Source: Marsupella aquatica (taxonomy: Eukaryota > Plantae > Marchantiophyta). Taken from it: DNA of 64,000 nucleotides. The notes beneath the pieces were generated by a model. The model searched no databases and was not told where the DNA came from. It worked only from the letters and a program-made list of their open reading frames with translations. Shown here in pieces: positions 1 through 64,000 of this stretch (the stretch's first letter is position 1; the number at the start of each line of letters is the position of its first letter). The stretch is from positions 16,185,137-16,249,136 of the forward strand of contig OZ316891.1 in assembly GCA_973895155.1 (NCBI GenBank). The letters are read 5' to 3'. The position numbers and the translations under genes were made by a program.

Positions 1-466
1 ACCAAGGAAACCAGTAGAGCAGCAGAATAGGAGGCAGGGAGAAGCCAAAGAGGAGGAGGTCAATCCCAACAATGCCATTCCAACAAATGATGGCACCTGG
101 AAAGGCTGGGCGGTGACCCTACCAGAGGAAGTGCAATTACATTTTGCACGGGAGGAGGATGCATGCTTTACGGCCATGCAGACCAAGAAGTACCAGGGCT
201 TCATGGCCGGATCCGGCTTGGAAGCCTTCGTAAGATTACCATGGTTGAAGCCGGACTCAGACTTATTAGAATTTGCGGGATCATGGGAACCCGAGACCAA
301 TTCCACGAGGGTGTATGGGAAGGATTTCTATCTCACTCCCCGGGTGATTTCCGAGGTGTTTGGCTTGCCGATGGGTAATAAGACCAAGGTTGATACCAGG
401 AAGACCTTACCTGACAAGGAGTTCCCGTCGTTCCCAGGACCATCAACGAAGAATGGATTCTTCCGG

Positions 467-2900
467 TGTCGTCGAGATGGAAAATAGAGGAGGGGAAGTG
501 AAGGCCTTATTTTTGAGTTGGAGGTATTTGATGAAGGAATGCAATTTGGGTGAGATTTTTGTTGTGGTAGGAAAACAGTAATAAGACAAAAGAAAAATAG
601 AGAAACCAGTTTTGCCAAGGCTTAAAAGGGCTTTAATGACAGAATTGTGAGAAGATGACACATGGAGGCCTATGTGCGCTCGGGCATAAAGGGCAGTTTG
701 AGTTGACGCGCGGATGGGGAATGGAAGTGAATAAGGAGGAAGAAACGGCCGAAAGAAGGTGTGGGGTAGTTATCAAGCTTTTTTGGGGAAAAGGGAAAGG
801 GGAGCGAAGAAAAGAAAACGGCCGATCTGGCATAGCTGTGGTGATGGGCGGGGAGTGATGTGTGTGCGCCAAGGAGTTCAGAGAGAAAAAGGAGTGAGAT
901 TTAGCCGGAAGGACGTGGGTGTGGTATGGAAGGTCTTAAAGTTTTTTTTTCGAGTGGCGGAGGCGTGTGGTCGTTACTTGTCTGGTCGCAACTGCTATGG
1001 AAGTAACGGAGGTGATCGTTACAGTGGAGGGAGTGGTTGATGAGGTTCGGCGATAGAATGAAGGGACGTTCGTGGAAACATGGTGAAAGTTAAATTTTTG
1101 CAGGAAGGAAAGGAAGGCAATGAATGGAGGAATGGAGAAATGCTGATGCGCGTGATCGGATTTGAGAGCTTTCGAGTAAAGGGGACTTCAGGATCAAAGA
1201 GGACGGAAAACAAAAACGGAACGAGTGAACGAACGTAGGAGGATATGGAGAGATGAAGAATTGAGGCAGTGACGAGAAAAAGGCGAAGAGAGGTGGAGGT
1301 GCGCGATCTGAGTTCAGAGCTTTTTGAGTGAACAGAGAATTTTGGTTGAAGAGAGGGAATGGAAATGGCGATAGTAGATATTGAATTGAATAAGCAAACA
1401 AAGAAAAAAATGGAAGGTGAGTGATGATGCGAATTCAAGAATCCAGGGAAGAACGGAAATTGAAGTGTATGAATGAGCGCGATCAGTGGAGAGCTTGAGA
1501 AGAAAACTTTTGGGATACAAGAACGAGTTGCGATGGCAGAGATTTAGCCAGACAAACAATGAGCTGTGAAAAAGCTGAAGATTAGCTTGGGAGAAGACTG
1601 ATGTCATTCTGAAAGCTGTCGTAAAACAATTTTTTTCCATATGAAAAGAAAGTTGATAAGTGCCGAGTTAAGAAAGAGATAAGGACGACAGAGAAAAAGA
1701 GTTCACAAGTTGTTGATGTCGAGGAGAGCTCGTAAGGGAGAAAAGGGAAGACAGCAGAAGACTTGTGACAATAACAAGAAAAGTCAAAAGGAGGTTGATG
1801 CGCATTTGAAAGCACAAAGAAAATAAAAATAAAAATGCAGAGGTGAGGTGGGGCGAGAGAGAAGTTCAAACATGGAAAGGAACAGCGCTGGTGTAGATGA
1901 AGATTGAATAAGAGACAAGCGCCCGATCATTGAAACCGATGAAGAAGGGATTTCGAGAAGTGTTTAAGGCAGACAAGGAAAATGTAAAGGAATTGAAAGT
2001 TGTAAAGACGAATACGAAAAACTTTTTGTAAAGCTTCGACTGATGAGAACAGATCAGAGATAATGAGTTCATTGAGAATGTACCATGGGTCCGTTTGAGA
2101 AGTGAAAACATAAAGTTTGAACCTGAATGAAGCTACAGGATGCCCTTAAGAGGAGAAATGAGCCTTTCATGGAATTAATCAAGAAATTCCAACTCGAGTT
2201 ATGGATCACCCCGACCACCTTAGATTTGATGTTGTGTTGTGAATTCGGAATAAGGAAGTTGACTACATTCGACGAGTGGAACCCGGTAATTGGATCCATC
2301 TTTAGGTTAGGAATAGTCCATTGCCATGGGGTATGAGGATAGTGGCCGTAAGTTCTTTTTGCTATGGGACTGGAAACTTGAGGAGAGAAGGAAGAAGAGC
2401 CAAGAAGAAAAGTGTAAGAGGACCGATGACGTAAAGGAAGCACGGCGGAGACTAAAATTGTGTCCAACATGTTTGGGGGAAACCATCGATGAGCTTGAAG
2501 CCGAGACCTGACCTGATGATTGAGCTGAGTTTAGTGGAGAGACCTGAGTTAGGAGATGAGTCACCAAAAAACACTTTGTAAACTCAAACCAAATTTCATA
2601 TTTTGAAAATGATTGAAATAAAAAGATGAGTTTGGATTATTTTATGTGATCAAAAATGAAGAAATGCTCTTGTGGTAAAAGTGTTTAATTGTTATGGAAA
2701 TGTGAGTGATGCATCGAATTTAGATAAAAGTAGCAACTTAGTATCTTAAGTTAAAATAGCTTAGTGTAATTTCGTATTTAAAATGGAAACTAATTAGGAT
2801 TAAGAAAGATTAAACTAACTTAAGAAATATTATGATAAATCCAAGTCCCTAAAAGTATTAAAAGTCTACTTTTATACCGCTTTAAACTGGTCCCCGGACA
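467..2900. mobile_element. Solo-LTR-like insertion (TG...CA) with 4-bp TSD CCGG
   Basis: The host ORF reads ttccggaacacc in the intact copy; here it reads ttccgg[TGTCGTCG...TCCCCGGACA]ccggaacacc. TSD at 463-466 and 2901-2904. No recognisable pol inside. Confidence 0.75.
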
Positions 2901-5337
2901 CCGGAACACCTGCACCAACCCGCACATCGGAGAGATGATTGATTTCTTGCGGGTGACCATGCATTGTAACTTGTCAAGGGCAGAGATCGGCAAGGCTCAG
3001 GTCTACCTGGCAGAAAGGCCAGACCCAAGCCGGGATTACAACGGGTACCTCCTCAACCAACTGAAGAAAATCTTGAAGGAGGAACAGCAGGTGATCGGCG
3101 TGGGAAGCGTGTCCCGGCTTGGCTATCACATGCCGTTGTTGTGCCGGTATGCCAGAAGTCAAATTTTTGCCCCAGTACTTCCCCTATCGGCAAGGGCACC
3201 AGAGGAGGTTCCGGAGTAGAGGCCGGCAATAGAAGAGCCCAACCAGCCTGTCAATCCTACGATCGAGCAGGTGTTTTGGCCAAGGAAAGAAGACTTGCCG
3301 ATGCAGCAATCAGGCATGCAGAATCTGCTGAAAATGTTGGAGAAGGAGAGAACGGCACCAGCAACGGCAACGGCACTGGTACAGGACACTGCCCCAGAGG
3401 CCGGCCTAAGCCGACTCAGGAGGGAAAACCCCTTTACCGGAGCCAAGGAGAGAAGGAGGCCGGAACACACGCCGGGAGTGCGAATGTATGTGGGAGCCTC
3501 AAGCCCCGAATCGGAGGCAGAGCAGCCTAAGGCTCCTTCCCGCGGAGAGCAGAGGGAGAGGACAGCCTGGAACCCAAAGGAGGAACAAGGGCCCATGATC
3601 TGTGAGGCCGTTTTCACGGTAGGACCAGGGGAACAAAGGGGGAAGCCGGGAGTCCAAGCAGTGGAGGAGGCGGTGGAGGACTACAGCAATGATAACTCCG
3701 GCTATGGGTCGGATCATCATGTTCCAGGAGTAAGGACCTGTGGCCGATTTATCCCCATGCTTCCAAGAGTAGTTCGAGGGGACCCCACCCAGCAGAGTAG
3801 CCCCGAGTCTCCCCCACCAGAGGTTGCTCCCCCGAGCTTTGACAGCATAAAGCAGATGGCACAAGATTTCCAGGAGTGACTTAGGGAGGAAGAGAGGGCA
3901 GCCCTGGCTAGGGAGAAAGATTTACCAGGAGGAGATTGGCCGGAGGACATCAGGCGGCTTGCCGAAAAAAGAAGCAACCCTCTTGCCACCGTAGAAGAAA
4001 TTCGCAAGGCGGCTTGGGAACAGAGGCCAAGGTGGTTGATGCCGATGACTTCTACTTACTCCACCTATGCTAAAGATAGAGCCATGGAGTACGGGGAGAT
4101 GTGTGGGGACCTGGCGCTCAGCATCTTTGGGGAGGAGTTGGAGCAAGGACCTTTCTTCCAGAGGGAGAGGTTGGAGAAGCACCGATTAGAAGAAGCGATG
4201 GCTTTGGAGAGAAGCAAGAAAGACGAGGTCATCCGGCGGCTTAGGGAGAAGGAAGCCGAGGTGGAAGTCCTCCAGGCGGCCAAGAAAGCCCAAGATGCGC
4301 TACGGATTAAGCGGCATGAGCTAAACATCATGCAGGGGCAGTTGGATACAGCTCAGTCTGACAATCAGATTATCAAAGATAAACTGACTCGGACCCAAGG
4401 AGAGTTGGCCAGCGCAGTCAAGGAAAGAGAGAAATGGAAGCGGGAGCTAAGGGACGCAGAGGAGGCCCACTTAACCGCCAACAACCGGGCCATGGCGGAG
4501 ACTCAAAGAAGGGAGAGGGCGTTGAAAGGAGAGCTCAAAGATATCCGCGGAGCCCTTGAGCAGAAGGAAGCAGAGTTAGGGAAATCCTATCAAGGGATTA
4601 TTGCACTGCAGCAGGAGCTTGCGTCCCTGATGGCCAGCTTCAAGGCCGACCTGCGTGAAAAGGATGACCAGCTCAACCAAACTTATGCCAAGATGAATAA
4701 GATGGAGTCTGTGGTCTTAGCAGAGCTCGACAAGGAGCTAAGAGCAACCCAGGAGGAGAGGGCTACCTTAAAGAAAGAATTGGAGGAAGCCAAAAAGGAG
4801 TTGGAGGAGGCGCGCAAAGACCTGGACGAGACCCAAGAGGAGTTGGAGGAAATCACGAGGAAGATGGAGAACCTACAGCGGCGGGCCGACAACCAAACGG
4901 AGCGGCTGAAGAAACAAGCCGCAGTATTTAAATGCTTGGCTTCATCAGGTCCAACTCCAATTGGGGCAACCCAGTTACCAGGGGTAGTATTGGCCGAAGG
5001 ACAAGCCGAGACACTCACCCCGGTGCCGGAGGTAAGTGGCAAGGTGAAGGAACCGGCTGTCGAAATAGGGAAGAAGAAGAAGCGGAAACCTTCTAGGTCT
5101 GGGAGTTATACGGCTTCTCAAGCCGTTGTGACCGAGAAGATAAACCCGGCACCAACCTCCGGCATCGACACGGTGGTGGATCCACCAGTCCTAGGAAGTG
5201 GGGATGGCAAGGCCAAGGCCGGGACAACCAATAATGAAGCCGAGGTACCAGATCCTCCACTAGAACATGTTGGGGAGGCCGTGGCCGATGCTGAGGCCGA
5301 AGCTGAGGGTGGACCCAGTCAGGCCGATGAAGAGTTG

Positions 5338-8300
5338 TGTAGTTTGCTATAGAGAACCAAAAGAACTCTTTTACGTCTCTAAACTCGGTATTCGTTCCCG
5401 TTAAGAACAAGATTGGGTTGGTTTGATGTAATAAACTAAAAATAAAGCTTTAAGCTGTTGTGTCACACATAGTAATCAATCTTGACTACTTTAATTAGGT
5501 ACTTTGAAGATCGCTCCACAGCGGTGAGCAGTTTTTGATGATAACTCAACATCATATAACCATCAATTAATCAAAAGGTTGCAATTAACAAAACACAAGG
5601 AAAAATCTCTTAGAGTATGCTTAAGGGAGTTTGGAATATACCAAGGTTACTCCTTAGACATAAGCAATAATGGAATGACTTTAAGGGAATTCAAATCCAC
5701 ACGGCTTTTCAGATCTAAACTGCCTACTAGAGTATCCTTTTAAAATGCCGGCAACATGTCTTGACCTTTCTTCCTAAGTGATACTTAGTCAAGATCTAAA
5801 AGGATAAATACTTCAGCATTTAGATGGTACTAAGCAACATGAAGGTGAAAACATCATTTCCAATGCAACTTAAACTCGATGGGTTAACTCTAAGAACTTG
5901 TGAGATTACAATGTGTCACCAAAGCGGAATCTGACATTATAATTCACGAGATTCATAACTGAGGTTTTACTTCAAGTATTTGGGTTCCAAAATACAAGAA
6001 GGAGGTAAGTCCCTCCTAGGATTGCCTGCTCTGAACTTCAAAAAGTCCAAAATCACAAGGACAACACCAAGGGGCAACAAGTCATGTCTGACTTACTTAC
6101 TTCTGCTTATTAGTAGTGAAAGGTACTTATAGTGAAAAACATCGAGGAAAAACCCTTGGGGGTTGAAGAGTCATGACCCTTCAAAACCCTCAAAAAGTCA
6201 AAAATGAAAACTAAGTATGAAAAGGTCTAAAACTAACTAAGTTAAGTTTACCGTAGTATCGTAAGATCGTAAAGTCGTAGTCGCGGGAACTTAATGATAT
6301 AGAAAAACTCAGCAAACTAAAGTATTTCTAACTTTCTAACTACAATCCAAAGTGATTGAGACTTTGCCAATGTGTTTTCCTATGTATAAGCTGTCTACTG
6401 AAAAAGACTTGATGAGTTTTGGAATCTTAAAACATGTCTAATAAAATCGAGCGGGGTACAGTAACTGAAACTGCCTCTGACACTTAACAAAATTGCAGGT
6501 CTGCTTCAATCTTTTGGTTGTCGAATATCCTCTGGTTCTCTAATTTCTACTTTCCAAATAGTGCGCGTCCGAATAGCTTCCCTTACTTCATCACAGTGAG
6601 GTTGATCCCGGATGTAAGGTAGACATCTCATCTGTCTTCCCCAATACATAAGTGGCATCCTTTTCTCCAAAAAGCACTGGTTGATTCTGATTGCTTCCCG
6701 TAAGATGCCTATGACATCTAAACAATTGCACGAGTTGGCGTAGACAGATGGGTAGAATTGTAAGAACATCTCTGTACTCAGCATCTTGTTGTAGGAGGAT
6801 CGTAATTTCCACTGCACATCCCGGAAGTAGCGAGTGTAGTTTGTTAGCTGTTGCGTGCTGATGTTGTTCCATACTCGCTGCTTGTCTTCATAAGAAGTGG
6901 TTGAAGTAAGGATAACCTTGGGTCCAGTGGAAATATATGAGTGATCAGGGGTAGTAGACTTGTTGCTCTGTTTTAGAAAAATCAATAAGAAATCTAAAGC
7001 ATAAGCGGCTATATTTCCCAAATAGGCCAGGATTAAATCCGGGTCATCAACTTCAACATCACCTTGTAGAAACATAACGGCCAGTATAGGTCGGAAGTAG
7101 ACTGAATCTGTCCAGTACTCATCAAACTGAGCCAACTCCACGCGAGAGGTACCAATCATCCTGAGATCAAAAATGTAGCTAGCCTCTACTTTCTTCAAAT
7201 AATAAAACCTCCAGAACTCACTTACAGGTGGTGTATTGGCATGCATAACCTTACAAGTGGTGACATACTTCTGGACTTGTTGCTCTGGTGTTCTAGGCTC
7301 CATTTTATAGATGATAGCGTTTCTAGGAGTTTGGGTAGAAGAAGTGACAACTGCAACAAGGTTGGGGTTGGATCGCAAGGCTGCATTAACTCCTTCGAAT
7401 CCCTGATCTGGTGAGTCACAGACTGGAATATCATAGGGAGAGAAGTATTCTGGTGTGGATGGAGGATCAGAATCTTCAGAAAAGGGAAATCCTTGCTGAG
7501 AGAAGTGCTGTGTGGGGTGCAAAGATTTATGAGGTAGACTATCAGTAGGCTCATAATTTGAATCAGGACTATAGGGAAACTGAGAGGATGGCAGTGGGGA
7601 GCGTAAAGGTTCAGGTCTATCAAGAAATTCATCGACTATGGAGGTGACTTCTTCTGAACGGCAGCCTAACATAGTAGTTAACTCATGGACAATCTTAAGG
7701 CAAGAGTGATGTTCTACAGATGAGCAGGGAGGAGGCTCTTAATTTGTAGGTGAGGTCTCCTTCAAGTCCGTAGGGGATGGAACTGAGATTTGAGCCATAG
7801 TCTTAACAGCAAAAAGTTCCTCTGTGGAGAGCTGAATTTCTGCTGGAGGTAAAGATGATGGCGAATTCTCATGATCCGGAGATGAAAGTGCAGAAGGAGG
7901 AACCTGTGTCACTGCGTCATGGCGCAATTGCTCAATGGTCTCGTACAGTGAATGAAAGTCACAGTTGAGCAAAGCACACACCTTATTGATCAGGGTCTGA
8001 TTGGAGTCGTCCTGTGCAAGTCGAATAGGAAACTTCCCAATTCCTGTGGAAGGGGGTGGTGAGGGGATCCCTGGGTAGTCTATCATCTCAGCATCTGTAG
8101 TAAGTGCTTCTAGGTCCATGGGTACCTCATCTGAAGGACTTGAATTGTGAAGACTTGCCCGGCTGCCTAGAGAAGCTGGCGATATGACATTTGCCTCTTC
8201 TGCTGTAGTAGGCATAATTTCATCTTGTTCCCACAACTTGGAGATTTCTTCCATAAGATAATCTCTCTCCATCACCTCCTCAGGAAGTGAGCAATCAAAA

Positions 8301-9268
8301 GCGGAGTATAGCTGGGCTAGATAGTTTTGCAGTTGAGTTGATTGATTCGCCCTTAATGTCCGAAGTTGATCCCTCACAACATTGAAAAATACCAAAGCCC
8401 AATTGACCTTTACTCTACCACTGTGCGCAGCGATGATGGTATTGGCCAGAGAAATGGAGCAAACAGTTGGTTTCTTGGGATGAAAAATAGGAACCAAAAA
8501 TTCCAAAAGAATTCTTAGCTCCAAATGATTGCATTGACTCACATTCCAGCCATTTCTCTTATTCCGGGTACCTGAAAAGTATGGAGTTGATGTATCATCC
8601 TTGGGCGAAAGTAGCGCTTCTCCGTCAGCAGAACATCCAAAAGCATACGCGAAGTGATCTATGGTCCATTTGCTAGGCCGTCCTCGAATAGAAGTAGGCA
8701 AAGGTGAAGCGACAATTGATCCTCTAACAAAATCTTCCAGGTAGGTGTCCAACTCTGAAGTCCATGGTAGTCATAATAATTTCTCTAGTCCAAGCTCTCT
8801 CAAGGATTGGCGTAATGATTCATAGCTCTCTTCGGTCCTGGGGAGCCTGATGACGAGCGCTTTTGGAATTGCCACAGAATCAATGAGGTATTCCTCATCA
8901 CAATCGAATGTTGCCATAGCTCTCGGGTTCACAAATCTTGAGGTGGATGTTGATCAGATGAAGCGGAGCGATGCTTGTAAGCGTCGGAAATAGTCATGCA
9001 GAGAGTGATTCGCTCTGGTCGTAAGATTTCACGCGATGCGGCTTGTAGTGTACTTTCCGCCTGTTAGTCTTGCAACGGCGTAATCTTCTAGTACCGCGTA
9101 AGTTCGTAAATTGTAAGGTAATAAGATCATAAGATCGTAAGATCGTAAGATCGTATCTTACTAAAAGGCGTAAAAAAATGTAAGTTTAAGTGAACTTAAA
9201 CTTTAGCGACCAGAAAATTTAAAAATTTGCACTTAATCTTAGCTTTTCAAGTTTACTGTATATCCACA
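5338..9268 (-). repeat. 3' LTR of family B, 3.93 kb, containing a long ORF
   Basis: Its first ~84 bp and last ~40 bp match the two ends of the 139-bp 5' LTR at 10973-11111. The PPT (GAAGGGAGGG on minus) lies 3 nt from position 9268. Confidence 0.8.
6506..8917 (-). pseudogene. ~800-codon accessory ORF inside the family B LTR, with two premature stops
   Basis: One frame runs from ATG 8917 (MATFDCDEEY...LGLEKLL*LPW) through listed ORFs 7739-8752 and 6506-7672. It is broken only by TGA at 8771-8773 and TAA at 7739-7741. The N-terminal domain resembles the shared GLE.F..LPW domain. Confidence 0.7.
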
Positions 9269-9297
9269 TAGCCCTCCCTTCAGACGACGCCGTGTCC

Positions 9298-10430
9298 TCA
9301 CAAGCCATCAGGTGGTGGAAGATAATACTTCTTAACTCGGAAGCCATTAATGCGCGTGTCCAGAGGGTCTCCACTTAGGGTATGCAATGTCAGGGATCCG
9401 TTAGGCCATACTTTCTTTACTGTGTAAGGTCCAATCCAATGAGTATGTAGTTTTCCAAGAAAGAACATGTACCTTGAATCATATACTAAGACCAGATCTC
9501 CTTCCTGCAAGGTGGGTGTCTTTAGCTTCTTATCATATTGGAGCTTCCTTTTCTCTTGTTGGTGATGGGTTTGCTCTAAAGCCAGCAACCGGTGCTCTTC
9601 CAACATATCCAGGGTTTCCAAGCGGGCAGAAAAACTCTCAGGTTCTATAGTTCTTTGTGGGGAAACAATTCTCTCGGTGGGGATTTCAAATTCAATGGGA
9701 GTGACACTGTTAAAACCAAATGCCATATAAAAGGGAGTGTGAAGAGTGGTGATCTTCTCAGCTGTTCTGTAGGCCCACAGCGCAGATGGAAGTTTCAAGT
9801 CCCAATCCGTTTTGTGTGCCTCAACCATTTTGTTGAGTATCTTTCCCATTATTCCATTAGCGCGTTCAGTAAGTCCATTAGCTCTTGGGTTATAAGGAGT
9901 GGATTTGCGGTGTTTAATCAAATACTTACTAGTGATGAGTTCAATAGTATTGTTCAAAAAATGTAACCCTCTATCACTTACCAACTCCAGTGGGCAACCA
10001 TAACGAGTGATAATATTTTCAAATAGGAAGCTAGCTAGCAGCTGTGGCAGCGTCATTCCGTCGTGTATGCTTAGCCTCAACCCATTTTGTCATATAATCC
10101 ATGGCTAAGATAATGTATCTGCTGCGAATGTTCCTTGCTGCAGGGGATATGGGTCCAATGAAATCTATACCCCATTTTTCGAAGGGTGAGAGTGGTAAGA
10201 TGGGAGTGAGTGGCCATTTAGAAGTAGCTGTGGGTTTCCCCACTCGCTGGCATGGGTCACAGCTCTGAATATATCTGTAAGTGTCTCGGTGCATTGTGGG
10301 CCACCAATATCCCGCATCTTTGATCTTTTGAACTGTAGTGTTAACCGCATAGTGCCCTCCTGCAGTTTCGGTGTGTAGCGCAGCAATGGCTTGATTGGTT
10401 TCTCTTGCCTCCAAACACCGATGAAGTCTC
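9298..10430 (-). pseudogene. Gypsy integrase (frameshifted)
   Basis: HHCC zinc finger (H..GGHY...CDPC), WGIDFIGP, LVSDRG, NGLTERAN and W.GPY motifs, split over two frames. Confidence 0.9.
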
Positions 10431-10945
10431 TGGTTAGGAACTTTGAAAAATGAGAAGGCTATTTAAGAAAACATTTGTATCCCAGGAATTAACACTCACC
10501 AGCCCCCGGCTCCAATAATAACTTCCATTAGATTTCCTTAGGATCTTTGCCCTTCCTCTGTTGCAGGTGCTTCTTACCACATGTGTTTGCCTTTCTCTTA
10601 ATAAGATTTGGGCTCTCTCTTTTTTCTGAGGGCGGCTTTTTCTCACCATCTCCTGAAAGATTTAACTTTTAATTTCTGTTTTAAGCACCGTTTCGCCTTT
10701 CCTTTTTGGCTCTGGCTTCCTTTCTTTCTTCTCGATGAATGAGGGCTTTTTCTGGTTCCATCCTTTCTCTTATCATTCTTGGTGCATTTTCCACCGACAA
10801 GGGTATAACTTCTAGCCTTGGAAACACCCATTCTCCAGGGGAGGTCATGATTGCACTTGTCACTCCTTTGTCTCCAAAGATTTTTGTTGAAATTTAACCT
10901 TGATTTGGCATTCACTGCCTGGTTTTCAAACCAACCTTGATTTGT

Positions 10946-10963
10946 TCCCCGGCAGCGGCGCCA
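10946..10963 (-). promoter_or_regulatory. Primer-binding site of the Athila-type tRNA-Asp class
   Basis: Minus strand reads TGGCGCCGCTGCCGGGGA, 9 nt inside the 5' LTR boundary; matches the typical Athila PBS TGGCGCCGTTGCCGGGGA. Confidence 0.8.
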
Positions 10964-10972
10964 AAAATCTCA

Positions 10973-11111
10973 TGTAGTTTGCTATAGAGAACCAAAAGAA
11001 CTCTTTTACGTCTCTAAACTCGGTATTCGTTCCCGTTAAGAACAAGATTGGGTTGGAAGGGTTTAATCTTAGCACTTAATCTTAGCTTTTCAAGTTTACT
11101 GTATATCCACA
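10973..11111 (-). repeat. Internally deleted 5' LTR of family B (139 bp)
   Basis: The two LTR ends are joined by a 15-nt filler, AAGGGTTTAATCTTA. Confidence 0.8.
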
Positions 11112-11522
11112 AGTTGACTCGGTCCGGGGCAGGTAATCTGTCAGAGGACGGACCAACGACAGTGGCTGAGGAGGAAGCGTTGGGGGCGTCCATTGAGGAC
11201 CAGCCACCGGGGTCGTGACGGTGTAAGGGAGCCGTCCCTTTTAGGGAGGGCGGACGTGGAGGTAGGAGGCGTGAGTGGGCGGGTATGATAGCCATGACAG
11301 AAAACAGAAAACCTGTTACCAGGGGTTTATTTTCTGTTACCAGTAAGCTTGTCCCTGTTACCAGTTTTGCCTGAACCATAACGTGCATATCCACCACTCT
11401 AAGGTGCATATCCACCACTCTAATGGCATAATTTTTCGGGGGCAATAAAGTTTAAAACAAACAATTATTTTGTGCCATCCGATGGATGAAGTGTACTATC
11501 AATCCTCCATTGACACAACAAT

Positions 11523-11780
11523 TTATTGTAGAACCGAGTACGAGATCCCTGCGTAGAGATGCCAAAACCGTTCACCGTCATCAACATTGAACGTTGCAGC
11601 ATCCTCGATATCATCAATGGATTTGAGCTCTCGAACAATGGCCTCAATGTCATTCATCTTCAAATCAAATCTCCCGCAGAGATACCTCTCCCGGACCTGC
11701 TTGTACGTATCTTCCATGGGGACGGGGATAGTCACAATATCTTCAGAACCGAATCGAGAAAGAACGATAGACCGAGACAT
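11523..11780 (-). pseudogene. N-terminal remnant of the MULE transposase
   Basis: MSRSIVLSR...YKQVRERYLCGRF...VDDGERFWHLYAGI aligns with the start of the transposase at 52618; the rest is deleted. Confidence 0.8.
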
Positions 11781-12744
11781 GGTGAACAAAAACAAAAACC
11801 GAGGGCTATAGCGTTTGAAAGAAGAAAAGTTCATGGTATTGTTCAGCTTATATCTGTCGAACCTGGGAATTTGACGTTAACCGATCTGTTTGTATACGAC
11901 ATAAAACATAGACGATGGAGGATCCGTTGGCACCATAAATGATTTTTGTTGTTTTTTCCCCGAGAAGTCTGGATGTCAGACACGAACATATTGCTAAAAA
12001 GATCACCAACCTTACTTAAACAGACCATAAGATATGACAAGGTATTGTCAAATTTTAGTAGCGCCCGGCGCTAACTAAAATACGCCACTAAAAATGTGTC
12101 TGAAATCTCGACATTCCAAACTAGCGCCCGACACTAGTATAGAATAAATTCCCTGAAAATGAACATTATCACCACATACCAGGTGGTAATTGGGAATAAA
12201 TGGTGCCTTCAAAGGATGGTTTTGATTGATTATGGATGATAAATGAACATTTATACTAGCGCCGGGCGCTAGTATTACATTTGAGAAATATTTCTCCGTA
12301 AACGATGTACTGAAGGATACTTTAATAAAATATGGGGGTGGAAAGGCCAAAATTTATGTCATAGCTCCTTCAAAAAAGACCTCTAAATTTCTTCCAGTTT
12401 ATACTAGCGCCGAGCGCTATTATAAGCATACTCTAAATTGTTCACCTTGATGGTCATCATTAATGCTAGCGCCTGGCGCTAGTATTGATATGATGTTAGG
12501 AAATGTCTTTAACGGTAACATTCAACGGTAACTTATGACTTCCGTGCGTGTTACGCATCTTCTACCGTTTGATTTTGGTAATTAAACCTTCCGTATACAG
12601 ACGTTGGAAACCGCCAAACATCAAAGCTAATGGCTTTCCTCTAGGTTATATCATCCTCCCGCTAGAATATATTACACGTTCAGAGATGATTATAGTTCCA
12701 TAATTTCATTGTACGATAGTTCGTACGCTTCTAGAAGGAAGACG

Positions 12745-15700
12745 ATGGAGGTATTCCCCTCTTCTTCCAGAGGGTATAGTGGGGTTCCTGACCAAGAGCG
12801 AGCTTATTCTGAATCTTCGCAGTCTTCGTTTACTGGTTCAGTCTATACACGTCGTGTAACTCGTTCCTCAAAGTTGTTGCCGCTCACTTCTGTCAGCGGT
12901 GTTTTGGGTCCAAATCCTTTGCGAAGAAAGATGGACAACGTAGACACAATTGCGATCCAGGATGTTGCGGATTGCGCGCTTGCTGAGACTGATCTCATTT
13001 CGAAACATGTCATGTCTTTTGGAAAGGATTCTCGTGGATTTGACAAGGAGCCGCCTCGAATCCCTCTGTGTCGATTGGTTCACATGGAGGTGGTTCGTAC
13101 TCTGCAGAAAGACAGCTCTTCCATCGAGAAGCTGAAAGACTCTTTTTGTAGTATGGGTTACAACTCTTCAATAGGGATGCATTTCTATGTGCAGCCAACG
13201 AATGAGAACGAAATTGTTCTGACCTGTACCCAGGACATTCGTGATTCATGGGATCCAATATGGCAATTGGAGAACAAGAAGTTTGAGGCTGAATGCGAGG
13301 CTGACCCGGATTTTCTCGTCTTCAAGGATAAGATGTTCTCTGTATTCGATGGAAATCACAGGCTGTACTCTTGGACGCTTGTAACAGAGGAGAACCCGGA
13401 CAATCCAAAATATCATCCTCGTGTGCTCTGTACAATATTTAAAGGAGACAAGGGATCTCTCATTGAAATTGAGGCAGCTATGCACACCGTGAATCAGTAA
13501 GTTCTCATGATTTCCAGTTCTTTCCTAAATCTTGCGAGTGCTGTATTTACTAGCGCTCGGCGCTGCTTATACATGAATTGTTTTTCATTGACTCTTACTC
13601 TCAACGTTTGTTCGTGTAGGCTTGGCCAAGCAGTTGTAGAGCCTTCCTGGATCCTGGATGCGGACAGAATCAAACAAATTCTGGCGCATGACCTTGAGTA
13701 TTACAGTAAACTGATTGACCTGGGTAATTTCAAGAAGTTTGAAAGCATTCGGCTGAAAACTCGGAAGGGGTCATGGTATACGAAGAAGATGCCACAAGAA
13801 GCACTTGTTTACATTCTTTGTACGTGAGAATAAGATAAAGTCGTACTCGCATCAATTCAAACTTGACATGGAGGCAGCGGAGGCTCAAGGGAGTCCATGG
13901 TCGGCGGAGGAGATTTCAAAACGGCATGCGGCCATGATGAAAGATGCAACCAAAGATTGGGCAGTGAAGTCTTCAAAAATTACGCCCTTATTAAGTCCTG
14001 AATTTGAAGATTTCCTCAGTACATGTGCAGAAATGTATGCTGTCACAGAGAGAAACAAGAGAGAGAAGAAGCCTGACACCGTTGTATGTACGATGGACCG
14101 CGCACGATTGTTCACCGCTGTTTCTGCTCTAGACCCAAAGTTATGAAGCACTTTACTTGTGGCACATTGCAATCCTGAGCTGCGGAGACAGTTTTTTCAC
14201 CCAGCAAGTGTTAACGATGATCCAGTCAAACAGTGGTGCCACACTTGGATCACTTGGAATAGTGTGGAGGGAATTGCTACTGGCATGTTACATTCATGTC
14301 TACGTAAAGTTGAGCAAACCATGCCCGCGAATAGATTGGAAGAGTGGAATTGTAGTTCGTTTGATGATCTAGTTCAGTTTGTTACAAATGAATTCAAGAG
14401 ATTTGGTGATTCCGTGAAGAATAAGTTCTTTCACACTATGTGGCCTTCAAAGTACCCTGACAAAGAAGATTACACCCAGAGAAACCAGAAGCGAGCGAAG
14501 AGGTTTGTGTATAGGTTCTACATGCACATGGAGGTAACCAAACCTGATTACTTCTGGGCATATCCTGCAGCTTTTATGAAGTGGATTTCAATAAGTGAAG
14601 ATGATGCCTTGGCTGATTTGTACTCTATGTACCCCACGGAGGGCATATTTCCTCCGAGACCAATGACAGAATGGGAGAGAACTCACTGCCCCTGGTATCT
14701 AGATACAAATAGATGGGATTCTCCTTTTGATCAAAGGGAAAAAGATGCCTTCCATAAGCTTTCAAAGTCTCAGATGCCAGCAAAACTTGTGTCCGACATG
14801 AAGCAGGGTCTACTTGACAATGTAGACAAGTCTGCCATAAACTTGCAAACTATCTGTGAAACAACTGTTGTGCATGTGGACCAGAGTCGCAAACCTCGTG
14901 CGAAAGCCAAAGCGGAGCTAGCAGCACCGAGCGAGTCTACTAAATCTGGAAAGAAGAGTAAGTATTGCTATCCATGATTTTGCCAGCCCCAGGCGCTGGC
15001 AAAAAATATTCTGTTGAGGGTATTCTCTTTCTTGGTTAGCGCCAGGCGCTAGCTTCTTTCAATACTTTAAAAGTACTTATTCTAACTACGACCTGGTTAT
15101 ATTTTAGGAGGGAGGAAGTCTAATACGGTGGGAACGGGAGATACGAAAAAGGATGCTACACCTGAAGTTTCCGAGGCAAACACGGGAGCTCGATCGGACC
15201 CCATTACTCCAGTCGATAGAGGGAAGGTTATAGTTCCTATCGACGCCACGAGTACCAAGAAGAAACGAAAGAGAGCTGTCGAAGGTGTCTCGCCATTGCA
15301 TGGTTGAGACAAGCCTTTCTGAATTTTTTGACTCGACGTTCAACAAGGAGGAGAAGCCCGAGTGGGTTAGTGATGTGGAGAAATGGGGAAAAGACCTCGT
15401 TAAGTTGGGATTTAAAGAGAAGGGAGTTGTTTGGGGGGGAAAAGTAACATCATTTGGAGTGGATGTCGGCTTCATTTACCTACCGACCGGGTTCAAACCA
15501 TCTATCATTCATAAGAAGGTTCCTAAATGGAACATTCCAGATCACTCAATGGCTAGATCTTTTTTCAAATCCATGGATCCATTTTTATCAAATGATGGGT
15601 TCCTTGTAATTCTACACAATGGGGAGTACGATCCCATGTCGCAAGTCATTGCTGCCTGTCAGGAGTCAAGGAAATTTCAGTGTATATGCTCGCATAATGT

Positions 15701-16727
15701 TGTGATGTTTGACCCGATGTATGCGGCAAAGACAGACCGAGAGATGTTTACCCTCAGGCTTGACATATTTGGCCGAATTAATGGGAAATGTAAAATTCCC
15801 AAAGACCCCAAATTTCGGCCGCTGTCCATCAGTGAGGACCCTTCGGTTACCAATTTGATCGGACTCTCTTCGCTCAAATCAGATCCATTCTCGCAAATGG
15901 AGTTTACTGGAAATGCTCGTTTGTCTGTGGGTTTTATGCAATCTGTTATAGAGCTTGTCACACGGCCTCGTGATATTTTTATGGATTGGACTGCTGGGTC
16001 TGGAGGCTCTTACATTGCTGGCGACTTATCTGGACGATTTGTACTCGGGATAGAACACCGGAAAGAATTTATTGAAACCGCTTCAAAGGTTTTCATGGAT
16101 TTGTTGTCTCCCAAAGAGATTGCAGTGTTACCTCCACCTGTTCCTACTGCCGACAGAAAAAAAAGAGATAAGCTTCGGTCGGTTCTCAATTTTGATTCTG
16201 ATGATAAATCGAGTGAAGGTGGAGAGGAACAAGGTACAAGAAACTCCAAGGAGGAAAAGGGAGAGCATCGTGCAGCTGCAGATGAAACCGATAGTGATGA
16301 CTCTTCCGAGTAATGTTCATAAACTCGTAAGCTTCTTTCTCCATTCCCGTCAATTCATAACATTTCTTTTGTTGTTTTGGGGAAAGGCGCCTTACAAAAT
16401 GGACTTTGTTATATCAGGTCAGAGTGGAATGCAAGGAGACGATTCAAACTGCGGAGGAAGATCGCGAGACACAACGTAGAAACACCAGAAAAACCGTTTG
16501 TTCTTCCCTCCTATGCAGAGAAAGCCGCAAGGAAAGTAGAAAGTGCAAGGACACTTTGCTGGGAAAACAAAGGTCTTCGGTTACGAAGGGGTGTTGACCG
16601 AAAGTTCATTAAACATCCTTATGTTGATGACTTCTCCCGCAGCCAGTACGTAAATGATGAGGCTGTGTCCACAGACAGATCCCAGAGTACAGATTCTGGT
16701 TCCGACTCAGAATCTTCGGAACCGTGA
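12745..16727 (+). pseudogene. Spliced ParB/Srx-like plus N4/N6 DNA methyltransferase-like fusion gene, copy 1 (4 exons; frameshifts and a stop)
   Basis: Exons 12745-13496, 13620-14957, 15108-16309 and 16418-16727 with GT-AG junctions shared with copy 2. Motifs FSVFDGNHR and FMDWTAGSGG...GRFVLGIE. Lesions near 13822, 14144 and 15285. Confidence 0.8.
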
Positions 16728-16989
16728 GAAGTAGTGGGTAGTTGAGGCTAAATCTTTTAGCAGCGCCCGGCGCTTGTAACATCTGTATTATTTCCCTCTG
16801 CTGAGGGTCCTTTTAAATTGTTGATTTCTCTCTACTTGTTGATTACTTTTGACTTCTGTTCTTTACAAGCGCCTGGCGCTCGCCAAATGGAATCTCTAAA
16901 TGGCCGTTTAGTCTTTGTTGTTTCCTGTCAACGGTCATCGTCATTGGATACCAACTGCCATTTGGATTATGTTCTTTAGTCAGTCATCG

Positions 16990-17370
16990 GAAAACCGTTG
17001 GGGACCATAGTTTTGGGACGATGATTCCATAGTTTAGGGACCGGGCGGAAGGGACGACTATAGTTTCAGTTTAGGTTTGTTTGGGACGACGAGAGTTGGG
17101 GACGTCGATAGTTGAGGACGACGATAGTTTTGGGAGGATGATAGAATGGGACGATAGAACGGGACGATAGAATGGGAGGGGAGACTTTGTTTCGGGATGA
17201 CGATAGAACATGACGATAGAACGGGATGATAGTTCATTTGGGAAGACTTTGTTTCGGGAAGACGATAGAATGGGATGTTAGAGCAGGGCGATAGAATGGG
17301 ACGATACCTGTTACCAAGGCGAAGATAGTTTCGGGAGGCAATAGAACGGGACGATGATAGTTTGATGGTC
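16990..17370 (+). repeat. Degenerate GGGACGATAG-like tandem array inside MULE copy 1
   Basis: Many gacgatag, gggacgatagaa and gatgatag units in about 380 bp; not seen in MULE copy 2. Confidence 0.7.
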
Positions 17371-19543
17371 GTTTCGGAACGGTAGTGTACGCGGACCTTT
17401 ATCTGGCATCTTAGTCTTCGTGGACCTTTCTTTGACCTTTGTCGGCTATAGCACTCGTGGACGACGTTCTTACGGGAGGAGAGGTTACATATTAGATCGG
17501 GATCTTTGAAACATGGCGAGTCAGTATGAGCCAATGGATTGGGAGGCAACTTTTCGTCCTTCTCGTGTGCGTCCGAAAGAGAGCCATTTCAGCTCTTTTG
17601 AATCGCGGATGGAGACTAAAGAAACTGAAACTTCCACTTTTTGGAACCGTCATGCTCTCCCGTATGATGAGGCTATTAGTCCTAGAGAGAAAAACATCCC
17701 TTGGATTGTCGATTCCCCTGCGCCTCCGTTCTCTAGTCGGTTTTCGTCTCACCCGGGAGTTCTTGTTGATGGGGTACTCCCAATCGATTGAAGAGTACAA
17801 GAAATGTTCGGGCGAGTTGATTTTAAGGACAGTAATATTCCTAATGAACATTTTACAAAGGCTGTTCGTCGAGGACCTTCAGAGGGATACGTTCATTTGC
17901 GTGGTCTTGGCTTCAAGAAAGATCGGCGGAGAGAAGCAGCAGGAGTGGATGATGATTGCAACTCGGAAAGCTAGATGGAAATTTTGTTTTGCTGATCGCT
18001 TTAAGCTAGCGCCGGGCGCTGCTAAAGTTTTCCGGATTTTGTGGCATTGAAGTCGACCTTAGCTCTGGCGTTAGGGTTTTCCCGGTTGTCTACTATTTAG
18101 GTTTTGGCTAGCGCCGGGCGCTATTGAAACGACAACGGATTTTGTGGGAGGGAATGGATCTTGACTATGTTGTCTGGGTTTGGACGCATCTTGTCTCCAA
18201 GAAACGACTAGTTTTCTAGTTAGTTTTTGGCTAGCGCCGAGCGCTGTTCATGTATTAGTCGAAAACCTCTGACGGTGTCGACCGTGACTTCATGGATGGG
18301 ATTTTTAGGCCAGATTGTTGATGTTGATAACTGCATTTTGTATCACTTAAGCCGAGCGCGTTTTCTATTTTGCGATAATATATGCGAATGTTTTTTCCGG
18401 CCTTTCTTTTCTACTTGTATTTGTCTTGGATTTTGTGTATCTCAATTGGCAGCCGTCTTTTATGTTTCAAAAAATTGTTTCCGTGTTGTTCTTTTATTTA
18501 TCACGAGGGTTTGGTGGTTTTGCTTTCTATTCTTGTACTTTCAAATGGAGATTTTGAGACCTTTTTTTAAGATCACTGTTCACGACCATCCAAACACTGT
18601 TCACTAGTAACAGCTCCTTTTAACTGGTACCAGAATCTGTTTCCTGTTACTGTTATCTGTTTGCTATCGTTTGTAAATTCCCCGAGTGGGCAGGGCGGGC
18701 GCTGATCTCCAAGTTTAGACTAAGGATCAGGACCAGGAGATGGCCCTGACACTTAGATTAGTGGGATTGCGGATCCACGAGTGAGGGCGACACTTGTGCT
18801 CTTGCCTCGCTGTACATAGGTAGATTATAGTTAGGTAGATTACAGTAAGTAGATTAGGCTTACGCTGCAAGGAATCAGGCAGATCCACAACCAGGATAAG
18901 TACCTGGGCTGCGGGGAGTTAAGGGCCTCTTCTTTAGCAAGTTTTTAGTTGCACCAGCAGGGCTGGGATCAAGTAGTAAGAGAAGCTCTCGGTTAGTTAT
19001 ATAGTGACCCTTGTGTATATTCATGTTTCCTCATACCTAAGAACTGAATAGAGTTGGCCTCACGGCTTAGTTCGCAGAGCTTGTGTATCAGATGTACTGT
19101 TTGTATGGCAAGTGCAAGGTATAACTCAGTCAGAAGGAGTCATTTTGCTATTTGTGTGTCGCATTAACTTGTGTGAAGAGTGCCCACATCAATGAAGGGA
19201 AGTAGCAAGGGAGTGAGAGATGGATGTGTCGAGCTGAGAGAGGTCTTAGCGGCTTAACCAAGCCAAATTGGGGATCATTCCGGCGGCGAAATCCAAACAT
19301 ACCTAATGGAAGACCAGGAGAGGAATACAAGGGAGGGCCTAGAATAGGCCAGCTAAGTATCTCATGACCCGATGAAGGATTTGTCCAATATATGTGTGTA
19401 AAATGTTAATCGTAGTAGTAGAGGAGATTAGCAACGTCCCATGCCGCTAAGCCGCGGAAACGGCCTCGTCAAGAACAAAACCTGCGGGAATCGGCTTGTG
19501 CGGGGGGGTTTCTTGGGTTTGGGGCGCCATGGGACGCACCACA

Positions 19544-20767
19544 AAATGCTTCTATCCAAGTTTGCACCTTTTACTCTCCGGTTTCTATAACTGAAGAATT
19601 TATCCAAGGGCTCTTCCTTCTCCCCTTGGTTTTCCTCCGTTGATTTATGTTTGGCTGCTTCTATGATTTGCTTCTTCCCGTTCCCAGGTTGCTTCATTTG
19701 GGATCCTCCTCCTCCTTTTGTTGTTTCCTCTTCTGTGGCTGCACTCTTGCGCTTCCGATCATCAGTCGTGCCTGATTTTCCCATCATTAGCTGTGGTTTA
19801 CTCCTCTGTACCCGTGTGGTCATTCTCTTTAGTTGTTCCCCGATCAGAACCTGAAAATGTGACTCAATTTTTGCTGGTAGATAGCTTCTGGTTGCGATAA
19901 GTTTCTTTGCTTGTTTAAGTGCTGAATGAAAGCCCTCGTGGAAAAATGACGCCCAATTCTTTTGTTTACCATCGCCCTCCTCCATGATCTTTATCATGAA
20001 CCGTGGGTACTCCGACCTTGGGCGCTTCCAGTGCAAAGCATGAGTCACAAACTCTAATCTTTCCTTGATCTTATCATCGGTGCACTGTTGCGTCTGGTAG
20101 CCTCTGGTATCGTCTACTTCTTTGTGTTGGGGAAACGAAGCCGACTGCCAATTTTCCCCATCCTTTTCTTGATTTCGGCTCCTCTGGTTGGCAACTTGAA
20201 TAGTTCTTGCAGCGTTCCCTGGTCAATCTTGATTGGTTTTCCCCTGCAGTGCCCCTGATTTCCTGAAGCCGTCCATGTGTTTATGAACTCATTGTAATCT
20301 TTTGATTCCAGATCGGTGGTCGTTGCCCATTCCAAATAAACAAACTCTTCGAGTCCTTGATTTCTCAAGAACTGTTTATGACTATCGCTCCTCATGTTCT
20401 CCAGTATGTGTGGTTCCATCCCTTCGAACTTGAGTACATGCTTCCCCGTGTTGCGATCTTTCTTTACTTGCTTTTTGTTTCCACGCTTTGCAACCAACTC
20501 CTCTTCTTCCTTCGTAGATTCCCCTTCAGTTTCCTCTTCCTTTGATTCAATTACTTGCCTCTGCGCTTTACCCTTAATCGTTTTGGCTTGCCTCAATCCT
20601 AACCTCTTGGAAATTGTCATTTTGACGTTGGGTGGTGTGTCTTTGCTAACTACCACAATCTCCACATCTACATCTGCTCCTTCGATCAAGTTGTCTATCT
20701 CCGCCTCTGGTTCCAATTCCTTCACCTTCTGTTTCTCCTTGTTACTCGTTAATAGTTTCTCATCCAT
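19544..20767 (-). pseudogene. Family E accessory ORF with the shared GLE.F..L.W domain
   Basis: NQGLEEFVYLEW...EFINTW...RGKPIKIDQGTLQELFKLP...KNWASFF. Confidence 0.6.
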
Positions 20768-22036
20768 ACCATCTGATTATTCTTCATCGTCTCCTTCCTG
20801 TGATTTGACTCGCTTTCCTTCTCTTAAAAGTATTTTTTGTTGTATGATCGCTTCCTGCAAGTCTACAGGCTGGTCCTCCTATATCGGTGTTGCTTCCTCG
20901 AGTCTTTGATCCTCCGGTTCTTGCTCTTCAGTCAGTTTCTCCCCTTCTTCATAACCCTCTGTCTCTTCCATCCCTGTGGAACACTCCCTTCCTCGCGTTC
21001 GATAGCTTTCGCATCAAAATCTTCTTGTGAGTTACTTCCTTCCATTGCTGGCGTTTCCAATAACTCAGCCACTGTCAACTTCTTCCGGGGGTTATCGTCT
21101 CCAAACAATCCTAACCTCTTCAACGTGATCATCTTCATTTTCACCGGTAACAAATAACGATTAGCGCCAATTCTAGTCCACTTGAACTTCAGCTCTCTCT
21201 GATACCCACTCCACTCCGCTGTTGCTCTCAACTTCTTGGCTAGGTGTAAGTAAGGTCTCTAATTTAGTAATGCTCTTATAGTTGCCAAAGTCTCACTCCT
21301 CTTCCCTTTCGCCCAACTTCCATGCATTTTCAACAAAACATGCAACTTCCTTGTTAATTGATTCTCAATACAGGGAACAACATTGTGTTTGAGTACGGTA
21401 TCTGTGGCTATCCATGTTGAAGTATACCCGTTTGTGTGGCCTATAACCACCGCTTGATAGGGAAACGACTTTCTTCTTTCTTCCCGCCAATTGGTCGCTA
21501 AACACGTACCTCCAGTCATTAACGTGAAAAATCTCATACAAATCCTCTTTAGATAGTGTAATCGACTATATCTGATACGGTTGGATATGAATTGAGGTTT
21601 TTAAACCCAATGTCGGCTCATTTATGTACCTTACCACTTCCTCATTTTTTCCGTCCGGTTTCTTTCCAGTTAATCGTCGTGTCTCTTCGTATGATCGTAA
21701 CCATTCTACAATTTGTGCTGTCATACCCTTCGCCTTCCTTTCGTGTGATAGCTTCCTTTTCCTATTTCTATCCTTTACCTCTTGATTAGTGATAGTCACG
21801 CTAGCTACCATACAATTACTTAATTCGTCCTTTTGTCATTTTGTGAAGGAACCTTCCGTCTTATCTTTGGAATAACCCATAGAATCAGTTGTGATGATTA
21901 ATGTTCGTACAATTTCCCTGTCGTCCTCCTCATTGTGATTATTGACGACACCTTCCACCTCTCTTAAGTGAACATCATTCTTAACGTGATATGACTTGAG
22001 CTTGTTTTCGTTTACCAGCTGTCGCTCACTTCCGTC

Positions 22037-23505
22037 CTAACTAGTGATATCAAAAGTTCCATTTCCCCATACCTTGTGTACAATAAATGGTCCTTCCCAC
22101 TTAAGTTTTAATTTTCCTTTCTTTATACGAGCCCTTTTCTTACACCACAACACTAATTCTCCTTCATAGAATATTGTGATGTCTCTCTGTTCATCTATCC
22201 ATCTTTTCCGCTGCCCTTGTACATGTTCCAGATGTTCTTCTGCGTTTCTTCTCTTCTCTGTAAGCTCCATCAATTCTCTTAGTTGTTGGGTTAAACTTGG
22301 ATTTTTGTTAATATCATAATCTGTAGCCACTTGTAGACTTGGTAATTCATATTCTGATGGCATCCGAGCTTCTACTCTGAACATGAATTGAAATGGAGTA
22401 TGTCCTATGGTTACTTTATACGCTGTACGAAATGCCCATACGGCTGCTGGTAGTTGTACATCCTAGTCATTTTGCTGCTCATTAATCACTTTTCTTAAAA
22501 CATTCAGTAGAACTTTGTTCGTAGATTCTGCTTGCCCGTTGCATTGTGGATAATAAGGGGTTGAAAATTGATGGTTGATATGATAATTTTCCGTTAATTC
22601 CTGAATAGTGTTATTCAGAAAATGCGTACCTTGATCGCTTACTAACTCTCCGGGTAATCCATACCTTGTAATGATATTTTGATATAAAAACTTTGTAGTC
22701 ACCTTGGCTATATTTTTGCGAGTTGCTATTGCTTCCACCCATTTAGTGGTGTATTCTGTTGCTGCTAAAATGTAATGAATTTGGCTGAACTTGGAAGGTG
22801 GTGTTATCGTCCCAATAAAGTCTAATCCCCATTTCTGGAAAATATAAGGAGCAATAATAGGCCTGAACTCCATACTCTCTTTGATCGGCCCTGTACGTTG
22901 ACACAAATCACAAGTCTTAACAAATTCCCGGGTATCCTTGTGCATTGTTCTCCACCATCGTCCTTGTTGCAATATTTTCCTCAATGTGATCTTTGCACCA
23001 AAATGACCTCCTCCTAAACCTTCGTGAGCGATTACTAATGCTTCCTGCTTCTCATCTTCAGGAACTACTCTTCTGAGTATGTCATCGGGTCCTTTGTAAT
23101 AAAGTGTATGATTAATCAAAGTGTAAGGCTTAACCTTATATGCATATATTTTCCTTTCCTTATTGGATAATCCTTCTGGAAACTCAGCTGTTCGTAAATA
23201 TCTCTCTAAATTGGTTCCATCATCCAGAGTAACCAATTTTACCGGGTAGTTTTCCCTTTCCTCTTGGAATAATCCCATGTCAGGTAGTTGATCATCTTCT
23301 ACAGTGGATACTTCCCCTGATTCTAGTCTACTCAAATAATCTGGTATAACATGTGTTTTTCCTGGTTTGTAAATATTTGTGTAATCAAACTCAGCCAATA
23401 AAAGAATCCATCTAGCCATTCTTCCTGATAATTGAGGTTTGTTTACTAAGTTAACTAGAGCGTTGTGGTCTACGAAGAATACAAAACGGTTCCCTAACAA
23501 GTAGT
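22037..23505 (-). pseudogene. Gypsy RNase H C-terminus plus integrase
   Basis: HYLLG..F....DH.AL, RMARWILLLAEFD, HEGLGGGHFG...CDLC, WGLDFIG, VSDQG, NGQAESTN and W.GPF motifs; premature stops. Confidence 0.9.
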
Positions 23506-24730
23506 GCAGACAATGAGGCCCATTGAGTAGCGGTCGTGTCATAGAGCAAGTGCGGCTTTGTATGGGGGGGTTGTTGGTGGTGCGAGGGGCACTAAGTTGC
23601 TTTCTTGAGGTATTCTGTGGAGGCGTTCGGGCACCATAGGCACTTAGGCGTGGGTGTTGGGATTGGTGAGGGTGCTGGGTGGCAAGGTCCACCACCATGT
23701 TACCTGAAAACCCAAGCGTTTGAGCACCTTGCCTTTCTCCCTTGGAACACTTGCAGATACTATGGGCAGGACACAATGGAGTTTATTCAAAACTTTGACA
23801 AAGCCCGTCAAGAGACCTGTGCGCACAAATGAGTAATGTCCTTGAACAATGCACGGCTAACGCTCATCTTTGGCTTACCCAAAGGAAAGGATTGGGTGGA
23901 GTCGTAGGCACCAGCGGGCAGAGGAGCCACGTACCAGTCCTCTAGCTTCCTATCTGAGGGGTCCGTGGACAATGGTTTCCTAATGCAAACTTGCATCATC
24001 TCAGAGGTGGCAGGGCGGCTTGAGTTCCAACGGTATGCGCTCCACATGATGGAGCAGTGGGGAGAGATATCTACTACCCAGGTAATTTAGGTCGAGAATT
24101 ACCGGCCTAGGAAGTGGGCTTCATTCTTTGTCAAGAAGTTCCACAAGGAGATGGAGCGACGAAGGAAGATGTTGTACCTTGGGGGAAAGGCGTACCTAGC
24201 AAGCCACATAGAAATCATCATAGAGTGGCACGCCCGTTTCAATTGCTGCACCCTTCCCGGGTGCAACGAGTCCAAACTCACCCGGCCAGGTGGGTCGTTC
24301 CGGCTCAAGAGAAACGACCCCAACCCAAGGCCCAAAGCCCAGCATCAGCGGCCCCCATCCCTGCTCCTTCCCCAAAGCCAATCGAAGGGACTTCAGGTTC
24401 CGTGCCAGACACAAAAATCATCAGGACCTTGGACGCATAGAACCAAGCTTGAACACTCGTCGTAGCCGACCCTGTTGAAGCTGACCCAAACTGAAAGCCC
24501 CAGTCAAGGAGGAAGCACCTACATATCCAACACCGGCACCAATAGAAACCCCCTCCTTGGCGGATCTGGCTGCCCCTATTCTCCTCGCCCCAAAGCTGGA
24601 TTTGTCTGCCCCCCCTGTGATGCCTAGACAGGAATCACTCGGCCGGTTAAGTGGGTAAAGCAGGAAGGCACCCTAGGAACACCTTAGTATAGGGACAAAA
24701 CAAGGAAAATATAAACAATTAGGGGCAACC

Positions 24731-27700
24731 ATGGAACCCGGGCCGAGGCCGGAGGTAAGGCTGAGGGTGAAAACCCGATTAGGGTTAGGGCGCGTTAAGC
24801 GTCGGCGGCTAGGAAGGATCAACGGGAAGAAGGACCGGCAGAGGAGAGGGGTAAGGAGCACTTGCAGGAGATGGTGGCTCATTTGCGAGCACGAACTAGG
24901 CAGACGACTACGGGAGGCCAACTACTGTCAGCTGCTTAGGCAAGCACTCGGGGAGAGAGTAGATACCGACGATCGACCTAAGGAGGGTATGAGCAACGTC
25001 AATCAAGCGGCACATTTCTGGGGATGCCTGTTCGAACGGGCAACTGAGTACATCAAGACTTACGAGGACGAGGAGTCAGAAAGGGCAGCTCGAGAACGGC
25101 AGGAGCTCGCTCGATTGTGGGAGCTGCAGAAGACGGCTTTCTTAGGAGGCGAACTCATCAAGGACGAGTTCCTGTGGACGCCTACTTCCAATCAACTCGA
25201 CGATCTTCTGTTTTGCAAAGACAGCGTCGTCGGCATCCGAGAGGCCATCAAGAACTGCAACGACATACACTGGGAATTAAAGGGTAGCACGGAAAGGTGG
25301 ACCCAGGCAACGGTGCTAGGAGAAACCTCCACGGCAGTAGAGATGAAGAGGAAGGGAGCCGTCAACGATGAAGCCACCCCGGCAAAAAGAACGAGGTCGG
25401 CGGCACCAAAGAAGCCAGCCGAGCAGCAGAGCAGGAGGCAGGGAGAAGCCGAAGAGGAGGAGGTCGATCCCATCAAGGCCATTCCAACCAGGGATGACAC
25501 CTGGAAGGGCTGGGCGGCAACCCTACCGGTGGAGGTGCAACTACATTTTGCACGGGAGGAGGATGCATGCTTTACGGCCATGCAGACCAAGAAGTACCAA
25601 GGCTTCATGGCCGGATCCGGCTTGGAGGCCTTTGTAAGATTACCATGGCTGAAGCCGGAGGTACCGGACTCAGACCTATTAGAATTCGTGGGGTCATGGG
25701 AACCCGAGACCAATTGCACGAGGATATATGGGAAGGATTTCTATCTTACTCCCAAGGTAATTGCCGAAGTGTTTGGCCTGCCGATAGGCAATAAGACCAA
25801 AGTTGATACCAGGAAGACCTTGCCTGACAAGGAGTTCCGGTCGTTCCCCGGGCCATCAACGAAGAATGGCTTCTTCCGGAACACCTGCACCAACCCGCAC
25901 ATAGGAGAGATGATCGACTTCTTGCGGGTGACCATGCATTGTAACTTGCCGAGGGCAGAGATCGGCAAGGCACAGGTCTATCTGGCAGAAAGGCCAGACC
26001 CAAGCCGGGACTACAACGGGTACCTCCTCAACCAATTGAAGAAGATCTTAAAGGAGGAGCAGCAGGTAATCGGCATGGGGAGCGTGTCGCGGCTTGGCTA
26101 TCACATGCCGCTATTGTGCCGGTATGCCAGAGGTCAGACTTTTGCCCCGGTACTTCCCCTGCAGGTAAGGGCACCCGAGGAAGCTCCAACGCCGAGGCCG
26201 TTGGCTGAGAAGCCTCAACCACCTGTTAGTCCTACGATCAAGCAGGCGTTTAGGCCCAGGAAGGAGGACTTGCCGATGCAGCAACCAGGCATGCAGAGTC
26301 TGCTGAAACTACTGGAGAAAGAAAAGAAATCGGCATCGGCAATAACAACGGCAACGGCAACAATGCCGGACACTACTACAGAGGTAGGCCTACACCGGCT
26401 CACAAGAGAAAACCCCTTTGCTGGAGACAAGGAGAGAATCAGGCCGGAATCCAAGCCAGGTGTTCGAATGTACGTGGGAACCTCAAGCTCCGAATCTGAG
26501 GCAGAATTGCCTGAAGCTCCTACCGACGAAGAGGAGAGGGAGAAGCCGGACGTCCAAGAACTAGAGGAGGCAGTGGAGGACTGCAGCCATGATAATTCCG
26601 GCTATGGGTCGGACCATCACGTTCCAGGAGTAAGGACCTGTGGCCGGTTTGTCCCCACACTTCCAAGGGTAGTGCGAGGGGACCCCAACCAGCAGAGTAG
26701 CCCTGAGTCTCCCCCACCAGATGTTGCTCCCCTGAGCTTCGACGGCATAAAACAGACGGTGCAGGAATTTCAGGAGCGAATCAAGCAGGAGGAGGAGGCC
26801 GCCCTGGCTAAGGAAAAGGATTTACCAGGAGGAGATTGGCCGGAGGACATCAGGCGGCTAGCCAAAAAAGGAAGCAAACCTCTAGCCACGATTGAAGAGA
26901 TCCGCAGGACGGCTTGGGAGCAGAGGCCGCGATGGGCGATGCCGATCACTTCTACTTACTCCACCTACGCTAAGAATAGAGCCATGGAGTATGGTGAGAT
27001 GTGTGGGGAACTTGCGCTCGGCATCTTTGGAGAGGAGTTGGAGGTAGGACCCTTTTTCCATAGGGAGCAGTTGGAGAAGCACCAATTAGAAGAAGCGGTG
27101 GCTTTAGAGAGAAGCAAGAAGGACGAGGTCATTCGGCGGCTTAGGAGGATGGAAGCCGAGATTGAAGATCTAAGGGCGGCCAAGAAAGCCCAAGATGAAC
27201 TGCGGATTAAACGACATGAGCTGAACATCATGCAGGGGCAGTTGGACACCGCGCAGGCTGATAATCAGAATATCAAGGATAAACTGACTCAGACGCAGGA
27301 AGAGTTGGCCGACACGATCAAAGAGAGGGAGAAGTGGAAGCAAGAGCTGAAGAATACAGAGGAGGCCCACATAACAGCCAACAGCCGGGCCATGGCGGAG
27401 ACCCAAAGAAAGGAATGGGCGTTGAAAAGGGAGCTCGAGAAAATCCGCGGAGCCCTTGAGCAGAAGGAGGCCGAGTTAGGGAAATCCTATCAAGGGATTA
27501 TGGCGCTGCAGCAGGAGCTTGCGTCCCCGACGGCCAGCTTCAAGGCCGACCTAAGGGAGAAGGACGAGATGCTCGAACAGACTTACGCCAAGATGAACCA
27601 GATGGAGTCTGTCATCATTGCAGAGCTCGACAAGGAGCTAAAAGCAACCCAGGAGGAGAGGACTACCTTGAAACAAGAACGGGAGGAAGCCCAGAAGGAA

Positions 27701-28363
27701 CTAGAGGAGGCATGCAAGGACCTGGATGAGACCCAGGAGGAGTTGGAGGAAATCACGAGGAAGATGGAGAACCTTCAGCGGCGGGCCAACAACCAAACGG
27801 AGCGGCTGAAGAAACAAGCCGCAGTATTTAGGTGCTTGTCTTCATCAGGCCCAACTCCAATTGGGGCAACCAAGTTACCAGGAGTGGTACTGGCCGAAGA
27901 AAAAGCCGCGCCAACTGCACCAGTGCCGGAGGTAAGTGGGAAGGGGAAGGGACCAGCTGCCGAACCAGAAAAGAAGAAAAAGCGGAAACCTTCAGGGTCA
28001 AGGAGTAATCCGACTCCACAAGCCGTGGTGACCAAAGAGGTAGAACCAGCACCATCCTCCGACATGAATACGGCAATAGATCCCGCTATGATCACAGGTA
28101 GGGATGGTGCGGCCCAAGCCGAACTACTCAGTAAGGAGGCCAGTATTCCAGATCCGCCTCTTGAGCAGGCCGGGGAGACCGTAGCCGAGGCTGAGGCCGT
28201 AACCGATTCTCGAGCCGATGCCGATGCCGATGGTGGACCCAGTCAGGCCGATGGAGAGTTGACTCAGTCAAGGGCAGGTAATCTGTCAGGGAATGAGCCT
28301 ACGGCAGTGGCTGAGGAGGAAGCGTTGGGGGCGTCCATTAAGGATCCACCACCGGTGTCGTGA
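24731..28363 (+). CDS. Intact 1210-aa LTR-encoded protein: plant-transposon accessory domain plus long coiled coil
   Basis: Uninterrupted ORF; domain GLEAFVRLPW...EFVGSW...IAEVFGLP...NGFF..TC; long E/K/Q/L heptad-rich region; basic KKKKRK NLS-like motif. Confidence 0.8.
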   Translation: MEPGPRPEVRLRVKTRLGLGRVKRRRLGRINGKKDRQRRGVRSTCRRWWLICEHELGRRLREANYCQLLRQALGERVDTDDRPKEGMSNVNQAAHFWGCLFERATEYIKTYEDEESERAARERQELARLWELQKTAFLGGELIKDEFLWTPTSNQLDDLLFCKDSVVGIREAIKNCNDIHWELKGSTERWTQATVLGETSTAVEMKRKGAVNDEATPAKRTRSAAPKKPAEQQSRRQGEAEEEEVDPIKAIPTRDDTWKGWAATLPVEVQLHFAREEDACFTAMQTKKYQGFMAGSGLEAFVRLPWLKPEVPDSDLLEFVGSWEPETNCTRIYGKDFYLTPKVIAEVFGLPIGNKTKVDTRKTLPDKEFRSFPGPSTKNGFFRNTCTNPHIGEMIDFLRVTMHCNLPRAEIGKAQVYLAERPDPSRDYNGYLLNQLKKILKEEQQVIGMGSVSRLGYHMPLLCRYARGQTFAPVLPLQVRAPEEAPTPRPLAEKPQPPVSPTIKQAFRPRKEDLPMQQPGMQSLLKLLEKEKKSASAITTATATMPDTTTEVGLHRLTRENPFAGDKERIRPESKPGVRMYVGTSSSESEAELPEAPTDEEEREKPDVQELEEAVEDCSHDNSGYGSDHHVPGVRTCGRFVPTLPRVVRGDPNQQSSPESPPPDVAPLSFDGIKQTVQEFQERIKQEEEAALAKEKDLPGGDWPEDIRRLAKKGSKPLATIEEIRRTAWEQRPRWAMPITSTYSTYAKNRAMEYGEMCGELALGIFGEELEVGPFFHREQLEKHQLEEAVALERSKKDEVIRRLRRMEAEIEDLRAAKKAQDELRIKRHELNIMQGQLDTAQADNQNIKDKLTQTQEELADTIKEREKWKQELKNTEEAHITANSRAMAETQRKEWALKRELEKIRGALEQKEAELGKSYQGIMALQQELASPTASFKADLREKDEMLEQTYAKMNQMESVIIAELDKELKATQEERTTLKQEREEAQKELEEACKDLDETQEELEEITRKMENLQRRANNQTERLKKQAAVFRCLSSSGPTPIGATKLPGVVLAEEKAAPTAPVPEVSGKGKGPAAEPEKKKKRKPSGSRSNPTPQAVVTKEVEPAPSSDMNTAIDPAMITGRDGAAQAELLSKEASIPDPPLEQAGETVAEAEAVTDSRADADADGGPSQADGELTQSRAGNLSGNEPTAVAEEEALGASIKDPPPVS

Positions 28364-28560
28364 CGGTGCAAGGGCGCCGTTCCTTTTAGGGAGGGCGGAC
28401 GTGGAGGGAGGAGGCGTGAGTGGGCAGGGCGGGCGCGGATCTCCACGTTTAGGATTAGGATCAGAACCAGGAGCGGCCCTGACACTTAGCTTAGTGGGAT
28501 TGCGGTCCCACTGGTAGGAGCAACACTTGTGCTCCTGCCTTGCTGTACATAGGTAGATTC

Positions 28561-28700
28561 GGGCAAGTAGATTACTGTTAAGTAGATTAGGCCCAGGTAC
28601 TTATCCTGGTAGTGGATCCGCCATTCTTTGCATCGTAAGCCTAATCTACTTAACAGTAATCTACTTAACAGTAATCTACTTAACAGTAATCTACTTGCCC
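28561..28700. repeat. Fold-back inverted duplication with 16-bp tandem repeats inside family A copy 2
   Basis: Arm GGGCAAGTAGATTACTGTTAAGTAGATTAGGC and its reverse complement flank a segment that is inverted relative to copy 1 (about 18855-18910). Confidence 0.75.
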
Positions 28701-31700
28701 AGGTTAAGTAGATCCTTGTGTATATTCATGTTTCCTCATGCCTAAGAGCTGAATAGAGTTGGCCTCACGGCTTAGTTCGCAGAACTTGTGTATGAGATGT
28801 ACTGTTTGTATGGCAAGTGCATGGTATGACTCAGTCAGAATGAGTCATTTTGCTATTTGTGTGTCGCATTAACTTGTGTGAAGAGTGCCCACATCAACAG
28901 AAGGAAGGAAAGTAAGCAGGGGAGTAAGAGTTGGATGTGTCGAGCTGAGAGAGGTCTTAGCGGCTTAACCAAGCCTATTGGGGATCATTCCGGCGGCGGA
29001 ATCCAAACATACCTAACAAGACGGAGGGGAAGACAGGGGAAGACAGGGGAAGGCCTATATTAGGCCGGCTACGTATCTCATGACCCGATGAAGGATCTGT
29101 CCAATATATGTGTGTAAAATGTTAATAGTAGTAGTAGAAGGTTAGCAGCGTCCCATGCCGCTAAGCCGCGGAAACGGCCTCGCCAAGCACGAAACCTGCG
29201 GGAATCGGCTTGAGCTGGGGGGTTTCTTGGGTTCAGGGAGCCATGGGACGCACCACACCCCCCCACCCCCAACCACATAGAGGAAGGCCAGAACCCAAGA
29301 GCCAACGGCCACGACATAATCAACCCAAAATACTTTGCTCTGGGTACATTTTTGAATGGGTTGCTTGGCGACTTCTCCGTCAAAGTTGGTCAAGACGTGG
29401 GGGTGTTTATGGCCCGGAAGGTGGCGTACTTCTTTAGCCAAGAATTGGTTGCGGCAATAAGGGCACGGCTTGCACAATTGAGGCCACAAGGAGAATAGAG
29501 CAGTATCAAGGTGAGGAAACCCAACTATTAAATGAAGCCTCAACCCTAGAAGCCGAGTTGCAACTTCTTTGGCCCCAACTTGCGACTGCCTTGACCTAAT
29601 TCACCAAGGCTGAAGCCAAGGCAGCCTTGGCCGCACAAGCCAGAGCATGAAAGGATGCCAAGATCTCACGGCTCCAGACCCAGATTGATAGCTTGATGGG
29701 ACAAGCTATCATCTGGCAGATGGACGCAGAGGAGGCCAACGCTTGGGCCCAAAGAGATGCGGTGGAGGTTGACACCCTAAAGGCAGAGGTGGCACGGCTT
29801 CTACAAGAAGCCACAAAGCAGGACCAATTAGTGGCGCAGCTGCCGAGCAACGCCCAATAGTTGGAATCTGAGACTCTAGCTCTAGCTCTGGCTCTGGCTC
29901 TGGCTTGGGATGAATCTGCCCCCCCATACGACTCAAGAATAAACCAATCTGAGAGTAGAAACAAAGATTCTGATCTGGCTTGCAGCAGCTAGAACGTACG
30001 CAAGCCATTACATTGGGTCAAATGTGAGTGGTCATTGACCGTAGAACATTCCTGCAGAGTTAAGCTATAAACACTTGCCAAACAAAGATGAGCCAATTGT
30101 TCTTCAAGACAGCAAGGGACAAAGTCGGTTAGCCATGCATGGACCACCATCTAGAGCTAGGCGATGCCCTTGTTTTTGAGTTAGTCAAGCCTCTGGAATC
30201 AGGAGCATTTTTGTAAACCTCTTCCACTTTCCCATTGATGTTACAGTTTTATCATCATCCTTGTCCTACTAATGAACCTTTTCTACGTTCCTCACAATTG
30301 TATTGTCATCCTCAACCTCCCTTTGCCTACAGTAGTCAGCATGTTTTTCTTTTGTCCAGTGTGAAAGCTAAACCTATGGACGAGATGGATTCACCCACGC
30401 AGATTTTCCATAATGTGTTGATGCTGAAGCACTATCCACATATCACATTTTACGGTTGAGTGTTGGTGCAATCTATTATGTGATTGTTGACAGTCAATGA
30501 AGATCTGTGAAGTGGATTATATGAAGTAGGTGAGAAGCAACAAGTCAAGTATGGCCACCAAAGTGGCTTCTTTCTTTCAACAAGGTCCCTAGCAAAGAAC
30601 ATGCTAATCATTATGGGCAGTAATGGTGATAATCTTTCCGACATATCAATTTTTTGCCATTTTCATGTGGCCATGTTGTACTTAAAAGATTGTTTGCTAC
30701 AAGCCCACATTGTTTCCATTTATTCCTTTCCTGACATGTACTAGTGGAAAGTGTCTTGAAGTTAGCCACATTTCCACGGAGATTTCAAATTATAAGAAAC
30801 CATAAAAAATATTGACAGCCGAAGACCGCAAAGTCAACTCAACAATTATTGACGCTTGGACTAGTCCCCACAATCAAGGACCTACCCACATCAATTCTAC
30901 CTGCTATGAGCTTCAAACACTTCCTATTATGTCGGTTTCTACAAAAAATGAGGGATGATCAAAAACTTACTCTTAAGCCTTGGTTCTAATGCCCTGCGTA
31001 TGGAAAAGAATAGTGAAGGACCAAATGTACATTTGGTGCAGAAACACAACAAATAACCCTCTACAATGGCTTCATTGGATATACATCATATTTATTATTC
31101 AAATGCACGTGTTTAATTGGCACTCTTGGCTTGATGTACTTCTGTAGATTCTTCCAATTTTTGAGCATAGAATTGCAACGGTGATTATGTTGTCAGAACA
31201 CCATCCCAAGGATTGTCAGAGAGCAAGGGAGATAGGGGGCGGGTAGCATTATGGGCAGTAATGGTCTTCAGCTGAAGCCCTATTTTTTGAAGCATTAAAG
31301 CCCATAATCCTGGAAACATGGGATCAGTATATACAAAGGACAAGTGTGCATATTCTTCTACCAAAGGGGTAACTTTTTACTGATGCTCAGAAAGAAGCTT
31401 CATCGAATAACAATCCCAACCAGAGCACATCAATTTCATCATTCAAAGACAAAAGAAGCTTATTTGAGAAGCATGAGACATATATTAATGTCCAATTTAA
31501 GGTTCTCTCACAGATCGTCGATGAGTCACAACTTACAGAGAAGACATGAGTATCACTCAAATAATCATGAGTAGTGTATTTTGGAACTCAATGGATCACA
31601 GGTATTAACTAAACAGAACAAATCCCAGATGTATAATTTCATAACTACATTGGGACAATCTGCTCTTCATGGTAATGAAAAAAATTGGCTGACAATTTGA

Positions 31701-33495
31701 TCACCTACAATTCAATCACCTCTACATTCTTCTGGTTCTTCTTTGTTTTGACAAAATTGTCACCTCATTCAGTAAATTGTCCCGTGCCTCAGGCCCTTCG
31801 CCCATGTACTCCCTTCAAGGCACATGGAATCTTGCGTATCCACCTGGATGGGGTGTAATACCCCGGAGCAACTCAGGACTGAAATGCTCTCCTCTCTCAA
31901 TCAAATAGTTATGTAGAATGCAACAACAATAGATCATGGGACCAATTCTCTCCTTTTTTGGTTGAGTATTCACCACGTTCTTTTTAGCTGCTCTGTCATG
32001 CCATCGGCCTAGTCCTTAGTCCGATCTATGTCTAAGACGAACACTTCCCTTGTTATTATTCGGGTTTGGGCAGGCAGGGACGTGCGGAGTGCGTATAATT
32101 CTCCCAGACTAGCGCTAAGTGCGCATACATTTACTTACAAGCACGCTTAGGTATGCTTTGTGTTCCGCCGCCGGAATGTACCTTAGTCAACACGGGGTCG
32201 ACCCCGGCTTACGGACTTCTATGACACGGATAACGTGTCACTTAACCAAACGCAGGTCCTAGATTAGGACTTATATGGTCATTAGGACCGTAGCTGTAGC
32301 GTAGAGTAGCACAAATAACCGTCTTTGCCATTATGAATAGATTAGGAGTGGGTTAGTTGATTGAATGATTATGAATTAAGGAAAGGGGATTATTACAATC
32401 GACCAAGGTACGGTGGCGGCGGGGGAGTAAAAATCTGTTAGGAGATCACGCTTGGACCGAGACACCCAACTTTGGGCCATTATCAACTATCAAAACGGCC
32501 TCGCCTTCTCACGCTCAAGCTCACCCTGACACCCCCCATAAGAGCTGAGTTGATGGCGCTACGGCCCATTTGCTCGATCATACATTTTGGAATTCGCGGA
32601 CGCTAACATTCCCTCTCACCTTTGCTCAAATCGAAGGGCAAGAGCAGATTGTGGCAGGATTTAGTCAGGGCGAGTAAGGCCGCCACCAGCAAGCAAAACT
32701 ACCGGGCGGGAATGCGGAATCGACAAACTAGACTACAAAGGTTAGTATGACCCTTACAGCCTTGGGATTTTGGACCTTGTTTGGCGAGGTAGGTGATAAG
32801 TTCTCCAAGATTTACTGGTATTCTTGCCCCGAGAAAGCCGCTTAAGAACAAAGGTACGCAAAGTTGGTGGCTAAGGTAGCACAGGTTAACTGTGAGAAGA
32901 TAGCCATCACCAGGGATTCCAGCTACAACAAGCTACGGGACTACATCACCAAGTTATATATCAGCAAGGAGGGGTTTAGATTGGTAGTAGAGGCGATTCT
33001 TGAAGTCCTCGCGAAGTTCTTTAGGCTGAGGGGCAGCCAGAGGCTGACTCCAATGGAGTTCGACAAAATCCCGGGATACATCGACCAGCAAATTGCAGCC
33101 GAGAAGCATGAACAAGACATCAGCAGACAACGGGAAGCGGCGCACAATCTTACGTTCCTCGGGGAAAGCTCCAACGCCTTCAACTGGGATATGGCTACTC
33201 CGACACCACCCCCAGCCCCTCAGCCGATGACCACCGGCATACCGCCAAACCGGTCCCAAGTCCATCCTGTGAACAACACCGAGTGTTCCTCGGGTTCTGA
33301 GCGTGTTAGTCCGTAGCTTGAGCAGCGTTCTTGGAAGTGGGCAAGGACGACGCCGGCCCCCAAACCCACAACGCAAACCAACGCCGCCCCTACACCTGCC
33401 GGCCAACCCCCCGACCAACTTGACCCAACGACACTCAGATAATCAACAATCTAACTTATTACAAGTAATCCGCGTCCCCAAGATAGTCTGGACGA

Positions 33496-34232
33496 TGTCG
33501 TCCCAAAAGATTTTGACTCAAGAATGGCTTTTATAGGGGATGATGGGCGAGGCCTCCCAGTTGGGTTGCATGCATGCTGACTCGGAGGGGCTGCTTGGTT
33601 GGATGGATTGAGGTTTGGTGATTAGGTGACTCGTCATCACCAGGTTTGGTGTTTGGGTGAGTCACCAGGCTTGGAGTTTGGATGAGGCTTGCTGATGGCA
33701 GCTGGCTCAGGCTGGATGGTTGGGTTTCCGATGCTACTTAAGACTTGAGCCTCGGCTCATTGAGGTTGGCAGTTGTCTATTGAGATCTGTTGAGTTTCAT
33801 TCTGTGAGTTCCGCTCCGTTCTGCGGAACTCGATTGTTGTGCGGCAGTTTTGGAGTTTTGTGCAAGTGTTGGATCCAGGTGTGGAGTTTTGGATCCAGGC
33901 GCGGATTTCTCAAGTTTGGAGCCTCGTCGATCCAGGCGGGGATTTCTCAAGTTTGGAGCCTCATCGATCCAGGCGGGGATTTCTCAAGTTTGGAGCCTCG
34001 TTGGTCCAGGCCCGAGTTTTGTGTGAGCTGTTGTAGACTAGTGGAGTAGCTAGTCAAGTTTTGGTTTTGTGAGCTAAGGAGAGTTTTTCTGTCAGTTTTT
34101 GAGTAGATAGTCAAAAAGTAAAAAAGATAAAGGAGTGAGAGTTCACTCCAAAAAGTGCTTGTCGCTTGTCCCAATCGTAGCCAGAAACGCGCAGTTTGCC
34201 CGAGGAGCCCCTAACTTTAAGTCCTTGTGACA
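33496..34232. mobile_element. 737-bp TG...CA insertion (solo-LTR-like) with an apparent 4-bp TSD ACGA/ACGG
   Basis: Starts TGTCGTCCC and ends TTGTGACA; removing it rejoins the family C reading (IVWT|A...EHELEQFAHLLW). Confidence 0.6.
33892..34010 (+). repeat. 37-bp tandem repeat, three copies
   Basis: GATCCAGGCGGGGATTTCTCAAGTTTGGAGCCTC(A/G)TC units at 33892, 33929 and 33966. Confidence 0.85.
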
Positions 34233-37226
34233 ACGGCAATCTAGAAACCCGACCACACAAACTATCTCAAGGAACATGAGTTGGAGCAGTTCGCTCACTT
34301 GCTATGGAGACCTAGCGCAGCCAGGCCAAAGGAGGTTTATGAGTTCATCTCCAACTTCGATACTAACGCATCGACCACCAAGGTTTCAGGACAAACCTTA
34401 TCACTTACGGAGCATCGATTGGCACAGATCTTCTGTCTGCCAATCGGGCCAGTGTTGGTAGAACTCCAAATTTGGGATAAGGAGTATACACCTCGGCACT
34501 TCAAACCCAAGGGTAAGACAGACAACGGGTACAAGCAGGGGTCATGCACCAACTTAATCTGTATGGAGCGGCTGAACTTCATATGGACTACCCTACACAT
34601 GATTGAGCCACGATTCGAGATTTCCCTCTATACAATCATACAGGTGGAACAGTACAAACGGTAGAACTGGGCCCAATTCTTTTACCATAGGTTCTCAAGG
34701 GAGCTAGTCTCTCCGCCGAGCGAGATAAATTGCTGGCGCAGAACTAGACCCATGGTGACTCCATCGGCTAGCTCAGCCTAGAGGTAGCACGGCTCCAGAT
34801 CGAGGCCGATGAAGCTGCAAACAAGGCAGAGGAGGCAGTACGGGATAATAAGACCTTGCAGGACCGCATTACCCTGCTCGTCCTCCAGCCGACAAGACCT
34901 GGGCCCACCTCTGATCAAGGCGGCTTGAGGTCTCACCCCGACAAGGGGACAAACCCTGGCCCAGCCACAACACACACATAAGGGGTGGTTAGCGAAGGGT
35001 GTGAGCAGGCGCCGCGCGAGGTAGTTGAGTCAGCAGCATCTTTTGATTAGGCTTAACGACAGAATAGCTATCATTAGACACCAATTAGCGGCGCAGTAAG
35101 AAGAATTAGGACAAGATCAGTTAGGATCAGCCGACGTAGGATAGAGTCCATCGACAGACTAGATTTTGGTCAGTAGACTTAGCCACTACCACCCCGGTCA
35201 GCATCCCTTGCCACTGACGGTCAGCCGGTCAGAGGTAGTGCGGCCGGTTAGTCAGAAGGTAGTTAGTCAGTAGGCATTACCCTGGGAGGTAGTATCTTCC
35301 GGCTCCTTTCCGCAACGTAGTATTTAGGCTTCCCCTTCCGCTATGGAAGGGGGAGAAGGCTTAGTTATCTCAGCGCAAGAAAAGGCAAGGCACGGGGAGT
35401 CCCGGCCTGAGCAAGGTCAGAGTGCACTAAGGAGTGAGAGTCAGAGTTGAGCTTGCTGGGCAAGTGCGGGGCGGGGCCTCGTAGAGATTGGGCATCGACT
35501 GCCTTAGGCCTGCTGACCCCCTTAGAAGTTGAGTCAACTATGTAAACTGATTCTTTGCTGAGTAAATGTAGTCTTTTCCCTCTGATTCTATCGTGAGTAA
35601 TTGGTGTTGTGTGTATGCTTGGTCTGGGCAAAGGCGCCATTTCAAGGGACGTACCGGGTGCGGACTAATGGTAGGGATTGCCACCCATTGCATGTCACAA
35701 GGTTCTGTCGCGTCGATGGCTTGAAAGCCCCAAGCCGGGAGTTAGTCCGAGTCACTAACTGTGGGAATATTCCAGTGGTGGAAAACAAATATACCTATGA
35801 CCAGTACGAGTTGCGTAAGTATTATACCGGTAAGTATATTGACTTAGCCCGACTTAGGGCTAATCAGGCCCGCTACACACCTCCTTGCCCGAACCCTCAC
35901 CCCTATTGGTGGTCGAGGTCACACTAGGGAACTAACTCGGATTTAAGGCCCGAGTTAGGGGTGCGACAACTTCTAAGCCTTTGTGTTACCGCCTTCGATC
36001 TGGATCCATTAGTACAAGTGCTCAACCCCGGCTCGCAACCTGCACCTCGTGCATGCTTGGCATAACATGTTCGGCCCGGCAGTGATACTTGCACACAAGA
36101 CTCATACATGCATTCATACATAAACATAAATCTTGATTTACACAAAGGAATTGAGGGGAAAGGATTTCATTCATATATGATCATACACTTACGATTGGGC
36201 AACCCGACACCTCGTGAATGAACGGGCCCAAGGCCGAGGAGTATACACTACAATGGATCGAGCCCGGCTCTGCACTCGCCCGGTGAGCTTAGTCGTATAC
36301 CCTCCCCTTGGCACTCCAGCACTTCACCGAGTTTGGGACTCCCCGCACGTACCGCGAATGACCAACTTCTGAGTCTAAAATCCCCCCCCGTGCCTCTACC
36401 GGGGGGCTGCTAAATACTAAGGGCTGAGGACCAGCCTGGCCTCGTGCACAAATCTACGCTAACTCATATCCTTGCTAAGCTGGTTACGGATTGTCCTATT
36501 ACACTAGTACATTTTTGACGACTTTCCGATACTCAAAATGCGACTATTTTGTCATGTCCGAACCCGAGAGTATCGGACGTTGTCCGATACAAATACCTTC
36601 GTAATGTCTGATGTGCACCTCATCGGATTCAGTTAGTCCGATGTGTTCCCTAACGCAACCAATATCCCATATCGGTTACATCGGAACATTTCCAAAACTA
36701 AATGAATCGGACATTTGACCGGAAAAGTATTGTCAAGGGTCCGATCTTCAGGTTATCGGATACAATGTGTGTTAGAGACAACATCGGATATTTTCCGATG
36801 TTTATTCAAACGGACATGGTTTTCGTAATAGAATACTACGGACATAAATTGCGTAAGGTAAAGAATCGGAAACATTTTTGAAGCGGTCAATATCGGACCT
36901 CTTTGTTCGAACATTGGACGAGGGGTCCGATGTGTCCAATATCGGATGTGAGTGTTCTGATAGTTGTGATATCGGACAATTGCTGCGATTGAGCCTTTTG
37001 TGCTCCGATGCATATCCGATGCAAGTTTCATCGGATAGACCATTGGACACTGGTTATCTTGAGGTTCTTAGTTGAGTGGGGTTGAGAGAAGTATTAGAGA
37101 TACTTTATGGAATATGTTTTATGCAAGAGTGGACATTGCGAAACAAATATAGTGCCGAGAAATATATAATGTCGGGAAAATAAACACAAATATGGTAGGG
37201 GGCTAGCTATAGTTGCTACTTACTAG

Positions 37227-37686
37227 CTAAGTGGTGGAGGGGATGTCATCATCTTCCACTACAACTACGTTGGGTCTATCCTGGACTATGGATCGTGATC
37301 GAGGGATATATGGCATCACAATAGACCAATTTGAGTCATCCGGATAAGGTAGGTAAAAACATTGCTCAAGGTGATGTGGGAATGCAAACGGATCTGAAGA
37401 CCTCCAATTTGAGCTGATAACACTTGTCTTCAACCGAGTAAATCCGCATGCATCATCTTCACATGTACGAGTTCGGTTATGCGTGCTTTATATCATTTTT
37501 TTGATTACGTACGTATTATGGTATTTATTATATTACCTTTTATGTATCATTATATAATAATTGGGCCATCGGATACCAACTCCTGATTTTCGGGGATATT
37601 CATACGGATTTAGAAATGGTGGCCCACAAGATTCATCTTGAACCATTTGCACTTCAATACCACTTCCTCCAAAGTAGTATGTGCAT
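37227..37686 (-). pseudogene. C-terminal remnant of the CACTA TnpD transposase (DUF4216-like)
   Basis: EVVLKCKWFK ... GFTRL ... DPFAFPHHLEQCFY...WSIV...PR, typical of TnpD C-termini. Confidence 0.7.
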
Positions 37687-37688
37687 GG

Positions 37689-37990
37689 GGGGTATTTACA
37701 AACGACAGGAAACAGGAAACAGTAACAGGAAATAGTTACTGGTAACAGGAAATAGTTACTGGTAACAGGAAAGTGGGTGGTAATTTTTTGGGATTTTATT
37801 TTGGAAAATTTTTTTTTGGGGGAAAAAAAGTTTTCTTTGTTTTGGTTTGTCATCATTATATTGCTAGCGCCCGAAGCTAACAATAGCAGCGCTTGGCGCT
37901 CGGAAAAAAACCCATGATTTTAATTATTTTGAAAAATAAGACTTTAAATGGTACATTTTTAGATCATGTTTTTTACTGGTAACAGATTGT
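37689..37990. mobile_element. Orphan terminus of the ParB-MTase MULE family
   Basis: GGGGTATTTACAAACGACAGGAAACAG matches the family end; degenerate palindromes at 37865 and 37887. The right boundary is approximate. Confidence 0.7.
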
Positions 37991-38976
37991 CCAAGAACAA
38001 AACCCTACCTAGCTACCCCCCTCAACCCAAAAAAACAAACCTAGCTACCCCTCGATCAAAACCTAGGTACTGCACATAAAATCCAATCACAACCATTAGT
38101 GTAACAAAGGCTTAACATTATCCTCAAAAAATGTCTAACAATATCCTATGTATTAAAACCCTATACCAATAAATCCCCAAACCCCTCAAAGCCCTAAAGT
38201 CCTTCAAAGAGAATTGGGATCAATTACAGTAAAAGAGTAAATCTAGGTACCACTTACTAGCCAAAACACCTTGACTTATCCTTCCATCCATCACTCAATG
38301 TTGAGCAAGTTAAGGCCCTATAATTACATTACTATACAACTTAGCTTTATAAATTTAGGGTGCAATAAATTAAGCATGCAATCACAACCATATTTTAGTT
38401 ATCTTAGGAAATACAAAGTCATGAACTAACCCCAAAATTGTAGTTGCGAAGAAGGAACTTGCAAGAGGCCGGGTAACATATACACAATATGCCATCCCGT
38501 TCACGGTGTTACTAAAAAAAGCCGGATATATTCAAACGACCACAAAAAAGTGACTACAACCCTCCCTTCTATTACCCCACCCAATTACTTAATTCCATGC
38601 TCCACATACAAACCCAAACACCCAAACTAAACCCAAAGTAAATAGATTTGACCTCCTATGGGACCAAAACATGGAATCTGTTATAGCTGATCGAGGGGTC
38701 CGATACTAAAACAAACGGAAGCAGCATCGTAAAGGCAGGAGAAAGAAAAGCAAGGAGGGGTCCGAAGCAAAACGCATCGGAAGGTCCGATTGTAGGTCCG
38801 ATTCTTTCGGCTTCGGACATTGCATTTCATAAAGTATCGGAAACAACAGACCTGTTTTCAAAAAATAAGTCCCGATGCGGATGCGAAGATCCGGGCATCG
38901 GGCCAAGCTTCGCATTCCGTGGTTTGCGAGGCCGGGAGGCTCAGGTAGACATCGGTGGGCAAGCTAGGAGAGAGAC

Positions 38977-41350
38977 ATGGTGGGAGGAGGATCAGGTGGT
39001 GGGGACGGGGCTGGACCCTCTCGGCCCTATGATGAGATTATGAGGGAGATTTTTATGAGTAGGGCAAGGCTAAGTGCTGAGGATGCAGAGAGAGTTGTGC
39101 CACTTCTTCAGACCTTGATTGATGGATCCAGGATTGAGGCAGAGAAAGCTGCGGCTGCAACCATTGCTGCAGAGAAAGCTACAAAGAAGAAGCAAAAGGA
39201 GGCAAAGAGAGGCAGGGAAGATGGTGAGGAATCCCTCTCTCCCCAAAAAGGAGAGAGGAAGCTTCGCAAGGCAGCTAAGGAGGCTGAGAAGAAGAGAGTG
39301 GAGGAGTTAAAGCGAAAGGAAGCCGAGAGAGCTCTGAGGCCTGAGCTAGCCCTAAACTCAGGTGGCTCCCCAATGCCGAGAGGATACAATCTCTTCCGCA
39401 GCCAGTTCAAGCAAGTGGTGAAGGCCAATTTGGGGCCATTAGATTACTGGGGAAGGAAGACTGAGGAGAAGAAAGGTCGAAATCGAGAGCAAGTGAAGGA
39501 GCGATTCAGGAATGGGGCCTCCCTTGATGACAGGTTCTTGAATAAGAGGATATCAGCTTCACTTTCAGACATGCAAAATCATCAGAGAGAGAAGTTCAGG
39601 AAGTACCTTGCTGATTTGCCAATTGATTCAGAGGTGGTCAGGGAGCAGGGCTGTCCAGATGTGCTCTCCCTAGATGAGTGCGCAGCTTGGCTTGAGGAGG
39701 AATTAGCAATCCGAGCCTGGCAAAAAAAGAGACAATGGGACCACGAAATCAGCTTGGCAGAGGAGAAGCGGAAGGCTGGGGAGGAAATTGACATCCTCCC
39801 CCTCCAACAGAACCTACGGCAGTGGGGATCTCAAGCAGTACGATTAAAAGAGCCACCCAAGGACATCATCAAAGCATTGGAGCGAGTCCAAGGGCGACCC
39901 ATCGTCACTCACCGCATGGGGCAAGGAGGCTCCAATTGACTGAAAGCAGAGTTCGTAAGTGCCTTCTCCCTCCTCCCTAGCTCCTCCCCCCCGACCACCT
40001 GACCTTCTCTTGCGAAGAGTGACTCAATTTTTGCTGCCAAATGCCTTTATGCCATTTCAGCCCGATGTTTTTTGCTCTCGGGACTATTCTGTCCGATACT
40101 CATCCAAAGCTTTTAGCATCGGACCTAGTATCGGACCTGTTGTTATGCCATTTAGGGTTATCGGGATCCGATACTATTCCGTTGCTTTAAGTATCGGAAA
40201 CAGCATCGGACCCCTCATAAGAACAACGGGTTTTTTAAAATGTTGTTGTTTCACTCAATTAGGGGTATGGGTTTGCATTCTTCAGTACCCTAAGAAGGCA
40301 TGGGACCCCTTACAAGAAATGGGAAAAGTTGGGCCGATGCAAAGACTAGTTTTCATGCTAATGGGTTTCTCGTTTGGTATTGTGATGTGTCAGGAGCGGG
40401 ACTGGGGTCGACCTATTGGGCCGTCAGAGAGGGAGTTAGCAAAGAGGGATGGACCCCGAGCTCTTAAGCTCCACCTTGAGGAGGAGCTGGGAGAGGTAAT
40501 TGGTGTTGAATTGGCCCTATATAGGTTCAAATTGTTTTTGGTTGTGGTCAATATTAGAGAGCTTTCAAGGAACTATGTTTTCAAATGCAATTTAACCCTA
40601 CTTATGTATTGTGCAGGATGAGGAGACAGGGTCTGATGAGGGAGAGGAGGGTGAGGGTGAGGAGGAGGGTGATGGTGAGAAGGAGAGGATGGCGAGGGAG
40701 AGGAGGGAGATGATTTTGAGGTGTCTGTGCCCTTAGAGGGTGCGGCAGAGCGATCGGGGAGGGTGCCCCGAGTTACCCCTACCCCTGCAGTCCCTCATGT
40801 TGCCCCCACATCAGCACAGAGGGGTAGGTCACATGGTGTTCATGGTGTGGCCTCCCATCAGTCGGGAGTGTCACGGAGTGCGAGACCCGGCCCCTCAGGG
40901 GGTAGTAGAGGTGGCGCGGGACCAGGCCATCGCTCTGGAGTACTATCCGGTACACCTGGCTCTTCTCGACAAGTGGGTCATGACATGGAGGATGGTGGCT
41001 CTAGGGGGCGAGCGCCATCACGTGAGTCTGGTGGGAGTACCGCACGGCATGGGCCACAGACAGCATCTGTAGGGGATGCATCCCATCACTCTCACAAGTC
41101 TACCGGAGGGGGAGATGGCTCCTTCCACTCTGCTGTGTCAGGGGGTTTAGAGGCATCTGTTGCACCTCAGCATCCTAGCGGTGCATCTAGTGGGTCAGGG
41201 TCCCGGCCAGCATCAGGCCAACCCACTGGTGAGCAGGTGGTTGCCACAGTTGTGGGCAGCCAGAGAGAGGAGGGGTCTTGTGTTCCTGGACCTGTACCAC
41301 CCCCTCGTTCTCGCCCAAAGAAGAAGAAGGGATGCAACACACATTTTTAG
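38977..41350 (+). pseudogene. CACTA second (TnpA-like) spliced gene
   Basis: 320-aa ORF ending near HRMGQGG; donor GTAAGT at 39955; small exon about 40393-40496; acidic and Gly/Ser-rich last exon about 40617-41350; one in-frame TGA. Confidence 0.55.
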
Positions 41351-44300
41351 AGCTTAGTGGCATGAGCTAGATATGTAGTGCATGGTAGATTTTATACTAG
41401 CATATATATGTACCATCTAGTATAGTAAACTACCTAGGCTACTACATATTGTACATACCAGGGGGTTTCCCTTTTTGAATATGACATTTTGAGCTTGTAC
41501 ATATAACATTCTTTTGCATCAATCATAATTTAACCCAATTTGGCCCATTTCACCATGAAACTAACCCTAAACCCTCAAATACCAACCCCACGAGGCCCAC
41601 TCTTCTATCAAGAAAGAATCACCCTTGTCCGTTACTAGTCCAATGTAATATACATCGGAAAAACACCTAATTATCCCATGCTTTCAGTATCGGGACATCC
41701 GATACTCTGCTCTTCGAACAGTCCTATACTAATCGCATCGGACCCCTCGTCCAGCAAGCATGACAAAAATCCAATGTCCGATACCGACCACTTCGGACCA
41801 TCCAATATGAAACCACTCGGATTGTGATACATGCAACATTGGACCTTCCGATCTATAATCCAACGGATGTTGCGTTACTAAACGCATCGGAAACTCCGAT
41901 GCTATAAATTACGCACATTGCGAAGCTCTAGGTAACGGAAATTCCGATATGATATGTATCGGACGCCAAGTTTTGCGATTAAGGTCACCCAAGTGGATAT
42001 TCGACTCTCTTTGCATCGGATACAAAATAGTCCGAAATGGTTTGCTTCGGAAATACCGATGTAGAGAGAAACGGAAAGTTCGAAGGTTGTCCGATGGTCG
42101 GTGTCCGATATGTGGAGAATGGGAACATACGAAGCGGGTTACATCGGAAGTACCAAATTTAGTGTGCAACTTTCGTGAAGGGATCCAATGGAGATGGCAT
42201 CGGATAAAGGCCCGAAAATGTACTAGTGTTAGTCTAACCTATTCTACACAGGCTGGCTAATGTGTCATCGCCGCTATCTTCTGGCCGACACTTGTCCTAA
42301 TAGCTTGTTTTAGCTACTCCTAGTTCTATTCTAATCCTAACCCTCCGCTAATGCCTGGTGCGCTTGCCAGAGCTGTCCGAGTGGGAGCGGCCATCCCGCT
42401 GCCTACGCAGTCTGTCATTGTCCATCTTGAGGAGCTCGACTTGGTCTAGCAAAGATTTGTTCTCTTGCTTTGCCGCGTCCGTCTCCTCAGTTTCCTTCTG
42501 GCATGCCCCCTGGGCCCTCAGCTTACAAAATAACGAAACACACATGCAAACGTCCGATGGGTATTAAATATCAATTCCGCAAATAATATTATAACAACAT
42601 TCTAACCAACAAGGTCCTTATATATCGTCGTAACAGATTAGAAGAGGTGAAGGGTTTTATTAAAGGTGTCCCAAAGTTAATCAATTGAAGGGCCATTTTA
42701 ATATGCAATGACATGCGTCACGTGCTCATTGGACCACATGTCAAATGACCAGTGGTTTACGGGTTCTGGGGGGAAGGGTGGTCAAAGTGTCGTGTTCCCC
42801 CCTTTGCCCCTCCTACTTTGTAGGAGCCGTCCGATGTAGGATGCCCTAGATCGGACGGCCAGGCGAATGTTGGGGTCCAAGATCAGGGCAAGACGCTCGG
42901 GGAGACGGTGTGAGAGGGTGGGAGAGGAGGGGCGGGAGGAGGGGTCTCCGAAGAGGTTTGAGCCGAGGCCACACTTTTGGGCTTTCGGTCATTTGGACTT
43001 TTTTGCCAGTTTCTCCCTCTCGCAGTTTCTTTGCTTGCTCGTTCGCCCCGCCATTTGCTCATTTCTTTGTCATCTTGTCCCGCATCTTGCGTGATCTTGA
43101 GTTGGGGTTTGGGCGAAAGCAGGAGGCAAAAGTGTTTGATATTCGGTCCCGCATTCGGTTGAATTCTCGGGATTTCTTTGGGGCTTTGTGAACGTGTTTG
43201 TGCCCCGGTCTGTGCACTCAATCTCTTCCGGGACTCTCTTGCATTTGAGCTTGCATTCCTATCCCGATCCCGGTCCCGATTTCCATGTCCATTTTGTGAT
43301 CGAGTAATTTTGTAAGCTGATTGCAAGCCCGATTGTGAGTTGGGCGGGAAGCTGAGGCTGCATTTTGACCCCCGTTTCAACCTTGGCCATTGCAGCGGGC
43401 ATTGCAAACGGGGTTGCGGGCTGCATTTTGACCTTGGCCAAGTTGAACCCCGGTTTTTCTCACCAATCTCGGGACCGATCAAAGCTCGGGGGACGGGCAG
43501 TGGGATCAACTGGTGGGGAAGGTAATTCCTGAGGTTATTTTTATAAACGGTACCAATCCTGCTTCCTACTGTTTGGAATGAGCGCCCGAATGAGCAAAAC
43601 CATGGGCGAGAGATTGTGCCAGTGATTTGAGCTGAGGCACAAGTGCATTTTGTTGTTGCTGCCTCCGGGGCTGCCTCTCGCCCGGCCTCTTGTCTTGAAC
43701 ATTTCGGACTGTGCTTTTCTGTTGCTGACTTTTCAGGCGGAGACTTATGTCGCTTTTTGTTTTGTAGGTTGGTGGTGACTATAGTGAACACCGGCCCCGG
43801 CACCAACAGGAATCCCACAGAAAATTAGGGCTACGGTTACACGGTCTCGGGCACGGTCTGCGGCAAGAAGGGACATTAAGTTTGCGTCTATGGCAATTTG
43901 TGTTGGTTTGTGTTTGTGCCCGTGTTTGTGACACTTTCTATCGCTCTGCCCCGCGCTCTGCTTGTTCCCGCATGCTACAAAACCTATGTCTAAAGCATTT
44001 TCCTTCGTGCATGTGTTTAAATTGGTCATCATAGCCTGGGATTTGGTTTTACTGGTTTAGTCACTTTGTTTTGTGGTTGCCTATTTGTTCTAAAGCATCT
44101 GAATTTGTAGGGCCTTTCCCGAGGGTTTAAAGAAGAAGGGGTTGGCGCCTTCTACCTTCAAGCTTCCAATCGATTGTGGCAAGAGCGGGGGCAAGAGTCT
44201 TGTGATCGGATCAAGGTAACAATGTAGTGAAGGTTTTCCCGGGGGTTTTTCTGTTTCGGATGCAAGTTACTTCCATATAGTGTATTGTTGCCCACTCCTA

Positions 44301-45626
44301 TCGTTTAAATGTTGGATAGTAAGTCCAAGTCTATTATGCTCTGTAAATAGATAGAATGTGCGCCTGGCTCTTCAATGCCAATTCCATTTTTTATACCTCC
44401 GTGTCTCTCAGCGCTCATTACTGCCCCAAGATTGCAGACTGAGTGAACATCCTTTTCTTGGCTAAAGTAGTTCACGTATGCTAAAGGAAGGCATTTCATA
44501 TTAGCCACATGCTTCTACCATTGCAATTTTGTAATATTTCCGGTCGAGTCATTCTTATGGGATGGCTTTGTTCGGGGCTTTGTTTTAATTGATGTTCATT
44601 CTTGTCTCTTCTCTACAGGTGAAGCGCAAGGCTAGGCAGACATTTGCTAGGCTTGTTACACTAGCGGAACAACAATTGGGGAGAAAGTAGTGGGGAAAGC
44701 AGTCGGTCAGCTTTTAAGTGTTGGTGAGTATGCTTAACTTCTTGAAATCTGTACTAGGTCCTTGGATGAATACCTTGTGTTATTTGCCTTATTCTTCAAT
44801 GACAGGATCCCACATGTCTTTTTGCAGTTTACTAGCACGCGTCGGGATTGGAGTTGCGCTTATAGCAGGGACCCAAACAGCGGCAAAGAATACTCTGAGG
44901 GACTGAGGGTGTGTCAATCAGCGCCAACAAATCATAGTGAGTTTATCTAGATTTCCAAAATGCTGACTGGTTTATGGTGAAGTTTCTATCGCGCCCTCCA
45001 GTCTAAAACAGAGTGCGGGAGCAGAGCAGATTAGAGCAGAGCAGAGTAGAGAGTGGAAAGCTCCAAAGTCTAGTAGTTTAGTCGGGACATAACCCATGTG
45101 CTATTTCTATTGTTGTCATGCATGGCGGAGCGGTACCTCTCGTTCTGCTCTCTCCTCCACTTTGTCTTTGTGAGCGCTTGCTTTGGTCGGGGCTTTGATG
45201 CGTCTTTGATTTAACTACCTTTGTGGGTTGAAGCATTTTGTTGAAGCTCCGCGCATCAGTGTTAGCTGTGTTAATTTATGCTTTGTAAGGTCAAGTTGTT
45301 TGCACCTAGGTCAAAGCTCTCGCGCGAAGAAATTTAGCTTTAGCTTGCTACTACATTTGGTAAAGCTTAGCTTTAAAACTCTATTTGTGCTTGGGCTTTT
45401 TGAGCAGTCGGTGATCATTGAATTTGATGTACTGAAGTTTCAGGAATTATGGCTCCTGCAGTTAGCTTGACCTATCATTCGTTTTGTTTTACAGGTTTGG
45501 AGGTGGGCCGAGGCCGGGGCTCAACGCTTGTCTACTAGTATCGTATTTGGCCGCGGGGTTACATCACTCTAAGGTGACACATCATTTTGCATATTAATTG
45601 TTTCTCCTTCTCAGCTATTTTATGAT

Positions 45627-46301
45627 ATGATTTGTGACTACTATCATCTGCTTTGTAGTCCTGTATGTCATTCCGAGTCTCGTTCTTTTATTGAATGGAT
45701 TTGTTTTTCTTCTCCGCAGGTGAAGTGCAAGGGCTGCCCGGAAAGTGTGAGTTGTCTTGAAAGTTTAGGCACATTAAGGTCTGGGATTCAGGTTCTTGGC
45801 GTCAATTGTCGTGTGAGTAGAAGTCCCAGTAGAAGTCAATCTATAAGCAATATGTCACGTGAGACAAAGGTCAATTCCATATGGACCCTTTCTGTGCAAG
45901 TCATAGGGGCATTTGTGTGCTCTGCGGTCGGATTGTGTACTGAAAATTTACTGTGGACTCTGTTGGGTTTGCTTAGCCAACTATTTCAATTTTTGCATGA
46001 AATTTTGGAGCGATTCATCGCTCTTGCGCATCCACCCCTAGAGATGGCTGATGTTGGGGGTGCAGAGACCCCTCATCCTGACATTGTCGGTCATGAAGCT
46101 TTGCCTCTGCAGAAGACTTCTGCACCGTTAGTTTCCCATTATTATGCAGTGTCTAGAGGCCGTAGGCCAGGCATATATGAATGTCACGAAGCCGCTGACA
46201 AACAAGTCCTAGGTTTTAGTGGGAATAGTCATAGGTCATTTAAGACTAGAGCACAAGCAGAGGATTGGCTAAAGACGCAGATCTTGGCCGGGTTGGCATA
46301 A
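45627..46301 (+). CDS. Small ORF or terminal exon with an RNase H1 hybrid-binding / caulimovirus viroplasmin-like domain
   Basis: YYAVSRGRRPGIYE......KQVLGFSGNSHRSFKTRAQAEDWL matches the HBD signature; several candidate splice sites upstream (43768-45719). Confidence 0.65.
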   Translation: MICDYYHLLCSPVCHSESRSFIEWICFSSPQVKCKGCPESVSCLESLGTLRSGIQVLGVNCRVSRSPSRSQSISNMSRETKVNSIWTLSVQVIGAFVCSAVGLCTENLLWTLLGLLSQLFQFLHEILERFIALAHPPLEMADVGGAETPHPDIVGHEALPLQKTSAPLVSHYYAVSRGRRPGIYECHEAADKQVLGFSGNSHRSFKTRAQAEDWLKTQILAGLA

Positions 46302-47540
46302 TTGTCAATGTAAGACTTGAGTTCATTTGAATACGAGACAAATTTGGAATTTCAGGTGATGCTGTGTGTTCTTGCATGCAACTGAAGGCCAACTTGACTC
46401 CCTTTCTTATGTTTTCCTCATGTGCACATATACCTACTCCTTGCGAGGTGTTTACAAAAGGCAGTAAACAGCAAACAGCAAAATATAACAGGAACTGGTA
46501 ACAGCAAAATTTCCTGTTTTGGGAGCACATTTCTCCTGGTATTGTGGCAAAATTTAAAAAATCCATTCCTAAAATACTGATAATTATGCAATGCCGAATA
46601 TTAGCGCCGGGAGTCTACAGGAAAAATAATCACAAACGCATCATGCCGAATACTAGCGCCGGGCGTTAAAACCCAAAATAATGACACATTAATCGCCCAA
46701 ACATGCCGAATACTAGAGCTGGCCGCTTCCAATTCTTTGTGCAAAAAATCACGAGAACCTAGGATTGATGTTCAGGCTGAGATCCAAGTAGAAACCAAAC
46801 ATTAATAATAGTCTAAGTTCAATATCAAAGCACAGAGATGTAGGACTTAACCAAGGTATCTGAGTCATAACTTCTAAAGGGAAATTGAAAGAAAAGAAAC
46901 CCGAGATTTTTTATTTAAGTGAAACATATTGTCCTCGGTGTACAAATATTTCTACTTAGGAACACTAAAGTTTCCAGAACAATTGTAACTAGCGCCAGGC
47001 GCTAACACTCCCGGTGGGTGCCTCCTCGTACAATGTCCTATCTCGAAGAGTGACATTCATCATCAATCCCAGAGTCCTGACAATCTGGATCTTGGTGGAA
47101 ACCATCTAATCGGAAGTTGACATATGCTCTCATGGGCCGTCGATAAACTGGCCTTCCATGGAATCGAGAAGGAGAAAAATGAGAGAAATGGACTTTGAAA
47201 GAAACAATAGTATGTCAATAAGGGGCTTGGATTTATCGTTATAGGTCCTCTTGTCGGTACCAGTCTTCGAGTGAAAGCCAAATGACACTAGGGCGGAAAC
47301 GACAAATATCAAACGGAAGCTTCCGACGTGTTTTTTGGGTAGCGGCGGGCGCCAATTAACCAAGCCGAGGAACCCACACAAAGGACGGTACTCAAGACCA
47401 CATTAACCATTGAATGGAAGGGGCAACATCCCTAAAACTCAATTCATTTTTAATAAATTCAATAGCGCCCGGCGCTAACAAAAACCAAGGGCATACTCGT
47501 ACAGTTGGGAGGAAGTTTGACCTGAGAGAGGAGAAAATTG

Positions 47541-50500
47541 CTACCCTTCAGAGTCAGATTCTGAGCTCTCATTCTGGGAGCTATGAGATCTGTCGGTTGA
47601 CTCTGCCTCATCATCAATATACTTGCTTCTAGAAACATCATCTACGTAGGGGTTCCTCATGAACTTCCTGTCTACTCCCCTAAGAAGCCTAAGTCCTTTT
47701 GTTTCCCAGCAGAGCGTTCTAAATTTCTCTACCTTCCTCGCGATGTTCTCAGCGTATGATGGCAACACAAACGGCTTCTCGGGAGTGATGATTACATTTC
47801 GAGCCACTTTCCTCCGGAGTTGAAACCATTTTCTTTGGTTCCATTCTGACCTGCTCAAAAGAGAAGCAGAAGAGAAAGAGGAAGTAAGTACTTAACCGAT
47901 AGAACTGGCGGAATTGAAGATTAGCCAACAATTGAAAGGATAAAGGAGCTTACGAGAGACAAAAATTACTCGGAAGACTCTTCGCTGTCCTCCGTTGACC
48001 CATCATGTCGGGTTTCCTCTTTCCTGCCGTCATTGACATCCTCAGGAACATCATCTTCTGGCGTCCCATCATCTTCGTCCGAATCAAAGTTGAGGACAGA
48101 TCTAAGTCTATCTTTCTTTTTTCGTCTGGTTATTTGAGGAGGGGGAGGTTGTGTCTCCAAAGGTTTGGGAGAAATGAGGTCCAAAAAAATCCTCGAAGCG
48201 GTCTCAACAAACTCCCAACGATTTTCTAACCCGATGACAAAACGGCCCGAGTAATCCCCAGCAATGAACGTACTACCTGAGCCGACGGTCCAATCAATTA
48301 CAAGATCCTTAGGTATTGTAAAGAGTTCATGGACAGTTTGCATAAAACCAACCGGCAGTCGGGAATTCCCAGTAAAATGGAGTTCAGGACAATGATCTTC
48401 CTTCAAAGATTGTAGCCCAATAAGGTTCGAGATTGAAGGATCTTCAGCGCTAGATAATGGCTTGAATCTTGGATCCTTTGGGACCTTTCCTTTAAAAGAA
48501 AATCGACAAAATATGTCCAGTCTAAGAGTGAAGACCTGCAAAAGTTGACGAACCAACTGGATTTCAAAAATCTTTTACTCATGAGAGAAGACCTCCTAAG
48601 AAAGAAAGAGTAGCCCGACATTTACCTGGACATCTGTCTTGGATCTGTACATTGGGACAGACATGAAAACGTTGTGCGTATTGATGCACATGAACTTCTT
48701 GGATTGCTGACATGCAGAAATGACCTGGGAAATCTGATCGTGGTCATCCGAGTATAAGATAGCGAGCATTCCGTCATCGGAAAGGAAAGGGTCCATCGCC
48801 CGAAAGAATGATTCGGCTGCTGTGTGATCTGTGCAATTCCATTTCGAGACCCGACGGTCAACAATTGTGGGTTTCAAACCAGTTGGGAGATAGATGAAAC
48901 CCGCATTCACCCCAAATGATCGTTCCTTCCCACCTCGAATGATTCCTTTATCTCTACACCCCGATTTGATCAAATCCTTACCCCACTTCTCAGCGTTTGA
49001 GACCCAATCTGGCTTCTCTTCCTTACTAATTGCACTATCAATAAATTCTGCCAAGCTTGATTCAACCATACAGTGTCTTCCGAGTTTGGTCTTGAAAGTC
49101 CCCACATCCCGTTGGATACCGGCCCCAGAAGCATTATCTCGCAAAGATTCCCAGACATCGACGGTCCTTTTCTTCTTCTTCTTTGTGCTTGTAGCATCCA
49201 CAGGAACTATAACCTTCCCCTTCTCAACAGGGGTGATGGGGTCTGGATTGGCACCAGTGTTGGCCTCAGAGACTTCTGGTGTTGCATCGACTTTTGTGTC
49301 ATCCGTGGCGGCATCAGATTTTCGACCACCTACCCAAAATGGTGTCAAGCACAGAAAGAGTGTTAGCGCCAGGCGCTGACCAAACACCCACATTAATTTT
49401 GGGAAATAAGACACATTAAACTCACGACACATGATAGCGCCAGGCGCTAACAAAGAAGGAAGTCGGAAAAAGGAGGTGTAGCTTACATTTTTTCCCAGAC
49501 TTGGCACTAGCACTTGCCACAGGGGCATCCGCCTTGGCTTTGGCTCTTGGTTTTCGGCTTCGATCAACATGAACCACTGTGGTTTTGCATTTTTTTTGCA
49601 ACTCAGTCATTGACGAGTTGACGTCCCCCTCAATTCCTTGCTTCATGTCGGAGACAAATTGTCTCGGAACTTGGGATTTAGACAGTTTATGGAAAGCATC
49701 CTTCTTAGTGTCGTCAAAAGGAGAATCCCATCTGTCGGTGTCAAGATACCAAGGGCAGTGAATTCTCTCCCACTCTGACAATTTCCTCGGTGGAAGTATA
49801 CCCTCAGCCGGATACATCGAATACAGTTCGGCCAAAATGTCTCCATCTGCGCAGATGACCCAATTCTGGAAAGCAGCTGGGTAAGCCCAAAAATAGTCAG
49901 GCTTCACAATCTCCATGTGCATGAAGAAACGATAGACATATCGTTTTGCTCGCTTTTGATTCTTGAGTGTGTAGTCTTCCTTGTCCGGGTACTTGGACAT
50001 CCACATCGTATTGAAAAACTTACCTTTCACTGCATCCCCAAATTTTTTGAAATCATTGCACACTATTTCAACGAGTGAATCATAAGACTCACACTTCCAT
50101 TCCTCCAATCGATTGGAAGGAATTATTTCACTGATTTGCTGGAGGGCAGTCTGCAGCATACCAATAGCAAATCCCTCCACGCTATTCCAAGTTTGCCAAG
50201 TGTGGCACCACTGCTTCACAGGGTCATCACTAACACTTTGTGGATGAAAGAACTGCTTCCTGAGCTTTGGCGTGCAATGCGCTACTAACAAAGTGCTCCT
50301 CAATTTGGGGTCAAGGGCAGAGACTGCTGTAAATAACCTGGCATGATCCATGGTACAGACAACCGCATCCGGTTTCTTCTCGCGTTTGTTCACCTCGGTC
50401 ATCGGATACATCTCAGCACAGGTTGTCATGAAGTCTTCAAACTCTGGACTCAACAAGAGAGTGATCTTTGAGACCTTGATCGCCCAATCCTTCGTTGCTT

Positions 50501-51657
50501 CTTTCATCATGACCGCATGTCGTTTGGATGTCTCTTCCTGAGACCAAGGATTTCCCTGAGCGGTAGCCGACTCCATGTCCATCTTGAATTGTCGAGAATA
50601 GGATTTAATCTTATTCTCGCATAAGATATACAGAAGTGCTTCTTGAGGCATTTTCTTGGAATACCACGATCCTTTGGAGTCTTCTGCATCACCTGCCCAA
50701 ACTTCTTGAAGTTTGCCCCATCGATGATTGATTTGTAGTATTCTAGATCGTTGGACAAAATCCTCTTAATTCGGTCTGCATCAAGTATCCAAGAAGGTTC
50801 CACCACGGCCTGTCCAAGTCTACAAAAGAATTTGTCAGTCAATAGCGCCAGGCGCTAGTAAAAACTACACTATAAAAGATAAGGATAAGTGAAATTCAAC
50901 AAGAGACTTACTGGTTCACAGTATGCATAGCCGCCTCAATCTCAATCAAAGATCCCTTTTCACCCTTGAAGATAGTACATTGCACACGCGGGTGATACTT
51001 GATATCTTCCGGATTTTCTTTCGTAATGATCGACCATGCGTAAAGTCGATGGTTACCATCAAAAACATAAAACATCTTATCTTGTAACACCATGAAGTCT
51101 GGATCGGCCGCACATTCAGCTTCAAACTTCTCGTTCTCGGCCACCAACATCGGGTCCCAGGAAGCTCGAATTTCTGGAGTACACGTCTGGACATTCCCAT
51201 TCGAATCTGTCGGCTGGACATAGAACAACATTCCGATTTTTGAGTTGTATCCTGTGCTACGAAAAGAGTCCTTCAACTTTTCAATTGAAGGACTTCCCTT
51301 CTGTAAGGTGCGGACAACTTCCATGTGAACCAAGCGGCACATTGGAATCCTTGGGGGGTCTTTGTCGTGCCCTCGAAAATCTTTGCCAAACACCATAACG
51401 TGCTTGGAGATAACGTCGAACATCGTCAGCGACATTTCTCCTCAATCTTCCACAGCGTATGTGTCGAGATCGTCCATCTTCGCTCTCCTGCTCTTCGAAA
51501 ATGTGACTACAGAGACTGTTTCGGGAGCTTGGGATGTTGTAGTCACTCGACGACTGTAAACAGATCCAGAAAACGAGCACTCGGATGTCTGCGAATGGAT
51601 CTGCTCTCTCTGCCCGTTAGCACTATACCCATGCGAGGTAGTGGGGAGAAGGTCCAT
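47541..51657 (-). pseudogene. Spliced ParB/Srx-like plus N4/N6 DNA methyltransferase-like fusion gene, copy 2 (5 exons, ~1,200 aa; two frameshifts)
   Basis: Exons 51657-50912, 50819-49487, 49329-48626, 48535-47970 and 47850-47541 (all GT-AG). Motifs FYVFDGNHR and VIDWTVGSGSTFIAGDYSGRFVIGLE. Frameshifts near 51440 and 50670. Confidence 0.82.
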
Positions 51658-52617
51658 GTTTCTCAGACACGAAGTGCTTCACGATCGTGATGAGTACCTC
51701 ATTCGTACCGTACTTCTTCTAGAGAATTCTTGCACGAAGAACCTCCGAAACGGAACCTAAATACAGCGGACAAGGGAGGGGGGGAGAGTATCATCTCTAA
51801 ACTATCCCCTTGCTACATTGATATCTATCTCTTGAGCGCCACTTGTCAATTCTGGATTAGTTGTTCGAATACCATTGGCATATCTTCGACGTTACGCGAC
51901 CTAACGTTACCGTTGAATATGACCGTTAAAGAACAGTTTGTTGAATTTAATATATATTCCTAGTTCAAATCTGATATTGGTCAATAGTAGCGCCAGGCGC
52001 TACTCAAAATCATCAGAATTTAAACCATAAAATTTCCCAAAGTTAGGTCAACATTCACCCTCAAGTATACAATAAAAAGCCAAATGAATACAATTTTTGA
52101 ATATTTTTCCATAAATGAATGTCATGATTACAGTTTTGGATTAGCGCCCGGCGCTAATATTAAATGGGCACATTTTGGTAATATTTTAGATAATATTAAA
52201 AAAATTAGCTACAAACATTTAGTATTTATTCTGAAACCCCGGATAAAACATTCCAGTTTTATACCATAATTTACGGTGTGTGTTTGAGTAGCGCCTGGCG
52301 CTACTCATATATTTCACCATTTTGGGTCCATGTTGAAGGTAGGATGTTTGAGTAGCGTCGGGCGCTACTCAATTAACATGATTTAATTAACATGATTATG
52401 CTCTTTGGAAACGGACATCTTAGGCTCATTAGTGTAAATGTTGTTGACATAACGACAAAAAACATTTATTGTGTCAGATGTGCTTTCGATCGGTAGTGTT
52501 TCTGTCGTATTATAACGGCTCTGACAAACGGATTATTCACTATGAATACCATTGTGTACATTCGAAGACGTCATTCATTATCGTGAACTGAGTGTTTTTG
52601 GGTTGGATGATCTTAAA

Positions 52618-55600
52618 ATGTCGAGGTCAATCGTTCTGACGCGTCCGTCTACCGGTGACCTTGTATCCATTCCATTGTCGGCCAATGACGTATACAAGCA
52701 AGTTAGTGAAAATTATCTCTGTGGGCGCTTTGGTTTGGATTTGAACGACATTGAGGACATTTTGGAGGAGGGAAATGGAGATGAAGCGTCTAATTTCACT
52801 TCTTCTTTTGATGTTGATGACGGGATTCGTTTTTGGCACCTGAATGCAGGAATTTGGTATTCTATTGTCATTCAAAAACCAGTCGCATCCGATCTCCCAT
52901 CTTCATCCAAACCCTTTGTTGATGTTGTCCTGCTTTCAGATAGCGATGATGATGGACCTGCTTTGCCTGAGCGTAGTGCTAAATCCCCTCACACCGTTGT
53001 TAAACAGGAGGTTACCCCTGTTAAACAAGAGGTTACAGCAGTTTTTACCAAAAATTCCATTGTGTATCGGAGAAGTGCAATGGATACCATTCTCAAGTCA
53101 ATTGGTTCCAGTGAAATCTCGAGGTTCATCGCGGCTGGGGACTTCTTCCATGAACAAGTTGACTGTTTGCCAAAGAAATACAATGGAAATATTGTATTCG
53201 AGTTGCCTCCTGCGACGACAGCTCTTTCGAAGGGGTCACGTCTACGCGACATGGACCAGTCAAAGGATTGCTACATGTGGACCAGAATATTTCCTACATC
53301 AGCTAATGTTCATCCCAAGAAATATTGGGAATTTGGTAAAGTAACGTGCACTGGTTCCATTGAGTGTAGGAATAATACGTGCGACTATTTTCAGCGAAAG
53401 AAAAGGAGGAACCAGAAGGCCTGGGGTGGAACCCCCAAACTTGGCGGGCAACATCGTGTTGGCTCCTTCATTGACGAAGGTGGAGTTGTTTGCCAATTTT
53501 GTGATCAAGTTCCGTTTTGTGTCCAATCCTGTCCAGCAAGGTTATTTTACATGTACCCCCAGGTTCTAGTTGACTCAGAAACCTGTACTCACATGTCCGG
53601 CTTGGCAATTCATATGGGGATCCACAACCATCCTTCAAGAAAGGTGTTTTCTCGGAGCGCAGAGAAGATTGTTGAGGAGGTTATCAAAAAGAAATTGGAA
53701 GGAAATCCAATTTTCACCCCTGCTGGTGTAAAAAATGTGGCGATAGGGTCCTTTGTAAAGTCCTTGTGTGAAAGTATGGAAGATATTCAAGATATTGAAG
53801 AAACAGAGATATTTGAGTCTCTCATGGTAGTTTCCACACCCCAGAAGTTTGCGTCCCTCTTTCGTAGTGTTAGACAGGACCAGAAAGGTCGAGGTGAACT
53901 AGATTTTCTTGTTCGGTATCAAAGAAATATCAACATGCCTTTCCTCCAAAGGTACCTCCTACCAGGTCAAGGATCTCAAGAAGACCGTCCTCACATATTC
54001 AAGATGACTTCGATCGGCCATGGATCAGGCGTCGATCTTTTGAGACAAATGCAACCTGGTGGAAGTCTCGAAGGTGCTTGGGTAAGTTTTGATGTGATGA
54101 AACGGCTTACAAAAGACTAGGTTACTTTTAGTGCGCATATTTATGATCACAACTATCGCGCTCTGTGTACCTTATTCACCTGCGAACTAAAAGCAGAGGA
54201 TACAGAGTCGTTTGAGAAGGCTTGGAGACTAATGATTGAGGTGTCCAAAGAGAATGGATTAGAAAATCCAATTATTCATGGATTCATGGCGGACAATGCT
54301 CAAGCTGGTTGGCTGGCAGTCCGAAATGTCTTTTTTGGAGGGCATCCAAACCCTGAGCGTGAGCGAACTGACGCATTCCATTTCTACCAAGCCTTCCATC
54401 GCCATTCGATTGAAGGAGTGATTGAAGATAGTCAAGCAGAGCATCGTAGGCTTTGGGATAAGATGCGAAATGCCCCCACGTTTGTAGAGGCTTACAGAAT
54501 TTCAAGGGAGATTGATTTGTGGTGGCAGTCGGGTAACTGTGTCCCCGGGAAGCTCCGGATGCTCCAGAGTTGGATTTCATGGTGGGTCGTCAGGTGGAGA
54601 CAATGGGGAAATTTTATTCGTTTGGTAAGTTAGTTTACTTTGCTTTCCGCTCTTTAGGTATTGCAGTGCTATATTCTCATTTCAAAATGTTTGTATCCAT
54701 ATTCAAATATTACAATACCATAGCATCCTTTAATACTAGCGCCTGGCGCTATCATTTATTCAAACTGTCATATGACACAATAGGACAAAATAAGTTGTCC
54801 CTTAATGTACAGTGCCAGTTTTGACTTCTAGGGACAGAGTCCACTTCACTAGCGCCCGACGCTAGTGTTTTCTTGTTCTGTAACAGACACTTTATTCTAT
54901 GTGATTGCAGAACAAGAGTGTCAAAGAAGGGGCTAAGATTCCTAATTGTACAGGATCAGAGTCCGTGCACGCAGGTATGAAAGCATGGGTAATGAAGAAA
55001 AAGGTTGGGCTCTTTGAGGCATGTGAAATGGACCAAAATCGAGCTATTTCTCAGGTTGCTGCTTACACTGCGTATCGAAAAGGGTTGCATAGAGGAAAAG
55101 GTCCCACAATTTGGGAACTCGCTTTCTGATCAGCGGACCAAGCAGGCTCCCCCAAGTTGTATGAAGACGCAATGAATATGCTACTGTCCTACGCTGCCGA
55201 GTTTGACTTGGAGAGACGTGCACCTCTCAATGGAGACGTTGTCACCAAGTCTTTGAAGAGGAAAGGACATGCATCTGGGAATATCTCGCCACAAGACTCC
55301 CATAGGCATGATAAAATCCTTGTCACCTCGCCCAATACTAGATCGATGAAAAGGAAGAATCTTAATTGCACGGCGTTTGATGCTATCCCTGGCCCCACGC
55401 CTCAAGTTGATCCTGTTGTTAATCTGTCTGGAAGTGACATATTGTGCGGTGGAGAAGATGTCGATTTCAATACCCCTCCTGCTCGAGACCGAACGCGTTC
55501 AACGAGGCTTCCCCAGACTGCTCCCTCCGTGCTTCAGCAACCGTTACAAGAGTGTCCTGTCCGTGAGACGGAGGTTGCTCTAGCTACATGGCAATTATGT

Positions 55601-56437
55601 CGAACTTCAAAATTTGGCGCTGGTCCTCAGTGCAACGGATCATTTTCCCGTAATTCTGAAAGAGATGAGTGTTGCAATCGCGTGAAAAAAGTTGGATTTC
55701 CCTCACCACATGGTGTTATCGGAATTGTTGTCAAAGGTCAATGGATTTTCAGGGGGGAACCCATAACCGAAATGATTTGGTTTTGCCCAAACAATACATG
55801 TTACAGAAGCCGCCCGCGTCGAGGTGTCTTGAATTTGCCCCCTTTCCCTGATGTTCTTCCCGTTTTGAAAGGGACAAATGTTTCGGAGGACGAGCTGCAA
55901 TATCTTCTTGACAACGGAATCTCCCTAGTGCACGGAAATGAACTTACAACTAGACCCCCGTCAGATTTTGATCTTCGAATCAATGTCAATATCTTTCCAG
56001 AACATGTGAATCTTCTCGAACCCAATGTTCGTCTCCGAAGCCGGAATGGGAGGAATACGGTTCCTCGGTCAAATCTTACCCAGGGTCACATGAACAGAAT
56101 TGCGTCTGCAAAAAAACAGACGATGTACATTCAGGGAGAGTGGGATGTTGCGATTGGGAATGCATGGGGAAAACAGTTTAAGGTGCAAACGCACGAAAAT
56201 ATGCGGACGCCAAATTGTTACTTTGTTCAAATTTGCATTTTCCCCACTTGCTCGTGTGAGGATTTCTACCGGCGACATTCCCGGAAACATTCATATATGC
56301 CTTGCAAACATTTGTATTGGATTTTCCTTACCGTTTTCAAACTAGACGTTGAGGAATCTACATTGACCAGCCAACCAATTCTCACTGTTGGAGAGGTTCG
56401 GCTCATATTAGAGAGGCAAAATGCTCATCGTTTATAG
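52618..56437 (+). pseudogene. Mutator/IS256-type DDE transposase (~1,180 aa) with an N-terminal Cys/His zinc domain and a C-terminal SWIM finger; two nonsense mutations
   Basis: Exons 52618-54624 and 54911-56437. Motifs SFDV..., FMADNAQA, DAFH, SESVH and CSCEDF...PCKH. In-frame TAG at 54118 and TGA at 55127. Confidence 0.85.
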
Positions 56438-57653
56438 CATGAATCATGATGATGTAGGTTGTATTATTGGTCCAAACGGTTATATTGATTTTGTCGTATG
56501 TCAATGGTATAGTGTTATTGATGTCGCGTCATGTTTTGTTAGCGCCAGGCGCTGGTAAATTTTTCGTCTGGGCTACACCGTTAAATGTCATTGTGTTGTG
56601 ATTTATGTTCTCAACGCCAACTATTTGTTTCCTTGAATAACAATAAGATAGCGCTAGGCGCTAGTCAATCCGTTGTTCACTTTTATTTTGGACCACATAA
56701 TGACATAAAGTTTTGGGTTGCGTTGATTTTGTATTATTTTCATATATTTTGTTGCCGATTGTGGTGGGACCTACCATTTTGTGCGCATTTCTTGACATTT
56801 TTATGTATGCTCCCCCTTGTTTGTGTTGGGATATAAGGTTCAATTATTATGTGGTTCAGCAATTCATTACAAGGTATCCTCCCTCACCGCAATGGACTAA
56901 CTCCAACTTCAACTGCTGATTGTGTGTTCTTTCCCTTGGTACAAGATGTTTTTTCCTGGTAACAGCATAAGGCAAACAGGAAAAGTATTTCCTGTTTTCC
57001 TGTTTGCTGTCTCCGTCGCTATACCCCTCCTTGCTTCCAAATGTCTTTGCCCAAGTCTATCGTTGCACACTATAACGACTTATTGATGTTGTGAAGTAAA
57101 TTTGTGTGCAGGTCTCTGAATCTGCCACCAGATTCCATATCCACCAGATTCCTTGGTCATCCACCTACATCAGGCAAGCAATGACCAAAACTTGGCGAGG
57201 TATGGTGATCACCCGTTCTATGAGGAGAGCAGAGGACACTCTAACCAGACGTGTACGTAGACTGTACAAGTTGATGGTTCGGGATGAAGTCCTCCCTAGA
57301 GGTCTAGGGGTCCTGTGCTACTACTGAGACATTGCCCCTGTCAGACATAGCAATCTGCCTCGAGCACTCCGACGCGTCCCAAGACCTAAACGTCTGCCCA
57401 TATACCTTCAATTTTGTGTGAAGACCGATGGAGTGCCTGACGCCTCCAAGGCTCAGCTTAATGCCTGTATTCATGAATTGACTGCAGAGTGCACTATCTG
57501 TTCCCAAGACCCGGCACTTGATGAGAATGCAAAGTTGAATCAGCTTGGTCGGATGGCCCGTTTCTGTTGTGTGGTTTATAATACACATCCTTGGGTGAAT
57601 CTGTCCATACCTTAGGATGGCCCCAATTTTCACGGTACGGTAGTTTAGGTTAC

Positions 57654-60600
57654 TGTGACACGGGTAATGTGTCACTTAACCAAACCCAGGTCATAGATTA
57701 GGTCTTATAGGGTCGTTAGGACCGTAGCCGTAGCGTAGAATAGCACGTACAGTCGTCTGTTTGCCATTATGAATAGATTAGGAGTAGGTTAAGTCGACCA
57801 AATGATTACAAATTTAGGAGGAGGATTATTACACACGACCGAGGTACGGTGGCGGCGACGGAGTAAAAATCCGTTAGAAGAATCATGCTTGGACCGAGGC
57901 ACCGACTTCAGCTCATTATCAACGACCAAAACGGCCTGGCCTTCTCACGCCCTCTCATATGGTCGTTGATAAGAGAGGAGCCGATGGCACTACGGGCCAT
58001 TTGCTCATTTCTACCTTTTGGAATTCGCGGACGCTGCCATTCACTCGCCTTTTTGCTCGAATCAAGCTGACCTTTACAAGGAGATTATTGAGGGATAAGA
58101 GCGGAATGTGGCGAGATTTAGTCAGGACGAGCAAGGCCTCCACAAGCACGAGGACCAGTCGGGTGGGAACGCGGACTTAACGAACCGGACTACAAGGTTA
58201 GTATGACCCTTACAGCCTTGGGATTTTGGACCTTGTTTGGCAAGGTAGGTGCTAAGTTCTCCGAGACTTACTGGTACTCTTGTCCCGAGAAAGCCACTTA
58301 CAAACAAAGATACGCAAAGCTAGTGGCCAAGGTAGCACTGGTTAATTGTGAGAAGATAGCCATCACCAGGGATTCTAGCTACAATGAGCTGCGAGACTAC
58401 ATCACCGAGCTATATCTCAACGAGGAAGGGCTTAGATCGGTAGCAGAGGCGATTCTTGAGGTCCCAGCAAAGTTCTTTAGGTTGAAGGGCAGCCAACGGC
58501 TTACTCAAGCGGAGTTTGACAAGATTCCGGGGTACCTAGACGAGCAGATCGCAGCCGAAAAGCGCCAGGAAGACATCAGCAGACAACGGGAAGCGGTGCA
58601 TAATCTTACTTTCCTCGGGGAAAATTCCAACGCCTTTGATTGGGATATGGCCACCCCAACACCACCAGCACCTCAGCACTTCAAACCCGAGGGTAAGACG
58701 GACAACAGATACAAGCAGGGGTCGTGCACCAACTTAATTTGCATGGAGCGGCTTAACTTCATACGGACTACCCTACACATGATTGAGCCACGATCCCAGA
58801 TCTCCCTCTGCACGATCGTGCAGGTGGAACAATACAAACAGCGGAATTGGACCCAATTCTTTTACTAAAGATTCTCGGGGGAGCTGAAGCGGGCTCAGGG
58901 TGGTATGGCTATTGGGGGGAAGACTTACTTGGGAAGTCATATCGCCATCATCCTCGCCTGGTACAAGGCACGGCAGGAGGCCAGAGGAAAGAATATGGCC
59001 ACCTCAGCCCCGACTAATGTCACCCCCGCCCCAGAGGAGGCAACCCCGAGCACGCGGACTACCGCTCCTCGGCAAAACCCCGAGCCGGAAGCCCCGACTA
59101 ATACTCCGTTACCTCCTCCTGTTGAAATTCTGCCGCCCCCTTCCGTCGAGCCTCCGCTACCCGCGGTACGACCACCCCCAATCCCCCCACCACCTGAAGA
59201 AACCTTCCCCTCCCCAGCGAAGACTACGGAGGAGATCGTTGCCCCGCCCGAGGAATCACCGGTACTCGAGAGGATGGAGGACTACCAAATAGCCCCGGGG
59301 ACCATGGCCTACGACCTGGTCCAGAAGTTTAGCCAGACTATGTCTGGGGAGCTGGCGACGTACATCGGACAACAAGTCGCGGTGTACTTTCAACCAACCT
59401 TCTTCATGTTAGAGCACCAACCACGGATTGTAAGCCGCTTGGAAGAAGAACTCATGGCAAAGGGGAATGAGATCGAGCGCCTCCAAATGCTGGTAGAGCA
59501 CCTCGAGGAGGAGGCCACTACCCGCCGCGAGGAGTTAGTCCGCACCGTCGAACAGAGGGACGGACTAACACAGGAGTTGAGCGGAGCGCAAGCAGATCTC
59601 AAGAAGCTGGATGACACCATGCTTCAATTATGCTCAGAATCTTCGGCTCGGGTTACCAGCCTGACCGACCTCAACAAACAGTTCCTGCAGGCAGCTCAAC
59701 AGGTAGCTAGTCTCTCCGCCAAATGGGATAAATTGCTGGCGCAGGACCAGACCCATCGCGACTCCATTAACCAGCTCAACCTGGAGGTAGCGCAGCTCCA
59801 GACAGAGGCCGATGAAGCTGCAAACGAGGCGGAGGAGGTGGTGCGGGACAACAAGGCCTTGCTGGATCACGTTGCCCTGCTTGTCCTCCGGCGGGGAAAA
59901 CCTAGGCCCACCTCTGATCAAGGTGGCTCGAGGTCTCACCCCGATAGGGGGACAAACCCTGGTCCGACCACAACACACACGTAAGGGGTGGTTAGCGAAG
60001 GGTGGAAGCAGGCGTCGCGCGAGGCATTTGAGTCAACGACATCTTTTGGTTAAGCGTAATGACAGAATAGCTGTCATTAGGCGCCGATTAGCGGCAGTAG
60101 GAAGAATTAGGACCAAATCAGTTAGGAGCAACCAGCGTAGGATGGAGTCCATCAACGGACTAGATTTTGTCAATAGGCTTAGCTGCTGCCATTCCGGTTA
60201 GCACTCTTGTCGTCAACGGTCAACCAGTCAGTACGGCACGGCCAGTTAGTCAGAGGGTAGTTAGTCAGTAGGTATTGCCTCGGAAGGTAGTATCCTCCGG
60301 TTCCCTTCCGCAAACGTAGTATTTAGGCTTCCTCTTCCGCTATGGAAGGGGGAGAAGGCTTAGTTATCTCGGCAGAAGAAAAGGCGAGACATGGGGAGTC
60401 CGGCCTGAGTAGGGTCAGAGCGCACCAAGGAGTGAGAGCCAGAGTCGAGCTTGCTAGGCAAGTGCAAGGCGGGGCCTCGTAGAGACTGGGCATCGACTGT
60501 CGTTGGGCCTACTGGACCCCTTAGAAGTTGAGTAAACCATGTAAACTGATGCTTCGCTGAGTAAATGTAGTCTTTTCCCTCTAATGTTTCCGCGAGTAAA

Positions 60601-60967
60601 TGGTGTTGTGTGTATGCTTTGTTTGGGCAAAGGCGCCATTTCAAAGGACGTACCGGGTGCGGACTAATGGTAGGGATTGCCACCCATTGCATGTCACAAG
60701 GTTCTATCGCATCGATGGCTTGAAAGCCCCAAGCCGGGAGTTAGTCCGAGTCACTAACTAAGGGAAAATTCCAGCGGTGGAAAATAAATATACCTATGAC
60801 TAGTACGAATTGCGTAAGCGTTATACCAATAAGTTTATCGACTTAGCCTGACTTAGGGCTAAACGGGGCCACTACACACCTCCTTGCCCGAACCCTCACC
60901 CCTACTGGTGGTCGAGGTTGCGCCATGGAACTAAACTGGATTTAAGGCCCAGGTTAGGGACACGGCA
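57654..60967 (+). mobile_element. Family C solo LTR, copy 2 (3.3 kb, protein-coding)
   Basis: TGTGACAC...CACGGCA ends; TSD GTTAC (57649-57653 and 60968-60972); no gag or pol. Confidence 0.85.
58203..59984 (+). pseudogene. Family C LTR-encoded accessory protein (domain fragment, Pro-rich linker, coiled coil)
   Basis: ORFs 58203-58868 and 58905-59984 are in one frame, split by a TAA; there is an internal deletion relative to copy 1. Confidence 0.7.
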
Positions 60968-62045
60968 GTTACATTGTGCCCTGAATTGTGTGTTGGCTTG
61001 TGCACAGGGAGGGGATGTTCCTCTTGTGTACCACAGTGAAAACTAGATCAGGTTTTTGCACTTTGCTCCTGTGGAGCTATTTTGTACAAGGAATGTTGAA
61101 TGTATCAATTTTGAAGGCAATGAGCCAACAGAGGAAAATTGGTCTGAGTTCCTTTAATTTGAGGAACCATGATGATATTTCCTCCATTTTGAAGAAATGG
61201 AGGAAATACTCCATTTGTTCAAAAGAAATTGAAGGCCTGCCAGAATATTGCTATCATTCAATATGGAAATGTATGGTTTACAACTCACTTTGGATTTGTC
61301 CCGGGTGTTGTACTCCAGGTTTTATTTCAAGCAAGGCGCATTCACCAAATAGGTCGTGTATAATTGACCTCAGGGCCCCTGGTTCTGTCCTATTCCATCA
61401 ACAAGGTACATTGTCATTCGAGTTACCTCATCTCAATTTCCTTTGCTTTTCTGGATTTTTTGTCCAGTCTAACAACAGGGATTGTGTGTTGCTAAGGTAA
61501 GTAACACAGGGCTGGTTGTTACATGTCCATTCTCCATTCCTTTAGAGCTCTTGCATGCGTTGTTGTGCAGGAATGCTTGACTTCAAGGAGACCCTAGGGA
61601 AGTGATGCCCTTGGTGGAGACTGCTGGAATTGGTCCCCAGCAGTCTAGCGCTCCTTGAAGGAGAGGCAGGTTGCCTGGGAGGGGGGGGGGGCCTTGGAGT
61701 TGGCAGCCAAGTGCAATCCAATTTAGAGCCTGGTCATAGGGTTGGGTGGTCCGGGAGACAATTCCAATAAAATATTGAGTCATCAGCTGAGCGAGTCAGT
61801 AAGGAAATTTTGACTTGGCCATCTGTGTTTGAGTGGAGGGAATTGGAGTGGTGGGCCTGGCCCCGACTGCACATGGCTGAAGCACAAGTCCTGCATGTGC
61901 AGATCCCAATCTCTCTTGTGCTTACGCTGACACTGGAGTCCTTGCTAGCAAAGGGTTCGTCCCTTCCCACCCAAAATTACTCGGAGAAAGCTGCAATGGA
62001 TCTTTCAAGCCAATGACCAGGAGAAATGGTCGGGATGGGGCAAGG

Positions 62046-64000
62046 TGTGATGCCTAGCCAGGAATCACTAGGCCAGTTAGGTGGGGAAAACGGAGGTGTA
62101 CCCTATAAACACATTAGTATAGTAACAAAAACAAGGAAAATATAAACAATTAAGAGTGACTATGGAACCCGGGCCGAGGCCGGAGGTAAGGACGCCTGGA
62201 GAATACCAAAGCCATAGCCAAGGATGTGAAACGAGGAAAAGCGTTGTTTGCTTCGGAGGATCCAATGGCTGTGGAAACCAACGTGGAAAAACAGGCCGAA
62301 GCCAAGATGAAGACACCGCCAGAAGAGAAGCCGATAGTTCCCTGTGACCTGGCTAAAGATGTGCTAGAATCTAGAGTCTCGGCAACCATAGGTCAACTAT
62401 TGAAAAATAGCCCATACTTCCGGAAGCAGTTAAGGAAGGCGATTCTCGGCAAGCCGAGATTACCCAAGGTAGCAACCAAATCCGATGTGCTGATGATAGA
62501 AGAAGATCAAGGAGCCCCAGCATTACCATTAATGATTCAAGGAGAAATATTATTGCAAGTACCCATTGATGGAGGATCAGGGGTATGTATTATGATCGAT
62601 TCAACAGCAAAAGGATGGGGTCTAACGCTGGAGATGACTGGAAGAGTGTTAAACATGGCCAATGGATATCAAGTCATTCCCACGGGAGTGTTAACCGACA
62701 TCAAAACGGAGATAGGAGGTATCTTCTTTAGCATTAACTATGTAGTAATGAAACCGGTAAACCCTACGTCGTTCCGGCTATTAATTGGCAGGCCATGGCT
62801 GTACCTAGCCAAGGTAATAGAGGATTGGGGTAAGAAGGAGTTCACCTTTGGGACCCCATCTATCACGGTATCCTGGGACACCAAGGATGACCGCAGGAAA
62901 AGCATCAGGGAGATAGATGGGTACAACAGTGGACTAGAATCCGCCAATGAGGTACGTTGGCTAGAATGCCTCACTGACCTAACCAAAGAAAGTGTCTTTG
63001 GACCAGAGGTACCCCCCAGTGGATTATGGCAAGAACCTATGGAAGGTGACTTGGAGGAAGGTGAAGAAGAGGTCGAGGACTGCTTTACCATAGAATCCAC
63101 CTTTTTAGCTTCAATCTCGGAGGAAGCACCAAAGGTGGACCAGTTGGGTAAAACGGTTAAGTGGGGAGCTACAGCAAGGACCGTGGATTTTCCTCAGGCG
63201 TTGTGGCAGAGCCGACAGGATCCACAACGCCGTCTATCCCCGACAACAAATTAAATGCAAGGGGATCGTCTTACAAGCCGATCTCAAGGGCAGAGCAAAT
63301 TGAGGCCCTACTAGAAGCCAGAAGAGCACGATGGCCTGACCCTCAGGAAGCAGGAATAGATGACATGCACGGGAAGAATCCAAAACCGAGTCAGGAAGGG
63401 AAGCCGACAACTAAATCAAAACCGAGCAGAATGGCAAGGGAACAGTCTATTGAGAACCAGGGACAAATTAAGTCAACCAACTCGGCTAGTACTACCAAGA
63501 TTCCAGTCTATGGAGGTATGAGACTGGAAAGGCTGGAAGCTGAGGTGGACCCAAATTTGAAGAAGCAGATTAATATGATCCAAGCACGGCAATACCGAAA
63601 GCTCAACTTAGGAGAAGGAAGGGAATTGAACTTAGGGAGGGACCTAACACCTGAGCTTGAGAAGGAGATCAGTGAATTACTAATTGAATTTCAGGATGTG
63701 TTCGCATGGAGTCACCAAGATCTGAAGGGAGTAGACCCAAAACTAGGAGAATACCGAATCGATCTCATGTTAGGGGCCAAATCATTTCGACAACCGATTT
63801 GACGGATGAACCCTAAGTATTCCCTGATGGTAAAAACTGAAATCGACAAGCTAGTAGAAGCCGGATTCATCACTCTAGTCCTACACTCAGACTGGGTGTC
63901 TCCAATTGTGATAGTTCCCAAGAAAGCTGGACCCGATGGTAAACCAAAGATCCGGGTTTGTCAGGATTATAGGAAGTTGAATGAGGCTACGTTAAAAGAC
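62046..64000 (+). mobile_element. Family A Tat-like gypsy element: first ~145 bp of LTR fused by deletion to protease/RT (runs off window)
   Basis: TGTGATGCCTAG...GGAGGTAAGG matches 24616-24760 and is followed directly by pol sequence. Confidence 0.8.
62226..64000 (+). pseudogene. Gypsy aspartic protease and N-terminal reverse transcriptase
   Basis: IDGGSG...LLIGRPWL protease; EFQDVFAWSHQDLKGVDP, WVSPIVIVPKK and RVCQDYRKLN RT motifs; a frameshift near 63200 and a TGA at 63800. Confidence 0.9.

Follow-up and report, generated by a model that had tools for sequence, protein, structure and literature searches.

A Mutator-like transposon with two genes, likely from a liverwort-like plant, holds many copies of a 15-bp palindrome in its non-coding DNA, and the palindrome is conserved between copies of the element. 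We propose, with a probability of about 0.55, that it is likely bound by the transposon's own cargo protein, for recognition of the family and likely for its expression against silencing. Within the window (the whole 64-kb stretch of DNA that was analysed), a motif scan found 13 exact copies of this one word, 21 matches with up to one mismatch, 28 with up to two and 31 with up to three, in line with the roughly 30 sites that a preliminary description had reported for the family. Only 0.03 are expected by chance at ≤2 mismatches and 0 of 100 shuffled windows reached 28, which rules out compositional chance as their source. At this threshold copy 1 holds 12 palindromes, copy 2 holds 15 and an orphan end holds one (37865), and the 45.7 kb of the window outside the elements hold none, as had been noted for the remaining ~46 kb. 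The orphan end had been credited with two degenerate sites, and the second (37887) is indeed present with three mismatches. A match with three mismatches at 17279, inside a tandem repeat, is probably due to chance. Scanning with four mismatches reaches background level (11 matches outside the elements); one such match falls inside transposase coding DNA (53554), and two near the end of copy 2 (46602 and 46714) are plausible decayed palindromes.

The elements and their ends

The elements and their genes are as follows.

11281–18683: copy 1, an element with an internal deletion, located within an LTR; 8-bp duplication GAGTGGGC at 11273–11280 and 18684–18691
46445–57026: copy 2, full-length, with two genes; its short inverted ends are degenerate, and the 8-bp duplication CTCCTTGC is at 46437–46444 and 57027–57034
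37688–37990: orphan end from the cargo side; carries copies of the terminal motif and the degenerate palindromes 37865 and 37887
11313–11364 and other ends: second motif CTGGTAACAG, at 11313, 11334, 11355, 18604, 18624, 37739, 37759, 46495 and 56956
52618–56437, + strand: Mutator-like DDE transposase gene of copy 2, exons 52618–54624 and 54911–56437; C-terminal SWIM-like finger; two in-frame stops
11523–11800, − strand: transposase 5′ remnant of copy 1 (tblastx to copy 2)
12745–16727, + strand: cargo gene of copy 1, exons 12745–13496, 13620–14957, 15108–16309 and 16418–16727; broken by frameshifts and a stop
47541–51650, − strand: cargo gene of copy 2, exons ~51650–50912, 50819–49487, 49329–48626, 48535–47970 and 47850–47541; disrupted by one stop and one frameshift

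The 8-bp target site duplications of both copies lie within the 8–11 bp range of Mutator/MULE elements (PMC6446971). A related LTR at 28400–28445 has a single GAGTGGGC, and the empty-site joint of copy 2 (46436 to 57027) was found with eight shared letters in three of four runs. The element ends are degenerate and G-rich, with a common subterminal motif and no long TIR, which fits non-TIR Mutator families. CTGGTAACAG lies 32–79 bp inside each of the five element ends and is a candidate transposase site. The transposase itself has D...D...DxxH...E motifs that we take to resemble the MULE pattern, and a C-terminal CxC...CxH that scored E 0.73 against Pfam SWIM, below the cut-off; it had no MULE match in Pfam and no match among PDB sequences. 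Elements of the hAT type, too, typically duplicate 8 bp, and we consider membership in the MULE superfamily plausible.

Placement and conservation of the palindromes

All 27 palindromes of copies 1 and 2 (≤2 mismatches) lie in non-coding DNA, as had been claimed; the elements hold 6.9 kb of non-coding versus 11.1 kb of coding DNA, which gives a length-based P of 6e-12. Their locations are listed here.

12059–12481: divergent intergenic region of copy 1, five palindromes (12059, 12122, 12257, 12405, 12467)
51988–52367: divergent intergenic region of copy 2, four palindromes (51988, 52142, 52289, 52353)
13551–15051: cargo introns of copy 1; intron 1, 13551; intron 2, 14984 (three mismatches) and 15037
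49364–50857: cargo introns of copy 2; intron 2, 49364 and 49435; intron 1, 50843
54737–54864: transposase intron (54625–54910) of copy 2, two palindromes
16761–18246: 3′ of the cargo gene, copy 1, five palindromes (16761, 16867, 18007, 18109, 18232)
46654–47477: 3′ of the cargo gene, copy 2, four palindromes (46654, 46990, 47340, 47463) plus the decayed 46602 and 46714
56540–56663: 3′ of the transposase gene, copy 2, two palindromes

The reported clustering in the promoter region was borne out by the five and four sites of the divergent intergenic regions, as were the equal counts in homologous cargo introns (one each in intron 1; two each in intron 2, one of them with three mismatches). The placement in introns was more general in its wording than in the DNA: five of the eight introns, predicted from GT..AG and frame read-through, carry palindromes, but cargo intron 3, present only in copy 2, and intron 4 of either copy do not. 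Palindrome 18007 sits in a 184-aa stop-to-stop frame (17496–18050) that has no Pfam match.

The palindrome sequence itself, beyond its pairing, is kept across synonymously saturated copies, and selection on the palindromes is supported. Half-site changes number 2/56 at the CpG versus 9/56 at the inner CC. The preliminary description took the motif to be mostly retained despite expected methylation decay; the counts do not establish this, because element non-coding DNA minus the motifs is not itself strongly CpG-depleted (observed/expected 0.97 and 0.74; 0.64 outside the elements). Inverted symmetry was also said to reach into the flanks, which holds for four sites with arms of 9–11 bp, but most of it stems from a shared flank preference (55 of 56 half-sites have a purine at −2, and positions −3 to −6 are rich in T), and the residual symmetry is weak (P 0.017–0.26 across six window sizes, uncorrected). 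Since the neighbouring sites 46602/46654/46714 and 52289/52353 share flanks, local duplication spread some palindromes, in two or three units only. No site with ≤2 mismatches lies in a TRF array, which excludes a tandem-repeat artefact.

The cargo protein and competing explanations

The cargo gene encodes a protein of ~1,200 aa with, in order, a ParB-N domain, a predicted ParB-type HTH region and a helical domain at its centre, and a degenerate beta-class methyltransferase. ParB Box II GxxR is conserved as DGNHR. In structure comparisons the N-terminal fold matched ParB-N, PadC and sulfiredoxin, along with an Atlas ParB_N lead, and the cargo model matches ParB/Noc/KorB with the HTH domain included; a ParB-type DNA-binding fold is thereby predicted. 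A profile search (HMMER over representative proteins) recovered relatives of the cargo. Window exons used as queries in word-based protein searches gave no match, nor did exon 1 against plasmids in tblastn or the exon-1 alignment against PDB sequences. Neither profile tests of the DNA-binding domain against 29 ParB proteins (29 of 30 loci gave sequence) nor hhalign against N15 SopB alone were significant. Foldseek against viral models returned nothing at E ≤0.001 (five weak ParB-annotated matches among 50), an Atlas search with the central region gave leads only (scores <0.9), and none of the 81 and 31 pattern matches from two scans of metagenomes for loci of the cargo's relatives was confirmed.

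The sites had been interpreted as selected targets of a dimeric, element-encoded protein. Selection is supported, and the reader is supported indirectly, by the ParB/Noc/KorB-like model and by the separate candidate end motif of the transposase; the cargo is probably that reader. A cargo dimer would read two 7-bp half-sites together with the purine/T-rich flank. Proteins with ParB folds can bind ATP or GTP too (10.1101/2025.10.10.680097), and nucleotide binding would let the cargo load at and spread from many sites along ~10 kb; that it acts as a sliding clamp is a tentative suggestion. The methyltransferase fold may serve as a non-catalytic contact to DNA or to a modified base. By recognizing family copies through the palindromes, the cargo would likely sustain their expression in the face of host silencing, an outcome drawn by analogy with VANC only; if the cargo is the reader, an activating or anti-silencing outcome is somewhat more likely than not.

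The cargo might instead bind the palindromes to repress the divergent promoters of transposase and cargo in a KorB-like way, or to control their dosage; we consider this improbable. The cargo model has KorB as one of its best structural matches, and KorB silences promoters at long range (PMC11790492). Its operator, TTTAGC-G-GCTAAA, shares the outer TAGC/GCTA and a single base at the centre, a lead only (PMC11790492), and the divergent intergenic regions hold 9 of the 27 palindromes. However, two thirds lie in introns and 3′ regions, as reported for VANC targets (PMC5735166).

Less probable still is that the palindromes are transposase-binding sites (extended subterminal or self-activation) to which the cargo is unrelated. 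Activation of a MULE family can be achieved by its transposase without further factors of the element (10.64898/2026.08.24.746577), several ends have palindromes within 177–550 bp, and a common deletion derivative joining 47485 to 54730 keeps both site-bearing ends. Against this, peaks of the AtMu1 transposase were located at TIRs (10.64898/2026.08.24.746577), most palindromes are separated from an end by 0.5–5 kb, a different motif, CTGGTAACAG, is present at all five ends, and the cargo has a predicted palindrome-reading fold. The placement near the termini that had been described is loose: the closest palindromes are 177–209 bp away, and the outer 80 bp carry the other motif.

Were the cargo an active amino-methyltransferase guided by, or methylating, the palindromes (4mC or 6mA), it could mark the element. 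With E values of 1.4e-6 and 3.7e-5, both cargo copies match Pfam N6_N4_Mtase; a sequence resembling the SAM-binding motif I is retained, and a bacterial-type 4mC enzyme is used by a liverwort (10.1101/2021.02.12.428880). In a low-confidence model (pLDDT only 45) the fold is permuted, with motif IV before motif I, and CcrM and M1.HpyAVI are its best matches. Yet the catalytic (D/N/S)PP(Y/F/W) motif occurs in 0 of 18 relatives and neither window copy: motif IV is D-[LMI]-P-[TS] in all 18 relatives where the pattern was found (excluding P0053, whose match falls in the central domain) and Y-L-P-T in both window copies. This part of the protein looks non-catalytic from its sequence, and we rejected an active enzyme as the main reading; it is very improbable.

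Captured host transcription factor sites driving element expression would fit the clustering in the divergent promoter region but are highly improbable, given that the 45.7 kb of flanking DNA hold 0 palindromes and that each element has ~15 copies of a palindrome with 14 specified bp and itself encodes a candidate reader. RNA or single-strand DNA hairpins, or neutral products of the local duplication noted above, are the least probable source: two of five intronic stretches fold better than all 200 shuffles, but this signal follows from the palindromes themselves, which are equally present in intergenic DNA, keep their sequence and not only their pairing, lie outside TRF arrays at ≤2 mismatches and have no Rfam match.

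Relation to known systems and significance

The closest parallels to the proposed recognition by the cargo are VANDAL21/VANC21 and VANDAL6/VANC6 of Arabidopsis. These are likewise Mutator-like elements whose inverted ends are degenerate; they have an accessory gene, and their short motif is concentrated in intron, intergenic and terminal non-coding DNA, as in our 64-kb window (PMC5735166, PMC10398659). VANC motifs are 9-bp, non-palindromic and fast in turnover, in same-orientation arrays within tandem repeats (PMC5735166, PMC10398659), whereas the site here is a 15-bp palindrome, mostly dispersed, free of such arrays and stable across synonymous saturation. The cargo combines ParB-like and methyltransferase folds, which sets it apart from VANC without a direct sequence comparison. 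AtMu1 self-activation also involves an element-encoded protein that sequence-specifically activates cognate Mutator copies, but with binding at TIRs and no need of an accessory gene (10.64898/2026.08.24.746577).

In ParB/parS, Noc/NBS and KorB/OB, a GxxR-bearing ParB fold at the N terminus precedes an HTH-type DNA-binding domain, an arrangement that is predicted for the cargo, and several palindromes of similar length lie on one replicon-like unit (PMC7383237, PMC11790492). Unlike them, the cargo is eukaryotic, intron-containing and transposon-borne, with large insertions, extra helical and methyltransferase-like domains and no recognised C-terminal dimerisation domain. Neither of the two recognisable genes in the full-length copy has an ATPase match, and an element without a ParA gene rules out a ParABS system; the earlier label 'parS-like' therefore suits the form and probable reader of the site, but not chromosome partitioning. 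Phage and prophage fusions also join a ParB fold to a PF01555-type methyltransferase in one protein (10.1101/2025.10.10.680097, PMC4738411) and are a possible origin of the cargo, which differs in its ~1,200 aa, central HTH/helical region, lost catalytic motif and plant DNA transposon; the accessible text of these reports mentions no plant or transposon case. The exon-1 domain has its nearest Atlas clusters among DUF3723-bearing fungal proteins (scores 0.95–0.96, with a recognition value just below the cut-off), and the cargo has no Pfam DUF3723 match. DUF3723 genes of fungal Starships are likewise recurrent genes of eukaryotic mobile elements, but Starships belong to the tyrosine recombinase class, and the accessible text mentions no palindrome array (10.1101/2021.12.13.472469). 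In viral contigs the exact palindrome occurs in 85 stretches, singly in each of the 80 listed. In prokaryote genomes a two-site pattern had no match and an extended one-site pattern had at least 120 scattered matches, singles among the 80 listed; these pattern scans gave no sign of a bacterial array. A literature search of partial coverage found no description of a ParB-methyltransferase cargo in a plant transposon.

If the cargo reads the palindromes, it would be a second, independent solution to VANC's problem of how a silenced transposon frees only its own copies, one built from a bacterial ParB/Noc/KorB-type protein, and sequence-specific ParB-type proteins would extend into plant nuclei. 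Loading and sliding would give a concrete mechanism for the effect of a short motif over a whole element, which still lacks an explanation. A broader, doubtful extension is that eukaryotic DNA transposons adopted a bacterial-type ParB/parS system, in which a nucleotide-gated clamp loads at palindromes and spreads, a pseudo-methyltransferase shields the element from silencing, and recognition helix and site diversify between subfamilies. If true, this would place a sequence-specific ParB clamp on nuclear chromatin, possibly as a module recurring with several transposase families.

Elements and the palindrome array

Two elements, copy 1 and copy 2, and a lone cargo-side element end (the orphan end) lie in the window. 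Copies 1 and 2 each have G-rich, degenerate ends and are flanked by a target duplication of 8 bp.

11281-18683: copy 1
37688-37990: orphan end
46445-57026: copy 2

Nested copies of LTR retrotransposons occupy 1-11280, 18684-36000 and 57600-64000; among their frames are integrase-like ones and long accessory ones (e.g., 24677-28363, 1,228 aa). Copy 1 is inserted in an LTR of one of these retrotransposons, and a related LTR at 28400-28445 displays the empty site. Contigs from three of the four runs aligned contain the corresponding joint for copy 2, 46436 -> 57027 (8 letters shared). Immediately outside copy 2, 45573-46301 is an open frame in which an RNase H1 N-terminal domain (Cauli_VI) is recognised at E 5e-14. 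The element family is multi-copy: in sequencing run X1, 2,323 contigs align to the element, 656 of them <90% alike, and cover 30/30 bins, contig depth not being equal to copy number.

Copy 2 carries a transposase gene and a cargo (passenger) gene, divergently transcribed; most of the transposase gene is missing from copy 1, and both copies contain stops or frameshifts. The transposase looks Mutator-like by its motifs and by a weak SWIM match (E 0.73). Because a MULE profile search of the transposase gave no match, MULE membership is left unconfirmed. The MULE criteria used here were drawn from PMC6446971.

The preliminary description had reported about 30 parS-like palindromes confined to non-coding DNA of this family, and our scans of the window bear this out. 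The 15-bp motif TAGCGCCNGGCGCTA has 13 exact occurrences there, rising to 21 when one mismatch is allowed, 28 with two and 31 with three; shuffled sequence is expected to yield 0.03 matches at ≤2 mismatches, and 28 were reached in 0/100 shuffles. At ≤2 mismatches, copy 1 holds 12 sites, copy 2 holds 15 and the orphan end one, with none in the remaining 45.7 kb of the window. All 27 sites of copies 1 and 2 are non-coding (6.9 kb non-coding vs 11.1 kb coding, P = 6e-12). The divergent intergenic regions contain five (copy 1) and four (copy 2), matching the four to five described per element, while placement in introns holds for five of the eight introns predicted from GT..AG borders and frame read-through and not for the other three.

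The core AGCGC is almost invariant, and T is accepted at the inner CC. A purine occupies -2 in 55/56 half-sites and positions -3 to -6 are rich in T, so the true site extends past TAGCGCCNGGCGCTA as written. The inverted symmetry reported in the flanks mostly reflects this shared preference; what symmetry is left beyond it is weak (P 0.017-0.26).

Run X1 abundantly contains a derivative with an internal deletion that joins 47485 to 54730, each breakpoint ~10 bases or less from a palindrome; the deletion takes out the cargo gene together with most of the first transposase exon. Copy 2 has a cargo intron 3 (48536-48625), free of palindromes, that copy 1 lacks (~15737-15741), so one subfamily has gained or lost an intron relative to the other. 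Downstream of the cargo gene, 17840-17965 in copy 1 and 47047-47172 in copy 2 are weakly similar in translation (36% over 42 aa) and may represent a further small gene or an exon. Tandem repeats of a unit with GACGATAG (periods 13-62) occur in copy 1 only, at 17079-17306.

Selection on the palindromes

The cargo genes of copies 1 and 2 have diverged to saturation (190/255 four-fold sites differ; proteins 62-73% identical), yet each retains one palindrome in intron 1 and two in intron 2, the equal counts originally noted. Family contigs from three runs aligned to 52125-52385 gave 19 rows of substitutions and 3 of indels, which fall on 21 different positions; the 45 bases of three palindromes contain none of these, and two directly adjoin one palindrome (hypergeometric P = 0.016; 0.030 on the better covered part), in a test that spans this single stretch and related copies, with differences close to contig ends left out of the list. 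The palindrome array is real and under selection, as had been proposed, and the view that it represents hairpins or neutral sequence ranks last among the alternatives. The sites are retained, but the claim that this is despite methylation decay is weaker than originally put: element DNA shows no strong CpG depletion.

Candidate readers of the palindromes

Most likely, a dimer of the cargo protein reads the palindrome. It would do so via its predicted ParB-type HTH, the means by which ParB and Noc read their sites (PMC7383237), and would thereby find every family member in trans. Palindromes would be tolerated in non-coding DNA only, and would thus gather between the two genes, within introns and in 3' regions. 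A conserved nucleotide-binding box suggests that the cargo may load and spread; ATP or GTP are also possible ligands of ParB folds (10.1101/2025.10.10.680097). To judge from the site layout, the outcome would be activation of the element or shielding from silencing; the layout matches that of targets of VANC21 (PMC5735166, PMC10398659), a member of the VANC anti-silencing proteins of Arabidopsis VANDAL elements. The likeness to VANDAL/VANC would be mainly in way of working: the motif here is palindromic, without tandem arrays, and the cargo protein is predicted to have other folds. Reading by the cargo is the best supported model, on moderate structural evidence and this analogy.

The strongest rival of the reading as a whole is KorB-like repression by the cargo (PMC11790492), followed by binding of the palindromes by the transposase. 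A second motif bears on the latter.

11313-11364, 18604-18633, 37739-37768, 46495-46504, 56956-56965: CTGGTAACAG, quasi-palindromic CTG-N-TA-N-CAG, at element ends

CTGGTAACAG is present 32-79 bp from 5/5 element ends, and a scan at ≤1 mismatch gave four more matches, of which three are at 17308, in exon 1 and 288 bp inside the orphan end, and the fourth is outside. It is likely the transposase site: its position matches expectation for one, unlike that of the palindromes, whose distances to an element end range from 177 bp to 5 kb. The AtMu1 transposase of Arabidopsis binds TIRs (10.64898/2026.08.24.746577). Active methyl marking is a weaker alternative, and binding by a host factor weaker still. 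A ParABS partition system is ruled out, as the element has no ParA.

Relatives of the cargo protein

ParB-N6_N4 fusions are already known in phages (PMC4738411, 10.1101/2025.10.10.680097), and the cargo exon-1 domain resembles fungal proteins bearing DUF3723, genes for which recur in Starships (10.1101/2021.12.13.472469). We found no description of a ParB-methyltransferase cargo in a plant transposon in the literature searched; the supplements of the ParB survey may hold eukaryotic cases. A Riccia cargo gene model, P0110, has two ParB-N domains in tandem. Riccia sorocarpa has several cargo subfamilies whose residues vary in the putative recognition helix (columns of A7, the alignment of cargo relatives, at residues 433-441 of the relative P0027). 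These subfamilies offer a ready set for testing whether sites co-vary with the putative recognition helix.

Follow-up and report, generated by a model that had tools for sequence, protein, structure and literature searches.

What does a plant DNA transposon gain from a protein that joins a ParB/Srx fold to a methyltransferase (MTase) fold, and what reads the palindrome that recurs throughout its non-coding DNA? These questions are raised by an element, E1, found in a 64,000-nucleotide stretch of Marsupella aquatica contig OZ316891.1 (the window). Our answer, held tentatively and at rather less than even chance, is that the 15-bp palindromes of the element are occupied by its own accessory protein, which would thereby keep host CG methylation away without writing 4mC or 6mA.

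Insertion, ends and class of E1

E1 (46445..57026) is a 10,582-bp copy of a DNA transposon from a many-copy family, flanked by 8-bp target-site duplications (TSDs), CTCCTTGC, at 46437..46444 and 57027..57034 (plus strand). The empty site, in which 46436 is joined to 57027 with 8 letters in common, is seen in contigs from three of four runs (X1, X3 and X4). The preliminary description of a TSD-bounded Mutator-like element (MULE) thus stands as regards the insertion; the Mutator-like assignment is provisional, coming from the TSD length (8 bp in both E1 and a second element, E2) and from motif spacing judged by eye, with no profile match. An 8-bp TSD is compatible with hAT and KDZ/Zisupton elements too. 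In the Mutator/MULE superfamily TSDs are 8–11 bp and long terminal inverted repeats (TIRs) are usual, but non-TIR MULEs exist (PMC6446971). The ends of E1 differ from those of long-TIR MULEs and are compatible with the non-TIR ones, being short, imperfect terminal repeats (left, 46445..46564, plus strand, without a palindrome; right, 56907..57026, minus strand) that align weakly end to end. Both contain many AACAG units, at a density of 33–58 per kb in five 120-bp element ends compared with 1.4 per kb within E1. This end motif is distinct from the palindrome and is a candidate transposase site.

The transposase-like gene lies on the plus strand in two exons, whose motifs were identified by eye. 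Exon 1 (52618..54624) encodes a Cys/His-rich N-terminal part, D492, D559 and a D-x-x-H motif at 585–588, with an in-frame stop at codon 501; exon 2 (54911..56437) encodes E688 within SESVH and a SWIM-like CxC...CxH motif at 1116–1136, with an in-frame stop at codon 742. MULE transposases are of a DDE type, often with a SWIM finger; the E1 protein has no match in Pfam or the PDB. Divergent from it is the accessory gene, with five minus-strand exons, GT-AG introns and about 1,219 codons, so that the gene pair anticipated in the preliminary description, a transposase gene with a divergent neighbour of five exons and about 1,200 residues, is indeed present. Both genes are disrupted in the E1 copy.

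E2 (11282..18684) is a diverged relative in the opposite orientation, with 12 palindromes and its own 8-bp TSD, GAGTGGGC (11274–11281 and 18685–18692). Its accessory gene is broken (exons 12745–13496, 13620–14957, 15108–16309 and 16418–16727), and only a 5' stub of its transposase gene is left. Synonymous sites are saturated between E1 and E2. A third family terminus (37689..37901, plus strand) carries two degenerate palindromes, at 37865 and 37887; its other end was not found. The preliminary description had missed the second element, the broken genes, the short imperfect terminal repeats and the loss of MTase motif IV that is described below.

Organisation of the accessory gene

Exon 1 of the accessory gene (50912..51657) encodes a low-complexity leader followed by the ParB/Srx-fold domain (51441–50912, with DGNHR at 51046–51060), and exon 2 (49487..50819) a middle domain of about 440 residues without an assigned fold. 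Four homologs of the middle domain, several of them with identical exon ends, share 35–44% identity with it; it has no Pfam match and no Atlas match at or above 0.9, and no DNA-binding domain was identified in these searches. In a canonical parS-binding ParB clamp, the NTP fold is followed by an HTH domain that binds the site and by a C-terminal dimer domain. A basic linker and the N-terminal half of the MTase fold are encoded by exon 3 (48626..49329; motif IV slot at 48881–48892). Its C-terminal half is encoded by exon 4 (47970..48535), with motif I as DWTVGSG (48275–48295), the motif II acidic residue and an acidic tail. Exon 5 (47541..47850) contributes a conserved tail (LPSYAE ... YIDDEA) that is 69% identical to that of E2 and is also found in single Riccia and Ceratodon proteins containing the MTase fold. 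The relatives identified by name come from Calypogeia, Riccia and Ceratodon, and algal proteins are absent among the 20 matches so identified.

Two lesions interrupt the E1 copy of this gene. A premature stop in exon 1 (51442–51444) arose through a CG-to-TG change at 51444, where most other copies have a sense codon, and a one-base frameshift lies near 50672 in exon 2, where the contigs of all four runs have one extra base.

The N-terminal domain has a ParB/Srx fold

The ParB/Srx hallmarks claimed earlier for the N-terminus are present as quoted, and the domain model supports them. The AF2 model has a pLDDT of 88.9, and when it is compared by VIA-align with 48,161 chains, 13 of the 14 matches at Z≥2 are to ParB/Srx-fold proteins. 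The best of these is KorB (PDB 8qa8), with Z 6.8 (below the tool's caution level of 8) and an rmsd of 3.0 over 95 aligned residues, whereas the best unrelated match reaches only Z 2.1. Foldseek gives the same picture, its top ten matches all being ParB/Srx proteins with E values of only 0.14–0.39. The Box II GxxR motif is represented by DGNHR, invariant in all 17 sequences. These comparisons support, for the predicted structure, a ParB/Srx fold in the accessory N-terminus; a search for a close prokaryotic or viral relative of this exon found none. ParB-family proteins bind CTP, ATP or GTP, and the available text of PMC12704722 gives no predictive sequence rule, so that CTP cannot be read from the sequence as the ligand here.

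An MTase fold without motif IV

The C-terminus matches PF01555 with E 1.4e-6 and 28.9 bits, above the cut-off of 26.7, and the family profile aligns to CcrM residues 75–267 with E 4.9e-9; a further sequence, P0075, matches PF01555 over positions 2–212. The motif order IV-...-X-I-II of the beta-class amino-methyltransferases, put forward in the preliminary description from motifs that we also find, is therefore borne out. The catalytic motif IV, [DNS]PP[YFW], is in contrast found in none of the 41 family rows that cover its slot, and none has an aromatic residue at the fourth position. The register was checked against four canonical DPPF domains. Both E1 and E2 read YLPT, lacking the D/N/S and the aromatic residue alike; no SPPY protein occurs among 101 matches, and a Trp after the slot is common in the family. 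On the SAM side, the first Asp of motif I is present in 60 of 62 rows and an acidic motif II residue in 57 of 60, these rows including a few canonical prokaryotic domains.

Despite the loss of motif IV, the MTase halves of E1 and E2 have pN 0.22 at pS 0.83–0.94, pointing to purifying selection on the domain. The earlier proposal that the element is marked by 4mC or 6mA finds no support, because motif IV is missing from every one of the 41 rows.

A family-specific palindrome array

Copies of the 15-bp palindrome TAGCGCCNGGCGCTA were counted at up to two mismatches. There are 15 in E1 and 28 in the window, compared with 0.03 expected from 100 shuffles; two further E1 copies, at 46602 and 46714, have four mismatches, which makes the earlier estimate of about 16 a fair one. 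All 15 lie in non-coding DNA, which makes up 32% of E1: four downstream of the accessory gene (46654, 46990, 47340 and 47463; 46654..47477), two in accessory intron 2 (49364 and 49435; 49364..49449), one in accessory intron 1 (50843..50857), four between the divergent genes (51988, 52142, 52289 and 52353; 51988..52367), two in the transposase intron (54737 and 54850; 54737..54864) and two downstream of the transposase (56540 and 56649; 56540..56663).

The AGCG arm positions are preserved in 55 of 56 half-sites and the centre base is free, while a purine two bases beyond the searched pattern is likewise kept in 55 of 56. Conserved arms, a free centre and an outer purine are as would be expected of a dimer-binding site. 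The palindromes of E1 and E2 are retained in matching introns and in the intergenic region, whereas the remaining non-coding DNA aligns at or near the level of shuffled sequence. E2 has a palindrome at 13551 in intron 1, one at zero and one at three mismatches in the counterpart of intron 2, and five in the intergenic interval, compared with four in E1. These observations support selection on the palindromes, as likely protein-binding sites.

Other loci suggest that protein and palindrome may diverge together. At L001, a distant relative, the ParB exon is 39% identical to that of E1, and intron 1 contains two copies of a different palindrome and none of TAGCGCCNGGCGCTA; the suggestion comes from this one locus, with its two copies, and from a partial look-alike, L002. 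A ParB-like gene is found together with palindromes at L004.

CpG content

With the palindromes masked, the CpG/GpC ratio is 1.00 in E1 and 1.13 in E2, compared with 0.69 elsewhere in the window, a comparison of two related elements whose sites are not independent. Four of the five element blocks lie above all 15 outside blocks; one outside block reaches 0.94, and one E1 block is at 0.88. That E1 and E2 lack the CpG depletion of their flanks hints, indirectly, that they have escaped CG methylation. Other reasons may set DNA transposons apart from the flanking repeats in CpG, and the premature stop at 51444 in the E1 accessory gene is itself the product of a CG-to-TG change.

Possible roles of the accessory protein

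In the reading that we favour, the accessory protein rather than the transposase would read the palindrome, and its ParB fold would bind nucleotide, load and slide like VirB or KorB. The MTase fold, presumably dead, would act as a module that binds DNA, SAM or a partner, and the outcome would be anti-silencing by a non-methylating shield resembling VANC or VirB. A more far-reaching version is doubtful: that bryophyte transposons possess a sliding clamp, gated by nucleotide and joined to a dead MTase, which is loaded on palindromes private to the family and protects the entire element against host CG methylation. Plants would then have a second anti-silencing system, assembled independently, with co-divergence of protein and site.

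The same binding could instead let the protein repress or organise the element that encodes it, damping the divergent promoters in the manner of KorB or compacting the DNA to unite poorly matched ends for transposition. We consider this unlikely, even though the best structural match is KorB, described as a ParB-fold long-range silencer (available text of PMC11790492), four to five palindromes lie between the divergent genes and the terminal repeats are short and imperfect; a common fold does not show function, and such a role leaves the absence of CpG depletion unexplained by itself. It is rather improbable that the palindromes are sites for the Cys/His-rich N-terminal domain of the transposase, leaving the ParB/pseudo-MTase gene some other role. 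In favour of this, a transposase can activate its own copies in a sequence-specific manner (available text of bioRxiv 10.64898/2026.08.24.746577), the transposase intron contains two of the palindromes, and the Pfam and Atlas searches identified no DNA-binding domain in the accessory protein. The element ends, however, have the AACAG motif of their own, the palindromes are retained in E2 although its transposase is a stub, and a ParB-like gene with palindromes recurs at L004 and, in published accounts as far as available, with the unrelated Plavaka and Sola1 transposases.

An active MTase whose site has been rebuilt, writing a protective mark (4mC, 6mA or protein or RNA methylation) near the palindromes, appears improbable. 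The partly retained SAM-side residues, the common Trp and the purifying selection would suit it, but the family-wide loss of motif IV, with both key residues gone from the window's copies, does not; nor does the lack of SPPY proteins among the 101 matches, given that MpDN4MT1 retains TSPPY in the description available. We give very little credence to the view that the palindromes are neutral by-products or RNA or DNA hairpins and the gene passive captured cargo. In its favour, their deviations from the consensus are mostly transitions, after which one strand can still form a wobble pair. Against this, the palindromes have persisted beyond the point of synonymous saturation, whether in transcribed or in intergenic DNA, their sequence is fixed without compensatory change, a conserved purine lies outside the arms, and the gene is under strong purifying selection.

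Should a ParB-type clamp load and spread on eukaryotic chromatin, as the shielding reading supposes, it would represent a new anti-silencing route and could serve as a tool for controlling chromatin at chosen sites.

Comparison with known systems

VANC is not known to contain a ParB or MTase domain. VirB and KorB have a GERR-type Box II and an HTH domain. They belong to bacterial plasmids and have no MTase fold, whereas the E1 protein has DGNHR and a middle domain without an assigned fold. Going by the available parts of each source, the VANC proteins of VANDAL MULEs are likewise element-encoded accessory proteins with family-specific motifs in non-coding DNA and an effect that spreads over the element, but their motifs lie in tandem repeats and their function is experimentally shown, that of the E1 protein being predicted (PMC10398659). 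VirB, a CTP-dependent ParB-type protein that counters silencing (PMC10770331), and KorB slide after loading at specific sites and regulate distant genes (PMC10770331, PMC11790492); the E1 protein shares their fold. Phage fusions of ParB and N6_N4_Mtase combine the same two folds (PMC12704722). MpDN4MT1 is an MTase of the same class in a liverwort, but it is a host enzyme that retains TSPPY where E1 reads YLPT (bioRxiv 10.1101/2021.02.12.428880).

The closest parallels are accessory proteins of algal DNA transposons, which, compared by description, have ParB-like and PF01555-like domains encoded apart from the transposase. Sola1-1_Ec32 of Ectocarpus encodes a ParB-like and N4C/N6A MTase protein of about 1,100–1,200 residues on the strand opposite the transposase, for which its authors propose self-binding and self-modification (PMC12477816). 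It differs from E1 in its brown-algal host, Sola1 transposase, 4-bp TSD, 282-bp TIR and length of 21.5 kb; its MTase is predicted to be an enzyme, and the text available mentions no palindrome array (PMC12477816). In red-algal Plavaka, Mutator and Zisupton elements, PAG3 has a ParB-like domain and lies next to inverted repeats that are its proposed sites, PAG2 has a PF01555 domain, and homologs also occur on Chondrus Mutator elements; in these algae, however, different genes encode the ParB and MTase domains, which are joined to a 2OG oxygenase and a SET domain, and the repeats form tandem arrays adjoining PAG3, unlike the E1 palindromes dispersed through introns (available text of bioRxiv 10.1101/2025.02.11.637652).

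The earlier remark that no description of this architecture in a plant MULE was known overstates its novelty: a ParB and MTase combination on a transposon, with a self-binding hypothesis, is in print for Sola1-1_Ec32, and a split form for the red-algal elements. The self-binding role has been proposed for red and brown algae, in which genetics is not easy. The land-plant family, which combines a 15-bp site of sharp definition with a neighbouring pair of diverged elements and has relatives in liverworts and a moss, brings the idea within reach of experiment in tractable plants. With motif IV lost family-wide, the published guess of self-methylation becomes one of shielding or scaffolding. Design and self-binding hypothesis are thus already published for algal transposons, and E1 is a land-plant variant without the catalytic motif.

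Element boundaries and the transposase-like gene

The transposon copy E1 (46445–57026), in which a plus-strand transposase-like gene is paired with a divergent accessory gene on the minus strand, is a real and well-defined element of a kind that has recently been described, and for which a function has so far only been proposed. The 8-bp sequence CTCCTTGC, read in the window, is duplicated at either flank, and contigs from three of the four public runs aligned to the window carry a joint from 46436 to 57027 in which eight letters fit both sides. We conclude from this joint and its eight ambiguous letters that an empty site of E1 exists, in agreement with the preliminary description of an element bounded by target site duplications. 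A 5-bp duplication with GAGG...CCTC ends was rejected, because both the empty site and a second, diverged family element, E2, show 8 bp.

E2 lies at 11282–18684, in the opposite orientation to E1 and with its own 8-bp duplication; a further family terminus is present near 37689, and its opposite end was not found in the window. The element ends resemble each other poorly, AACAG units occurring there at 33–58 per kb compared with 1.4 inside. In X1, one of the public runs, 2,320 contigs match E1, in identity bands that extend from <90% to at least 99% (depth here does not equal copy number), and from their breadth E1 is likely a member of a family that has multiple copies and divergent subfamilies. 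E2, unlike E1, contains a short degenerate tandem repeat of GGGACGATAGAA-like units (17000–17400). An ORF with an RNase H1 N-terminal domain (45573–46301, plus strand) lies immediately to the left of E1, and integrase/RNase H remnants are found at 9301–10089 and 22466–23782 (both minus strand), the flanks being retroelement-like.

The transposase-like gene comprises two exons and 1,177 codons, with in-frame stops at codons 501 and 742. By eye, it contains D492, D559, D-x-x-H, E688 and a C-terminal CxC...CxH finger. Target duplications of Mutator-like elements are given as 8–11 bp (PMC6446971), and the assignment of E1 as Mutator-like, made originally from the sequence, is provisionally retained because the motif spacing and the 8-bp duplication fit; searches of Pfam and PDB sequences, however, gave no match for the transposase, even with the first stop read through as X.

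The accessory gene

As initially proposed, the accessory gene of E1 is a divergent gene of five exons, with ∼1,219 codons; that of E2 is the same gene minus intron 3. This intron (48536–48625 in E1) is palindrome-free, and many relatives start or stop at its position, so that E2 may have lost it. Outside the window the ParB and middle exons are joined in the metagenome locus L002, the middle exon and methyltransferase fold in four named proteins, and the methyltransferase fold and tail in five proteins. No intron-skipping joints were shown among the contigs of the public runs aligned to the window.

In the E1 copy the gene is disrupted by a frameshift and a premature stop. At 51444 the majority of aligned contigs have a sense codon, and an extra base is present at 50672 in contigs from each of the four runs, from which we conclude that these lesions are not family-wide. 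Between E1 and E2, pS is 0.83–0.94 (synonymous saturation) and pN 0.11–0.22 in each part of the gene.

Several smaller features accompany the gene. The tail motif LPSYAE...(F/Y)(V/I)DDEA (47541–47850) is retained as far as Riccia and Ceratodon; acidic FxDDEA-like motifs are found in chromatin and elongation factors. Beyond the 3′ end of the accessory gene, the two elements share a small, decayed ORF, at 47038–47300 (minus strand) in E1 and 17496–17975 (plus strand) in E2, which gives a local score of 74 between them (shuffle maximum 53) and is possibly a third gene. Upstream, a 27-bp stretch (51905–51931 and 12506–12532) that is 93% identical in the two elements is their top non-palindrome match in non-coding DNA and a candidate promoter element. 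A papillomavirus E2-like assignment of the middle domain, using the homologous protein P0002, was rejected, the best Atlas score being 0.79, below lead level.

A ParB/Srx-like N-terminal fold

Neither the ParB exon nor its 17-row alignment gave a meaningful match in Pfam or PDB sequences. The structure model built from this alignment (pLDDT 88.9) nevertheless supports the ParB/Srx-like N-terminus first recognised by its motifs. VIA-align against 48,161 chains gave 14 matches at Z≥2, of which we take 13, from their descriptions, to have the ParB/Srx fold; the unrelated one has Z 2.1. The best match is KorB (Z 6.8, rmsd 3.0, 95 aligned), and others include PadC, Srx, SerK, SbnI, SspE, BrxU and Spo0J. 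The DGNHR motif is kept in 17 of 17 rows. The Foldseek hits anticipated for this domain were obtained in kind, the top ten being sulfiredoxin, ParB and KorB, although with weak E-values (0.14–0.39). No confirmed relative emerged when the alignment was compared with viral contigs (80 pattern matches) and prokaryotic genomes (24).

Among the Atlas look-alikes of the domain (50911–51441, minus strand) are clusters from fungi, scoring 0.95, in which 31% of members have DUF3723. The DUF3723 family appears together with Starship elements in the literature consulted, and this cargo family may thus share the ParB fold.

A probable conserved pseudo-methyltransferase

The proposed β-class methyltransferase-like C-terminus is confirmed, exon 4 scoring above the PF01555 cut-off and the family profile aligning with CcrM across 190 residues. 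Searching 1.84 billion representatives yielded 101 matches; 20 were looked up, and the species named among them are Calypogeia fissa, Riccia sorocarpa and Ceratodon purpureus. The host itself is likely to be a bryophyte. In a 16-row tree E2 clusters with the rows from Calypogeia (91/89, not starred). The methyltransferase query found none among 1,615 candidate longer proteins, which is weak evidence. A model from a 3-row alignment (pLDDT 34.7) was left out of the results.

The catalytic motif IV, canonically [DNS]PP[YFW], is absent from all 41 aligned rows that cover its slot, none of which has the aromatic residue; the forms seen are ALPT, YLPT, FLPN, DLPS, DPPT and DAPE. The canonical motif occurs anywhere in only three matches (P0072, P0106 and P0122), which align solely through the SAM half, and the register was verified by alignment to P0072 and P0106, which together have four canonical domains. 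The most plausible reading of the fold is a pseudo-methyltransferase that has been conserved, and the earlier suggestion that the protein marks the element by DNA methylation is not upheld. Identity with DN4MT1 was rejected, since that protein retains TSPPY (bioRxiv 10.1101/2021.02.12.428880). No bryophyte β-class clade of this kind is described in the accessible text of Iyer et al. 2016 (PMC4738411).

Palindromes and CG content

At ≤2 mismatches TAGCGCCNGGCGCTA occurs 28 times in the window (0.03 expected), with 15 copies in E1, 12 in E2, one at the third terminus and none elsewhere; the ∼16 non-coding copies originally counted in E1 are thus essentially recovered. AGCG is present in 55/56 half-sites, with the centre base free, and 55/56 also have a purine at the position two bases beyond the pattern. 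E1–E2 non-coding alignments are at or near shuffle level (0.53–0.58 compared with 0.52–0.56), intron 1 reaching 0.72 (shuffle maximum 0.71), and the palindromes account for almost every short local match between the two.

Among six metagenome loci, L001 has two copies of another palindrome in the same intron and lacks TAGCGCCNGGCGCTA, L002 has a single partial look-alike, L003 shows no evident palindrome and L006 nothing repeated; L005 is a bacterial ParB-like gene. The palindrome is kept across synonymous saturation and apparently exchanged in a distant family. The distant L004 carries, at 430–3187, a 662-aa ParB-like ORF (weak DndB match, E 4e-4), followed by an ORF of unknown family, and has three copies of a perfect 22–30-bp palindrome; it shows the same layout of ParB-like ORF and palindromes in another eukaryote-like sequence.

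After masking of the palindromes, E1 has CG/GC counts of 367/366 and E2 of 280/247, compared with 1,657/2,385 for the remaining window sequence (treating sites as independent, Fisher p is 6e-6 for E1 and 1e-7 for E2). In 3-kb blocks the ratio is 0.88–1.11 for the elements (5 blocks) and 0.42–0.94 for the remainder (15 blocks). For one family in one window, this composition fits long-term low CG methylation; the premature stop of the E1 accessory gene itself originated at a CG.

Possible function

Our preferred reading, held tentatively, is that the accessory protein would recognise the element's own palindromes, load and spread on it with the ParB fold acting as a nucleotide switch, and so shield the element, the dead methyltransferase fold serving as a binding module. 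A ParB-type clamp can work as an antisilencer, as described for VirB (PMC10770331), and VANC provides element-specific anti-silencing in plants through non-coding motifs (PMC10398659). The bound nucleotide of ParB-fold proteins is not predictable from sequence (PMC12704722).

The palindromes are non-coding throughout: they lie in the first two accessory introns, in the intron of the transposase gene, 3′ of each gene and in the interval that separates the two. That the accessory protein instead represses its own element or pairs the element ends seems unlikely, and that the palindromes are sites for the transposase is slightly less likely still. A rebuilt active enzyme is improbable, although the SAM side of the fold is partly retained. 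Least probable, by some way, is that the palindromes are neutral repeats.

Comparison with known elements

The architecture had been thought novel. No land-plant description was found in the literature searched, which lay outside Repbase and subscription journals and contained only two relevant papers, both algal; the combination of ParB and methyltransferase domains has, however, already been published for these algal transposons. Ectocarpus Sola1-1_Ec32 encodes a 1,104-aa ParB-like and N4C/N6A-methyltransferase protein, which has been suggested to bind the element that encodes it and to modify it (PMC12477816), and resembles E1 in having both domains in one protein opposite the transposase. 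Red-algal Plavaka, Mutator and Zisupton elements, in contrast, have the domains split over two genes, beside inverted repeats (bioRxiv 10.1101/2025.02.11.637652), and further carriers may be listed in the Bostrychia supplements of that work. To these the window adds a complete land-plant element that is bounded by target site duplications and has an empty site, together with a dead enzyme that has been conserved, a site that is retained across saturation and apparently swapped in another, distant family, and a hint of protection from base composition.
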